Assembly: GCF_964194155.1 (NCBI RefSeq)
Contig: NC_135908.1
Location: 4,650,001-4,714,000 of the forward strand
Direction of reading: 5' to 3'
Origin: Cetorhinus maximus
Taxonomy: Eukaryota
DNA length: 64,000 bases
In this document: positions 1-64,000 of the stretch, in pieces
Layout: each line of letters opens with the position of its first letter
Position numbering within the stretch: position 1 is the stretch's first letter
The notes under the pieces: model-generated
Told to the model about the DNA's origin: nothing
Database searches by the model: none
The model's input: only the letters and a program-made list of their open reading frames with translations
Position numbers and translations under genes: made by a program

Positions 1-891
1 TCAGGTGTGTAACACACACCAGCTATTTGTTTGTGTGTGATCTGAACTGGACACACATTTCCCATGTAACTAACTGCACATGATGCCTCCAGAAAACCAA
101 CAATGTGTCTATTTTAAGCTCTATCTGCAGAAGGCCCTGATGCTTGCTTCTTAATTGCCACAGGTACCGGGCATCCTCCAGTATCACGTACAGGTGGGTC
201 ACTAATCATTTTGGGCATAGTGACATTGGACAAATCGCTACACTTAGCTACAGGTAGACTTACGGCACCAAGATCCCCAAATTTGTACAGACAGTCCAGG
301 AAAATGCTGGTTTCTGATAAAGATCTGAGCAATAACAAATTTCACACTCAAGCCGAAACAGTGACCTTACTTGACAGTGACAAGCATCCTATTCTTGCGT
401 AAGGTTTACCATTCTCATGGTCTGTTCACCTGGAAGACCACCAGCAGTCAAACCTGGGGCCTACTGACGGGCAGATCTCAGCAAAAACCGGAAAAGAACA
501 TCAGGCAGCAAGATCCTTGCATCAAAGTCACCACACAACAGGATCATGAGAGCACAGCAAGAGCCAATGAGCTAATCCACAGCACCAAAAAAAAAACAGA
601 AAATAAAAATGAGAACTTTTCCACACACGTGAACAGGGAAACAAATCAAGATACTGGAAACAAGGCCAGTGGGCTAAATACCACATTTTGAGGAATGTTA
701 TAAGCTCCTCATGCTGCAGTTCCTTGTTTTATTGCAAATGGAGGCCTTGGGTATCATTTGAAATCTCGTCTCGCCTTCATCGGTGGTCTCGGCCCCCCCA
801 GCAGATGCAACATTTGGCACTTGGTTTGCTAAGCAGTAATTTAACGGCTCAGATTTACCTTCCAGAAATCAGGGCCGAAAAGGTCACGTAC

Positions 892-1041
892 CTCAAACGG
901 TGCGATAGTGAAAGTTTTAGATCGGAGGTCAACTTTCTGCCAGTGGTCAATAAAAGGCAACAAGAGGATCATTCCGGGGCCTTTGCTGCCAATGATCCTC
1001 CCTAAGCGGAACACGACAAATCGCTCGTACTTCGGCACTGA
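892..1041 (-). CDS. STOML1: Stomatin-like protein 1, coding exon 3 (start of SPFH/band-7 domain); gene continues beyond the left edge
   Basis: 150-nt phase-0 exon SVPKYERFVVFRLGRIIGSKGPGMILLLPFIDHWQKVDLRSKTFTIAPFE, acceptor ...tttacaactgcag and donor GAG|gtacgt; matches the STOML1 motif VPxYERxxVFRLGRI...GPGMxLLLPFID...VDLR. Confidence 0.9.
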
Positions 1042-2158
1042 CTGCAGTTGTAAACAGAAACAGCGAGTAAGACGCTATTAGTAACTTGCAGTCCCCAACA
1101 TCCCACACCACAAAGCATCTAGAACTCAATGGCTCAGTCGGAGCTGTTCCTAAGTCATAACTGGGGTGAACAATTTGTATTTACCATGGGAAAATGGGGA
1201 AGAACCCCAGGATGTAAATCTCAAACACCAGTACAAGCCCCTGGAGTATCATGCGATCAAAGCAGAATTTAATGTATTAACAAGAAAAAGAAACGCCAAA
1301 AACTAGTGTTTCTGGTCATGAAACGTAGCCACCAGAGTCCTGGCATTATTCAAATTGCTGAAAATGTGGTGGCTGGGTTATTGGAGGACAGGAAAGCTGT
1401 CTTCAGGGCAGGCGGGGTGGGGGGGTAGCGCAGAAGCAGCGAATACTGGAAGATTGACCCACCCTTGTACCAAACTTCATTTCCCTCAGTGGTCTTCCAC
1501 TCGCCCATTGTTTTGATTCAAGCCTCATTCCAGGGCTTGAACACACAAATGTAGGCCGACCTCTTAGTGCAGCACCGAGTGTTGCACTGCTATTCAAGTA
1601 AAACATTAAGCCAAGGTGCTTCTTTCCTAACTCAATAGTTGCGATAGGTTAAAGATCCCATAGAGCAGGGAATTCCCTGGTGGCTTAGCTAATATTCCTC
1701 CCTCAAGATTTCCTGGTCTTTAGTTTCATTCTTGTTTGTGGGATCTTACTATGTGCAGTATTACTGCTTCCATTACAGCGTGTTCAAGCTTGTACGTGGA
1801 GAGATATAAGGTGCTATATAAAGGCACTTTCAGTGATATAATTTTACAATTTTATTTCAAGAGAACATTTTTCTGCTGTAATCAGAATTCCAGTACCACA
1901 GACAAAGCTGATGGTATTTAGCGTCATCACAGACTTGCCAGAAGGTGACACCTAGGAGCGGGCACTCTGGCTGAATATTTTCCAATCCTAGGCCACAAGT
2001 GTCCCAACTTAGATCAGATAATTCAGCGCTGACTGGTAACCGAGAGCCTCCTACTCTCTTAATTCTGCTGCAGAAGGGGCCACTATGGGCACTATGGGCC
2101 GGGGTGGGGGTGGAGGTGGAGAGAGTGCAAATCAGATTTGGTGTTTTGGATTGTGTAC

Positions 2159-2265
2159 CTTTAGAACAAACCATCCTGTGATTGGAAAAGTGAGTATCAC
2201 CAACAGAGAAGTAAGGACGGTCAGAATCCAACTGCATATCAACTCCGGACAACCCTGGGTACTAT
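2159..2265 (-). CDS. STOML1: STOML1 coding exon 2 (hydrophobic membrane hairpin)
   Basis: 107-nt exon absent from the ORF track: ttcctctttcag|AT AGT...CTA AAG|gtacac, giving (D)STQGCPELICSWILTVLTSLLVILTFPITGWFVLK, similar to STOML1 LLxxTFPISGWFxLK; phases join exon 1 (phase 1) and exon 3 (phase 0). Confidence 0.88.
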
Positions 2266-3021
2266 CTGAAAGAGGAATGGTACCTTATTTAAAAGAGAGA
2301 GCAGATTTAGATTGAACAATCAAGGTAATATAAACAGTGGAAGGTTCTTTCTGATGCAAAATTTTTTAAACACACATAGATTGTGATCTGTTGAATTGAA
2401 ACCAGAAACATCATTTGAAAAACTTGACTGTAATGTTAGGGTGCTTATTCTGATTACTGGAATTGTCCTGCTCATTGACATAGGAACAGGAGTAGGCCTT
2501 TCAGTCCCTTCTCATTCAATTAGATCATGGCTGATCTATACTTCAACGCCATTTTCCTGCCTTTTGTTCCATATCCCTTGACACCATGCCTAACAAAAAT
2601 ATAACATTTGGTTTAAGAAAAGGGGTTTTAAAATATTGTTAATAATCAAGGACTATTTAACATTTGATTATTATTGCTTCCATATAATCATACATTTTGA
2701 TAATAAATTACTTAGTTCAACTTAGCCTGAGCTACATTTGCTGGTGGAAGGCTGTTTTAAGAATCACAGAATCTTTACAGCACAGGAGGTGGCTATTCGG
2801 CCCGAGTCTGCACTAGCACTCCGAAAGAGCATTCTACCTAGTTCCACTCCCCTCCCTTATCCCCGTAACCATGTACATTATTTTCAGATAGCAATCCAAT
2901 TGAGGCTGTTAAGGAAAAAGTTGAACTGTATGTGGGATGAGCCATATATTTTTTCTGTTGCCTAACCCAGCAATAGAACAGTAAATTGTTTGTCCTGGAC
3001 CAACACCATCCTAGACGTTAT

Positions 3022-3443
3022 GTCAGCTGCGGCTCGGTTGTTAGCACCCTTGCCTGTGGGGGGTTCAAGTCTCACTCCAGAGCTTGAGCACAAAAGTGAA
3101 GGCTGACACTCCAGTACAGTACTGAGGAAGCTGTCATTTTGGGTGAGGTGTTAAACCAAGGTCTCATCTCCTTTCAGGCGGACGTAAAAGATCCCATAGC
3201 ATTATTTTGAAGAGTTGCGGAGTTCTCCCCAGTGTCCTCGCCAATACTTATCCCTCAATCAACATCACAAAACAGATTATCTGGTGATTATCGCATCGCT
3301 ACTTGTGGAAGCTTGCTGTGCGCCAAATGACTTCCTACATTACAGCACTGACTACACATCAAAAGTACTTCATTGGCTGTAAAGTGCTTTGGGAAATTTG
3401 ATGGTCATGAAAGGCATTATTAAATGTAAGTCTTTCTTTTTTT
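3022..3443 (+). mobile_element. DeuSINE-type SINE (tRNA head, Deu domain, L2-like tail)
   Basis: Pol III-like head (ggctcggttgttagcac...gggttcaagtctcactcc), Deu-domain core gtaaaagatcccatagcattattttgaagag...gtgtcctcgccaatacttatccctc, tail aaatgtaagtctttc. More degraded copies near 1520-1830(+), 25590-25820(+), 27380-27790(-), 37225-37545(-), 39690-40130(-), 50240-50590(-), 54425-54830(+). Confidence 0.75.
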
Positions 3444-5099
3444 AATTTTATGTATTATGTCAGGTTTCAACTCATACGAGGCATGGATTTGTCTATGAAA
3501 GCTGATTCCTGCATTAAGCACAAGGAAGATTATTGGAATGGAGCCAAAAGTGTCATCAGTTACATTTATTCCCAGAGCTAAATGCCACAGAAATTGAATT
3601 GTGGAATAAAACTACAAATGTAGTCATCTGGGCATCCTCTCTGCTTTTATGGCAGAAGTGTTAACATAAATGTTATTAATACACTTACACTAAAGAAATT
3701 TCAGACAAAGCTGTAAATATTTATTGTAAACTCTTCACCCAAAGAGCGATAGGAGTGTAGAACTTGCTGTTACAAGGAACGGTCAAGACAAATGGCATGG
3801 ACGCATCGATAAACACGAAGGGAAGATGAATAGAAGGTTACATTGATGGGATTAGAAGAAGAGGGGTAGGAAAAGATTGGTATGGAGCATAAACACTGGC
3901 ATAGGGGGTCAAAAGGCCTATTTCTGTGCTGTAAGTTCTACCCATGAGGCTTGCAATGCATTTTGGAATTGCTATCCTCAGGTGTCTTCATAGAATGATA
4001 CAGCAAAGAAGAGGGGGCCATTCAGCCCATCACAAATGTGCTAGCTCTTTAAAGAGCTATCGAGTCTTCTGCACTGGAGAGATCCACTTGACAACTTTCT
4101 TTTTCACCACTGAACGATCCTCTTCTTGCAATGAGCAAACCAACTTTCCCCAAGTCACAATACAGGCAGGTATATAATCTGAGGAAATTTTTTAGAAGAT
4201 GACAGCTGTGGCTGAAAGCAAAAAAACATCACATGCCTAGGTGTGTGATGTGTCTCAGGTGTAGAAGTCAAGTGATACCCATCAGTAATGGTAACAACTC
4301 ACTTCAATTTCATAAGCATAGCCTAATTTTGGCATCTTCCAGTGTTAGATACAAACAACCTCTGTAAATGATACAAAAGTAGGTTTGATCCTTTCTCCAA
4401 CCCATTCCTAATCTGAGCAAAAGCTGTAGGATAGGGCAACGATGAGAAATATTAGATGGGGATGTCATGTCCCTGATACAGAGTACTCGTTAGCAATAGG
4501 AGCAGATTGCACATATTCCAGACAGATGGCAAAGTAATACATTCAAGGGGAATGAGAAATCAACTTCGGGGGAAAAAAATTTAAGTGCTCATTTTACCTC
4601 ACTCGTTAAAGCACCAACTCTTGCTGGGTCACAGTTTGCATTTTTAATTTTATAAAAATAGACAATATATTGAAAAACTATTTTAAAAATGTACAAATGT
4701 TTTTAAACTGTCTTAATGTTATGAAATCCCAAAAAGATTGATTTTTAATTATTTATAATAAAATCTCATGACAAACAATGCATCATCATTTCATTATTAA
4801 ATGAGGAATATTCTAGTTATTACTCTAGTACTGCTCCCATTGTTCAGTGGTTACCTGAACCACAAACCCCTCCCCATCCCCCTGGACCTTGACTCTCCCC
4901 TCCTCCCTTGATCCTGGACACCCTCTGATCCCAACCTCCCAGACCTCAACTCTCCCATTTTCCCGACTCAGGTCCCAGATCCTATCCAAGAGCACCACCC
5001 CCACCATCACCAGACCTCAACTCTCCTCGTTCCCCCTTGACTCCAGACTCCCAAATACAATCTCCAAACACTGCCCTCCCCAACCCCACCTCTACCCTA

Positions 5100-6480
5100 A
5101 CCCCCAGATTCCAACCCCCACCCCCAGATCTCCCTAAACCACCCACCTCCCAAAAACCCCACTGACCCTCTCAGATCCTGTCCCCCCTACTCCAGATCCG
5201 TCCGCAAACTGGATGCCCCCAATGATTCCCCACTCTGGATCTCCCCGCCTCCCCCAATCCCCCACCCCAATCACACCTCCCCCACCACCGCCGGCCACCC
5301 CACCTCAGCCCCCTCCCCCACTCCTCTCTCCCCCCATCCCCCAACTCTCCCCCTCCTCTTCCCCCCACTCCCCCCCCTCCTCTTTCCCCCACCCTCCACT
5401 CTCTCACACTTTCCCCCCACACCCCTCCCCCCCACTCCACTCTCTCCCCCCTCCCCCCACACTCCCCTCCCCTGCACCTCCCCCCACTCCCCTCCCCTCC
5501 CCCCCACTCCACTCTCTCCCCCCTCCTCCCCCTACCCTCCTCCCCTGCACCTTCCCCCCACTCCCCCTCCCCTCTCCCCACTCCCTCCCCCTCCTCTCCC
5601 TACCCCCCCCACCCACACTCCCCCTACCCCCCCACCCACACTCCCCCTACCCCCCCACCCACACTCCCCCTACCCACCCCCCCACACTCCCCCTACCCCC
5701 CCCACCCACACTCCCCCTACCCACCCCCCCCACTCCCTCCACCCCCCCTACCCCCCCCCACTCCCCCTACCCACCCCCCACACTCCCCCTACCCCCCCCA
5801 CTCCCCCTACCCACCCCCCACACTCCCCCTACCCACCCCCCACACTCCCCCTAACCCCACCCCCCACACTCCCCCTACCCACCCCCCACACTCCCCCTAA
5901 CCCCACCCCCCACACTCCCCCTAACCCCACCCCCCACACTCCCCCTAACCCCACCCCCCACACTCCCCCTAACCCCACCCCCCACACTCCCCCTAACCAC
6001 CCCCCACACTCCCCCTAACCACCCCCCACACTCCCCCTAACCACCCCCCACACTCCCCCTAACCACCCCCCACACTCCCCCTAACCCCACCCCCCACACT
6101 CCCCCTACCCACCCCCCACACTCCCCCTACCCACCCCCCACACTCCCCCTAACCCCACCCCCCACACTCCCCCTAACCCCACCCCCCACACTCCCCCTAA
6201 CCCCACCCCCCACACTCCCCCTTCCCCCCCCCCACACTCCCCCTTCCCCCCCCCCCACACTCCCCCTTCCCCCCCCCCCCCACACTCCCCCTTCCCCCCC
6301 CCCCACACTCCCCCTTCCCCCCCCCCCACACTCCCCCTTCCCCCCCCCCCACACTCCCCCTTCCCCCCCCCCCACACTCCCCCTTCCCCCCCCACACTCC
6401 CCCTTCCCCCCCCACACTCCCCCTAACCCCACCCCCCACACTCCCCCTAACCCCACCCCCCACACTCCCCTCCCTTCCCA
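5100..6480. repeat. C-rich/G-rich minisatellite (22-24-bp units, e.g. ccccaccccccacactccccctaa) in STOML1 intron 1
   Basis: Tandem units directly visible at about 5600-6470 with variant ends ctac, ctaa and cttc, decaying into low-complexity C-rich sequence toward 4860. Confidence 0.95.
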
Positions 6481-6491
6481 CCCACCTTTAC

Positions 6492-6591
6492 CGGTTCGGA
6501 GGTCTTTCCGGGCGGAACCCAAGTTGTTCTCCTTCCCCTGGTGCCCGGCCCGAAGGTTTTCCTCGTTACTGGGGACTGACTGGTAGCTCAT
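6492..6591 (-). CDS. STOML1: STOML1 coding exon 1
   Basis: ATG at 6591 in a CpG-rich region; MSYQSVPSNEENLRAGHQGKENNLGSARKDLRT plus G, then donor CCG|gtaaag; 100 nt, phase 1, compatible with exon 2. Confidence 0.78.
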
Positions 6592-6600
6592 CCTCAGCGG

Positions 6601-6740
6601 CCCCTCCGGTCCGGTTCCCTCACTCGGCGCCCGGGCCCCTCCGGCCCGGTTCCCTCACTCGGCGCCCGGGCCCCTCCGGCCCGGTCCCCTCACTCGGCGC
6701 CCGGGCCCCTCCGGCCCGGTTCCTTCACTCGGCGCCCGGG
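6601..6740. repeat. Four copies of a 35-bp GC-rich tandem repeat just upstream of the STOML1 ATG
   Basis: cccctccggYccggtYccYtcactcggcgcccggg at 6601, 6636, 6671 and 6706. Confidence 0.95.
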
Positions 6741-7030
6741 CCGCACATTGTGACCCACTCCGCCGCTGTCACCATAGAGCTGCCGACAAGGAGCAAAGCG
6801 CGCCAAGAGCGGCGGGGGGTTGGGGGGGCAGAGTCAGTCCGACAGCGCCCCCTAGAATCTTGGAGGACTCTTCCAATCCTCCCACTCACACTCATCCAGC
6901 GTAGGAGGCCACTCGACCCATTGCGCATGGGCTATCCAATTCGTCCCACTTCCCCATTTGCCTCAATGCTTGGATTTGGAGACAGCCAATTCAAATCAGC
7001 CAGCAGAGCCAAGCCTGGAAGTGGCAAGGT
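6741..7030 (-). promoter_or_regulatory. Probable STOML1 CpG-rich promoter with a CTCF-like site and CCAAT motifs
   Basis: CpG-rich segment upstream of exon 1; 6843-6855 reads CTAGGGGGCGCTG on the minus strand (CTCF core-like); CCAAT near 6936 and 6986. Confidence 0.5.
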
Positions 7031-8319
7031 TGTTAGTGGCATGTGGGTGTGGGGGTGGGGGTGGGCAAGGTAGGCAACATAGACAGCCCCTAGAATATGG
7101 GTAGGGCATGATACTCAATGCAAGGATAGGACAGGTGTCATTCGAGAAAGAAGCTCGGTAGTGGCATCTATTTCTATCATATGCTAGGAAATTCCTTTTC
7201 CTCTGAATATACCTAATAGTCTTAATCTTAACTGTTCCCAGAAAACCTTTCGTAAAATAGCTGTTTCATGCATTTCTGAAGCTGCTAGTTTGTTAAAGGT
7301 AGTAGGTTGCATGGAAAAAAAAAGTATAAACAAAAAAATTCCCAAGCACGCCTGTGCAGATGGTCATTGGGTCAAAGGTTTATCAAAATCATACAACCGT
7401 TTTATTCTTACTATAATGTGATAAATTTCATAGAAAACTAACTGGATACTTACAGTTCTGCCTTCATCTGGAAAGAGATCATTTGGACAAAGCCCGTTTG
7501 TCAAAACTGACGCAGAAAGCAGAGCCCCTGACCAGCGGTCCAACAACTTGCACCTTAAAAAAAGGTATCAAAGTACTTTCAAAAGAGGGGAGATGAGGAG
7601 AAAAGGAACTGGAAGGAATAAAGATGAAAAGACAGCCACAAAGTTGTAAGGTGACATTTGAAGGAGGGTGACACTTTTAACAAAGGGCCTTATTCAAAAT
7701 CGTCTTTTCTCTTCCAAGTGCTGATGGACCTTTCCAGCATTTACTGTTTGCACTTCAGATTTCAAATATTCAGTTTTAGATTACCAAGCGAATTAATGAT
7801 TGTGAAAAGGAAAACATTGATTCTTGACACATTTGAAAGTCATCACATATTTTATTTCGAACTCCACATGTACATTGACAACAGGATGAAGGAATGCTGA
7901 TCACTAGCATCAACATTTTTTCTCAATTTTCAGCTAAGAACATGGGTAAATAATTGAACATACTATTTGTTACAGTCTACTCTTAATCATTTCATCCCAT
8001 TGTACGCTGATCACCAAATTTACTCCTAAAACCAAAGGTTTGTCTAAACAGCAAAGTGCTTCTTTCTGATGCAATTCATGGGCCACACACCATCTATGGT
8101 TTGCCAGGTAATGATCTCATTCCCTCCCCCCATTCTGACTAAGCCCTTAAACACCGTGCATGAGGTATAGGGGAGAAAGTGAGTATTCATTTATGGCCAG
8201 CCTCAATCCATGTTTAGCAGCTAAATTCAAGGACCTTAAATGATAAACAGACTTGGATGTCTCAAAAATGGCTGCTCCCACTGCTTTCACATTCAGTCCT
8301 TCCTAAAGATGTCGATTTT

Positions 8320-9172
8320 TAATTTTTTTAATTCATTCATGGGACGACAGAGTCTCTGGCAAGGCCAGTATATATTGCACATTCCTAGTTGCCATTGGGT
8401 AGTTTAGACACAGTTGAGTGTTTTGCTAGGCATCGGTGAGAGTCTGGAATCATGTATGAGCCAGAATGGGCAAGGACCGCAGCTTTCATAGGAACTTAGG
8501 AGCAGGAGTAGGCCATTCAGCCCCAAGCTTGCTCCACCATGCAATAAGATCACGGCTGATCTGGTTGTTGTCTCAACTCCACTTTGCCATACCCCCCCCA
8601 TAACCTTCGACACTCCCTTGACCATCAAAAGTCTGTCTAATTCTGCCTTGAATAAATGCAGTGACCCAGCCTTCACTGCTTTCTGGGGAAGAGAATTCCA
8701 CATACCAACAACCACAGAGAAAAATATCCTCCTCATCTCCATCTTAAACAGTAGACCTCTTACTCTTAAATTGTGCCCCCGGCTTTGTCTCCCCCAGAAG
8801 TGGAAACAACCTCCCGGTATCCACCCTATCAAATCACCTCAGGATCATCTATCTTTCAATAAGATCACCCCCTCATTGTTCTAAACACCAACGGGTATGG
8901 GCCCAACCTGTCCAAACTTGCTTCATAAGCCCCTCATTCCAGGAATGAGTCGAGCGAGCCTTCTCTGAGCTGCTTCTAATGCAATTATATCTTTCCTTCC
9001 CTAAAAGGGCACTCGTGAATCGGTTGAGTTTTAATGACAATCTGACCGCTTCCTGGTCACTGACATCGGTTTTAAATTCCAGATTTTTAAATTGAATACA
9101 AATTCTCACTTTGCCCGGATTATTAGTCTGGGCCTCTGGATTACTAGTGCAGTAACATAGCCGATATACTAC
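8320..9172 (-). mobile_element. LF-SINE-like SINE interrupted by a CR1 3' fragment (about 8487-8990, minus)
   Basis: SINE tail (ctggcaaggccagtatatattgcac) at 8320-8480 and head/body (ttccttccctaaa...gggcctctggattactagtgcagtaac) at 8990-9172 flank a CR1 3' end (aggagcaggagtaggccattcagccc...gaattccac). Confidence 0.6.
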
Positions 9173-9182
9173 CATAATATTT

Positions 9183-9310
9183 GCACAGGGACTGCAGCGG
9201 TTCAAGAAGGCGGCTCACCACCACCTCCTCAAGGGCAACTAGGGATGGGCAATAAATGCTGGCCCAGCCAGCGAAGCTCACATTCCATGAATGAATGTTT
9301 AAAAAAAAAA
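9183..9310 (+). mobile_element. CR1 3' terminus with the tail shared by LF-SINE-like SINEs
   Basis: GLQRFKKAAHHHLLKGN-stop followed by ggatgggcaataaatgctggcccagccagcg...atgaatgaat and poly-A; similar minus-strand copies near 15885-16255 and 41712-42148. Confidence 0.7.
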
Positions 9311-12300
9311 CAGATAGGTGCAGTTTCTTTCCCTCAATGTAGTGGGAGGCAGATCGACAGATGTGGCAGATCAGTAAGGGGCAGGCTTCAAGGCCAAACT
9401 TGGGCCTATATTCAATACAGGTGCACTTTCCAGTAGGGGGTCACCAGATAGCAGCTGGGGTTGGGAGTGCTATTCTAATTTTCTGCCCCAGCGATAGTGC
9501 ATCCTTAATTGCCACCATCAGCCAAGAGCAGCTGAAGGACGCAACGCAGCATATGGGTCAATGCTGAGACCTTCCTGGTCTCTGTCCCTCAATTCCACAC
9601 CACCAAGTGCAGCACTTACCAACCAAAGCTCACAGGGCAGAACAAGCACATTCCTTGAGAATTGTATTTTATTTTTGTTTTTAAACCCCAAGTGTAAAAC
9701 ATTCAAGAGTAGAAGCAGCAGCCTACAAAAGTTGGAGAAATGAGCCTGAGGGACTGCAAGGCAACTACAGAGGGGACAGCTGGGGTAAAACAGTCAGTGT
9801 CTGACAAGCAACTGCTTTTACAATACTGGTAACCTACCAGAAGAATGTACCTGCCCATTAACACTGGTGGTACTCAACATGCCTTCAAACCTGCGTCTCA
9901 GTTCTTGTTCAGAGCTCACTCCCTTAGGCTGGGCTCCATTGACAGCAGGCCAACTTGGAAACTGCTAATTCAAGGCATGTAATGATGAACAGAAAACAAA
10001 TGTTGGAACTGCTGGGTGAAAAGGCGGGTGGATCAAGACTTTTTGCCAGAACACAGCTCTAGTGGTGGTTCTGCCAAGAGGAGGAGTGGGGGGTGTGGGG
10101 CAACGGTGGAACCCACTGCATTAACATTTTTGTCTGTCTGGATCTAGAGGAATTAATTTTGCTGCACATAACTTTATTTAACTTTTAATCACCCTAGTTA
10201 TTGGCACATACTTCAATTTTCTAATCTTCCTTTCACTGCCTCACCAAGATGAACTTCTCCCAGAGAGTGGTTAGAATGTGGAACTCACTACCACAAGGAG
10301 CAGTTCATGCAAATACTGTAGATGCATTTAAACATAAACGGTGGAGGAACAAATAGGATGAGTTGGTGAAATCAGATGAAGGGTGGAAAGAAGCTCATGT
10401 GAAGCACAAACACCAGCATAAGCCAGTTGGCTCAAATGGTCTCTTTCAATGCTGTAAATACTGTCAAACTGGGTAATACTCCTTCTTGCTTCCATGTTAA
10501 GCAGTTCACAGATCATTTAACCGTTAACTTCCTCTTGCTTTGGTGGCTGGACAATCTGCTCTCTATCCCTCCCCACCTATATGTTTCCAACAGCAAATGA
10601 AGGGTGAATATGCAAAATCCCAATCCTTTTGCATGTCTTTTTTCTGATGTCAACTGAACAATAGTTCAGATTTTCCACCGTTTTACAATTTCAGCTCACA
10701 TTTTCAGCAGTTTCCTTTTTATTTGCCACCATTTCTAGTTGTGATCAGCAACCACTGATCAATCATTAACCCAGAAAGCATGCTGGCAACTGAACAATTA
10801 GCAGCCGAAGCTTAATGATGCTTGTATATTGATAATGTGCCCTCCAACTGCAGGCACATTGTATTCCTGCACCAAGAACAAAGCAGTAGCAAGGAAGTAG
10901 ACTATATCTCCCAACAGCGTACCAGGAGCCACAATCTTGGTTTCTGAGATCACCTGCTGGCGCGAGCCCAAAATACAGGCCTCTAACACTTCTGGAACAC
11001 TGGCTTGCGCTAGAGCATCTAGGTCTGCTATGCAGAGAAATTCTCCCCCTGCCATACAGAAGCACCAAAGTCCCTTGTACCTAACGTGCATCTTTCCTTT
11101 ACTCCCTTATCTCTCCTTAAACTATCTTCTAGCAATCATATCTGTCTTTTTACCAATTCAGTAGCAGCTGATTCAGATCAGTTCAAGACTTTTTAATGTT
11201 GAATTAAGTCCCAATATAAAAAAAGACTAAGCATTAGATTCACATCTCAAAGTGGAAGACAGATGATTAATTTACATTTCCCCTCCAATTTGTGAAACTT
11301 CAGAATTTTTTCTTGAAGCAGCCAAACTGCTTATACAGTTTTCAACTTTTATCATCTCCTGCACCATGATCCTTGACTTCTCAATTTGAGGTAAAGGTTC
11401 ATTCAGCTTTATAAAACTCTGAAGGAAAAATAAATCTAGTCTAACTGTATATCTTCATTAAAATAGCAGTTTCCTCCTCCTCTGCCTCTCAGCTTCCAGA
11501 ATACACAATGAGCTTCAATTCACAGCAGCATATGTTTAAGGTCTGAGGTAAACTTTCATTGTGTAATTAAAATGAGCAAATGTAGTGCAAGACAGCATGC
11601 CTTCGGTACCATCTGTTTAGATATGTCTGTAGCAATCAATCAAGGACAGAATGGCAGTAATGCTGTTAATCCACAGATACTGATTTGACACAATGTGGAA
11701 CGGGAAGGGTAGAGTTAAATGCTAGTTAGTCTGTCAAACAAAGAACAGTTCTTCTCCCTAGCACTTAAACGCTGGTTACATTTTACATTGGGGGAGGCGG
11801 GGGCGGCAGCACCTGCCCAACACAAAATTCTGCAGGTGATTCCAGTACCTGGTTGAACACCGCGTGGTTATACCTCCTCCTCACAGTGATGTCCCTCCAC
11901 TGATGCCAGCGTTCAATCCCCCAGATGTGTTGCACAGGCTGCAGAGCGGGAGGTATTTTGTTCTGGAGTGTAACTGACTGGTGAGTAACTCTAGCCAGAA
12001 ACCTGCTGACAAGAGACGCCATTCCCACAGGTATTGTCAGACAGGCTTTGCCATAATGCTTCAGAGAAATACTCAAATTTTGCATAGCCTCTCATCTTAA
12101 TATTCTAGAGCAGTTAAAAAAAAAATCCTTTCTTCTGAATTGCAAGGCATATCTAAAAGTATTTGAACAAGCCCTCCACACCATGGTCCCAATAATATAC
12201 CATGATATGATTTTAAATATGATCAAAAACAAAATCAACACTACGATGTTATTATTGGATAAATACTTGAAAATGACTCATTTGCCAGGGGTAGGGAAAT

Positions 12301-12562
12301 GGGATTAATTGGATAGCTTCTTCTAAGAGCTAGAGGTCAAATGGCCTCCTTCTATGCTGTGCATTTTGTGATTTGTAACACAATTGTCAGGGGCAGGGGG
12401 TGATGGCAGGGGGTGATGGCAGGGGAGGATCCAAACAAAAGATAGTGTTTCCAAAAACACAATTCCCTAAAGTTGAAAAATCTGGTGCACCATCCAGTTT
12501 GCGTGTGATGAGACAGCCGGACAGGCGAAGGAATCCTCACTGAACACCAGCACATTGAAACA

Positions 12563-12568
12563 TTTATT
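12563..12568 (-). terminator. Candidate MPI polyadenylation signal (AATAAA)
   Basis: AATAAA on the minus strand about 640 nt past the MPI stop, followed by GT-rich sequence; an ATTAAA at 13167-13172 is an alternative. Confidence 0.35.
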
Positions 12569-13203
12569 GGAAGAAGAAACTTAATGCCCTGTTCTATTTA
12601 AAAGGATGGTTAGGAATTATAGCAGCTGCCACTTCTACACAACCACAGGGTTAGCTGAACAGTCCTGAAATGAGGTATTAAATGTCAAGAAGTAGAACAT
12701 TGGTCATTACCTCAGTATTGCAACAACTTTGGCTCCAACTCCCAAAGCATTGATGTTCTTTGGACAGTTTAAAAACATGTTCTTTCCCCCATCAACCAGG
12801 AGTTGGGCATCCAAGTTCACCAGCAAACGAAGTGGCCTCTGACCACAGATCGTTATGACAAAGCCTTGTGAAACAGCCAGGCTGTACATTGCTAATTCAG
12901 CAAACTCGTGGATCTGATGGGGTGGGGGGTTGTGTGGAACTGAATACTTCAAAACTAAAACAAACATGTTGTTCCAGGACAAAGCAACAAAAGACACTAT
13001 ATTATCTCGACTGAAATAAAGCAAGGGAAAAGGGATTAGCAGATAAAATATTTTAACAGTGTAAATTTTGAATCTCATCACAGATGCATAATAGATTAAC
13101 CTCTTTCGTACACATCGCCCCAGCACAAAATGTCCACTGGTCTACAGTACTACGGTGCAGTGCATTTTTAATCACAAGGATATGGAATGGAGGTTGAGAG
13201 AGG

Positions 13204-13416
13204 TTACAGCATGCAGCACGCCCTGAAAAGAAGCATCCCATCCACTGAGCGAATGCACAAGTCAACACCCTCGTTGGCTGCGATGAACAGCACAGATCCT
13301 CGTCGAATGTTGATCTCAGACGGGGCAGCAGTGCCCGTGGCCTCACCCCTAATGACCAGCAGGATACTTGCAGAATCGATGGAGGATATCATGTACCGTT
13401 TCACCGAACTTGGAAC
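13204..13416 (-). CDS. MPI: Mannose-6-phosphate isomerase, exon 8 (last coding exon)
   Basis: tcttcaactcag|GTT CCA; VPSSVKRYMISSIDSASILLVIRGEA...RRGSVLFIAANE...MLLFRACCML-stop; 213 nt. Exons 16+128+201+142+180+174+209+213 = 1263 nt = 420 aa plus stop. Confidence 0.95.
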   Translation of the reverse strand, partial: VPSSVKRYMISSIDSASILLVIRGEATGTAAPSEINIRRGSVLFIAANEGVDLCIRSVDGMLLFRACCML

Positions 13417-13519
13417 CTGAGTTGAAGAGATTTTATCTTTGACCATAAAGTTATCAGGTGATACGATTTAGTCCTCTCCTCAGTATATACTGATCAGCAC
13501 AATTACATAACTTATACAG

Positions 13520-14030
13520 GCCCTTATTCAGCTCACACTTAGAATGCTGTTCAAAATTCTGGTCTCCATATTACATAAAGATTACTGAAGTACTGGAGAA
13601 AGTGCAATTAAGATTTACTAGGATGATACCAGAACTGAAGGGGTTTAACTATCAGGAAAGACTGAAAGGCTGGTTGTCTTTTCTCTAGAAACTGAGAAAT
13701 AACCTGTTGGCGGTCTTTAAAATTATGAAGGGACTTGATAGTGTAGTTGTGGACAAGATGTTTCCATTGCTGGGGGGGTCCAAAACTAGGGGCCTTAAAT
13801 ATAAGACAGACACTAAAAAATCCAATAAGGGAGTCAGGAGAAAACTCTTTACTGGAGGATATGTGAAACTCACTACCACATGGAGCAGTTGAGGTGATTA
13901 GAATGTATTTAAGGGGAAGCTGGATAAGTACATGAGGGAGAAAAGAATAGCAAAGGTCGATAGGACGAAATAACCAGAACGTGAGGCGGCTTGTGAAGGG
14001 TGAACAGCAGCACAGGCATATTGGGCCAAA
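13520..14030 (+). mobile_element. Degraded CR1 LINE 3' fragment
   Basis: CR1 ORF2 C-terminal motifs (VFKIMKGLD, MFPL, TRG-K) and 3' UTR-like sequence. Confidence 0.7.
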
Positions 14031-14036
14031 CTGTTA

Positions 14037-14281
14037 AAAAAGCAGAAAATGCAGGAAGAACTCAGCAGGTTTGGCAGCATCTGTGGAGAGAGAAACAGAG
14101 TTAACGTTTCGAGTCCGTATGACTCTTCTTCAGAGCTAAAGAGAAATAGAAATGTGATGGAATTTAAACTATACTAGAGAAGGAGAAACTCCACAGATGT
14201 TGCCAGACCTGCTGGATTTTTCCAGAATTTTCTGTTTTTGTTTCCGATTTCCAGCATCCGCAGTATTTTGCTTTTCTCTTA
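14037..14281. mobile_element. Short Penelope-like insertion with inverted tails and a hammerhead motif
   Basis: Minus arm with CTGAAGA-a-gagtc-atacg-gactc-GAAACGTT, plus arm ending catccgcagtattttgcttt; TSD-like gggccaaactgtta (14023-14036) and gggccaaatagtta (14282-14295). Confidence 0.75.
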
Positions 14282-14339
14282 GGGCCAAATAGTTAGGTCC
14301 TGTAATACATACCGATTCCTCCATTACATCCTCACCTTT

Positions 14340-14742
14340 TTTTTATATTCTTTTACGGGATGTGGGCGTCGCTGGCAAGGGCAGCATTTGTTGCCCACAC
14401 CTAACTGCCCTTGAACTGAGTGGCTTGCTAGGTCACTTCAGAGGGCAGTTGAGAGTCAACTATATTGCTGTGGGTCTGGAGTCACATGTAGGCCAGACCA
14501 GATAAGAACGGCAGATTTCCTTCCCTAAAGGACATTAATGAAACAGATGGGTTTTTTTTTTAAAACAACACTCAACGGTAGTTTCATGGTCACCATTAGA
14601 GATTAGCTTTCAATTCCATTTTTTGAATAAACTGAATTTAAATTCCACCAGTGGCCGTGGTGGGATTTGAACCCATGTCACCAGAGCTTTAGCCTGGGCC
14701 TCTGGATTACTAGTGCAGTGACATTACCACTATGCCACTGTC
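14340..14742 (-). mobile_element. LF-SINE-like SINE, near full length
   Basis: Minus strand: tRNA-like head GGCATAGTGGTAATGTCACTGCACTAGTAATCCAGAGG...GGGTTCAAATCCCACCACGG and tail GGGCAGTTAGGTGTGGGCAACAAATGCTGCCCTTGCCAGCGACGCCCACATCCC; second copy at about 42689-43067. Confidence 0.7.
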
Positions 14743-15061
14743 TGCCCTGTTGTTACATAATCTCCTTCTCTAGTCCAAAGCCGGAAGTGTGCACTCGCCC
14801 TGCAATGTGTAGTTTGTGTGTGAAGTCACCAGCTTCCTGAGGTTTCACTGCAGCTTCTACAGTGCAACCTACTCTTGGGTCACAAGTATTAATATCTCTT
14901 TACACACTAACTTTGGTGTCACAGCAAAAAGAAAATGGCATCACTGCAATGTCAGAGCGGGAATGTAGATGCACCCAAAGATGCATCAGTCAAGGACTGC
15001 AGAAGATCAAGTATTCGGCAGTAGCACACTAACAATCCCAGATCAATAGTTTATGCCGTAC

Positions 15062-15270
15062 CTCTATTTTTATCACTGTGAAATCAGGCACTGGAGGATC
15101 ATACACAAACACATATGGATCACAAGGATCCCGAATGGACGGGAAGATCTTCGCATTCGCTGGCGCCGGTGCGTAATTGAGCATTTCACAAAGGGTCTGA
15201 ACGTCAATGAATTTTGGAGTGAGTCCAGCTCGCACTGTGTTATCAGAACATGCCATACATTCAATACAAT
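15062..15270 (-). CDS. MPI: MPI exon 7
   Basis: 209 nt, tcttttctag|AT...GAG|gtacgg; [24 protein letters not shown] includes the catalytic [12 protein letters not shown] motif. Confidence 0.96.
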
Positions 15271-15556
15271 CTAGAAAAGATAAAAGAAAGTTCATCAGCA
15301 CGTGCAACCGCTTAAATATCTCAACTGCAGTTAGAATCAGAATAGCTTATTTATTGGACCACGGAACCAGAGGTCGGTTGCAAAACTTACAAGCACCCCG
15401 CAAGGCTAAACAGCCTTTTCCCCCAATACATATGTGGAACGGATGTTGGCTAAAAGCATTTACTCCTATGTAAGCTAACTCCTCAGATTGATAGCTGGAA
15501 AATTAATTTGCAGTCAGAAGCATCTCACTTACAAACATTGGCTAGACAGGCGACAG

Positions 15557-15600
15557 GTGTGTGTGTGTGTGTGTGTGTGTCTGTGTGTGTGTGTGTGTGT
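15557..15600. repeat. (GT)n microsatellite
   Basis: Directly visible; an (AG)n tract also lies at about 26969-27003. Confidence 0.9.
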
Positions 15601-16518
15601 TTATTCACATGTGAGCAGAGGTCAGGGGAGGGAGCAAACTCAAAGCAGTTAAAGGGGAAAATCTGGGTAAGCTTCTAAAAGTGCTGAGTGTGCAACAGAC
15701 CTCTGAAGTGCCTTTAAATCCAGTCTGAAACTACACTGAAAATCCAGTCTGAAACTACACTGGAGTAATGCAGCCTCCCTGGGTGTGGGCATCGCACCAT
15801 TTCAGAGTTCGACCAGAATCGGATTCTAGAATAAGAGTGGTATTTTTACTGCATAATTTGGTCAACTATCCCTTTTTCAAAAAAATATTCTTTCGCAGGA
15901 TGTGGGCGTCTCTGGCTAGGCCAGCATTTATTGCCTATCCCTAAATGCCCTTGAGAAGGTGGTGGTGAGCCAACTTCTTGAAATGTTGCACTTCACGTGC
16001 TGTAGGTACACCCACAGTGCAATAGGAAGGGAATTCCAGAGTTTTGATCCAGTGACAGTGAAGGAATGGCGTTTTGTTCCAAGTCAGGATGGTTTGCGGC
16101 TTAGAGGGGAACTTGCAGGTGGTGGTGTTCCCATGTGTCTGCTGCCCTTGTCCTCCTCAGTGGCAGAGGTCGCAGGTTTGAAAGGTGCTGTCGAAGGAGG
16201 CTTGGTGAGCTGCCGCACTACATCCTGTCGATGGTGCACACTGATGCCACTGTGCATTTTAAATCAAGATTGATGGGGAAAGTAGTAAAAATATAGGTGC
16301 AACCATTCTGAACAATGCAACTCATTAAAAACTGTTCACAGTTCCAACTCTCAAAACATTATTTCCTGTTGTCAACATTATTGGTCAACTTTTGTGTCAA
16401 CTTGTAGTACCGTTGATTGCTAGGTCAACAATGATACAAACGCAGCAGCATAGGAAAAATACTGCATGCGAGGTAATGTGCTTTAAAGTTGTGAAACGCT
16501 CAACTCCACTTCAAATTC

Positions 16519-16730
16519 AGAAAATGTTGGAAAAACCCAGCAGGTCTAACCACATCTGTGGCGAGAAAGGCAGAGTTAACGTTTCCAATCCGTATAACCG
16601 AAGAAGAGTCATACAGATTCAAAACGTTAACTCTGTTTCTCTCTCCACAGATGCCATTAGACCTGCTGAGTTTTTCCAGCATTTTCTGTTTTTGTTTCAG
16701 ATTTCCAGCATCCGCAGTATTTTGCTTTTA
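16519..16730. mobile_element. Short Penelope-like inverted-tail insertion
   Basis: Two opposed copies of the PLE tail joined inside the hammerhead motif; TSD tccacttcaaattc (16505-16518) and tccacttcaaactc (16731-16744). Confidence 0.75.
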
Positions 16731-16806
16731 TCCACTTCAAACTCCTCCGCTGGTCACACGCGAATAAGTCAAAATAACTCTCCAGACTCACTCCAAATGT
16801 GGAAGG

Positions 16807-17023
16807 TGAAGTGGGATGAATGGAATGATTTCATATTTGTTGATATTAAAACATTTAATAGCCTTAGAGTAGACAACGTAGCTAGCCCTTTCTGAGCATG
16901 TTGAGATGTGCAGCCATAACTGTGGGAACCTAGATGAAAATGCAAATCGTAAAATTTAATGCCCTTAACAGCTTGCGTAAACAAGATGCTAAGGAGATAA
17001 GAAAACAGGCGGGTGAGGGGTGT

Positions 17024-17056
<33 letters not shown>

Positions 17057-17369
17057 TTATTGGACACCTGACACTAACAGGCTTCTTGAAGCCAAAAGGG
17101 TGCGCAACAGGGAACACCTGCGAGCTTGAATTGTCCAACTCATTAACTGGGTTTTGTGATGTATGTGTTAAAGTAATTGAAGGTTGTACCAAGCAGTGTA
17201 GTGAAATGTGATACCTAGAATCTATAAATTTGTTACACTGACTTTGTATCAGAGAGACCCTGGAAACCAACCAGGATACATCTCTCCCGGCATATACTTG
17301 AAATAAAATCTTTATTTACTTGAAGCTCACAGACTCAGAATGGTTGGTTTATTGTTTTTACCACAACCA
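16807..17369 (+). repeat. 5' LTR
   Basis: Collinear with 23660-24150 (shared gatttcatatttg, aaacatttaatagccttagagta, gagaccctggaaaccaaccaggata, aaaatctttatttacttgaagctcacagactcag); TATA-like tataaa near 17223, AATAAA near 17302, and a 32-nt G run (17024-17055) absent from the 3' LTR. Confidence 0.88.
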
Positions 17370-17370
17370 T

Positions 17371-17388
17371 TGGCATAGTCGGCAGGAT
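17371..17388 (+). other. Primer-binding site complementary to the tRNA-Ser 3' end
   Basis: TGGCATAGTCGGCAGGAT directly after the 5' LTR; 17/18 match to the reverse complement of the vertebrate tRNA-Ser 3' end ATCCTGCCGACTACG-CCA. Confidence 0.88.
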
Positions 17389-17595
17389 CCTCACAATATA
17401 GGTCTCTGGCACCAGATCGAACGCTGACATAAAAGGATGGGTGAGAATGTTCATTTTACCGCCCATTAGATAGGGAGGCCAGCGTTCGAGATGGGTAGCC
17501 AGTGGGTCAATTTGAGGACCCCAACCAGAGAACAGGTCGGTGAGTGGAGTAACTAAAGACAGTGTGGCGCCAAGATCGCGATTCGTTTCCCTGGG

Positions 17596-17695
17596 TAAAC
17601 AAGAAGGTATAATTGTAATTGTTCTTGGGGTAAACCCAGGTAAATTAAACAAGAAGGTATAATTGTAATTGTTCTTGGGGTAAACCCAGGTGAAT
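17596..17695. repeat. 50-bp tandem duplication in the ERV leader
   Basis: taaacaagaaggtataattgtaattgttcttggggtaaacccaggtRaat occurs twice. Confidence 0.9.
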
Positions 17696-19989
17696 TAACA
17701 AATGGCTGCTGTAGGGTAAAACAGGGAGAGACCCGTTTCCCAGAGAGAATAGAAGTAGTCGGACTGTAAATGCAACATCAGCGGTGGCAGACAAAAACTT
17801 AGCTTGGGGACCTGAAGGGTCACAAACTGAATTTTTGGCAAATAAGAACAAGAAGTTTCTAAGTAAAATGACTAAGGAAGGTTGGAATCCCCAGTGGGCA
17901 TCGGGACAATAATAGGTATGGTGGGATAAGCAGTCGAAGGATAGAGATGGGAAGGCAGTAGTAATATTGTATGCCTGTTACCTCGAAGCTCATCAGTTAG
18001 GACAGGCAGAGGTTAAAAGGTGAAAATATATATATATATATAAATTGATGTAATTATGAGAGAATGGATATTCGAATCACTAAAGCTTTTTGTTCTGTGG
18101 ACAGAAAGAGGTAGAGAAAGAGGGGGGAGGGTACCCCTGGGGCTGGAGGGGGAGGGGTGTAGTGGGCAGTGACACTTAGGGCAGAGGAAATGTGTGCTTC
18201 AGTCATTTTGATTGTCCCTGTAGGTGGAAACCTTAAACATCCCTTTATTTCCCCCTATTGCTGCCTGAAGATTTGTTTGGAGTATGAAAATTTGTGAGAA
18301 TTTACCTCTTCCTTAGTTTTAAATTACAATTTTTCTTGGAGAAAGAAGAATCAAGGCCACCTTTCCAAAGTCTTAAATTGTTAAGATAAATGTGAGGATG
18401 AAAATATATATCTCTCTCTGTATGTTTGTGTGCAATGAAGAATGTGTGTGTGAGCTTTAGTCTTCCTTAAATTGTAGTGTGGAGTCTCAGCACTTTGAGT
18501 TAAAAACCTCACAATGAGGATTATGAGTTGGGATTAAAGGAAAGTATAATTAAACAAACTAATGTTTTAAATTATAAGATTTGAGTTGGGATTTCTGGCC
18601 AAAAAAAATCACAATTCGAATAAACTCTAAAGGAGATAGAGCGGGTTTTTCCTTTGTTTGAATAGCACCGCCCTCTTTCAGGCTGAGGGAGTTAACTCTT
18701 TCCGCCAGCCACTCGAGCTTTCAGGCTGCCAAATTAATCCATTCTGCCTCGAGCAGAATGGGCCTTTGTGCCTTTATTTACAGGTAACCGCAAATGTAAA
18801 ACGATTTCTAGTAACTTCAAGAATCTGAGGATTTATCTGTAGATTTTCAATGCCACAGCATAGTCATTGTCTTGGCCTATTTTTTAACTGAATGGGTTAA
18901 ATCATTTTTATCTTCTGCTGGAGAACAGGAGCTCTGATATAAACACACCAACCAATGAGTATCAGACATTTTTAGTAATGCTTTTGAAAAACTATAATGT
19001 CATCTAAGATAAAAAGAAATAAATTGGAACTTTTAATCTGGATATAAATTCTCACACATGAGAACAGGGTCGTCTAAATTTTCATAATGTAAATTGCAAT
19101 TTTGAAACAAAATCCTGAACTGGATTCACATTGGGTTGGAAACTTCCTACACAATAAAGATTTGAGGTTTGGTTCCCGATAAAGCTCTCAAAGAGGAAAG
19201 GATTTTTTTTTTTTAAAAAAAGGTTTGAAAACAGTTGAGATTAATTCAAAATGTATGTTTAAAATTTACTTGTCAGTCTGTTCCCAAATTATAAAGATAA
19301 GCCTGAAGTCCTGAAGAAGTTTGGCAGAAATCCAATTTGTGGCAGAGTTAAAGAAGGACTGTTTTTGGAAGAAATAAATTGAACACTAAGAAAACCTGTC
19401 AACTCAAGAACACTGCTATTTGAATTTGGGATAATTTTAAAATGAAAAAAGTCAGGCACAATCTAGTGGGTTACTTTTTTGAAAATAAAATGTTGTTTAA
19501 GGGGAAGAAGACAAAGAAGCAAAACATGTTAATGCCTGGAATCAACAATTTCTGTTTTAAAGATATGAGAATATTTTATTGGGCTGTAAAGTCTCTACAG
19601 ACAAACTGAACGAGATAAGTTAGTAACAATTGAATGTGTAAAACGGTATGAGGAAATGATTAAGGGTTGGAGACAGAGTTTCAGAAAAAGGACACAATAT
19701 ATGAGCTTTTTAAAAGAACTGAATTTGATAGTCCGGCCATCACCTGAGACGTCGGAACCTTACAGGAGGAGATAAGCAAAGATCTAGAGACAGAGACTCC
19801 CCCTTTGACATGAAATGGTTAATATGTTTGAGTATATGTGTGAATATGAGTAAGGAAACATTTTTAAACGATCAAGGCACTAGAGGAACTGACTTTAAGA
19901 GAATCTTAAGGTGATCATAGTCAGAGGGAGTAAAAAATTAAAGTAAAATACAAGGAATTTTTGGTTGAGATAATTGAAAGATAAGGAGA

Positions 19990-20460
19990 AACAATATTTA
20001 ATAACAATTATCCAGAAGATGGATACAGATAAAGTGAGACTGGGGAAAGGATGGGTGGATGTATTACCAACCATATTAATGCACCTGCGGGCTACGCCCA
20101 GTAGGACCACAGGATTAACACCATGATGACGGGCAAAGCTATGTGGCTCCCAGAGGGAACCACCACTGGAAGTGAAGACACTGGGCCATTGAGAGATAGG
20201 ATAAGAGGATGCACTGTAGAGTTGTGCGAACTGCTTAAGGAATTGAGGTCCAAAGTGAGACAGCAGCAGGAGGCAGCGGACTGGGAAAGAAGTGAGGGGG
20301 AGCAGCTCCTCCGGACATGCCAGAAGTAGGGGATAAGGTAATGGTTAAGGGGGCACCAGAATGACTGGCATTTGCCCAGCAATGGCAAGGACCTTACCAG
20401 ACAAAAATGACTAGTGACACATGTGTATGTTTGGAAGCACTGGTCACAGGCAAACCTTGT
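19990..20460 (+). pseudogene. Retroviral-type integrase C-terminal remnant
   Basis: KGWVDVLPTILMHLRATPSRTTGLTP, frameshift, MTGKAMWLP (WxxxLPxxLxxxRxTPxxxTGLxP...GRxxxLP motif), then FAQQWQGPYQ (GPY/F motif); stops and frameshifts present. Confidence 0.78.
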
Positions 20461-20555
20461 ATCTCTCAATCTGTTTCTGTTAGCAGGAAAGCAATCAGCA
20501 GCTCGCTTAACTATTTTGTCTCAGACAAATCCTCAGAGCAATGCCAATCTAGAGA

Positions 20556-22196
20556 ATGGCAGCAGCAGCGATCACACTCTTAACAATAACAGCGGCATGG
20601 GAGGTCCCCACTGTGAACATCAATAAAACCACTTGTCTGCATCCAGGACAGTATGTGCAACTACCTAAAAGAGGGAGCAGAGGATGGATAAGGAAGCCGA
20701 GTGTATGGGTTTCTGATAGAGTCTCTACGGTAGTCATCATGTCATTCAGGTTATATTATCTAAAGGGGACAATCTGACTCAGGTAACATTGCCCCGACCT
20801 CTTACACTAATGATACAGCTGGAGGTGTGGACATAAAGTTAGTGTACAACAGGCGTGGGGCAATTCTGTTATCTGTGCTCAGTATTCATGGTTGGGGACA
20901 CCTTGAGGGTGTCCAACACAGGAGTGAATATCAGGGCAGAATGGACTAACCTGCCGTCATTTGTTTGGGAGCCAGGGCTGGAGGGGCAATACTGCCTAGA
21001 GCGTTATATAGACGTTGTTAATCAGTGTGATTGTAGCGATACACGAAGCTTTAATTTATCAACTTGCAGGTATCAGAAACCCACTAAGTGCCCAGCCACC
21101 GTGTCACCACCCCCGGATGGGATAGTCAGAATCGGGAAACCCAAGGTGGTATTACATGGTGTTATAATGGTTACTCCAGAGGTGACCTACAATTTGGGCT
21201 CAACCCAACCCCAACTGTAGAGATCATTTCGAATCTGCTAGGTGGACAAGACAAAAGTTACAGCGTCCGATCCAGGATTACCCAACCCACATAGCCCCGG
21301 GGGTCCAGGAGTGGGAGACACGATAACATTTCTGATGAATATGCCACAGGAACACAATAAAGTAACATCCTGGTGGGCCGGGATTGGAGTATAAGTTTTA
21401 AACCCTGGGAGTGGAAAAGAGCAGGTGGGTGCACGAGGTAGGATCCTAGGGATATTTGGTCCCAGGCTTGAATAGCACCCTTTTAATGACAGAGTGAGAA
21501 TGTTGTACTGAATCGCAGCATTACATCATCTGCTCCTGTATTACCCTAAAACCCATCACAATTCTGCCATTGTGGTCTCAGTCAGCCCTCTTTACAGAGC
21601 TTCCAAGGCAGTCCAAACCTCCCCTACGCTCTGGTGCTTTCAAATGGACAGCACAAGATTCCTATATGGAGAATTAGAACGTGACAACAATCACACCTTC
21701 TGCTTACACATCACTGACTCCTTTACTGTGGAGGACTTTCATCTTGTGGGTAGGGTCCTCACTGGTTACATATTCAGCCCATGGTGGTACGGTACATTAA
21801 ATATCGGCAACGCCCCGGAGAGGATGGCCTAGGTAGCGGTGGAAAGAGCCCTAACTACTACCAGGAGGTTTATGGAACAAAGCTGTCAAGCAATCTCGAG
21901 GGGCAGGGTGCAGGTGAACCTAGCCACAGGGAGGGCTAGGAAACTGAAAGACTCAGCTAGAAATCGAGTCAAGATGGCAAGAACGCAGTATCAACTGGTG
22001 GGAAGTAGGGAGGATGGCAGCAGCCGTTGCGTCTATTGTGGTCCTGTTGGGTAGTCTTTCGATTTGCTACTACCAGAGATTGCTAGTATCCCAAGCGGTA
22101 CAAATGGTAATGTTGACTAATAAGTGGTGTACCCCAGTATCTGCCACAATTGAAGCTCCCCTCCCAGGGAACCATGAAAATTGGGAACATTTATGA
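20556..22196 (+). pseudogene. Degenerate env-like type I membrane glycoprotein
   Basis: Lies between the integrase remnant and the PPT; signal-peptide-like MAAAAITLLTITAAW, Cys-rich segments with sequons NKT, NLS and NHT, amphipathic helix ERALTTTRRFMEQSCQAISRGRVQVNLA, then WWEVG and a hydrophobic segment MAAAVASIVVLLGSLSICYY; several frameshifts and stops. Confidence 0.6.
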
Positions 22197-22328
22197 AGAT
22201 TTTGCTATCTAATGAGATAGTGCTTCCAGGCCTAGCCTAGGTCATTAGGACTTTGGCAAAGCCGTAAGAGATCAGTAGGATAACAGATCCAAAGCTCATT
22301 GGACTCAAATAGGATCTCTAGAACTACT

Positions 22329-23631
22329 ATCTGTTCTGATCGCATCTGTTCTGATGATGCTACCTTCAAAAACAGTTCCTCTGACATGTCCTCCTTCTTC
22401 CTTAACCGAGGTTTTCCACCCACGGTCGTTGACAGGGCCCTCAACCGTGTCCGGCCCATCTCCCGCGCATCCGCCCTCACGCCTTCTCCTCCCTCCCAGA
22501 AACATGATAGGGTCCCCCTTGTCCTCACTTATCACCCCACCAGCCTCCGCATTCAAAGGATCATCCTCCGCCATTTCCGCCAACTCCAGCATGATACCAC
22601 CACCAAACACATCTTCCCTTCACCCCCCCCGGCAGCATTCCGTAGGGATCGTTCCCTCCGGGACACCCTGGTCCACTCCTCCATCACCCCCTACTCCTCA
22701 ACCCCCACTTATGGCACCTCCCCATGCCCACGCAGAAGATGCAACACCTGCCCTTTCACTTCCTCTCTCCTCACCATCCAAGGGCCCAAACACTCCTTTC
22801 AAGTGAAGCAGCATTTCACTTGCATTTCCCCTAACTTAGTCTACTGCATTCATTGCTCCCAATGCGGTCTCCTCTACATTGGCGAGACCAAACGTAAACT
22901 GGGCGACCGCTTTGCAGAACACCTGCGGTCTGTCCGCAAGAAAGACCCAAACCTCCCTGTCGCTTGCCATTTTAACACTCCACCCTGCTCTCTTGTCCAC
23001 ATGTCTGTCCTTGGCTTGCTGCATTGTTCCAGTGAAGCCCAACGCAAACTGGAGGAACAGCACCTCACCTTCTGACTAGGCACTTTACAGCCTTCCGGAC
23101 TGAATACTGAATTCAACAACTTTAGATCTTGAACTCCCTCCTCCATCCCCACCCCCTTTCCGTTTCTTCCCCCTCCCTTTTGTTTTTTCCAATAATTTAT
23201 ATAGATTTTTCTTTTCCCACCTATTTCCATTATTTTTAAATCTATACCTGTAATGCCCTGTCAGTCTTTCCACCCCACCACCACTAGAGCTGTACCTTGA
23301 GTGTCCTGCCATCCATTCTTAATTAGCACATTCTCTTAGATAATATCACCACCTTCAACACCTCTTTGTTCCTTTATCTGTGACATCTTTTGATTATCTG
23401 CTCCTATCACTGCTTGCTTGTCCCTACAACCACCCCCCCCACCCCCAACTTCTCTCCCCCCACCACCCCCCCCACCTTAAACCAGCTTATATTTCACCCC
23501 TCTCCTAATATTACTCAGTTCTGTTGAAGGGTCGTGAGGACTCGAAACATCAACTCTTTTCTTCTCCGCCGATGCTGCCAGACCTGCTGAGTTTTTCCAG
23601 GTAATTCTGTTTTTGTTTTGTTCTCTACTTC
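22329..23631 (+). mobile_element. 5'-truncated Penelope-like element with GIY-YIG endonuclease C-terminus, inserted in the ERV
   Basis: ORF includes FLNRGFP, CxxxxCxxC linker (CPRRRCNTCP) and VYCIHCSQCGLLYIGETKRKLGDRFAEHL; premature TGA at 23073 is CGA in the 35-36 kb copy; hammerhead motif at about 23516-23555; flanking agaactact at 22320-22328 and 23632-23640. Confidence 0.9.
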
Positions 23632-23659
23632 AGAACTACTGGTGGACAAAAGGAGGGAC

Positions 23660-24150
23660 TGAAGTGCAAAAAATGGAGTGATTTCATATTTGTCTCTCAA
23701 AACATTTAATAGCCTTAGAGTAAACAATTTCTTTCTGAGCATGATGGGATGTGCAGCCATTACTGCGGGAACCTAGATGAGAATGGAAGTCATAAAATGT
23801 AATGGCCTTCACAGCTTGGGTAAACAAGGTGTTAAGGAGATAAGAAAACAGACAAGGGGGTTATTGAACACCAGATGCTACCTGACTTCCAGGGGCCAAA
23901 AGGGCGAGATAACAGGGAACATCTGCGAGCTTGAAATGTCCAGCTCATTAATTAGATTTTATGATGCAGGTAATTGAAATTTGTACCAAGCAGTTTAGTG
24001 AAATGTGATTACACAGACTGTGTGTCAGAGAGAGAGGGAGACCCTGGAAACCAACCAGGATATATCTCTCCCAGCATATGCTTGGATTAAAATCTTTATT
24101 TACTTGAAGCTCACAGACTCAGTGGTTGATTTATTGTTTTTACCACCACA
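23660..24150 (+). repeat. 3' LTR
   Basis: Starts TGAAGTG 1 nt after the PPT, ends ttttaccaccaca, followed by TSD AAGG; homologous to 16807-17369. Confidence 0.88.
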
Positions 24151-24370
24151 AAGGACAATTAAAAAAAAAGACTGTTGGCTGTTTTTCCACATGAATGAGA
24201 GCCAAATGATGACAATTATGCTTTTGTCAAAATGAGTGTGGAGTGGGGTGGGGAACCCTATAATGCAACAATGCCAAACATTAAACAGTCAAACCATTAC
24301 ACTTCATTGAGTTAATGGTACCACTTATCATTCCTGCCTTGCTAGTTCATAAAGGGGTTTCAAGTCTTAC

Positions 24371-24544
24371 CTCCGTAAAGATAAGCGTGTGGTTCATTAG
24401 CTCCCAGGAACATGGCTTCCCCGGGTTGCAGATTCACATGGTTCAGAAAGTAAATGACGAAACACCCGACATCTCCCGGAAACTGGGAATGCAACCGTAG
24501 TAACAGCTCACCGTTACTTCCTGTAGTGTCCTTTCCTGCAGCAG
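24371..24544 (-). CDS. MPI: MPI exon 6
   Basis: 174 nt, tgttgtgtag|CT...GGA G|gtaaga; [45 protein letters not shown] includes the zinc-ligand His of EPHAY. Confidence 0.96.
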
Positions 24545-24911
24545 CTACACAACATGGGACATCTGTTAGTTCTGAACTGTGGCATTTACTGCATAAAATG
24601 GTGCCATTGCAAGTGAAAACATTAAAATGGCAAATATTAAAATCTAAAAACATGAAAATGGTACAAGTACGAAGCACAGTCAGTAGAGGTTAATCTTCCA
24701 GCTGGCCGTGTTTAACAGCTCCATTGAGGGAGCATGCCTGAAACAATGACTATTCTTTCTTTCCAAACTTATCAACTTATTGTGCAAATTACAGCATTTT
24801 ATTTTCCAGCATCTGCAGTTCTTTTATAGAATTTAAACCACGTAGATGTGACCAAAATCACAAAGGTCTTTCCACTAGTGAGAGGGTCAGTAACCACAGA
24901 ACACAGGTTTG

Positions 24912-25009
24912 TCTGATGAAGGGTCATACGGACTCGAAACGACAACTGTATCCCTCTCCGCAGATGCTGTCAGACCTGCTGAGTTTTTCCAGGTATTTTT
25001 GTTTTTGTT
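24912..25009 (+). mobile_element. 98-bp Penelope-like micro-insertion starting at the hammerhead core
   Basis: tCTGATGAagggtcatacggactcGAAAcgacaactg...gatgctgtcagacctgctgagtttttccagg; TSD acaggtttg at 24903-24911 and 25010-25018. Confidence 0.8.
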
Positions 25010-25018
25010 ACAGGTTTG

Positions 25019-25415
25019 AGGTGATCTTATTGAAACATATAAGATTCTGAGGGGCCTTGGGATAGGTGGATGCTGAGAGGATGCTTCCCCTCGTGGGAGA
25101 GACTAGAACTAGGGGACATGGTTTAAAAAATAAGAGGTCTCCCATTTAAAACAGAGATGAGAAGAATTTCTTTCTCTCAGAGGGTTGTGAATGTTTGGAA
25201 CTCTCTTCCCCAGAACGTGGTGGAGGCAGAATCAATGAATATTTTTAAGGCAGAGGTAGATGGATTCTTAAATAACAAGGGAGTCAAAGGTTATCGAGGG
25301 AGGCGGAATTTGGAGTTGAGGCCACAATCAGATCAGCTATGATCTTATTGAATGGCGGAGCAGGCTCAAGGAGCCAAAAGCCCTACTCCTGCTCCTAATT
25401 CATATGTTCGGATGT
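25019..25415 (+). mobile_element. CR1 LINE 3' end nested in an older CR1 fragment
   Basis: DLIETYKILRG...RTRGH...MRRISFSQRVVNVWNSLPQNVVEA and 3' UTR ending ctactcctgctcctaattcatatgttcggatg. Confidence 0.8.
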
Positions 25416-25945
25416 TAAAAGTACCAGAGGGGAGATGAGGAGAATCTTTTTTAACACAGTGAGTCATTATGATCTGGAATGCACTGCTTGAAATGGAAGG
25501 TGGAAAGAGATTCAATAGTAACTTCAAAAGGGAATACTAACTTCAAAAGCCACCGACCTGCCGATAAGGCACTTCATTTAGGCACTGGCAGTCCTTGTGG
25601 ATGAAGATCACATGGCACTACTTGAAGAAAAGGGAGTTCTCCTGGTGTATTGGACAACATCACTCTCTCACCAACTGGTCATTCATCTTATTACTGCTCA
25701 GGGGATCTTGCTATGTGTAAAATGGCTGTGATACATATTTGCATAACAGTAGCTGCACTTCAAGTAATTGTCAGTGAGACATTTCTGACAGCTGTGACGT
25801 GGTAGGTAAATGCAAATATTTAAGAGTTCCATAGGTCAACACTTAATCAAAAAAAATTTCACGATAAACATTAGTTCAGTAATTGCAAACTATTTTACAT
25901 TTGACTTTAACCCTGTTCTTTAGTCGAATTATTAATATCACAAAC

Positions 25946-26125
25946 CTTCTTGCAACACCCTTTTCACCAACATGTTCAGCTGGTCAACAAAGGTTTTCTT
26001 TTCACAGTTCATCATTCTGGTAAAGCATTTCTTCAAAGCAGCAGATACCCGGTGTGAGTCACCCGTACTATTTTCAAGTATTTCTGCAGCTTCATTGCCA
26101 ATCACTGCGTGGAATTCCGGGACAT
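25946..26125 (-). CDS. MPI: MPI exon 5
   Basis: 180 nt, tttattacag|AT GTC CCG...GAA G|gtttgt; (N)VPEFHAVIGNEAAEILE...CFTRMMNCEKKTFVDQLNMLVKRVLQE. Confidence 0.94.
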
Positions 26126-26274
26126 CTGTAATAAAGCGGACGCCCATCAGAGGCGAAAAGGAAAACAGTACAGATCAGAAATTTGCTAAATGCTGGAAGC
26201 TTCAGTTTCCATCTGAAAGAGAAAGGCAGGCTAATACTTTGGGTGTAATACTTCATCAGAATAATTAGGATACA

Positions 26275-26940
26275 AACAAATGAACTAGGAGTAGGCCATT
26301 CAGCCCCTCGAGTCTGGTCTGCTATTCAGTAAGATCACGGCTGATCTGATTGTGGCCTCATGTCCACATTCCCACCTACCCCTTGTCAGTCAGGAATCTA
26401 TCTACCTCTGCCTTAAAAATATTCAATGACCTAGCCTCCACAGCTCTCTGCGGAAGAGAGTTCCAAAGGCTCATGATGCTCCGAGAAAAAAAAATTCCCA
26501 TCTCCATATTAAATGGGAGACCCCTTATTTTTAAGCCGTAGTCCCCTAGTTTTAGTTCCTCCCATAAAGGGGAAACATCATTTCAGCATCTACCCTGTCA
26601 AGCCCCTCAGGATCTTAACTGATCACCTCTCATTCTTCTAAACTCCAATGGCTACAGGACCAGCCTGTCCAACCTTTCCCCCTAAGATAACCTCCTCCAA
26701 CCAACCCAGCATCCCTGGTATCAGTCTAGTGAACCTTCTCTGAATTGCTTCTAATGAATTTTTATCCTTACTTAAATAAGGAGACCAAAACTGTACAAGT
26801 TCCCCAGATGTGGTCTCACCAACATCCTGTACAACTGTAGCAAACGTCCCTGCTTTTATATTCCATTTTCCTTGTACTAAATGAGAACAGTCCATTTGTC
26901 TTCCTAATCACTTGCTATAGCTGCAGACTACCTTTTTGTG
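26275..26940 (-). mobile_element. CR1 LINE 3' fragment
   Basis: Minus-strand VQFWSPYLSKDKNSLEAIQRRFTRLIPGM and 3' UTR aggagtaggccattcagcccctcgag. Confidence 0.8.
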
Positions 26941-26965
26941 GACAGTGGTGGGGTGGGGGGGGGTG

Positions 26966-27007
<42 letters not shown>

Positions 27008-27981
27008 GACAGAATATCAGCCAAAATTCCTGTTCATAATTAATGCTGACAATGGCTAAAGTGCACATCTGCAGATTTTAGATGAGGAGAGGGGCAGGCT
27101 TCACTGAGAGGGCTCACACAGTTGAACACATTCAATTTTTTAGAATAACCACTTATGCAAGGTATTGGAGCATACTGTTTGAATGAGGAACCCATGACCC
27201 CATGTAAGTCATTCCCATTAGGAAAGGAAAGGTAAAAGGACAATATCAGGACAGGATAAAGAAACTAGGGTCATTAAACTATTTTTTAAAGTTTGATTTA
27301 TTAGTGGATATGCCATTGACTTTTCAAAATACCTTTTCATTAATAAGTTATAAACAGGTAGCACGGTGCGATTGATATTAGTAAGAACTTGCATTTGTAT
27401 GTTGCTTCATCACATCCTCAGTCCATCACAAAGCTTGTTATAGCTGATTGATGAACATTCAATTTAAAAAGGTAAATTCAGCAACCAATTTGCATACAGC
27501 AATATCTGACACATAGTGTATCAATGAATGTCCAGGTAACACTATTTTGTTGGTATTAGCTGAGGAAAGATTGGCTGGAACACCAGGTGCACTCCTTGCT
27601 CTTTTTAAAATTGTGACACACAACCTTTTATGGCCACCTGAGCAGGCAAATGGCTGGTATCTCCAACAATGCAGTCATCCCTTATTACCATACCCAAGTG
27701 TTAGCCCAGATGTGTTCAAGGCAATAGTGTGGCTTAAGGCCAGAACCCTCAGTCCTGACAGTAGGAATGCTGCCAAATGAGCCCATTTGATCACTGATCG
27801 TTTAGATTTCACACACAGTAACATGTTAACAGGAGGACTGAACTTTCAAAACTGCTCCAGAGATTCCAAGGCATAACATGACAGTATATTTAGCATAAGG
27901 AAAAAGCACACAGTATTTTATCTATAAGTCTATGATCAAAATTTGCTTGAGTTCTTACCAATACATTAGAAATACTCTTAC

Positions 27982-28123
27982 TTTTCAAAAATTCAATAAT
28001 TTCCTCCACTGGTCTAAAACCGCACAGCCCTTCAAATGGAGTCAGTGCTATGGCCACTTCTGGTTTGTGGTTTTTATCTGGGTAGCGATCTGGAAACTGA
28101 GCATGGAGTCGTACAGCTAGTTC
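27982..28123 (-). CDS. MPI: MPI exon 4
   Basis: 142 nt, tcttttccag|GAA...AAA A|gtaaga; [25 protein letters not shown] carries the type I PMI signature YxDxNHKPE. Confidence 0.97.
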
Positions 28124-29685
28124 CTGGAAAAGACACAAACTCTGTAAAACTATGAGCCATGCAGCACTGACTAATCTCTGTACAATTCAGAAAAAGGCCA
28201 TATAAGTTATATAACAATACAGTACGGCATGCTGCTTTCTGTAAAAAAATATACGTGTTTATATTTTTCAACGTGCTTGAGCTCTGGGACAGGAGGCAGG
28301 GACAGGATGAAGCACTTCCAGGTGTAGCAAAAACTTAGGGTCAATCTCAATTCATTCTGTCCAGTGTGGAGGCATAACTTTACCCACTTTGCTCCAGTTA
28401 AGTGGGAAGAGTTCTGCTTCATTATTTTTGGCAAAATCATAAATAAATGTATAAATAACACATTTATGACTTTACAAACAGTAGAAAGTGGATATAAAAG
28501 CTGTTTCACTGACTTAACTCCAACCTGAGGAGAGTTCCTTAATGTGCCCATGTAAATAAACATCAGCTATACTTATGGTCTCCAGTGAAAGTGGCAATCA
28601 GATTGCATCAGTTAAATTAAGGATAGTTCTGTACTGTGCATTTGTCTTTAACTGAGACAGCTCAAACTTTACTTCATTTAGGACCCTTACAGTTGGCAGA
28701 GAGACAGGAGGCTTTTGATCAATCAGCCTTGGCTGGAATTAAAAATACCAGAGGTGAAAGTAGGGCATGTAAACCACTCAGTCGCCAATGTGCAAAAAAG
28801 GACTACAAACTGAAACATTTTCTTTGTTTCAGCATATTTGGAAACACTAAATTTTATTTATGCTCAGATGGGTCAATGTACACATCTAACTAATCTGCAC
28901 AGTTGGTTGTTATAAGCAGGTGCATGCACTTTGTCAGTCTAGTTGGAAGGGTATATACAAAATGTTGCATGGTTGTTCACTCTGCCTATACACTTGGTCA
29001 ATGTGGGCAATGGTCCAATGCATTCTCTTTCACTCTATACCACTGATTTTGTCGGGATTCCAAATTAAGCAGTTTGCCATCCTACAAAATTTTTCTTTTT
29101 AATTGTCTTTAGCATCCCAAAGAAAAGGCAGTGAAATGTACACAGTTCGATCTGATTCCCACTGTAATCGGAGATCAAACTGGGACCCATGAGGGAATAC
29201 CTGAATTCAACGGATTTCTGCCAGTCTGGAGTCAGACAGATTGGCATAAGCAGAACAAGCATAAGGTTTTGACAGTTCTGCATTAACTTATTAACACATT
29301 CTTTACATTGCTGGATACCAGTAAGATATTATTCTGTAACAATAGGAACGTTTTCCTGTGGGCAACTGCCCCCCTATCTTTAAAAGGCAGGACACAGGCA
29401 TCTGGAAGTGTGTCAATAGCTGGAGATGGAAATCACTGTCAAAGGTAAGAAGTTTTGCTTTTGCACGAGATACATTTCAGCACAAAGCCTTTTGAAATGA
29501 CATTCAGGTTCCACACCAAGCTTTCCTTTCTTAGAAGCACAATTTTGCTCAGGACTTAAGATTCTAGGTGTACAAAAAATATGTCCAAGATCAAAATGTA
29601 GATTCCATGCAAATTTGCATAGTGGTAATTTGCCCGTTTAACTAGGAACACTCTTAAAGTCGTAATTAATCGTTTCTTCACTTAC

Positions 29686-29886
29686 TTTGTTTGGGTGAGC
29701 TTGAATAGATAACGAGATGTTGACCGAAAGCACCTTGAACAGAAAAGGCAGCTGCCCTTGGAAAATATCTTTGACCTTTGACCCCAAACAGTCGGGATGC
29801 TCAGCAATCCATTCCCCAAGAGTCTTCTGGGAAATTCTGTTGTCGCAGATCATGGCGTCCCCTTTGGGATGTGCCCCCATCCATAA
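29686..29886 (-). CDS. MPI: MPI exon 3
   Basis: 201 nt, ttttctattag|TTA TGG ATG...AAC AAA|gtaagt; [11 protein letters not shown]...[22 protein letters not shown]. Confidence 0.97.
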
Positions 29887-30264
29887 CTAATAGAAAATCA
29901 CAACAAAAGAGCAGCACTTTTCAAGCAAGCTAATCATTTTTGTATTTTGCCAGATTGTAAAATATGTTTTCCTTAATTATTTTGCACATTTTAGTGTTCT
30001 TATGTTTTGATGTTGCTCATTAACAGGGGAACAGCATTAAAATTGCAATATGTTATGAATAATTTTGCATGTTCTGTGCGTTTTTTAAACTGCCACCTGA
30101 ACTTATTGGCACTCCTCCTTCCCCAACTGGACTGCAAGTGACCCAATGCTGTCCAGAGCAGAGAAGTATAATTTACCACAATACAGCTGCTTATACAATA
30201 CTCACCAGAACACTCTGTCCAGAACTGACATTTCAGTAAGTGGGGCAGTTCTTTTATTTCTCTT

Positions 30265-30570
30265 CCTTCTCCTTCAGATACCATGCCCTAAGAGGGCATT
30301 GGTGACCATGGACTTTCATTGGATTGGTCCATGATTACACTTCACAAAGTACTGCAGTGGTATGCCATTGCCTTCTGCAGTATGGCTGACCAGGAAGCTC
30401 TCTCGCTCTTACTGCTTGCTACCAGGCGTATTGGAAGGATTTTACAGGCTGCTAATCAAGCTGTTTGGCCATGTTGTGAATGCACTTTCCATGGCCATCA
30501 AGTCCTGAAGTAGAACTTGAGCCTGGAGCTTCTGGTCCAGAGGTGGAGACGCTACCCACTGCACCACAAC
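30265..30570 (-). mobile_element. tRNA-headed SINE with an RTE/Bov-A-like 3' part
   Basis: Minus strand: A-box-like GTGGTGCAGTGGGTAGCG, decayed B-box GGCTCAAGTTC, and GAAGGCAATGGCATACCACTGCAGTACTTTG, resembling the RTE-derived motif GAAGGCAATGGCAnnCCACTCCAGTA. Confidence 0.55.
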
Positions 30571-30590
30571 GAATCTCATTCTTGTCTGTA

Positions 30591-30805
30591 ATATAGGCAA
30601 AATACTGCGAATGCTGGAGATCTGAAATAAGAACAGAAAGTACTGGAAAAACTCAACAGGTCTGGCAGCATCTGTGGAGAGAGAGATACAGATAACATTT
30701 CGAGTCCAATATAACTCTTCTTTGGTGTTTTAGAAAATTTCATAAAAATGTAAAACTTTTTTTAAAAACCGCTCAGTTTTTCCATTACTTTCTGTTTTTA
30801 TTTCA
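30591..30805. mobile_element. Older short Penelope-like inverted-tail insertion
   Basis: Minus arm gcaaaatactgcgaatgctggagatctgaaataagaacagaaag...tttcgagtcc and short plus arm ctcagtttttcc...; TSD attcttgtctgta (30578-30590) and attcttttctgta (30806-30818). Confidence 0.65.
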
Positions 30806-31605
30806 ATTCTTTTCTGTATCTGTCCACAAGTGAATTTGCACATCAAGCAAACCTTCAGGTTTAGTCATGGAGGCAAAAACCCCAGGATAAGAAATAGTTG
30901 GATACTGGCATTTTGTGGTGTGGGGAGGAATTGTAGACCTTTCTACGTAGAGGACAAATTAGATTGGGCTGAATAGCCTAGATAAATATGGATGAGGAAG
31001 GTCATAACATCCAGTAACTACATCCACTTGAACAGGCCTTTTTCACATCTGGTCCAAAAGGCACATCTGACAGTGTAGCACTCTTTCCACACAGCACTGA
31101 ATTGCCAGTCTAGATTACGTGTTCAAATTACTGAAATGAAGCTTGCTAACACAAACTTCTGACAACTGAAAGCACCACTGCTGAGCCATGCTGATTCGAA
31201 AGCTCTTAAAATTATTATATTAAGCAGTTAAAGAGTAGTTATGAGCACAGCATCACAAGAGAGTGGAGATGCAGCCTCATGTCAATGTGCCACATCCCCA
31301 AGCCTCTGGTCTATCCACCTTCCCTATCTGCAGAACTGAGCAGGGACCGAGCACGACTGCTGAGAGAAAAACGGAGAGCCCACCCCAGGGTGATCTCTCC
31401 TGGGCACCTGGCTCAAAGCAGCACTGATGGAGGCCAGAGAAGCACCAACATTAACGGAACAGCCAGCGAAAAAAATAGGAAAATAAAGTTCACTCTCTCC
31501 CAAAAAAGTAGTTTACTGACAGCATGACCCTTATTGAAAGCTGATCTCCCACTCAAAACAACCACCTCAGATTCTGTTTACATAAAGTGAAGTGAACAGC
31601 AATAC

Positions 31606-31733
31606 CTCAGCATAGGGTTTCTCCTGCTCAATGGCTACAGAGGGATCATCACATAAAGTGAGTTTTGCCACCTCACTCTCCAGGCCAACCTTCCCCCAGG
31701 CATAATGCTGCACGGCACACTTCAGCGGGAACA
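31606..31733 (-). CDS. MPI: MPI exon 2
   Basis: 128 nt, ttttgtttttccag|TG TTC CCG...GCT GAG|gtattg; (V)FPLKCAVQHYAWGKVGLESEVAKL...KPYAE. Confidence 0.96.
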
Positions 31734-34700
31734 CTGGAAAAACAAAAGATTGATGATCTCTATTGGTCTCAAAATTACAACACAACATGTGGTGCAGGTT
31801 GGAAGAAAGATACAGGCCTCGGTTTTAACTTTCCAACCAATCATGCAGTAAGAAAGCTGCAAATCTACGCAGAACAATGCAAAAGGTTATTTTTACAATT
31901 CAAACAGGACTTTGAGTTTGCCCCTCCCACTTGCATCCAATCTCCAGGTTCATATTTGCATCAGACAAGCCAGGAGGGAGACGCATGAATAGATAGGTAG
32001 AATACTTCTTACCTTAATGTGCTTACACAAGTAAACTGCCAGTAGCACTGCCCATGATTAATTGATAAGTACGCATTCTTTTAAATTCCAATATTGTGAC
32101 AATGGTGGACAAGGGGTCTTAGAAATGCAGGACACCGAGCTATCTAATGGCCAGAGCCTCACTGCAAAAGCTCATCAAATGGGAAATGTTGACAGCCATT
32201 GACAAAGTCAGATGTTGACACAAACTTTACCTAAAATACTAATAACCAGGATGTGAGTGCCTTATTCTCAAAAACTTTGCATATGTTTGTATTGCTATCC
32301 CCACACAACACTTAAAAACCCTGGAATCCCAGGAAATAATAAACTATTTCATGACTTAATCAGTCCCTGTGACCTGGTGTAATATATACTGGGGGAAAAA
32401 AATTCCCAGGAATAAACTAGGAGTTATTTAATGATGGAACATTGCGGCGATAGTGTTGCAATTATTAATCTTTACCTGACAGGGTCATTGAGCATCCACA
32501 CAGAGCATATTATCACATTGACAGCTGCTCTAACCACAAAAGCAAATCTAAAATAGATACACACCCGGCAATGATTACACAAGTACAATCTTACCTGCGA
32601 GTCACATGTGACATTCAAAAACCAACCAGCTGGCTCAGTGGGTGAATGCAGTCACAGAGACCAGGTTTAACCAGAGCTCTCTGACGCTAGCAGGTGCAGC
32701 AATTGGGCCACTACATTTGAGCTTGGGACGATCACTCCTCAGTGACTCCTACAGATCATAATGACAGGCAAAGACACAAATCATATTCAACTGCGATGCC
32801 CTCTGCAGTTGAACAGGCTTGGGCACAGTACCCCGCAAGAAATCAGCACCTTAATTTTAAAGACCTTAATCAGATGACCTCTAAGTCTTCCTGTTTCTCA
32901 ATCCACATGGTGTCCTTCTGAACTCTTACAGGCCAGAGTATTCAAATCCTAGTCTATCACAAGGTAGCTGATCCCTGTCAGAGTGAATAAAACATTTATT
33001 CAACCTAATTGCACTTTTGGGCATGAACGGAATCCTTAAACTAAACGACCAACTTGAAATCGTTCCAAGTTATCTGTTATACTACCTTAAAATTCTGATA
33101 TGAGCTCCATTGCTAGAATATCTCCTTCGAATCACTCCCAAGTATCCCATTCATGTATCTAGAACATGTGCTTCATTCATTATCTTACAAGTTGATTAGC
33201 AAGCCTAATGTAAACTTTCAGCAACTGGGCACCTTCCAAACAGTATCAAAGTCTATGTCCAAGGGTTTGCCCACTATGGACAAAGTACTGGGAAAGTTCC
33301 ACACAGTCCTTCTTTGCTTATATGATTATTGATTTACCCCATGGCAATTTTTCTTTAAAAAAACTTTTGTTTTCTTTAATTAATCTGCTAGGCTGCATTT
33401 TACTGCTGGCCGTGCAGATAGACTGGCTGAATGCTATTCACTACTGGTTCACTGTAATAGAAGAATCTGACAGCAAGGTTGCCATCTCTGACTAATTTTT
33501 GCCATGTGGTCTTCAATCCTTGTGCAGACATGTCTTCCATGCCAAGATTCTGTCCTGTACCTGGAGCTGTACCTCCACAATGAATACTTTGCCTGTCACT
33601 CTCTAAAATATCTCCTAGACCTGCAATAAAAACAAGCAATGACTGAATTATAAAGTCTAGGGGATGCCCAAGTTACAAAAGATGCTTTTTCTACCTGTAT
33701 TTCATAAAGGCTGAGAACTATATTAGAACCTCTTCGTAATAACATACAGAACATCCTTAATGGTTCTCAGGATCTTAACATTGCAATTTCTCTGTTCAAT
33801 GATTTTAAACATTCAGATTAGAAGGATGAACCTGTTGACAAGATGAATGAGTGCAGAAATGATGAGAGAGATGAGGAAACCTTTTCTTTAAATGCGCCAA
33901 GTTATGACCTAAAATATGCTGTCAGAAAGAGTGGTGGTAGCAGATTCAATAATAACTTTCTAAAGGGGGTTGGAGGAAAAAGAAGAAAAATGGCAGAACC
34001 ATGAAAAAGAGCATGGGGGTGGGGGTGGGGGTGGTAATTGGATAGTTATTTTTTAAAGAACCAGGACAGGAACAAAGAGCCGAATTGTCTCCTTCTGTGC
34101 TGTGAGAATCTATGTAAATTCTGGAAAAATACCCATGAATAACACCAATCTCATTTTATTGCATTACACAGAAAGGATATGATTGATTGATTATTCACTA
34201 ATATCTGGTTTCGAAATCAGTCCACAATCTGCACATCAGTGTGGATTTAAAATTTTTCAGGTCATTTTTCATTTTATTTGCCTAACAGGACATAAATGAT
34301 CACATGCTGCCAAGCCACGAAGCATGACATATGTTCCATTGTCTCTTGAATGATGAACAGGTACAAGTTCACTCGTTGCTTATAAATCAAGTCCTTTTTT
34401 GACTAAATTAAGGGTGCATGGAGTCCAATTTTAAATCATAGCAACAATACATTACAGCTCAAAAAGTCAGTCCCTGAACTGTTTTCACAATAACTACGTC
34501 AAACTTATTGATCTATCTGTTGCTGATCATTCCAAGAACGTAGTAGCCAGGTCAAGAAAGCCACAAATCAGCACATACCTGCTGGGGCCAAACAAGGAGG
34601 TAAGGGCCCGTGGGATCCACGGCAATTTGGCAAATTAGATCCAAAATTGGTTTAGTGGCAGGAGGCAGAGGGTAATGGTCAAAAGTTGTTTTTGCGATCG

Positions 34701-35090
34701 GAAGCCTGTGACAAGTGGTGTACCCCGCAGGGATCAGTGCTGGGGCTCTTGCTGTTTGTAGTGTACATTAATTATTTAGACATGAATGTAGGAGGTATGA
34801 TCAGTAAGTTCGCAGATGACACGAAAATTGGTGGTGTCGTAAACAGTGAGGAGGAAAGCCTTAGATTACAGGACGATATAGATGGGCTGGTAAGATGGGC
34901 AGAGCAGTGGCAAATGGATTTTAATCCTGAGAAGTGTGAGGTGATGCATTTTGGGAGGACTAACGCAGAAAGGGAATACACAATGAATGGTAGGACCCTA
35001 GGAAGTACAGAGGATCAGAGGAACCTTGGTGTACATGTCCATAGACCCCTGAAGGCAGCAGCACAGGTAGATAAGGTGGTTAAGAAAGCA

Positions 35091-36545
35091 AAAAGCTAAA
35101 AGCTACTGCGGATGCTGGAAATCCAAAACAAAAACAGAATTACCTGGAAAAACTCAGCAGGTCTGGCAGCATCGGTGGAGAAGAAATCAGTTAACGTTTC
35201 GAGCCTTCACGGCCCTTCGGCAGAACTGAAGCATAGTTAGGAGAGGGGTGAAATATAAGCTGGTTTAAGGTGGGGGGGGGCGGGGGGGGAGAGAGAAGTT
35301 GAGGGTGTGGTGATTGTGGAGATAAGCAAGCAGTGATAGGAGCAGATAATCAAAAGATGTCACAGACAAAAGGATCAAAGAGGTGTTGAAGGTGGTGATA
35401 TTTGTCTAAGAAAAGTGCTAATTAAGAATGGAAGACAGGACACTCAAAGTACAGCTCTAGTGGGGGTGGGGTGGAAAAGACTAACAAGGTTTTAGTTTTA
35501 GATTTAAAAATAATGGAAATAGGTGGGGAAAGAAGAATCTATATAAATTATTGAAAAAAAAGGTGGGGGGTGGGAGAAACGGGGTGGGGATGGGGGGAGG
35601 GGGAGTTTAAGATCTAAAGTTGTTGAATTCAATATTCAGCCCGGAAGGCTGTAAAGTGCCTAGTCGGAAGATGAGGTGCTGTTCCTCCAGTTTGCGTTGG
35701 GCTTCACTGGAACAATGCAGCAAGCCAAGGACAGACATGTGGGCAAGAGAACAGGGTGGAGTGTTAAAATGGCAAGCGACAGGGAGGTTTGGGTCTTTCT
35801 TGCGGACAGACCGCAGGTGTTCTGCAAAACTGGGCGACCGTTTTGCAGAACACCTGCGGTCTGTCCGCAAGAAAGACCCAAACCTCCCTGTCGCTTGCCA
35901 TTTTAACACTCCACCCTGTTCTCTTGCCCACATGTCTGTCCTTGGCTTGCTGCATTGTTCCAGTGAAGCCCAACGCAAACTGGAGGAACAGCACCTCATC
36001 TTCCGACTAGGCACTTTACAGCTTTCCGGGCTGAATATTGAATTCAACAACTTTAGATCTTAAACTCCCCCTCCCCCCATCCCCACCCCGTTTCTCCCCC
36101 CCCACCACCTTTTTTTTCAATAATTTATATAGATTCTTCTTTCCCCACCTATTTCCATTATTTTTAAATCTAAAATTAAAACCTTGTTAGTCTTTTCCAC
36201 CCCACCCCCACTAGAGCTGTACTTTGAGTGTCCTGTCTTCCATTCTTAATTAGCACTTTTCTTAGACAAATATCACCACCTTCAACACCTCTTTGATCCT
36301 TTTGTCTGTGACATCTTTTGATTATCTGCTCCTATCACTGCTTGCTTATCTCCACAATCACCACACCCTCAACTTCTCTCTCCCCCCCCGCCCCCCCCCA
36401 CCTTAAACCAGCTTATATTTCACCCCTCTCCTAACTATGCTTCAGTTCTGCCGAAGGGCCGTGAAGGCTCGAAACGTTAACTGATTTCTTCTCCACCGAT
36501 GCTGCCAGACCTGCTGAGTTTTTCCAGGTAATTCTGTTTTTGTTT
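35091..36545. mobile_element. Palindromic Penelope-like insertion (two inverted arms of about 708 bp, 9-nt spacer)
   Basis: Left arm about 35123-35830 (minus) and right arm 35840-36548 (plus) are near-perfect reverse complements; mirrored ORFs end ...FAEHLRSVRKK...LNIEFNNFRS; exact 14-bp TSD tggttaagaaagca at 35077-35090 and 36546-36559. Confidence 0.95.
36442..36484 (+). ncRNA. Minimal type I hammerhead ribozyme motif (mirror copy at 35187-35229, minus)
   Basis: tcagtt CTGCCGA a gggcc gtgaa ggctc GAAA CG TT aactga: helix I tcagtt/aactga, helix II gggcc/ggctc, palindromic ACGT in place of helix III, as in Penelope-associated dimeric hammerheads; core position 6 is C rather than A. Confidence 0.72.
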
Positions 36546-37888
36546 TGGTTAAGAAAGCATATGGGATACTTGCCTTTATTAGCTGGCATAGAATGCAAGA
36601 GCAGGGAGGTTATGTTGGAGCTGTATAAAACGCTAGTTAGGCCACAGCTAGAGTACTATGTGCAGTTCTGATCGCCACACTATAGGAAGGATGTGATTGC
36701 ACTGGAGATTCACCAGGATGTTGCCTGGGCTGGAGCGTTTCAGCTATGAAGAGAGACTGGATAGGCTAGGGTTGTTTTTCTTAGAGCAGAGAAGTCTGAG
36801 GGGGGACCTGATAGAGGTATACAAAATTATGAGGGGCAAAGATAAAGTAGATAGGAAGAAACTTTTCCCCTTAGCGGAGGTGTCAATAACCAGGGGGCAT
36901 CGATTTAAGGTAAGGTGCAGGAGGTTTAGAGGGGATTTGAGGAAAAAATTTTTCACCCAGAGTGTGGTTGGAATCTGGAACACACTGCCCAAGGGGTGGT
37001 AGAGGCCAGAACCTTCACAACGTTTAAGAAGTATTTAGATGAGCAGTTGAAACGCCATAGCATACAGGGCTACGGGCCAAGTGCTGGAAAATGGGATTAG
37101 AATAGATAGGTGCTTGATGGCTGGCACAGAGACGATGGGCCGAAGTTATGTAACTCTACGACTGTGTAGGTTAATTCAGACCAGCAATCACATACAAAGT
37201 CACTGCAAAATGAAGACAAAAATAAACACTTGTATTTATATAGCACCTATCATGACCTCAGGACATCCCAAAGTACTTCACAGTCAACTAAGTACTCCCT
37301 AAAAGTGTAGTCACTGTTGCAATGTAGAAATCTCAGCAGCCAATGTTTACACAGCAAGATTCCACAACAAACAATATTAACTAGTTTTTTTTAGAACAGT
37401 GATGTCAATTGAGACACCAAGGGCATCAGGGATAACTCCCCTGCTCCTCTTCAAAATAGCGTCCAAGGATCTTTTAAACCCGCCTGCCCCTGCAGACAGG
37501 ACCTCAGTTTAACATCTCATTCGCACCTCTCGACACTGCTACACTCCCTTGCTTTCCTGTCTACCCCCTATAAGCTTTGAATATTTTTAAGGCTGAGTTA
37601 GATTCTTGATAAACAAGGGAATCAATGACCCTGCTTCCACTGCTCTCTGGGGAAGAGCATTCCACAGACTAATGACCGTCAGACTTAAAATACTTCTGTT
37701 TATTGCCACCTTAAATGGGAGGCACCTTATTTTTAAACTATGCCTCCTAGTTCTAATCTCTCCCATTAGGGAAAACATCTTCTCAGCCTGTAAATTCCCC
37801 TCAGGATCTTATATGCTTCAATAAAATCACCTCTCATTTTTCATGATCTTGTCAAATGACAGACAAGCTCAAGGAGTCAAATGGCCTA

Positions 37889-38440
37889 TAGGAAGTATGT
37901 TAACATCAGACAGAAAGTGCAACCAAGAAATAAGACAAAGGATTGGAATGACCAAAGACACATTTCAAGAAATGGAAAAGATTATGATCAACTCAAAATT
38001 AGCCATGAAAACAAAGCCGAGAATCCTGGAATGCTACATCACACCAATTTTGACACACGGAAGAGTGTGTCGGATGACCAGTGAACCAATGCAGAGAAGA
38101 ATTGAGGCTGCACAGTTGTGTCTACTCATGGTCCTAATTCATATGTTCGTATGGCTTTTGAGGCAAATAATGATGATATCTTGGACAAGCCACAAGAGGT
38201 GCTAGTAAAATCTGAGACCAAAAGAACTCTGCTGACCAAGATCAGGAAGAAACAGTTGGAGCTCCTTGGGCACATAATAAGAAATCATGATTTAGAAAGT
38301 CTGAAGCTGATGGGAACGATCGATGGGAGAAGAGATCAGGGTAGACAAAGAACGACACTTTTTGAGAGCGCCTCACAAACTGGATGAATGTACCGCCAAC
38401 AAAGATGATCCACGCCTGGAGAGCATGATTAACGTGGAAG
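37889..38440 (+). mobile_element. RTE-clade LINE 3' fragment
   Basis: GSMLTSDRKCNQEIRQRIGMTKDTF...TKPRILECYITPILTHG...EAAQL/WLLRQIMMISWT...IRKKQLELLGHIIR...GTIDGRRDQGRQR, typical RTE ORF C-terminal motifs. Confidence 0.8.
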
Positions 38441-38686
38441 CCCACGGTTTCGAACACCCTCACAGGGCATCCACCCTGCCAGCCTAGACTTTTGTGCTCA
38501 AGTCTCTGGAGGGGGACTTCAGCCCCCCCCCTAGCCTTTTGACTCAGGCGGAGAGAATACAATCAAGTTGCCAAGTTAAAATTTGCTATGTTAGAAAGGT
38601 TAACACTGCAAAAATTGCATGGATGCAGCAGGAAAAGTGAGGGGGGGGGGGGTTGCAGATGTCTCTGTAGCTCTGCTTTGGGATTG

Positions 38687-39121
38687 CCTGGTGCTGCTAA
38701 GTGGCCCTGGTGCTGCTGGTGGCCCTGGTGCTGCTAAGTGGCCCTGGTGCTGCTAATGGCCCTGGTGCTGCTGGTGGCCCTGGTGCTGCTGGTGGCCCTG
38801 GTGCTGCTAATGGCCCTGGTGCTGCTGGTGGCCCTGGTGCTGCTGGTGGCCCTGGTGCTGCTGGTGGCCCTGGTGCTGCTAAGTGGCCCTGGTGCTGCTA
38901 AGTGGCCCTGGTGCTGCTGGTGGCCCTGGTGCTGCTAAGTGGCCCTGGTGCTGCTAAGTGGCCCTGGTGCTGCTAAGTGGCCCTGGTGCTGCTAAGTGGC
39001 CCTGGTGCTGCTGGTGGCCCTGGTGCTGCTGGTGGCCCTGGTGCTGCTAAGTGGCCCTGGTGCTGCTAAGTGGCCCTGGTGCTGCTGGTGGCCCTGGTGC
39101 TGCTGTGGCCCTGGTGCTGCT
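38687..39121. repeat. 18/19-bp minisatellite (gtggccctggtgctgctg / gtggccctggtgctgctaa) in MPI intron 1
   Basis: About 23-24 tandem units directly visible. Confidence 0.96.
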
Positions 39122-39260
39122 GATGTGACCGTTCAGAAGTCACAACACGCAGTCCTCGCTCATCCCCGAATAACCGTTACCGAACACTCCAGCCTGCAGC
39201 TACCTCGGTACCACAAACGGCCATCACCCGGTGTCGCCGTTCCCCTGACTGGAATCTCAC

Positions 39261-39276
39261 CTCTCACCGCCGCCAT
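39261..39276 (-). CDS. MPI: MPI coding exon 1
   Basis: GGGGACG ATG GCG GCG GTG AGA G|gtgaga; 16 coding nt (MAAVR plus G, phase 1) joins exon 2 to give MAAVRVFPLKC; good Kozak context in a CpG island. Confidence 0.9.
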
Positions 39277-39385
39277 CGTCCCCGCTCAGCTTGGCCGTGC
39301 GCCTGCGCGTTGCATCGCGCCGGCAGGCGAGGACCACGTGACGTGCGTGGCCGCGGTGCCCGCCGGGAGTTGTAGTCCTCAGTCT
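39277..39385 (-). promoter_or_regulatory. MPI proximal promoter with NRF1, E-box and ZNF143-type motifs
   Basis: tgcgcctgcgcg at 39298-39309 (NRF1-like); CACGTG at 39335-39340 within minus-strand GTCACGTGG; minus-strand ACTACAACTCCCGGCGGGCA at 39357-39376 (ZNF143/THAP11 ACTACAnnTCCC motif). Confidence 0.65.
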
Positions 39386-39408
39386 GAAGTGAGGCTGGCT
39401 CTGGATGT

Positions 39409-39544
39409 TGAAGGGTCATAAGGACTCGAAACGTTAACTGTGCTCTTCTCCACCAATGCTGCCAGACCTGCTGAGTTTTTCTAGGTATTTCTGTTTCTGT
39501 TTTTGTTTTGGATTTCCAGCATCCGCAGTTCTTTGCTTTTATTT
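39409..39544 (+). mobile_element. 136-bp Penelope-like micro-insertion in the MPI/SCAMP2 intergenic region
   Basis: Starts inside the hammerhead core (tgaagggtcataaggactcgaaacgttaactg) and ends catccgcagttctttgcttttattt; exact 14-bp TSD ctggctctggatgt at 39395-39408 and 39545-39558. Confidence 0.85.
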
Positions 39545-40679
39545 CTGGCTCTGGATGTAATTGCAGTTTGAATTGATATGTAGTGTTGTTGGTGCTTTCA
39601 TATAAGATTCTGGCGTAGAGGTCCTCTGTCAGTGTCCATGAATCGGCTTTCCACTTGCCCCGTCTAATTTTATATTGTTGAAAGAAAATAAAACATTTAT
39701 TTAATCTACCACATCCTCAGGACATCCTAAGTCACTGCCCTTCCAATGAGCCTTTATGAAATGCCACATATGCTATGTAGGCAAACATGACACACAATCT
39801 ATGCACAATAAAGTACCACAAATAATAAATGACCAGCTTTTTTAGGGAGAAATGTTGGTTAGAACATTAAGAGGACTCATTGGTTTTTTTTTCTCTGATT
39901 AGTGTTTTTAATATCCACCTGAACAGGCTGACAGCCTTTTGATATAACTTCTCATCTGAAAGTTAGTATCACTCGATGATGCAGCTTTCTTTTAGAAAGC
40001 TACTGTTTGGGGCCATGTGGCCTCCTTCTGCGCTGTAAATTTCCATAATTCTACGATATATGTCAGCTTGGGTTATGTCTTATGTGCTTGAATTCAGGAG
40101 TGCAGCCTGTCCACACAAACTTCTGAACAGCTAAGAAATAAAGGCACACATGTTCTGAGGAAAGGTCGTCAACCTTAAACGTTAATTTTTGCAGATTTTT
40201 TTTAGTCACTATTTGATGGGATGAGTGTCACTGTGTCAGTGCCAAGGCCAGCATTTGTTGCTCACACCTAATTGCCCCATTTGAGAAGCTGGTGGCGAGC
40301 CGCTTTCTTGAACGGCTGCAATCCACCCAGATGCTTGCTCCCAGACATTTCCAGCATTTTATGTTATTATTTCAGCTTTCTAGCATCTGCAGTATTTTGC
40401 TTTTGGGTGAGGTATGTGTTGAGTTTGATTTTCTAAATACGCTAAAAATGTTTATATTGTGTTGACGAGGGGTGTCATTCCGGATCTGACTATTCTGACT
40501 GCTCGAAGTGACTTTAAATCTTCAAGACCCATCTTTGGGTTGTTTCCATTTATAAGCTTTTCATTATCATGACTACCACATCAGCAGGTCATGTCTGGTT
40601 CAGCCGGCAGCTAAGAACATAAACGTGCCAAACTACGGATTTTAGTCCGTGATGCCGACACAAAAACAAAGCAGAAACT

Positions 40680-40985
40680 GAAGGTTGAACGGCGTCGCAA
40701 ACTTTCCGCGAACTTTTCCAAAGTTTCTATTCAAAAAGTGTAAAAAAAAGTTCTAGCCCTAGCGATTGTGATTGGGGGGTCCGGTGACGTCATCGCGCCG
40801 GCGCCCCGCCTTTGTCCTTTGTGACGTCACAGCCGGAGGTTGGCGGTTGGCTGGCAACGGCGAGCTGTTATTCGCGCGTGCGCTGTTCCACTCGCCTCCG
40901 GTCGGTTGGCAGAAGGAAGTGAGAGCGAGCGGCTGAAGGAGGGGGGGGTGGGAAAGTGAAGCCGCTTATAAACTTTAATTTAATA
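40680..40985 (+). promoter_or_regulatory. SCAMP2 CpG-island promoter and 5' UTR
   Basis: Two full CRE palindromes TGACGTCA (40785-40792, 40822-40829), ATTGG at 40771-40775, GC box at 40804-40810; CpG-rich through about 41290. Confidence 0.7.
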
Positions 40986-41042
40986 ATGTCGGAATTTGAC
41001 GCTAATCCGTTCGCGGACCCGGTGGATATCAATCCCTTTCAG
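40986..41042 (+). CDS. SCAMP2: Secretory carrier-associated membrane protein 2, exon 1
   Basis: 57 nt, MSEFDANPFADPVDINPFQ|gtaaaa; two NPF repeats, close to the SCAMP2 N-terminus; head-to-head with MPI. Confidence 0.94.
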
Positions 41043-42688
41043 GTAAAAGAAAAAAACCCAAAACGTCTTTAATTCGGTCGTTGTTGGGGGTAGGGGGGGA
41101 TGGGAAGAGTAAACAAATAATTTGGGTGGGCCCCACAAAGGCCGAGGCGCATTCCTAAATCAACCGAACCTGCTTGGTGGCTGATTGACGTGCGGCGCGA
41201 CCAATCAGAGAGCCCGGGGCGTTCATTCTCCGCCATTCAGCGCCCAGCAAGGGCGGGGAGAAAGCATCAAGTTCAGCTGCAGGCGCACGGTCCTTCTGCT
41301 TCCTTGTCTTTAACTTAATGGTGTCACAAAAGTCACTGGAAAATACAGCATCTGAGACTCTTTTCTTAAATTATTCCCTGGAAAATATTTGTTTGAAAGT
41401 TTTCAGTGACGTGCCTGGCAGGGTTGGGCACAAGGTTCTGCTGGAAGCAGGTGCAGCTCATTCCTTAGCAAAGGTCATCACGTTACAAGCTACTGCCCAC
41501 ACCCATCTCAATTGTTATTGTGGTTTTATTTCTACTTTAAATCCAGAGTTAATCGCCATAAGAAAATCTTAAAGCATCAGTTGCACAATTGGTTCACCAG
41601 ACTCACTTTAGTCATTGTTTATGTTGGAGTTACTTGGGTTTTAAAAACAGGCCATTTGGTCTAAGGGATTTCACTGGCCTCCCACTACTAATCAACTAAC
41701 CTTATCAGTACTTTTTTTTCTATTCATTCTTGGGCTGTGAGTTTCGCTGGCAAGACCAGCATTCATTACCCATCCCTAATTGTGACCAGCATTCATTACC
41801 CATCCCTAATTACCCTTGAGCAAGTGATAGTGAACTGCCTTCTTGAACTGCTGCAGTCCATCTTGTGCTGTTGGGGAGGATGTTCCAGGCTTTTGATCCT
41901 GCAACAGCGATGGGGCAATGATAAAATTCCAAGTCCTGATGTTGTGTGGCATAATGGTGTACCCATGCATCTGCTTGTCCTTCCAGATACTAGAGGTCAT
42001 GAGTTTGGAAGATGCTATTGAAGGAACCTTGGTGAATTGTTGCAGTGCATCTTGTAGATGGTACACACTGCTGTTACTGTGCGCTGGTGGTGGAGGGAGT
42101 GAATGTTTCAGGTGGTGACTGGGGTGCTGATCAAGTGTGCTGCTTTGTTTTGGACCCCTCTATCCTTTATGGATCATTTACATATCCAGCCCTTCCTTAA
42201 ATCCATCAATGCTATTTGCCTCAAAAGCACCTATTGGTAACAAGTTTCACAACCTAAGCACTCTCTGCGTAAAGATGTTTCTGCTGAATTCCTGTTTGGA
42301 TTTTTTTAGTCATGTTTTTAAAGGCCTCTAATTTTGGACTCACCTCCAAGTGAAAACATTTCTGCCTACCCTATCAAACCTATTGTTTTAAAAACTTCTA
42401 TTAGGTCACCCTTAGAAAAAAAAGCCCCAGTCTGTGTAAGATTTCCCTGATAGCAGAACTGAGGCATTATAACTACCATCCTTGTCAATCTTTTTTGCAC
42501 CTTCTGAAGACCAGGATAGTTCATGGTACTAAGTGTGGTCTAACCAAGGTTTGATAGGAGTTTAACACAATCTCCCTGCTTTTCAATACTGTTTATCTGT
42601 TTAGATAGGATTTGGTGGAAATCTGGTAAAATTTGATGTGTGGGGCAGCCTGACACATCCAATTTTATAGCTTCAGTTAATTTACAGA

Positions 42689-43067
42689 TTTTTAAAAATT
42701 CATTCATGGGCTGTGGACATCACTGGCTAGGCCAGCATTTATTGCCCATCCCTAATTACCCTTGTTCAGAGGGCATTTAAGAGTCAACCGCATTGCTGTG
42801 GGTCTGGAGTCACTTGTAGGCCAGACCAGTGACTCCAGACCAAATGAAGGACGGCAGATTTCCTTCCCTAAAGGACATTAGTGAACCAGATGGGTTTTTA
42901 CAACAATCGACAATGGTTTTATGGTCAACATCAGACTTTTAAATTCCAGATTTTTATTAAATTCAAATTCCACCATCTGCCGTGGCGGGATTCAAACCCG
43001 GGAACCCAGAACATTACCCAGGTCTCTGAATTATTAGTCCAGTGACAATACCACTATGCCATCGCCT
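42689..43067 (-). mobile_element. LF-SINE-like SINE
   Basis: Same head, body and tail as 14340-14742 (ggctaggccagcatttattgcccatccctaatt...gggattcaaacccggg...ccactatgcc). Confidence 0.7.
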
Positions 43068-45999
43068 CTAGAATATCCTGGCCAAGGATAGAGAATATTC
43101 TTTTTAGAAATAATCATGGAAAAATAACTATTTAGATTTGAAGAAGGTAAAAACAAAAAAAAATGCTGGATGACTCAGTAGGTTAGGCAGTTATCTGTGT
43201 AGTGCGAAAAGGTTAATGTTTCAGCTTCCTTACCTTTCATCAGCTAAAATATCTAGCTTGGTCCTGCAGAATTGAAACAAGAATTTACCATCTCAATTTG
43301 GACCATAGACTGTCAGTGTGGAATTTATCATACAACTCCCATGTTATTGCACAATAATGTTTCTGGAAAGGATAGTTTGATGCAGCTTTGTGTGGTGGAG
43401 ATTGGAAATAGGGACAGTTTTAAAGTATCCTTAGCGCAAGCATGCTGAAGTAGGCAGAATTGAAAATATAAGCTGGCTGAGCTTTGATGGAGAAAAGCAC
43501 CTGCAATGTTTTAATAACATAAACATTGTATATATTTTTTAAATTTTTCTTTCACTGGATTTGGGTATTGCTGGCTAGGCCAGCATTTATTGCCCATTGT
43601 TAATTGCCCTTGAGAAGGTGGAGGTAAGCTGCCGCCTTGAGCTACTGCAATTGACTCATTGAATGCGGGAGGGTAAAATTATAAAGTTTATTTCATGTAT
43701 TTTTATAAATGAAAGCTAGACGTCAGGTAATGGTAAATCAGCCGTTTGGTGTGTCAAAGGCCCACATAACGGTTTTTCAGCTTGATGTGTGCTTGTTTTA
43801 ATTATGGATCATGTTTTTGTTTTTAAAAATATACGCTTTCTATGTTAGGTTTATTGATTTATACTGTATGGCAACAGCACCAATTTCAAGAAACTTGAAG
43901 TTAGGCATTAAGGAGCATCTGAAAGGGGGGCGAGGAGGGGTGAGAGGTAAACATGTGAATGACCTTAGGAAGGGAATTTGAGTCCATGGCCCAGAGAGCT
44001 TAAGGCAGAACTGCCAGTGGTAGAGCAATTACAAGTGGGGATGTGCAAGAGGCAGAATTGGAGGAGCACAAAGATCCTGGAGGGCTGGAGGAAAGGGGGT
44101 GGGGGGCGTACGGGTGAGGAAACCAGGATGAGAATTTTAAAATTGAGGTGTTGCCGGACCAGGAGCCATATCTATATATATCAGCGAGTACAAGGTAATG
44201 GTGAACCAGACTTGGTGCAAGTTAGAATATAGGCAGCAGAGTTTTGGTTGAGTTAAAATTAATGAAGGGTTTAAGATGGGGAGGCCAACCAGGCAGTGAG
44301 ATGAATAGCAATTTGACGCTACACGCTTGGATGAGTGTGACATGTGACAGTGTTGATGGCAACTTACTTGGATTAAAGAATAGTTTGTTAAGCAAGAGTA
44401 AAACTGAAAGGATAGTCCAGCCAAGAATGAAAATGTGAGGGGGTGCATGTTAAAAAGTTATTCCATGTGCAATAGATCAGGTTCCCCACTAAAATGATGT
44501 CCCAGTTTCTGCAAATTTTAATTTCCCTACTTCACTTTGAATCTAGTGCCTAGAATGCACATATATTTGTTCCTTTTGATTTAGTTGCATATTTTCTTAA
44601 GCTTTGGTGCAGTTGGAGTTCCTGCACATTATCAACTCATAAAAGGTGTGGGTGTATTTGTATGATCTGAGATTGAAATTCTGACGATGCAAGTATGAAG
44701 TAAATGAAAATACAGCAATTCTAAATAATTTTAAAGGCAGGATACTGTTTTCTATCTTAATTCCGAGCTCTTCCAATACAGCTTTGTTAAATTTTGCTTT
44801 CCTTAATTTCAATAAGTTTTTTAACAAGTAATAAGATCTGACTTTCAAAGCAAGTTATTCAGAGAATACAAGTTTGACCAGTTAAATTCCATGAATTTTA
44901 GTCACTTTAACTGATGTCTTCACTCCATGTTGCAATATGCACAGAAATCCTGTTGTTCAGAAAGTCTCAGGCAACACTCGTATACACCTTAAGTCCATTT
45001 TAATGGGTGGTTCCTTTCCAGCCCTATAGTGAATATCCTGCTCTGCATCATTATTTACAGAGGAACAATCATCAAAATGTGACTCCATGAAAGAATTAAT
45101 CTAGCATTTGATTTATTTTTGATGTGATGCTATATGTAGCTTAATTTTATTTTATGCTTATTTTCACTTATTCCCCAATCATTTTTGCCTTTTCTAGTAG
45201 TCACATAAAGAAAAGAAAGGCTTGTATTTATTTGGAGTTTTCACAGCCACAGTCATCTCAAAGCACCCCCAGTAATGCACTGGAGTGTCAGCCTTGATTT
45301 TTTTTTTGTGTTCAAGTCCTGGAGTGGGACTTGAACCAAATGCTGGGATATGGTTTCAGGTCCAATGGCAGAGGCCCTCTGCTAACTTGCCCCAATGTAA
45401 AATATTAAGTTTCACTGTGCAGAACTGAAGCAAGTATTTGCCAACGCTGTTGGGGCAGTCTGTGGGTGTGATTTTTGTCACAGCACTGCTACGTTCTTGC
45501 ACCATTAATATAGTTTCTGACTATTCATCACGTGAATCTGAACAGAGCATTATGGTGACCTATTTAATCATGGCCAGATTTATTATTCTTGCCTGATGTT
45601 TGCTGATAACCAGTTGCCACTGCTTGAAGTTTAACGATTATTTTTTATTCTATTTTTTCTGTTCCTTATTCTCTTTCCCTTCCTCCTACCTTTCTCACAC
45701 CAACAATCCAGTTGAGTCCCATTGAAGCCTCCAGCTCAGGTTGCCTGATTCAGTGCAGAGCAGGTGCAGAACCTATGACCTTTGGCTCAGTGCCAAACCA
45801 TGTGATGCATTTATTCGCTGAGCCATAACTTTAAGTAAACTGAAGAAGTAAATATGTTGTCACGAAGTGTACCATGTTAGATGTTCTGTTTGCACATAAC
45901 ACCTACCTCCTTTTATTCAAAAGTAAATCTTCATTAAGGAGCTTCTCTGTCTAGGTTCAAAGGAAGTAAGTTAATGTGGAGGAGAGGAGAAGCATACTT

Positions 46000-46345
46000 T
46001 TTTCCAAAAATATTCTTTATTCATAAAATTTGTAAAAGTGCATAACATAACAGTTCAGATTTGACATTTTAAGTGCAATACAGATCAGTTTCTTTCAATA
46101 CAATACAGTGCCTCACTTTGCTTGCCATTACAGGTTATATTTGCAATGTACATTTACATTTTATGTCAAACATTCTGGTGCATACAGCCCAAGTGGTTTT
46201 ACCCGGTTTCCAGTCCCTTGGTATACTATTTCAAAAGGGCCTGCTTAGACAGTGACTCCTCATTGAACTTTTGCAGCGGCTGCCCCAAGCTTTTGTGCAT
46301 CCCTCAGCACGTAGTCCTGGATCTTGGAATGTGCCAGTCTGCAAG
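46000..46345 (-). mobile_element. Tx1/L1-clade non-LTR retrotransposon 3' end
   Basis: Minus strand CRLAHSKIQDYVLRDAQKLGAAAAKVQ, then a 3' UTR with AATAAA and an A-rich tail; recognised from memory as a Tx1-like ORF2 terminus. Confidence 0.55.
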
Positions 46346-46377
46346 AATGTGCTAGGAGGCAAGGTAATCCTTGCTAA

Positions 46378-46541
46378 GATGAAAACAAAATACTGTAAAT
46401 GCTGGAAATCTGAAATATAAACAAAGAAGACTGGGAAAACTCAGCAGGCCTGGCAGCATCTGTGGCGAGAGAAACAGAGTTAACATTTCGAGTCTGTATA
46501 ACTCTCTCATCAGATGCTTCCAGACCTAATGAGTTTTTCCA
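46378..46541. mobile_element. 164-bp Penelope-like inverted-tail insertion
   Basis: Minus arm runs to CTGATGA-gagagttatacagactc-GAAATGTT; short plus arm cagatgcttccagacctaatgagtttttcca; exact 14-bp TSD gtaatccttgctaa at 46364-46377 and 46542-46555. Confidence 0.82.
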
Positions 46542-49500
46542 GTAATCCTTGCTAACTTTGTTCATTGGCAATTTTTTCAAATGCTGTTGAGTTTTTGGAC
46601 AGCAAGCCCCTCTTTATAGTTCAAACTGACTTTCATTGTAACATAACTGGAAGGAATGGAAACTGTTTTAAAAAAATTGTGTAGAAAACACAAACAAGTA
46701 GTTAATGGTGCTTTTACAGTTACTACTATTTTATTGATCCACTTTACCTCCCAATTTAATTGCATCAGCTTTGTTTCTGAAACAGTTGCATCAGTTGCTG
46801 TTATGTATTCAAAATAAGATGTTCCATTCCAAGAGTAATAGATTTTAAATGTTGTCTCCAGGAGAATTGATAGTTAAGTTTAAAAAGCACATTTATTGCA
46901 GTTACAGTACTTGGTCCAGATATATGCAGCTACACTCGATATATGCCAGTTTGTGCAGGTACTGTGCGTGTCCAACTGAACCGCTGAATTGCAGTAAGTT
47001 CGTTTGGCCCTGTTATTGGTCTGTTGCAAATTACCTGCTTTTTTTGATGGACCGATTGTTAATTTTCGTTGAAGGTTTCAAACTGTTTCTCCCAACCACC
47101 TTCCCACCCTCTCCAAAAAGAGGAAGCTAATAAGGGAACCCTGATAGTTCTCGTTATCATTTTTCTGTATATTTGATTTGCTGGCATCTTATTTCTGTTT
47201 TATAACTTCACTTTCTGTACATGAAAGCATTGTTTTGAGTAGGTGACCTTGCCTTTTGGAAGTTTAAGCCAAGTGCCCCAAAGCATGTGTCAAAATATTG
47301 CAATGGGGCCCTCAACGTATTTACATTTTAAAATCACTTCCCCAAAGAAATTATAAATAAAAACATACTTTTTAAATGTGTAGTATAAACACAAAAAGAA
47401 TTGTCAAAAGGAGAGATTACCAGGAGATGGAGTGGCAAATGAAGCACAAGTTGCTGAGTCTAGCAGATCGAAACAGCGAACAACCTGAAAGATTTTTCAT
47501 TTCACAACTGATACTTTGCTGCATAAATTGGGTTTTTAAAACTATCACTTGGGTCAGTGTTACTTCACCAATGCCTACACTGCTTTCGAAAAACCTGGAG
47601 CATGGAAATTATTTTAGAAGCAAATTTATACCTCATTATTGGTTGGTGGATCGTCACAAACATGGGTTGGTTTTGGTTCTGTTTGGAACTTTAATCAAAT
47701 TTTCATATAGTGATAAGGTGGTGGTGAACAAAACCTTGACTACCACATCTCTCTGGCCAATATGGCACTTTGCCTATAAGTGATTTTTAACAATGTTTAT
47801 TAAGTCATTCACTTCATGCAGTGTAGTAAAGTGGAGTTTGCAAACCTTCCTCCCAGGTTGCCCAAAACTAGCAGTTCTATCTGTAAAGCACAGTGACAGG
47901 CATTGATTGAGTTGTGCATAAAGGAAGTCGTGTCAGCACTATTTTAGTTCACTTTATTTGAAAAATAATCTTTGTGGTATTGAAGGTTTGTGTTGCAAGG
48001 CGATTCCTCTTGTTCCCATATCTCCTGTAGGTCAACTCCTTGTTGTGATATGGTTCCATGAAAAATGATTGCCACCTGATTATCTTTAGCATGAGTCCCA
48101 TTTTTCACATGAGGCATTACTGAATCTGACTATTTCACCATAGAGGCTGCGTGAGTACATAACAGCTAAGTCTGATCATGTGCTCACCTGGCATTTACAT
48201 GCATCCTTTCTGTGGATGTTGCTAGATTGGAACAGAATTTTTGTTGACTTATTTCGCCCCCCCCCCCCCCCCCCTCCCTAATCTAGGATGATGAGACCTA
48301 TTGTTATAACAAGGCCATTTCCCTGTCTCAATGTAGGCCAGGATTGAACTAATATCTTTCTGGTTGGATGGTTCAGCTCATTAACCTACAAAGTCCCTGG
48401 ATTTCTAGGGATAGCAAAAGGATACCTTTTTTAAATAAGATTCTTATTATCTAATTTTAGTTTATGATTTCAGATTGTTATAATTGTCACAAGCACATTT
48501 TTATTATCATTGAAAATCAGATTTTTGGGTAACATCTAATATGAGATGCTGAACGTGCATCCTCACAAATGTAGGAGACCTTGAGTAAAGTGCTGAGGTG
48601 GTTAGCTGAATGCCATTCAGGTAACTTGTCTGCATTTTTAAAATGAAGGCATTGTATCGCAGTAATTTGAATTGAATCAATATAGGTACAGTCCAAATTT
48701 TCTATATTGCAAAGATGTTGTAATTTCAGTTTGACAAATTGCCTTGGCACTGACATTGGATGCAAAACTTAGCTATTTTTAAAAATCTGATCTATTTAAG
48801 CATTCTGAAAGAAATTTCATAACTAACGCAATCAAAGAAGTACAAAAAATTAATGTTAAACTCTGGGCTGTACCACTGAGATACAGCTCAATCAGTAAAG
48901 CAAATAGGATGCAGAACTATATAGAAGAAAACAATGGAGTATAGGAATGCAACATGCTCTGGTCAAACTATACCTTGAGTGCTGTGTCCAATTCCAATCA
49001 AGGTGAAAAGAAGACATTCAAGCCCATGGGGCATTTAACTCAAGTAATGAAGAATTGAGTGTGAAAACGATGGGAGGAATTTGGTCTTTTAGTCATGAAA
49101 AGAAGCAACTGAGGGGTGACGTACGGCAGTGAATGGTATGGGAAAAGGTCAATCTGGACATTAAAGATGAGCTAAAATGTGACACTAGTAAAAGGCAGAT
49201 TTAGGTCAATTTTGAGGAACTTCTTCACACAAAGGATGATTGACACACAGAGGCAGAAAACAGATGAATAAGAAGGAAAGGAATTAAATTTAAAAACAGA
49301 TGGATGCTCTACTGGGATAACTGGTCTTTCTGGATGGATAATCCAAGATAATGCAAACGGCCTTTGTCATCCATATTTCTGGGATTAACTTTCTAATTTC
49401 TCTTGATTTGTATTGTCAATTTGCTTTTGTTTTGAAGGCCTGGTCAGAGGTTGTGGAGAAGAGGAAATTGAAGGATCTAAATTAACAGCTGAGAGAATTA

Positions 49501-52148
49501 ACCCAGAATACTTTGGCATTTATTTATCTCTGCACTGCATTAAATCTGTTAAACCTTCCAGCACATTTGACCTTAGTAATCAGAACCTTACAACTACAAC
49601 CAAAAATAACTAAGACAAGAAAGTGGGGGGTAGGGTGTAGGGGACAATGATGGAATAGCTTAATTTGTATTACAAAATCATATGGTTTGACTTTTGTTAT
49701 ATGCTTTTTCAGCTTAACTCCAGTTGAATGCCAGCTTGTGCATCTTTTCACCAGATGAAATGTAGATTGAAGTTTAAAACTACAGGCACTGAGTGCAATA
49801 ATCAAGGTAGTAACTATATCTAGAATATTAATTGAAGTAGTGAGCTAATTTGATTTCAGGTTAGCAAGTAGAATTCCCTCCCCAGTATTTACAGTAATCC
49901 AATTTTGCACTGTAGTCTTATTTTTAATAGTGCCAACAGTGACAGTGATGTATGTGTCAACTGTTAATGCATTTTGTGAGATTCAAGCAGCTTGTCATTT
50001 AGAGTATAATTACTGCTGGTGTTTGAGATACACAATTGAATAGTGGAAGGTCTTTGTTCAGCCCAGATTTGGATGTTGAAGAAGAATAAGACATTTGTTT
50101 TGTGATTGAGTTTGGCAATCTCAATCAGAGTGGAAATGATCAGAGCTAAAATTGGGTTAGTTTCATCAAGTTAGTTCATGATAATTATCTAGTGCTGCTT
50201 GTTGAAATTGCATTTGCATCAGTTTTGGCTAAAGAAACAAAGTATTTGTATTAAAATTTTGCATTATACCTCCAGGAGACCTTATGAAATATAGTTACAG
50301 CAACCTCCCAAAAACACCGTGAGATAAACGTTCAACTAATCTATGATGTTGGTCAAGGATAAATGTTGTCAGGGCACCAGGAGAACGTTTCTGTTCTTGG
50401 AACAGTGCCATATTCATTGAGAGGGTAAATGGGTCCTGGTTTAATGTCTCATTGGCAGATGGTGCCTCTGACAGTGCTGCGTTCCCTCAGTGCTACATTT
50501 AAATGTCAGCCTGAAATAAATTCTCAAGTCACAGGGGGGTGACCTCCTGACTTAAAAGCCAAGAGCGCTAAGCCTGAACCAAGGCTGACACCTTATAATG
50601 GGATTAAGTCTTTGTCCAAACAGCCTGTTGACTTTCACTGTACTCTACATGAAGAATTTTCATTTGGGCAAGAAACTGGAACATTACTGCAAATCTGGAA
50701 ATCCAGTCTGACAAACCAAGAGAGAAGTTTAACGTGCTTATTTTTGAACAAATTATTTTGATCTTGTATCAGTTACAAAATTGCAAACTTAACTTTGTAA
50801 ACTGAGATTGACGTGTATTACTATAACTGGGCCTGCTCGTACGCTGTAACGTTTAACATCCGGCTTTATCTTCAAATTTTTTAGAACTTATGGCACTGAA
50901 TTGGAACAAAAGGTTAGGCAGTAAGTTGGAGGCATTAAAAGTCAGTAGATTTTTACTAAATTTTATTTTTATATGAAAAATGTTTTTAAAAATCCACCAC
51001 TTCCCAATGGCTCAACTGATAAACAGTATGTAATTGAATTGCACAGGCCAGAGGTCGCACATTCAATTACTAGCAATTCAAAGGCCCCTGCTTGTCCCCA
51101 GAGAGCTTTTGCAAAATGTCGTTCACGTGATTTCCTTCTGAAGAATTTCTACATTTTATTCTTGACATTAATAAACTTCGATGAATTATTCCTTTCTGGC
51201 GAATGGGCACCGTGGTATATGCCTGTAAGGTGATCTTCTTAATGCAATTTCCATTGACAGTCGAGTTTAGCGACGCCAGAGGATAAAGATGTTCTTATTG
51301 ACTAATCTAATGGTCATTATGGTGATAGCTGGGATACTGCCCCTGAGCTAGGGAAGGAGAAATCTGCAAGGTTTCTTCCCCTAAATTTGTTGTCCTCACC
51401 CTTGACATAAATTGGCTGTGTGTGGATGAGGAAAGAAATCTGAATCGCTGTTGTCCCTCTACCCTCAACCATTTGTTGGTGTCTCTGTCTGGGGTTACAT
51501 GAAAAATGACCCCTTGAGTGAGGTTCCAGAAGAGGCCAAGCAGTCAAGGAGCAGTATATCAGTGAGTTAGTACTTCAGAAGGTGAGGGGTAGGGGTGGTT
51601 GACAGTAAAATGCAGCATGTCATTCTGTTATTCGAATAACTACTCCCTCTGTGGGTTCCAGGCTAACCATGCTTTAAATAGGAGTCAAAGAAATAGACTG
51701 AGAAACAAATGAGAGGAAAGTTAATATATCAGACTATATGACTTCAAAAAGAGCTCCTTTTACAGTCGTAGAGTTATGCGACACAGAAATAGGCCCTACA
51801 GCCCATCGTGTCCGTGCCGCCCAGCAAGCACCTATCTATTCTACTCCCATTTTCTAGCACTTGGCCCGTAGCCCTGTATGCTATTGCGTTTCAAGTGCTC
51901 ATCTAAGTACTTAAATGTTGTGAGGAAAGCTTTGTTGAATGCTTGCTGTAATATATCACAACACTTGAGACCAGAGCAAAATTTAGCAAACTCACCTATC
52001 CTGCTCTGAGTTAAGTTACATAGTTACCAATTCGTCAACCCAGATTCACTTCTGTACTTTCTCCAAGGGAGATGGAAGAGTGAATCTTATTTTGTTTAAT
52101 ACTGTGAAGTACTTGCGCTCTCAGCCACTGTTGTTTCTGTTTTCTCAG

Positions 52149-52229
52149 GATCCAGCAGTAACTCAACTGACTAAAGCCAACCAGCAAGGTATTGATGACT
52201 TTAATCCATTCACTGAGAATTCCAGGCTG
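52149..52229 (+). CDS. SCAMP2: SCAMP2 exon 2
   Basis: 81 nt, tttctcag|GAT CCA...AGG CTG|gtaagt; DPAVTQLTKANQQGIDDFNPFTENSRL contains the third NPF. Confidence 0.92.
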
Positions 52230-54240
52230 GTAAGTTTAATTTGTACATTGTGATTTTGCACTTCCTACTCAGCTCAAAAGTGAACTTTAAGCAGTGCTCC
52301 TTCTTTCTAGTGCAGGTGTAGTGCAAGGTGTATGTGCACAGAAACCTTGAAAAGAAAGTGATTGTATATTCTCTGCTTAGGGTCTTTTTCTCGGCTGTAT
52401 GTCATTGAGATTCTGATCTTAGCTGGGTAGGCAGAAGAGATTTAGAAAAGTTAGTGTTTCCTTATCAGGTTGAGTAACTGGGGTGACATTGAACACAGCA
52501 TAGCAGGCAGTTGACAGCTGGCTGTACTTGTTCAAAAATTGTTTTTAATGTACAACTTGTTTAAAAGGTATTTCCAGTGGATTAATCTTGTGTAACATGT
52601 CAAAACCTTATTTCAACTCTGTACGTGTAGTTGGTAAGAAGATTGTGAAATATTTTTGAATAGGACCATTGAGATGTGGTTTAGTTGCGGCTTCACTTTA
52701 AATGTCGTTCTTATAGTTTGGTCTAATGCAATAATGGAAATGTTACAAAATACACCTTTTACAATGGCTAAATTGGATTTTGTAAATTGGTTGGGGAAAT
52801 AGGCTTAGGAAACTTACAGATGTGAAGAATAGTCAGAATTTCTTTAATAGCTACTGCAAATCAGCGAGGAATCTACATATTATTTTAGATCTGCATTATT
52901 CAGAAATTACTAACTGAGAGTGTTAGATAAGTTCCTTTTTTCCTTATTGACTTACACTCACCTCCTCAATACAAGGTATTAATTCTTTACTGAAATACGG
53001 TCCATGAACACCCATTGACTTGTGCTACTTCCCCTAAGTAGACTTGACAGCGACAGTGGGGTGCAGCCACACGTAAACCTGACACAGTCATTGCCTGATA
53101 TCCAGGTACTTCCAACAGGGCTCACTGCATAAGGATCAGGAATGAGTGTTTGCTTTCCTTTCCTAACCCAGGGCACTGAGGCTGGTTATAGGCACTCTGT
53201 CATCCCTCTGGTGTGAAATCTGTGAACCTTTTTAGTGCAGACCATTATGTGCGTTGCCTGGCTGTGCATTGCCTAAAGCACTTCTTTGTTGAGTGCATGC
53301 TGTAATTCTGAAAGTTGAATATTACTAATATGCAAATACCTTAACCCAGTTAAGGCAGTGATATTGTAATTCTGACCTAAATTAAACAAAGTTAGAAAAT
53401 TGTTCTGAAACCAAGTTATTCAGTGCACAGTGATTATTTATGATGGTCATATCCTTGTCTGCATAGAATAATGTAATAAAGTAATTACTAGTTGTACCTA
53501 AAAGCTTTTGTCTTTGGGAAAAGCCAAAAATGAAATGGGTTCTTTTAATTGCGTTGGTTTATGTAGGACACCTGAATAGTCAAATTAGGCATCACTCATT
53601 AAAATCCATTATTTTTAGATAACAAACCAGTGGATTGCCTAAAAATTGTGGATTCAGTAATAAAATCAAAAGCACTTGAGCTCATTCTTTAAGAAAAAAT
53701 GAACTCGTTCTTTGAGAATAGATGAATAGAAAAGAAATTATCAGTTAAATTGACATTTTGTTTGTAAATTTGTACAGCAATAAATTCAGAGCCACATTCT
53801 CTTGAATGAGACATTAGATAGAGACTCTGTTTACCTGTTTCATTGGTTCAGCTGGGCTTTGGCTGTAACCAAAGAAAGCAACATGTTTACCTATTGCTTC
53901 AGCCAACTTTCCTCTCTTAGCTAACAGCAACAAAAATACCCATTAGCTGGTTATTTGCCTCAAAAGCTGTTTGCATGAGGTTGCTGATTAAAGATTGGCT
54001 ACTGTATTTGTTTATAAACAGTAACTACACTTCAAAAGTAGCTCATTATGTGGAGATTTGATAAGGAATGATAGAAAAGCAAGTGTTACTTTCAAATGTT
54101 GTAATTCTTTTTTTTATAAATTTGCGAATGATCGTTATGTCTGTTTGATTCCTGGCACACGTGTGTGGAGAGCAATTGTAGCTGCTTAATTTAAAATTAA
54201 CAGTTTAGTTCATTCCTAACTTGTTTTTTGTTTTTTTTAG

Positions 54241-54336
54241 ACGCCTCCTATTTCAGATACCAAAGTGCCAGCTGGACAGAAGACTACTCCTTCTCAGCCA
54301 GCAATATTGCAGACCACAGCAGAACCCAGTCCTCAG
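54241..54336 (+). CDS. SCAMP2: SCAMP2 exon 3
   Basis: 96 nt, ttttttttag|ACG CCT...CCT CAG|gtatgg; TPPISDTKVPAGQKTTPSQPAILQTTAEPSPQ. Confidence 0.88.
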
Positions 54337-57300
54337 GTATGGAATGACAAATCAACATTATACAAATCTGTTGAGCAGGTAGCAGTGTGGAGTATTACAG
54401 TAAATGCAAAAACTTGTAGAGACCAACTTAATTCAATTGGTAGTGCTCCCATCTGTAGGTCGGAAGGTTGTGGGTTCAAGTCACACTACAGATGAGAACA
54501 AAATCCAAGGCTGACAGTTCAATGCAACATAGAGGGAATGCTGCATTGTCGTCAGAGTCATCTTTCAGATAGAGATGTCAAACCTTTGTCTGTCCATGTG
54601 GATGCGAATGATCCCATGCACTGTTTGAAGAAGAACTGGGAGTTGAATCCTGACCAACAGTCCCCTCGTAACATGGTTTTGGTGGTGTTGGTTATCTCAT
54701 GTTTGGAACATTCCTGGGAGCAAATTGGTTGTATTGTTTTCTTACGTGATTGTACCTCAGTTATTGTAATGCTCTGAGATATCCCGAGGATGTGATGATC
54801 TGCTATATGAATACAATTTTGTTCTTTCAATTGTCTTGTGTAGTGAGAATAAAAACATCTAAAATGTGACTTTAATTTTATAAGCCTATTGAAAGTTTTT
54901 CTTCACCTTCTTTCCTCACCTTATTTTCTTAGCTTACAGATTATATCAACTACACTAATTATTGATCAAGTCAATATTTTATATTTTGTATAGAATTTTA
55001 AGAGCAATAAAAAGTTTAATCTTGGGCCCACCATTGCAATTTCTCTGTGGATGGGTAGGCCAGTTGTTTTCATGCCTATGCCCATGTCTAGCTATAAGTA
55101 GGAAGTTAGGCACTTCCTCAGAGTAGAAAAATAATATTCTTTTTGCAGGAAAACAGTCCTTCAAACTAACTGACCACTCCATGACGGGGCATATTGCAGC
55201 AACATTATGTTACACCACTGTCCTGCATATGCAATTACTTGGACTGGATCCACTTTGCATTCATTATTCCGCATTTTTGTTATGAATTTCCATAAAGAAA
55301 ATTTTTGAGTGGATTTGGGACAGTTTTATAGGTCCTCTTTTTCTCGTTTGGGATTGTTTTGGAACCACCTTAACACAATGATCTTAACTCCCAATTTGCT
55401 TAGTTGATGAACAAAATCTCAGTACGATTTGGATTCTAATGAAATTGATGACTGAAACACAAATACTTTCTCACAGATTGAGGGCACTTCACTATTATTA
55501 CTTGGTGCAGCAAATAGTCATAGCGGTGAAACTGTCAGCATTCTGTTATTACTGCACTGAAACTGAACTTCTGGAGGCTACACATATGCAGAATAACGTG
55601 GAAATCCACAAATTGCTGTCAGTGATTCTACATTTGTCCAGAGGATGTGCTGTTGAGGTTCCCCCCTGACCTGCATTCCAGATTGTAATCAATAGGAGCG
55701 TTCTGAAATGATGAGAATTTCCACTTTTACGCTGTTAGCCTTGCTGTAAAAGCCCTTGAAAAGCACCTTATTGAATGAGGTGTAACTGGGTTTTTAACGG
55801 TGTACCAACTTCATAATTAGTATCGAACAGCCTCACTGACCCTGAAAAGCTAATTTTATATTTCCAGAATGGCAAATATTTCCATAATAAATTCTGCTAC
55901 TTAAAAAGAAGAAAATTTCAGGCATTTGTACATTATTTTGGCTTCTATTGTAATCCAATCACTTCACTATCTGAAAATCTAAATTAAGAGAGAAAGTTCT
56001 TTGAACTTCCTGGTTTGCTGTGTATGAATACTTCAGTGTATTTACCTGCTTTCTGACATCATTGCTGCTATAAACTGATCTCTTCACTTGTCTCGGTGCC
56101 AGGTTTAAACTTCCAGGAAAGTGTGTGGGGGGCGGACCACGTCACAAAGATTGCTAGATCTTTATGGGCAGCTTTCTGAGATCAGTGAGTGCTGTGCTTT
56201 GCCACTGACTGTAAAGTTCAGGCCATTGAGTTACTTGATGTCTACTATACGCAACAAAGAATTCAGGAAATGTAGAAATTCCATGTAATGCACAAATGGC
56301 TGCAATATCACTGTAGTGCCAAACCCATGGTGTTAGTGCCCTTGAAGAGGATAAGGACATCTATTTTTAATAGACACTGTGTATTGATGTTGAAATGCCT
56401 GTTGCAGAATGCTGCTATTCAATCCTAAGCAGGCATATGCTTGAGGAATTTCTGCCTTTGACCTTGTGTTGAGCAAGATTCATCAATAACACTGCTCACA
56501 ATTCCTCTAACACAAATACTTTTTTCAAGTCAGCATGTCTTACAGGGTCCTTCCAACTTTGCCTTATTCTGTAGTTCCATGCATCTTTCATATTAATGTT
56601 CACTTGTTAACTTGTAACCATTTCCTGCTGCCAAACCTACAATCAAAGTATGGTGCGTTATCACTCTCTCTGAATTTAATGTCACAGGCAATTAGCCAGC
56701 AGCCAGGGTGAGTTAAGAGACAGTAATTCAACCAAGGAATATCTTGTGACATTTATAAACCAATTGAGCATTCAATGCTGAAGTGTTTCACAGCTGAAGT
56801 GAACTCAGTAAATTACTATATCTTAAAAGTTAGTATTCAGTCATATTTAATTTCGGTGTTATTCTGCAATATTTTTAAGAATCACAGTTGTTTTTAAGTT
56901 AATACCAGTGCTAGATATTTATCGTGGTAAAACAAGAGTCAGTCTCAAAAGTTCAGTTATGCTCCAAATTTATATACGGTTTCACTGATTTTAAGGGATA
57001 TAATCCTTTTTAAACCTCCAGCTGGCAGATTACTGAGATAGTATATTTTGCTCTTTAAACAAATTTTAAACCTGCTAGTGTCTTAATATTTTTGACATCT
57101 ATTGTATTTATTTATTTGATTTATTCTATTTATTTATCTATTAAACTTTAAGAATCCTTCCTTTCAGCTGTATCTTCTTTTTGAGGATGTTTTTTAAAAA
57201 TAAAATTTGGCTACTTTCCACAACTTAGAGGGATGGAATAGTAGGGTCCTTATGATTTTTTGTTTTGAGGAATTCATTCTGATCATGTGATTTTTTTGGC

Positions 57301-58748
57301 AATTTGGGGTATTTACAATGTGCAACCCTCACTGTGTGTGGCTTGTGTCAATGACTGCACACTTCAGTTAGGAGTGAGAACTTTTGAGATAGGCCCTTTC
57401 AGCTATTGAAGATCATGAAGTTAGACTGTCTAGCTTGTGTTGCAGATACTACTGTTTCAGCAGGCCAGGAAGTTTCTGTCTACCTTATCCAGTCCATTGT
57501 CTACTCCAATTAACAATGACAAGTACTCAGAGACCTGCAGGTTGTTAGGGGGAATTCCTTTCGAATGTAAAGACCAGGTGAGAAGAAAAATAGGATCAGG
57601 TAGGAAAACTAGCTGTTTCCTGAAAAAGACAGATTTCTATAAATACAAGTTTAATGTAAATTGGGTTATCCATGTGTATTCCCACAATTCTAGTATTTTT
57701 CTTTCCTGCTCAGTTATCTGAAAGGTACATCTTCTATCAATCTAGTTTGAACAAAATAGTTATCTTGGTATCCTGATAGGTATCAAACACACACATCCAC
57801 AGTTCAAATCCCAGTCTGAGAATGTAACCCAACTTCTTCATTCAGTTTTCGTAGTTTCATGATCCTATATGTACAGCTGAATAAGTGGTCATTCAAACTG
57901 TGGATGGGGAACCACTAAGATACCTGCCCCTTTTATGGGGCTTGTCACTTGGTCTCCACACCAGCCAACCCCTTCTTGTACATAGTGCCTCATTCTTGAA
58001 TTGGAAAATTGGTTATTTCATTTTGCCATCAATATCACATCAGTTTGACTGTACAGCTGGAGAAAGGTGTACTTTGTTTCAATAATAGACATTTCACAAA
58101 AAAATTAAAACCTCAAAGGTCTGAAAATGACTCGTTTTGCTGTTTTGGCTATGATTCTGCAGTAAAAGTGGCAGCATTCCCAATTTAGTTCTCACATTGT
58201 GGGATGCCAAGTAAAACACCCCTTTACTTGAACTTAATGATGCAGCCCAATTCCAGTCTCATAACAGTGCTTCCTACTGCACCAATACGATTCCTTATTT
58301 TCCACACGTCATCATTGACTGTTTTTGCTGTGCGTTTGTATCCACCAAGAACCGGGTTACATTGGTCTCATTTCATGTAGGAAACTTTTGGTCAGCAGCA
58401 AATGAACTAATCTTTAGATTTGGACTTGAGTGCCAAAGTTGAAAAAGCAGTGCACAGCTTCCAGTCCTCCTCTTCTAACCTTGTATTGTTTGATGGAGCA
58501 TTGCTAAGCAGTAAAGATTCAAGATCAGAAGAGAGGAAACAAAAATTAGCAGAACCAGTCCTGTATTAGGATTATGTAACTGGTAGCTAGCTGAACATGG
58601 TGCCCCTGACACTCTGCTAGTTGGATCGTCCCTTACTTTACTCACAAAGTGAGAAGGTTTTGGGGAATCAGAAAATCAGTAATGAGCAATTTTTCTACAA
58701 AGCTATTGGTTTTTCACCTCGCTTACATGTTGTTTTTATACTATTCAG

Positions 58749-58860
58749 GCCAGTGCTACAGCTGCACAGCTGGCACTGCTTCGACAGCAGGAAGAGCTAG
58801 AAAGAAAAGCTGCAGAACTAGACCGCAAAGAGCAAGAACTGAAGAATGAAAGTTATGCTT
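58749..58860 (+). CDS. SCAMP2: SCAMP2 exon 4 (coiled coil)
   Basis: 112 nt, ctattcag|GCC...GCT T|gtaagg; ASATAAQLALLRQQEELERKAAELDRKEQELKNESYA. Confidence 0.94.
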
Positions 58861-59836
58861 GTAAGGATTTGCTAACCGATTTATAAGTCGTCCCTGCCTA
58901 TCACTCCTGTCCACACCGATCTCTTAACTCCCTGTTCCTCAGTATATATTGACTTAAAAATTCTCATCCTTATCTACGTATTTCTCCTTGGCCTTGTTCT
59001 CTCGCTGTATAACCTCCTCTAACCATATGTTCCTGCTCAAATCTTCTGCCTTTTAGAGTCCCATTTACTGTCCGTTTTCTTTCCTGCTTCAATTATACCA
59101 GAGCCTTCATCCAACTTACCCTATATAGTGGAATTATTTCACCATACCCTTGTTTACAGCTTTCACCACCTTCAAAAACTTGCTTAAAACCTATTTCTTT
59201 GAGTATCTACTCTCTCTAATTTCTTCACTATTGATGCTCTGGTACAACCCTTAATGGGAAAGGATTTGGGGCAGTTTTGTTATGTTAAAACTGCTATGTA
59301 AGTGAAAGTTGTTTATAAGCATTAAGGTTTAATTGAGAAATGCAATAAATTGAAGTGTTGTGTGCACAGCATTATGGAATTTTGGGAAAAGATCGCTTGA
59401 ATAAACGCAAATTGCAGCAAGAGCTATTAACCATTAAGAAAAGACCAGAAACAAATTTAACTCCTCAAACAGTGGTCATTTCCAGAAGTGTTTAATAGTT
59501 GCAATCCTTCTACTGTGTTTCAAGACTATTAACACTACACCTGGAGCTCTTAAAGAAGAATTGTTGCATGAAGTTAAATGTAACGAAAGCAGTTGTCCTG
59601 AATCAGTAAATGCAGAGATACTAGAGCAGAATGCCATGTTCAGTTGAGTTCTGCCCAATGCATCTATTCATAAGCTGCGTTAAGAATCACAATTCATAGC
59701 TTTCAGCTGATCAGCTTTGAATTTACTAACCTTGCTCTTTAGAACATTCGGAATTCTCTGGTATTTTGGAATACATTTCTCCTTTTAACAAACTTGAATA
59801 TTTTTTTAAACAAAGTTTCTTTGTTCCTTCATACAG

Positions 59837-59965
59837 CAAAGAGGAATAACTGGCCCCCTTTTCCTTCGTTCTGCCCCATCAAACCATGCTTCTACCAGGA
59901 CTTCGCAGCAGAGATCCCATCAGGCTTCCAGAGGACAGTAAAAATGTTATACTACTTATGGATGT
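59837..59965 (+). CDS. SCAMP2: SCAMP2 exon 5
   Basis: 129 nt, catacag|CA AAG...ATG T|gtaagt; [42 protein letters not shown]. Confidence 0.96.
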
Positions 59966-60389
59966 GTAAGTTGCAATCAATGATCCTTCAGTTTTCTTTG
60001 CTGTGCATTGCCTGTTTATTTCAATGTGCGGCACTTTTTTGCTCCGTGGCGCGCACACTCGATCTTGAACAGTACCTTCACAATTGCTGTGCAAAAGTGC
60101 AACTCAGAGAACATTGGCAGCTGTACTATTGGTGTAAGCTATTAAATCAAGGTGCGACATATAACTAGAAGTTCTTATGATGCCTCAGTTGGTAAAAAAC
60201 AAGTGAGTGTATTATACAGGTGATGAGAGTCAGTTTGCATCCTTGCAATGAGCTGTTTGGGGAGTACAAAAATTCAATTGGAGGTGTTTTCTTTAACATC
60301 CTATGATTCCGAAGATACTTTTTGAGTGATCATCTCAGTAAATGTGCTCATGTAAGTCATTGAAACCATGTTTCTTTTTCTTCCAACAG

Positions 60390-60549
60390 TCCATGCAGTC
60401 ACATTATTCTTGAACCTCCTTGCTTGCCTGGCTGAGTTTATTGCTGATCCAAAACATGGAGTAGACTTTGGCTTGGCGATCTTGTGGTTTTTACTTTTCA
60501 CTCCTTGTGCCTTCCTCTGTTGGTATAGGCCAGTTTACAAGGCTTTCAG
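60390..60549 (+). CDS. SCAMP2: SCAMP2 exon 6 (TM segments and E-peptide)
   Basis: 160 nt, ttccaacag|TC CAT...TTC AG|gtaaaa; [14 protein letters not shown]...[28 protein letters not shown]. Confidence 0.96.
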
Positions 60550-61839
60550 GTAAAATGTAGTCGTGATCAGTATTTTCATTTCGCTTTGCATTTCCAGCTA
60601 ATAATGCGATGGCTTCAGATCCCTGGCAAGAGAACTTTTGAAACTGACCTTTATGGAATGCTTCTGATGGCAAATAAACCAAAAATATCTCAACATTTGT
60701 ACAATATTCTAACAAAACTATTTTGATTTGTACGGTCACTAATTCGGTGACCCTTGGAACATATGTTGCAGGGCATAAAATAATGCATCTGCTGTGTCTG
60801 TGTACAAATGTAGTCTTTAGGTGAAGCAGAATTAGAGTATGGGACGTTATTAGATCTGTGCACGCAGGTGTAATTGATGACCCATTTTAATGTAAAGGAC
60901 AATTGGAGCCAAATATAAACTAAGGGCTAAAGTCTGATGTCCATGTTTATTATAGAAGCTACCTGTGTAAATTGATCGTACAGACACAGTGCTTCAAAAG
61001 TGCATCCTCAGGATGGAGTCAGTGACAAATTTCAGATTTTGCGGTTTTCGGAGAAAAAAATCAAACCTTGATTCAAATAATAGGAGATGCATGAAATTAA
61101 GTGAGTTAAGTTTCTTTTTATGCAGGTCAGGTTGGGGCCAAGAGTCGCTCAGACCACTGAGTGCGGGAAAAGACCGTGCAAAGCCGATAACTAGTCTGGC
61201 TCACCACCATTCCAGATGAATTGTCCCGTTAAGCTGTTTTGCTCATTTAATGAAAACTAAAATCGATGCATGGCAGCTTTATGAAATGTCCAGTTTTCAG
61301 ATAGTCGGATCTGAGACACTGTGCCTGTATTGTAATTACATCCTGCTGTCTCTTTGCTGTTGCAGTGCTTCCACTGGTGAAGAGTATAATTACAGTATGA
61401 CAAGTTTATTTGGGTAGTTTCCATTTTAAACGTGGTCTTGGGAATTTCCAACTTAGTATGTGTACACAGGCATCATTTTTAACATGAAAGACATATAGGT
61501 ATAATAGTGGTTTCATCAGAGGAACTGGGTAGTGATGGCTTGGAAAACTACATTATCTTTCGGCCTTACATCCTCTTGCTGACTCTATCTACAGGACAAA
61601 GTGGGAAAATCTGAGAAACAGTTGAGTTGGTGAAGTTCTTCGTTTCATCGCCATTTCAACAATAGAACTATTGCAGGCTTTGTAGGGTCTCGCTTGTCTG
61701 CCCTTGCAGAATGATGGGGCATTGAAAAGAAAATTATCTCAATTTTCTAGGACTAAATCAGCGCTTGTCAGTAATGCACAACATTTGAAGCAGATTGTAG
61801 AAATTCAAATGGGTAAATAACAGCCCAATTTATTACATT

Positions 61840-62320
61840 ACATAGAATTTACAGACCAAAAATGCTATTTGGCCCAGCTGCTCAACGTCAATGTTTACAA
61901 GCCTCATCCCACCCTGCTTTACCTAACACCATCAATATGCTCTTCTCTCTTCCTTTCTCCCTCATATACTTCATCTTGTTTCCCCTTATGTACATCTATT
62001 CCATTTGCCTTGGCTACCCCATATGGTAGCATGTTCCATGATCTAACTACTCTCTCTAGGTAAAGAAGTTTCTGCTGAATTCTTTATTGGATTTATTAGT
62101 GACTATGTTATATTTATAGTCCTCTAGTTTTGGATTTTCATGTAAGTGAAAGCATCTTCTTAATGTTTGCCCAAACAAATCCCTTTAGAATTTTAAAGAC
62201 CACTATGAGGTCACCCCTTATCCTCCTCTTCTAGAGAAGAGCCCCAGCATGTTTAATCTTTACAGTTATAAACTCTGTTCTGATATTATCCTTGTAAATT
62301 TATTTTGCATCTCTATTGCT
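61840..62320 (-). mobile_element. Degraded CR1 LINE 3' fragment
   Basis: Minus-strand CR1-like 3' end (gttccatgatctaactactctc, aagaagtttctgctgaatt, aggtcaccccttatcctcctcttc). Confidence 0.6.
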
Positions 62321-62712
62321 TCTCCACATTTTCTTGACTGCTTTCAGAGATGAAACAATTCTGACATAAGTTTCAAAACAATAGGCTGAAAAGACAAGAA
62401 TAAAAACTGAGAAAGAAAACCTTGTTTGTCTTGAGATTCGGGCATAAAAATGACTTAAAATTTGAGAGTCAAAGGCCAGACTAAATATAAATCTGAACTC
62501 CTTCAGGAGCCCTGATGAGATGAAACTACAAAACTAAAATTTATGGAATTCAAACACTTAAGGGACAGAGATTGATTTCATAAGTGGTTGCCTTATAACA
62601 AAAAAAATCAGTGTTGAGGTACTGATGCTGGAATGAACTGTGGGAGTGGTTAAATGTGGAATGAGAGTGTTTTTATAAGAACTAATTTTTTTTTTCCAAA
62701 CTTGTTTTTCAG

Positions 62713-62814
62713 GTCCGACAGTTCATTCAACTTCTTTTTCTTCTTCTTTGTGTTCTTCTGTCAAATTGTTCTCTATATCATTCAGGCAATCGGCATTCCC
62801 AATTGGGGTGTCAG
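62713..62814 (+). CDS. SCAMP2: SCAMP2 exon 7; gene continues beyond the right edge
   Basis: 102 nt, cttgtttttcag|G TCC GAC...GTC AG|gtaagg; [33 protein letters not shown]. Confidence 0.95.
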
Positions 62815-64000
62815 GTAAGGATTCCATTCTGTGATAAGTGAAAGAAACATAATTCTTCAGTGTGAGTTTAGTGTCTTTTGTGAGCTATCTGTAGCTTTCT
62901 GCATATTTCTCTATACCCTTTCTTCAACAGATTCCAGTAGTGTGTATAGGCAGTTGATAAGACACGTTCCCTGCTGACTATTCTAGCCACTGGAGAGGCA
63001 CGTATTTCTTATACTGACCATTCTCTTCCACTCATAATGCTTGCTGTGTGTGTGCTTTTATTAAAAATCTCTCCATTTTCTTAATCTGTGTGCTCTGCTC
63101 TAAAAGTCATTTAGGCTCAGACATCCCAAAAAACAAGCTTGCCTTGGCTGATCCCTCAGTGACTGTTGTCCACCTGTAGCACATTTCTTATGGTTGCTGT
63201 ACTGCTAGTTGATCAGATTCTTTGCAGCCCCAAAACAAATATTCTTCTATACTGGCACAAGATAATGGTGCTACAAATGATTATATGCATCTCTGACAAT
63301 ACAAACCTTTCCTAGCATTGTCTTTTTTTAGTTAATGAATAAAGTACTGCTCAAAATGCAGTCTACTCCTGATAACTAAACTTTTTTTTATTTTTACCAA
63401 GCACAAGCTTGAATTATCCAGTGATTTGAATTGGATTTGACCAAGGGAAATAACATGGTCGTGTTCAAAAGCAGCTAAAGAAGAATTTGTTATCCAGTAA
63501 TTCCAATTAACTAATTTTGGACTGAGGGATAGTCTGTGCGGAATATTTATGGTTTTGCATTATTCTCCCCCTCTCTTGATTCCAACTTTGCACTGTAAAC
63601 TGAAACTGCTACAAGACCAAATTAATTGTACTGAAACTAATTGACTAAATTGAATTCATTTAAAAGTTGATTCTTGGCTGTACAGAATTCTGATCTAGTC
63701 ATGTCCAAATACCTCACCAGCAGGAATCTAATGTGAGAGTACAGGTTAGTTCAGCTGTACCTGTCCCAAATAAGTCCCTTTTTTTTCCTTTGGGGAGGAG
63801 ATTATGGCATTTTCATTTATTCGTTCAATGCCTTATAAAATATTTTGCATATTCATATAATCTATGAAAGACTTGTTGGTTTAGAGTTTTATAACAATTA
63901 TATAGAGACTTTTTAAAAAATGTTCCAGGGAACTTCACGATAGAGGTAGGAAGAAGTGGATTGGACCAAAATTAGCTTGCAAATTTAGATATTTCTAAAA

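Follow-up and report, generated by a model that had tools for sequence, protein, structure and literature searches.

The insertions that recur in the 64,000-nt stretch of shark DNA analysed here (the window) are genuine: they are truncated copies of a single Penelope-like element (PLE) of Neptune type. It is likely that they arose from a double cut with a stagger of ~14 nt, after which both target ends primed reverse transcription at two RNA sites ~40 nt apart, one per end and probably on one RNA, and that the shortest copies end at the transcription start site (TSS).

Truncated Penelope-like copies in the window

All eight insertions listed in the initial annotation were present together with their target duplications (given below as matches/length), and five of the eight carry both 3´ ends facing outward. 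As had also been noted, the two ends are unequal: one arm runs to the tailed site B (+137 to +143, with the A on the 5´ edge of the hammerhead counted as +1), and its partner stops at the inner site A (+92 to +106) or slightly inside it. Four of these two-armed insertions belong to the old subfamily. At 14023..14295 (duplication 14023-14036/14282-14295, 12/14) the arms lie on both strands, with a tail-less minus-strand arm that has a canonical CUGAAGA core (14038-14166, -29 to +102) and a tailed plus-strand arm (14189-14281, +51 to +141). At 16505..16744 (13/14) the tail-less minus-strand arm (16519-16598, +15 to +101) and the tailed plus-strand arm (16600-16730, +7 to +139) meet inside the hammerhead, while at 30578..30818 (12/13) an AT-rich spacer separates a tailed minus-strand arm (30591-30722, +8 to +142) from a tail-less plus-strand arm (30769-30805, +70 to +106). 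The insertion at 46364..46555 (14/14) has a tailed minus-strand arm starting at 46378 (about +4/+13 to +141) and a tail-less plus-strand arm running to 46541 (+47 to +92).

The fifth two-armed insertion is young (35077..36559, 14/14). Its arms, with CUGCCGA cores, are 99% identical over ~714 bp; the tailed arm (minus strand, 35091 to about 35833) and the tail-less arm (plus strand, about 35828-36545) join within the nuclease domain, with breakpoints ~13 nt apart. The insertion interrupts a LINE RT, and LINE paralogues display the empty site. Its pLTR contains a TATA-like box on the plus strand (36414..36421, ~30 nt upstream of +1), a candidate promoter element, and an initiator-like start overlapping helix I of a minimal type I hammerhead (36439..36484, plus strand; +1 at 36444, predicted cut after +35).

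The remaining three insertions are one-armed and on the plus strand. The 5´-truncated middle-subfamily copy at 22320..23640 (9/9) ends at site A and contains, in order, the end of the RT region, a CX4CxxC linker, the GIY-YIG nuclease (with one in-frame stop), the 3´ UTR, a TATA-like box and a hammerhead with a CUGUUGA core; a short templated repeat marks its 5´ junction. Of the two mini copies, one extends from +4 to about +103 at site A (24903..25018, CUGAUGA core, 9/9); the other begins within the core (+6 to +9) and reaches the tailed site B (39395..39558, 14/14). Short copies had been said to halt in or at the hammerhead core, and arm ends indeed fall at +4 (copy at 24912), +6 (39409), and +7 and +15 (16519), with further stops at +8 (30591) and at about +4 to +13 (46378). 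A ninth tail fragment, absent from the initial annotation, lies on the plus strand at 40348..40410 (+78 to +143); no duplication was found around it. The density of ~1 per 8 kb, previously taken to be high, is ordinary for this genome, with 9 in 64 kb versus 19 in 190 kb at fixed positions, or about one insertion per 10 kb. That the insertions share one 3´ module is correct in that the element is the same, but there are three subfamilies, 70-90% alike, rather than a single module.

One locus (L040) has a reading frame open for 850 codons and matches RVT_1 (E 4e-7), and the GIY-YIG match in the window copy (E 3e-4) is just under Pfam's cut-off. Downstream of an ATG at +183, 3 of 6 copies keep the frame open for 692 codons, as far as the locus extends, two have an early stop and one is changed further on. 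The nuclease and RT signatures include the DKG motif as ADKGG, and VYCIRCSQCGLLYIGE followed by EH and CHF, the CCHH motif with two cysteines between GIY and YIG; the motif and linker definitions are those in the available text of PMC8557442. A C-X4-C-xx-C linker between RT and nuclease occurs in both L040 and the window copy. This CX2-5CxxC linker points to an EN+ PLE of Neptune/Nematis type, and does not split Neptune from Nematis. A Poseidon label was considered and rejected, the Penelope-Poseidon clade being defined by the absence of this linker. A sequence search of the PDB found no relative. The element has a 3302-bp monomer with a tandem junction (the pLTR resulting from a partial tandem), a tail of about 34-45 nt and inverted arms.

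Target duplications and the two start sites

We examined about 230 relatives, including 113 two-armed copies across the subfamilies. From the young set we dropped 7 of 81 sites that were complex or tandem, and a further 3 of 26 (edge, N-run, duplicate); for the middle set, the first 91 of 100 listed matches were taken and 6 complex or edge sites of 67 left out; for the old set, 70 of 100 listed matches were examined, one duplicate was removed from the one-armed count and one locus (L290) was corrected by hand. Duplications across the 113 two-armed copies peak at 14 bp, the length anticipated from the window, and among young two-armed copies 50/52 fall between 12 and 17 bp, with 14 as the mode (22/52). 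When flank pairs were shuffled, no match exceeded 6 bp over 150 trials, and the 14-mer duplicated around the 35091 insertion occurs once in 16 of 18 LINE paralogues, so the duplications in the window are not due to chance. Duplications of at least 12 bp flank 38/39 two-armed versus 10/35 one-armed copies in the unselected young set (p=1e-10) and 30/33 versus 15/28 in the middle set (p=0.001): two-armed copies show a narrow peak at 13-15 bp, one-armed copies vary. Among rebuilt empty sites, 34/88 had a spanning paralogue, with a modal indel of 0 in 24/34 and at most 4 nt in 34/34. For one young insertion (L008), no empty allele was seen in two DNA runs from a single sample, which is uninformative. 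Counting against our preferred explanation, 8/28 old two-armed copies yielded no duplication. The proposal of a ~14-nt staggered cut with both 3´ ends priming is thus supported by the duplication counts, the shuffled flanks and the empty-site paralogues.

The junctions suggest how the cut ends are used. GTT follows 26/84 inferred nicks versus 1.5 expected, giving a W^GTT nick-site motif on both strands. Priming microhomology is 1-4 nt in size, with at least 2 nt at 27/50 B junctions and 18/50 A junctions, versus 17-18%. Exactly one end is tailed in 51/52 young two-armed copies (the exception, L012, is A+B on reading), 30/33 middle copies (31 with L219) and 26/28 old copies, and one-armed young copies end at site A 18 times and at site B 17 times. 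Among 51 young copies, the tail-less arm reaches further 5´ in 18 and the tailed arm in 13, while in 20 the breakpoints lie within 30 nt of each other (permutation mean 3.3, max 11). Rare variants are common to both arms more often than expected in the middle (22 vs 2.7) and young (14 vs 1.6) sets. Together, the single tailed end, the shared variants and the finding that either arm can be the longer favour a coupled reaction in which both cut ends prime, at two RNA sites ~40 nt apart. Two observations count against this explanation: variant sharing is weak in the old set (5 vs 1.4, max 6), and the nearest arm is a copy's own partner in only 11/30 middle pairs. A single source locus, or conversion of one arm by the other, may also account for arm-shared variants. 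The suggestion of priming near the RNA 3´ end holds for both ends acting as primers, but the sites are internal, fixed and ~40 nt apart, and the RNA runs past the tail.

We also weighed a quite improbable alternative, in which a single cut end primes and the cDNA folds back, copies itself and then joins the other end. This would account for the near-symmetric breakpoints in 20/51 copies and for the variants common to both arms. Yet in the 18/51 copies with a longer tail-less arm, that arm holds 5´ sequence missing from the tailed arm, which alone has the tail; each holds sequence that the other lacks, so in this asymmetric class neither arm was copied from the other. Fold-back is also at odds with the use of site A as a start in 18/35 one-armed copies, and with a second junction that retains the full duplication and the same nick motif.

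Coupled priming resembles twin priming of L1, in which both target 3´ ends prime, the 5´ part is inverted, the duplication is intact and the internal join has microhomology. The position at which the second L1 primer anneals, further upstream, is not fixed, and L1 arms show no overlap, whereas both shark arms start at fixed neighbouring sites and overlap almost fully. The distinction from L1 drawn in the initial annotation was borne out in 52 young two-armed copies, whose arms overlap between site A and the shorter of the two breakpoints; one locus (L092) is a possible non-overlapping case.

Clustered 5´ ends and the hammerhead

Many copies have 5´ ends at or near +1. Among old one-armed copies reaching +6, 15/36 stop at -5 to +6 and none of the remaining 21 stops in the next 100 nt. 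Of 191 arm ends, 39 lie at -2 to +5 versus 6 at the predicted hammerhead cut site, and exact mirror joins in the genome number 992 at +1, 11 at the cut site and 30 at the ACGT palindrome; the 992 versus 11 comparison is of two exact 16-mers, which may decay or vary differently. All six inspected +1 matches were inverted-arm joins. The reversed-pattern control for the cut-site join gave 12, yet 4-5 of 6 inspected matches were true joins; joins at the cut site are therefore rare rather than absent. The idea that the ribozyme fold is a preferred stop is unlikely; a breakpoint peak at the ribozyme is found at its 5´ edge (+1), not at the predicted cut. As a joining point the ribozyme keeps a role in the old subfamily: there, two cDNAs that stop at +1 both have a self-complementary 4-mer as their last bases.

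The +1 pile-up lies 35 nt upstream of the predicted cut, at an initiator-like start with a TATA-like box at -31/-30; across copies, such a box is found at -31 to -28 in 19/24 old copies (including one at -32) and 168/174 middle and young copies. Given the box, the initiator-like start and the position at the hammerhead 5´ edge, the pile-up is better read as the RNA 5´ end, and the shortest copies are likely run-off products from the TSS. The first base of a copy with a 5´ ORF (L084) is exactly +1. Weighing against this explanation, only 2/28 middle one-armed copies end at -5 to +6, and of the 19 copies preceded by an upstream pLTR only 2 begin near +1, a larger number beginning around sites A and B. 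Also weighing against it, young and middle copies show additional 5´-end clusters at about -30 and -78 that it does not account for; the -78 cluster was rejected as a start site, having no TATA-like box and marking the start of 0/19 upstream-pLTR copies.

An Rfam search returned no hammerhead match, only miRNA-like hairpins below threshold, so the hammerhead was recognised by its pairing and core. In 245 motifs, helices II and I pair, with GAAA and NUH around a palindromic helix III. The fourth pair of helix II is UA in 123 and CG in 113, one change between subfamilies, and helix I is AGUU/AACU in the middle and young subfamilies with one mismatch in the old. The CUGANGA core is canonical in 49/245 (the old subfamily plus CUGAUGA) and has A6 changed to C or U in 183, in a sample weighted by locus choice. 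The middle and young subfamilies, with non-canonical cores that lack A6, still have joins at +1. Folding energies of the hammerhead region were not unusual compared with shuffles (z from -1.1 to +1.0). We argue that the predicted hammerhead does not set the ends of the element.

Three other readings of the pile-up were considered. Twin priming could be combined with a hammerhead fold, or a bound protein, that stops RT or acts as the joining point. The pile-up coincides with the 5´ strand of helix I, short inverted repeats at +1 supply joining microhomology, and TSS and hammerhead edge are inseparable in this Neptune-type family. RT arrested by a fold, however, would be expected to stop on reaching its 3´ side (about +40), and self-cleaved RNA would give ends at +36; these positions have just 6/191 arms and 11 joins. 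Microhomology by itself is an insufficient explanation, since longer palindromes situated closer to the 3´ end account for only 11 and 30 joins, and subfamilies with non-canonical cores join at +1 too, making this reading unlikely.

It is very improbable that +1 reflects a 3´ splice site, with mini copies deriving from spliced or splicing RNA, although acceptor-like sequence (a pyrimidine tract and an AG ending at +2) precedes +3 and the Penelope intron of D. virilis is reported to end at the 5´ end of helix I in the accessible text of PMC4209133. None of 218 distinct occurrences joins +3 to a credible upstream donor in the element; 15 apparently displaced cases are inverted arms matched through a reference that itself bears inverted arms, or weak matches. 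The 14 unmatched upstream flanks have no sequence in common (the AG is retained in 10/14, preceded by a random base), no strong donor was present up to 420 nt away, and most ends directly abut the duplication or the other arm.

A non-autonomous MITE or SINE family moving as a unit with fixed ends, which the 992 copies of one exact central junction, the SINE-like size and the high number might suggest, is barely credible. Six inspected copies with the same junction have arms of unlike length and different outer ends, one end rule covers an unbroken range of sizes between about 60 bp and >4 kb, and the ends are RT start sites rather than terminal inverted repeats of fixed length. With these variable arms and ends and a 14-bp duplication, the copies are not MITEs, the outcome that the initial annotation had named as a refutation.

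Proposed integration reaction and known systems

The staggered-cut mechanism that we infer as a whole is a reading of sequence. The element protein would cut both target strands ~14 nt apart, with a two-subunit complex making both nicks and leaving 3´ overhangs; the putative dimer is suggested by the prediction for an anole element and by the paired nicks. Each cut end would prime at its own RNA site (A or B), probably on one shared RNA, RT from the downstream site would displace the cDNA made upstream, and the two cDNA 3´ ends would join by microhomology. In one-armed copies one arm would have failed and its overhang been trimmed, and mini copies would arise when RT starts within the 5´ pLTR of RNA that the hammerhead has left uncut, at a distance of 100-145 nt from the start of that RNA. 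More tentatively, a concerted dimer reaction with 14-nt nicks and A and B on one RNA might be the PLE default, with mirror-armed copies complete, one-armed copies failed halves, and TSS run-off producing hundreds of thousands of promoterless mini-hairpins.

Because start sites also sit near the RNA 5´ end, run-off would yield mini-hairpins. This would explain a very large class of short-hairpin repeats, numbering roughly 400,000 if the rate of 19 insertions per 190 kb applies, that annotation would wrongly class as MITEs, SINEs or microRNA precursors. PLEs are the sister group of telomerase, and how their inverted ends and one-sided tail form is described as undefined in the available text of PMC8557442. 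From the genomic rules come numbers that can be tested in the existing in vitro assay: the two nicks should lie 14 nt apart at an inverted W^GTT pair, each end should use its own single start site, arms copied from a shared RNA should stop equally, and the RNA should be uncut.

Inverted arms, the one-sided tail and two start sites are already published. Our search of the main texts of openly available papers found no account of PLE twin priming, a fixed stagger, the pairing rule or a pile-up at the start site. In vitro, Poseidon of Anolis (PAc) cuts and extends both strands, uses uncut RNA and is predicted to form a dimer, and two adjacent internal RT start sites define its tail (PMC11167929, accessible portions). 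The same portions report no difference in start site between strands, a point against the pairing rule, and we found in them no stagger, strand/start-site pairing or genomic duplication statistics. PAc is a member of the Poseidon clade with a preference for ATT and start sites that lie within its ORF, whereas the shark element has a Neptune-type linker, a GTT motif and start sites 40-80 nt before the ATG.

The predicted hammerhead resembles the minimal type I hammerheads of metazoan PLEs (PMC4209133) and of non-LTR retrozymes (bioRxiv 10.64898/2026.07.22.740005), as far as the available text of these sources goes, in having helices I and II, a bulged A before helix II and a palindromic ACGU replacing helix III; motif pairs on opposite strands 100-700 bp apart are already noted in the latter source. 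Unlike retrozymes, the shark element does not form tandem monomer arrays, none being found among the window's tandem repeats or the analysed insertions, A6 is missing in the middle and young subfamilies, and the predicted cleavage site rarely marks an end.

A close likeness is to EN+ PLEs such as Pen2a_Av, for which the parts of PMC3846280 and PMC8557442 available describe a single RT + GIY-YIG ORF, partial tandems, an inverted 5´-truncated copy, a one-sided tail of 30-40 nt, a hammerhead and TATA/Inr-like motifs in the pLTR, and target duplication; the shark element shares all of these. The duplications of A. vaga PLEs are given in the same texts as 8-10 bp and called variable because second-strand cleavage follows synthesis, whereas shark two-armed copies have their narrow peak at 13-15 bp and only one-armed copies vary. 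What goes beyond the A. vaga reports, in their accessible text, is the pairing rule, the near-equal breakpoints, the nick motif and the pile-up at +1, counted on about 230 shark copies.

Insertions of a Neptune/Nematis-type Penelope-like element

All eight insertions reported in the initial annotation were recovered with their target duplications, and a ninth element fragment was detected at 40348-40410. Five of the eight are two-armed, with inverted arms whose 3´ ends both point out; in each of these five, one arm ends at site B, the outer start of reverse transcription that gives a tail (+137 to +143), and the end of its partner coincides with site A, the inner, tail-less start, or lies slightly inside it (+92 to +106). 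Element coordinates are counted from +1, the A at the hammerhead 5´ edge (window 36444, in a young copy). A high local density had been claimed, and the window does hold nine copies in 64 kb, but this is ordinary for the 4.0-Gb genome, as a sample of 190 kb, drawn from one fixed position on each of 19 contigs, contained 19 copies (0 for the reversed control).

A 3302-bp monomer was defined from copies in partial tandems. Its terminal repeat unit (pLTR) carries a TATA-like box (-31/-30), an initiator-like +1, the hammerhead (+1 to +40), site A (about +100) and site B (about +145), followed by an ATG (+183). A single ORF encodes RT and a GIY-YIG domain that bears the CCHH motif, joined by a CX4CxxC linker, and the 3´ UTR after it continues into the following pLTR. 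Because the linker is present, the element is, as judged from its sequence, of the Neptune/Nematis type, following the linker definitions in PMC8557442, and an assignment to Poseidon was ruled out. Three subfamilies were sampled with exact patterns, giving 649 matches for young, 32,643 for middle plus young, and 4,030 and 336 for old. Among the first 100 of the 649 young matches, close opposite-strand pairs were all outward-facing.

The insertion at 35091 breaks another LINE RT (RVT_1, E 1e-10; 34656-35090 and 36560 onward). Elsewhere, an open reading frame at 59743-60168 (+) matches the SCAMP family (E 1e-15) and probably represents a host exon. We also noted a C-rich minisatellite with a period of 23-46 bp (5230-6490), four copies of a GC-rich 35-bp repeat (6599-6742) and an 18/37-bp tandem array (38687-39125).

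Target duplications and coupling of the two arms

The duplication measured 12-17 bp in 50/52 young two-armed copies, with the mode of 14 that had been anticipated, compared with ≤6 bp across 150 trials with shuffled flanks. In an unselected young set (81 sites out of the first 100 matches, with 7 complex ones excluded), duplications of at least 12 bp flanked 38/39 two-armed vs 10/35 one-armed copies (p=1e-10). The corresponding numbers were 30/33 vs 15/28 for the middle set (p=0.001), and 16/28 for the decayed old two-armed copies, with no duplication found in 8/28. Where insertion had occurred into another repeat, paralogues could reveal the empty site. Of 88 rebuilt sites, 34 had such a paralogue; the modal indel was 0 for 24 of these and never exceeded 4 nt. 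For the insertion at 35091, 16/18 LINE paralogues have the empty site. The duplication is intact when there is an arm at both ends and eroded when one end is without an arm, as would be expected if both overhangs prime. We consider it highly probable that both cut ends prime. Segmental duplicates, with one insertion found twice at different places, were also seen (L035/L036 and L320/L331).

Of the one-armed young copies, 18 have their 3´ end at A and 17 at B, so independent choice would make about half of all pairs same-site. Instead, exactly one end is tailed in 51/52 young copies as tabulated (52 with L012 reinterpreted), 30/33 middle copies (31 with L219) and 26/28 old copies. Arm breakpoints lie ≤30 nt apart in 20/51 (permutation mean 3.3, maximum 11), and were near-equal in 8/37 long copies (p=0.00015). 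Rare variants common to both arms numbered 22 vs 2.7 in middle and 14 vs 1.6 in young copies; the excess was not clear in old copies (5 vs 1.4). The best fit, on balance, is that both arms are copied from one RNA, although the shared variants may instead reflect one source locus or inter-arm conversion. The longer arm is tail-less in 18/51 and tailed in 13/51; fold-back copying was ruled out for the former group.

At six loci (L182, L190, L333, L336, L160 and L048) the main arm is separated from the duplication by a micro-arm of 6-20 nt; some one-armed copies are cryptic two-armed copies. The two-armed insertions L042 (1629-1913, 285 bp) and L049 (1294-1639, 346 bp), each inside a single duplication, hold non-element DNA between the arms, possibly captured host sequence.

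GTT followed 26/84 inferred nicks, read on the nicked strand (1.5 expected), and C preceded only 3/84. These preferences were seen at both duplication edges, so the target consists of two weak sites in inverted orientation, spaced by ~14 nt. Microhomology of at least 2 nt was present at 27/50 B junctions and 18/50 A junctions (simulated, 17-18%). Sequence from past site B in L065, L122, L213 and L253 indicates that the template extends beyond the tail and that priming is internal. In L065 (1390-1924), L253 (346-1011) and L122 (353-876), template jumps landing 70-160 nt beyond the tail have produced miniature partial tandems, a possible route to pLTR regeneration.

We propose that a concerted double nick would leave 14-nt 3´ overhangs, with one RT per cut end starting at A and B, probably on one RNA. 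Strand displacement would take place, the two cDNA ends would be joined through microhomology, and where one arm fails its overhang would be trimmed, giving a one-armed copy. If priming occurs within the 5´ pLTR, run-off at the transcription start would give arms of 100-145 nt from sites A and B; in the old subfamily both cDNAs would end in a self-complementary 4-mer, sealing a perfect mirror. The duplication and coupling counts agree with the 14-nt stagger and double priming suggested initially, but for the accompanying idea of the ribozyme fold as a stop we prefer a start-site reading.

Accumulation of 5´ ends at +1

Among 36 old one-armed copies reaching +6, 15 have their 5´ end between -5 and +6, and the remaining 21 all run through the following 100 nt. 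The expected breakpoint peak at the ribozyme is thus present at its 5´ edge, but ends at the predicted cut are rare. In a set of 191 old and middle arms, 39 have their end at -2 to +5 and 6 at +33 to +39. Exact mirror joins were far more frequent at +1 (992) than at the predicted cut (11) or the ACGT palindrome (30). All six +1 joins viewed were inverted-arm joins with differing outer ends; 4-5 of six cut-site matches viewed were real, yet rare. That the hammerhead fold stops RT, or that self-cleavage sets the 5´ ends, is not favoured, since a stop at the 3´ foot would be expected of the fold, and ends at +36 of cleavage. A TATA-like box lies at -32 to -28 in 19/24 old and at -31 to -27 in 168/174 middle/young copies, +1 fits the initiator consensus, and one long copy begins exactly at +1. 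Given these features and the preference for +1 over the 3´ foot and cut, this wall of ends likely marks the RNA 5´ end, i.e. the transcription start. The D. virilis Penelope promoter likewise lies inside the pLTR, according to PMC2377424.

Against the start-site reading, middle one-armed copies show no wall (2/28 at its position), only 2/19 copies with an upstream pLTR begin near +1, and young and middle 5´ ends also cluster at -30 and -78. These clusters flank a variable poly-C tract; monomer positions 3077-3086 account for 13 young ends. They could arise from a second start site or from G-rich cDNA folding into a structure. A splice acceptor at the position of the wall found no support. Nine of the 19 long copies with an upstream pLTR (L090, L093, L094, L105, L106, L097, L098, L092 and L110) start between +62 and +154, near its sites A and B, as if RT were blocked there by bound protein or a second primer; L092 resembles non-overlapping L1-type twin priming.

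Base pairing in the motif is that of a minimal type I hammerhead whose helix III is palindromic. Core position A6 has been lost from the middle and young subfamilies (CUGCCGA, CUGUUGA and CUGCUGA; e.g. window 36448-36454), and this loss in recently active subfamilies fits cleavage being dispensable.

Relation to known elements

The insertions are real and the element is of a known kind; what is proposed is a testable variant of its integration mechanism. Our searches of the open literature found no fixed stagger, pairing rule, nick motif or start-site wall, and subscription papers or supplements may hold more. The inverted-arm shape has already been published, in PMC3846280 and PMC8557442. PMC4209133 already remarks on hammerhead motifs paired on opposite strands, and its minimal hammerheads have the same pairing and palindromic helix III. 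For the in vitro reaction, PMC11167929 describes both strands being cut and extended from two internal start sites, with uncut RNA as substrate and a dimer predicted.

Follow-up and report, generated by a model that had tools for sequence, protein, structure and literature searches.

A near-perfect Penelope-like palindrome in an MPI intron of the basking shark, probably primed from both ends of its target site

A 64,000-nt stretch of the genome of the basking shark (Cetorhinus maximus), referred to here as the window, contains two nearly identical copies of the 3' end of a Penelope-like element (PLE) that lie head to head between the two copies of one target site duplication (TSD), the tail of one being longer than that of the other. 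The question raised by this locus is how an insert enclosed by a single TSD acquires two inverted arms with unequal tails. We consider it likely that the insert represents one young insertion of an endonuclease (EN)-bearing PLE into an older LINE in intron 1 of MPI, and that it was primed from both ends of a 14-nt staggered cut.

The palindrome and its target site

The palindrome was confirmed to be real. Over 708 aligned positions the two arms (Table 1) differ by three mismatches, located at 35647/36023, 35571/36099 and 35495/36176, and by one 1-nt indel; between them is the 9-nt spacer TGGGCGACC, which reads in the sense orientation as the right arm does, and an exact 14-bp direct repeat, TGGTTAAGAAAGCA, encloses the whole. 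The right arm ends in TTTTGG, of which the TGG is common to the arm and the TSD, and the tail of the left arm is longer by 32 nt. In outline, these features had been pointed out in a preliminary description of the sequence and were borne out here, as was its proposal that the centre is native element sequence with the codons KLGDRF. The string AAAC-TGGGCGACC-GTTT is kept in 29 of 29 other copies, in the reading frame KLGDRF, and therefore the centre of the palindrome is native and the spacer is part of the right arm; 27 of the 29 other copies found as loci read AAAC-TGGGCGACC-GTTTTGC with a G or A two bases before (CGCAAAC, CACAAAC, TGCAAAC). Both TSD 3' ends run on into antisense element sequence beginning in the tail. 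In the left arm the tail stops approximately 7 nt before the usual end, and five of six bases pair with the target 3' end; this arm is 98% identical to a natural copy.

Table 1. Positions of the features in the window
Feature	Position	Strand	Remarks
MPI intron 1, 7.5 kb	31734..39260	-	exon 1 inferred
Host LINE, decayed, 3' part of ORF2	34656..37140	+	FADD RT motif; 3' limit approximate
TSD, left copy, 14 bp	35077..35090	+	exact direct repeat; empty site is the LINE motif
Extra tail of left arm, 32 nt	35091..35122	-	ends in second U-rich tract (long-tail start site)
Left arm	35123..35830	-	antisense, 3' end of element with C-terminal part of GIY-YIG, 3' UTR and hammerhead-like motif
Minimal type I hammerhead-like motif, left arm	35187..35229	-	CUGCCGA core; mirror of right-arm motif; sense in MPI pre-mRNA
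Microhomology AAAC/GTTT, 4 nt	35827..35830	.	common to both arms at the join
C-terminal 78 codons of PLE ORF, KLGDRF...NNFRS (stop)	35827..36063	+	GIY-YIG endonuclease end; same end in L098
Spacer, native	35831..35839	+	belongs to right (short-tail) arm
Right arm, sense	35840..36548	+	ends in first U-rich tract (short-tail start site); 3-nt TGG microhomology with TSD
Minimal type I hammerhead-like motif, right arm	36442..36484	+	CUGCCGA core
TSD, right copy	36546..36559	+	exact direct repeat

The uninterrupted target corresponds to a motif of LINE ORF2 that has 4,034 exact matches in the genome. Both copies of the TSD carry the variant AAAGCA, which is found in five of the first 100 target-motif matches listed; sharing of so rare a variant identifies the repeat as a true target duplication. 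The host LINE, which from its motifs we take to be of CR1 type, has a frame (...VDKVVKKA / YGILAFIS...) that runs on across the TSD. MPI (mannose-6-phosphate isomerase) is encoded on the minus strand, with PF20511 exons at 31600-31734, 29671-29886 and 28007-28123. A putative exon 1 was placed at 39276-39261 on the basis of a CpG-rich context, a GT donor and the phase needed by exon 2, and with this exon the insert sits in MPI intron 1; the earlier placement of the TSD inside a LINE of that intron is thus upheld.

Three trivial origins of such a structure were considered together, namely a fold-back artefact of long-read assembly, two independent insertions, and the copying of a palindromic master element, and we judge them very improbable. 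A search of the contigs of four public runs with the left flank, the left arm and the centre (90% likeness) returned 79,000-123,000 records per run and was swamped by other copies of both repeats. A read fold-back does not create an exact TSD of a rare allele, unequal tails or substitutions private to one arm, of which there are one or two per arm relative to about 80 other copies. There is no second TSD at the centre, and this centre occurs only once in the genome.

The arms diverge by only 0.4%, so that either the insertion is young or its arms have been homogenised, and the sequence says little about persistence of the palindrome at this site. A minus-strand transcript is predicted to form a 708-bp stem of -1439 kcal/mol, a possible ADAR or Dicer substrate according to the preliminary description, in which the DNA site was also put forward as cruciform-prone. 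The hammerheads had been described as opposed; the two hammerhead-like motifs do lie on opposite strands, and for this reason each transcript has one sense motif, which in the minus-strand transcript would be buried in the predicted stem. Stems I and II of the right-arm motif fold, with a z of -0.31 that is not beyond that of shuffled sequences, and a comparison with Rfam gave no hammerhead, only chance matches to miRNA hairpins below the gathering score. No host function is indicated at the locus.

The element family and its two-armed insertions

A copy that is 97% identical (L098) contains an open frame of 924 aa, which matched Pfam RVT_1 with E=1.9e-6 and 28.2 bits, just below the cut-off of 29.6. 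Its C-terminal end is GIY-YIG-like (FYCIRCSQCGLLYIG...EH...CH), the cysteines and histidines of the CCHH motif being read by eye; no GIY-YIG domain was matched in this frame by Pfam. Through L098, the element therefore has the make-up of an EN+ PLE, that is, a single ORF with an RT and, at its C-terminal end, a GIY-YIG endonuclease with CCHH motif. The linker before the GIY-YIG motif reads CPRRRCNTC (CX4CxxC) and is Zn-finger-like. Since a Zn-finger-like CX2-5CxxC linker defines the Neptune and Nematis clades in the accessible part of PMC8557442, the element would be of Neptune or Nematis type, an assignment that is based on the linker motif rather than on a tree. Partial tandems forming pLTRs, in which the tail passes into the ORF's beginning, were seen in four loci (L103, L107, L117 and L138), and the insertions display the hallmarks of EN+ PLEs: 5' truncation, an inverted 5' copy, a one-sided tail of 30-40 nt and a TSD. 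With 40,361 exact genome matches to a 27-nt tail motif, 26,345 to a motif at the end of the ORF and 7,120 to a UTR motif, this Penelope-like family is young and very large in the basking shark.

Close head-to-head pairs numbered 28 among the first 100 tail-motif matches listed, and 7 and 13 among the first 100 listed for the ORF-end and UTR motifs, respectively. Two-armed insertions make up roughly one third of the total by this measure, which extrapolates from the start of one contig (C1) to the order of 10,000 in the genome, about 1,800 of them with both arms longer than approximately 530 nt. Near-perfect palindromes are also found elsewhere: the arms of L094 measure 1153 and 1138 nt and are identical at 1138 of 1138 aligned bases, those of L121 measure 1707 and 1701 nt, and L112, L114 and L116 are likewise near-perfect. 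The rarity implied by the preliminary description is not supported, as the many other palindromes, up to 1.7 kb, make the MPI-intron locus typical rather than unique.

For the comparisons below, 151 loci were fetched, including all 28 tail pairs and 33 other regions, and 141 were kept once 10 duplicates had been dropped. This sample is non-random and consists of top-scoring matches and of the first matches on contig C1. Pairs were called by a script as arms with opposite tails and a duplication of at least 10 beside both ends, each arm being judged separately. Arms were scored as short-tailed if they ended in the first U-rich tract of the tail or before it, and as long-tailed if they ended in the second tract; the short arm of L051, which ends a few bases past the first tract, was counted as short. 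Twelve head-to-head anchor pairs within 4 kb had no TSD of at least 10 and were left uncounted (four short+short, two long+long and six mixed). In one uncounted pair (L075) the arms that are joined differ in age, and L095 runs off the fetched stretch.

Start sites, source and ends of the two arms

Among the 141 loci, 66 of 68 TSD-flanked head-to-head pairs consist of one short-tail and one long-tail arm, so the unequal tails of the MPI-intron locus recur in other palindromic copies, as the preliminary description had proposed to check. Independent choice of sites would give at most 50% mixed pairs (P=8e-18). The remaining two are a clean short+short pair (L056) and a long+long pair (L040); the latter was rejected, its apparent TSD being made of element sequence. 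The TSD is 13-15 bp long in 58 of the 68 pairs, with a mode of 14 (37 pairs). At both types of outer junction, 0-6 nt of the target match the native continuation of the element, as expected of priming junctions. Single-arm copies end at either site, 21 at the short and 13 at the long one (10+ match, a few being spurious), and in three copies that seem to have one arm a very short inverted piece starting at the other site is left, of 12 nt in L015, 12 nt in L098 and 49 nt in L141.

The origin of partner arms was assessed at 51 non-CpG, subfamily-diagnostic sites in 33 pairs. Partners are discordant in 34 of 1008 diagnostic comparisons, versus 35-55% against other copies, and at the MPI-intron locus in 0 of 36; this low discordance demonstrates that both arms derive from one source. 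Two or three discordant sites are carried by 11 of the 33 pairs. When about 139 copies were ranked by raw edit distance, the partner came out as the nearest in 15 of 32 pairs; homopolymer indels dominate this distance, and the diagnostic sites were therefore preferred. A shared source would be expected whether the arms were copied from a single RNA or from two RNAs of the same master gene, or were made alike afterwards by gene conversion.

If a single cDNA had folded back, the arm holding the spacer should also hold the longest tail. At the MPI-intron locus the spacer belongs to the short-tail arm, and of 66 mapped pairs, 35 have a short arm that extends further 5' than its partner and 21 a long arm that does so, the remaining 10 being ties within 5 nt. 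Fold-back of a single cDNA anchored at the target is thus largely refuted. These junctions appear to be best accounted for by two primings, each at its own target end and its own start site, which are well supported by the counts; the earlier argument that fold-back of one cDNA could not supply the extra tail, and that both target ends were primed, holds.

The small hairpin at the centre had been assigned a special role in joining the products. Of 54 centres, 22 contain filler, 17 have 0-1 nt and 15 have 2-4 nt of microhomology, so that in 39 of the 54 the centre has filler or at most 1 nt, which goes against the suggestion that centres fall on native micro-hairpins. Microhomology of 3-4 nt is found in 9 of 32 filler-free centres (2.0 expected), as in ordinary joining assisted by microhomology. 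At 9.8% of element positions a 4-bp fold-back could form within 40 nt, and no other palindrome in the 4 Gb genome was found to be centred on the AAAC/GTTT micro-hairpin, this centre occurring once; the special role is thus not supported. The micro-hairpin would mark the position of the join without accounting for the equal arms.

These data also bear on the published proposals, as far as their accessible text goes, of self-priming on an antisense template (PMC3846280) and of EN-mediated resolution of an intermediate (PMC8557442). Self-priming or single-strand fold-back would first produce a symmetric palindrome, from one side of which the endonuclease would then trim the tail; in a variant, a hairpin formed off target could be trimmed on either arm. 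The junction palindromes and one-sided tails described in both sources, together with the common source of the arms, speak for such a course, which we nevertheless find improbable, as fold-back from a long-tail primer puts the spacer on the long arm and not on the short arm as here and in 35 of 66 pairs, as most centres have filler or next to no microhomology, and as the tiny inverted remnants begin exactly at the other start site. A symmetric fold-back insertion might instead have lost 32 nt at its right junction by a later deletion between two copies of TTTTGG, a 6-nt direct repeat that the symmetric precursor would indeed carry on either side of the missing bases. The right end of the insert is, however, the common short end of single copies (L003, L007, L011 and L028) and of the 66 pairs, and deletion is too irregular a process to explain an end common to so many copies; we find this origin scarcely credible.

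With arm lengths taken from BLAST ends, which are good to a few nt, and with arms mapped against single-arm references, the end points of the two arms are no more than 30 nt apart in 10 of the 40 pairs with arms longer than 200 nt, as compared with 1.66 expected by permutation (L056, L040, L085, L096 and unmapped pairs being left out of this table). The excess is retained without the MPI-intron locus (9 of 39, P=5e-5) and within the set of UTR-motif loci (5 of 16, P=2e-4). In the other 30 pairs the long arms are unequal, and arm lengths show a weak overall rank correlation (rho 0.28, P=0.085). Near-equal end points that are specific to each locus suggest either run-off at the same RNA end with strand displacement or a fold-back that met a short cDNA.

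The following course of events is proposed for priming from both target ends. The element enzyme, probably as a dimer, would cut the two strands 14 nt apart and leave two 3'-OH overhangs. At one end cDNA synthesis would begin in the first U-rich tract; at the other it would begin approximately 35-45 nt downstream, in the second tract. Each start would use 2-6 nt of pairing, so that one arm becomes short-tailed and the other long-tailed. Both cDNAs would have the same source as template, most likely a single RNA molecule, with the downstream-primed cDNA displacing the other; at the MPI-intron locus the two stops are no more than 14 nt apart, and may reflect a shared end of the RNA or a block on it. 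The cDNA 3' ends would finally be joined through the 4-nt microhomology AAAC/GTTT and filled in.

A variant of the last two steps dispenses with double copying of a long RNA. Both target ends are primed, and one cDNA folds back at a short inverted match, is self-copied, and the copy anneals to a short cDNA from the other end. Equal arm lengths and a shared source follow directly from this scheme; the locus offers a 4-nt stem (up to 7 bp with a bulge), and abortive second arms of 12-49 nt exist. Among the 10 near-equal long pairs, however, a microhomology of 4 nt is confined to this locus, and the rest have 0-2 nt or filler; run-off followed by end joining is thereby favoured over hairpin priming. 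Arms that differ by 300-3000 nt with an overlap of 0-1 nt are not readily produced by fold-back. Two annealed long cDNAs and a folded-back cDNA that met a short one would both be compatible with the sequence; overall we regard the variant as possible and somewhat doubtful.

A more general formulation of dual priming, to which we give an even chance, is that twin priming is programmed in this family: a dimeric RT-endonuclease would cut both strands with a 14-nt stagger, and each DNA end would prime a cDNA of its own on a common RNA, at one of two fixed sites separated by 35-45 nt, the second cDNA displacing the first. Near-perfect palindromes would arise when both cDNAs reach the same RNA end, and single-arm copies when one start aborts. 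If true, programmed twin priming would account at a stroke for the tail on one side, the inverted 5' copy and the fixed length of the TSD, and it would mean that hundreds of long near-perfect palindromes have been seeded in the genome.

Relation to known systems

The layout with a one-sided tail is already published, and the MPI-intron locus is a member of the EN+ PLE insertion units. As described in the accessible portions of PMC3846280 for Pen2a of Adineta vaga and in the PLE scheme of PMC8557442 (Fig. 2 legend), such units have an inverted 5'-truncated copy, a one-sided tail of 30-40 nt and a short junction palindrome. The insert resembles them in its head-to-head copy, the one TSD round the unit, the one-sided tail and the junction palindrome; a hammerhead motif is published for their pLTRs, of which its hammerhead-like motif would be a candidate counterpart. 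Unlike the units presented there, both arms are long and nearly equal, and hence the whole insert is palindromic. Self-priming or EN resolution is proposed in those sources, whereas the counts obtained here favour two primings, and the narrow TSD length (mode 14) is not described as fixed in the same portions of PMC3846280 and PMC8557442.

Dual priming would agree with the behaviour of a Poseidon PLE of Anolis (PAc) in vitro, where, in the available text of PMC11167929, both strands are cut and extended, the enzyme is predicted to be dimeric and, as in the shark family, two internal RT start sites bracket the tail. PAc belongs to another clade and is without the linker Zn-finger, and its start sites are AC-rich, in contrast to the U-rich sites seen here. 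Neither a difference in start site between strands nor target homology was observed according to that text, which draws no link between the two start sites and inverted insertions, or between them and a separate site for each target end. In the open literature that was searched, no paper was found in which each target end of a PLE insertion is given its own start site, and the accessible part of 10.64898/2026.07.22.740005 contains nothing on such a model; it may already be in print.

What is added here is the count of the side on which the spacer lies, the test for a shared source and the observation that arms of equal length are in excess. The locus is one of thousands, and its value is that of a clean case for how PLEs make inverted, one-tailed insertions, a process called undefined in the literature as far as accessible. 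Strict short+long pairing, a spacer on either arm, the shared source and the equal-arm excess provide predictions that are testable in the existing in vitro PLE assay. If dual priming is correct, PLEs integrate, in contrast to canonical TPRT, by a reaction that involves both ends of a double-strand break, and many long inverted repeats of this genome, with the potential to give intronic dsRNA, stem from the family.

The original paper on twin priming by LINE-1 dates from 2001. In that process, according to the accessible text of PMC12016303 and 10.1101/2024.08.27.596794, both target strands prime on one RNA, the cDNA ends are joined by microcomplementarity, and the inversion lies inside one TSD; the last two features are also those of the PLE insertions, and the junction geometry and counts suggest that here, too, both target strands primed cDNA. 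In the same text, LINE-1 primes once on the poly(A) and once at an internal position set by chance, with little overlap of the cDNAs (median 12 bp when present). The PLE, unlike LINE-1, appears to use two fixed start sites that lie 35-45 nt from each other, and to copy the same 700 nt twice; with fixed starts in the tail and one stretch copied twice, the defining features of LINE-1 twin priming are absent, and the PLE product differs from that of LINE-1 in being a true inverted repeat with both 3' ends outside.

Large palindromes and tail start sites

Two sampled genomic loci carry near-perfect palindromes of the same Penelope-like element (PLE) family that exceed the focal palindrome in size: L094 (genome G000, contig C1, 1403900-1407050), with arms of 1153 and 1138 nt and 0 mismatches over 1138 aligned bases, and L121 (C1:37670950-37674850), with arms of 1707 and 1701 nt. 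The sole clean pair of two short-tail arms, which breaks the short-plus-long rule, was found at L056 (G000:C1:6389650-6390490) and is flanked by a 14-bp TSD. At L061, L063, L104, L113, L119 and L141 the short arm fails to reach the first U-rich tract, by up to ~20 nt, and is nonetheless partnered by a long arm. The apparently single-arm copies L015, L098 and L141 retain an inverted remnant of 12-49 nt beginning at the other tail start site; these remnants resemble an aborted second priming.

Arm 5' ends and centres

Many short arms (L032-L057 and several singles, L058-L069) terminate 92-100 nt upstream of the end of the tail anchor. At this stop point the hammerhead motif has its 5' edge, upstream of the predicted cut of the motif, and the shared stop may represent the RNA start. 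Extra pieces of 21-139 nt from elsewhere in the element lie inside the centres of L043, L115, L122 and L066; the presence of these displaced pieces suggests that template jumps occurred during joining.

Repeats of the window and the hammerhead-like core

PLE-family copies and low-complexity tracts in the window
Feature	Position	Remark
C-rich long low-complexity repeat	~5500-6200	extreme GC skew
Additional PLE-family copy	14054-14265	small head-to-head pair at 14.1 kb
Additional PLE-family copy	16622-16719	
Additional PLE-family copy	22340-23620	1.3-kb single arm
Additional PLE-family copy	24933-25009	
Additional PLE-family copy	30603-30704	
GC-rich minisatellite	38690-39110	unit ~18-20 nt; just within MPI intron 1
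Old hammerhead-plus-tail relic, focal PLE family	39425-39529	~150 bp upstream of inferred MPI start codon
Additional PLE-family copy	46399-46492	

The hammerhead-like motifs of the focal locus (36442-36484 and 35187-35229), putative ribozymes, have the core CUGCCGA, as opposed to CUGANGA; in other subfamilies the hammerhead-like core reads CUGUUGA or CUGCUGA.
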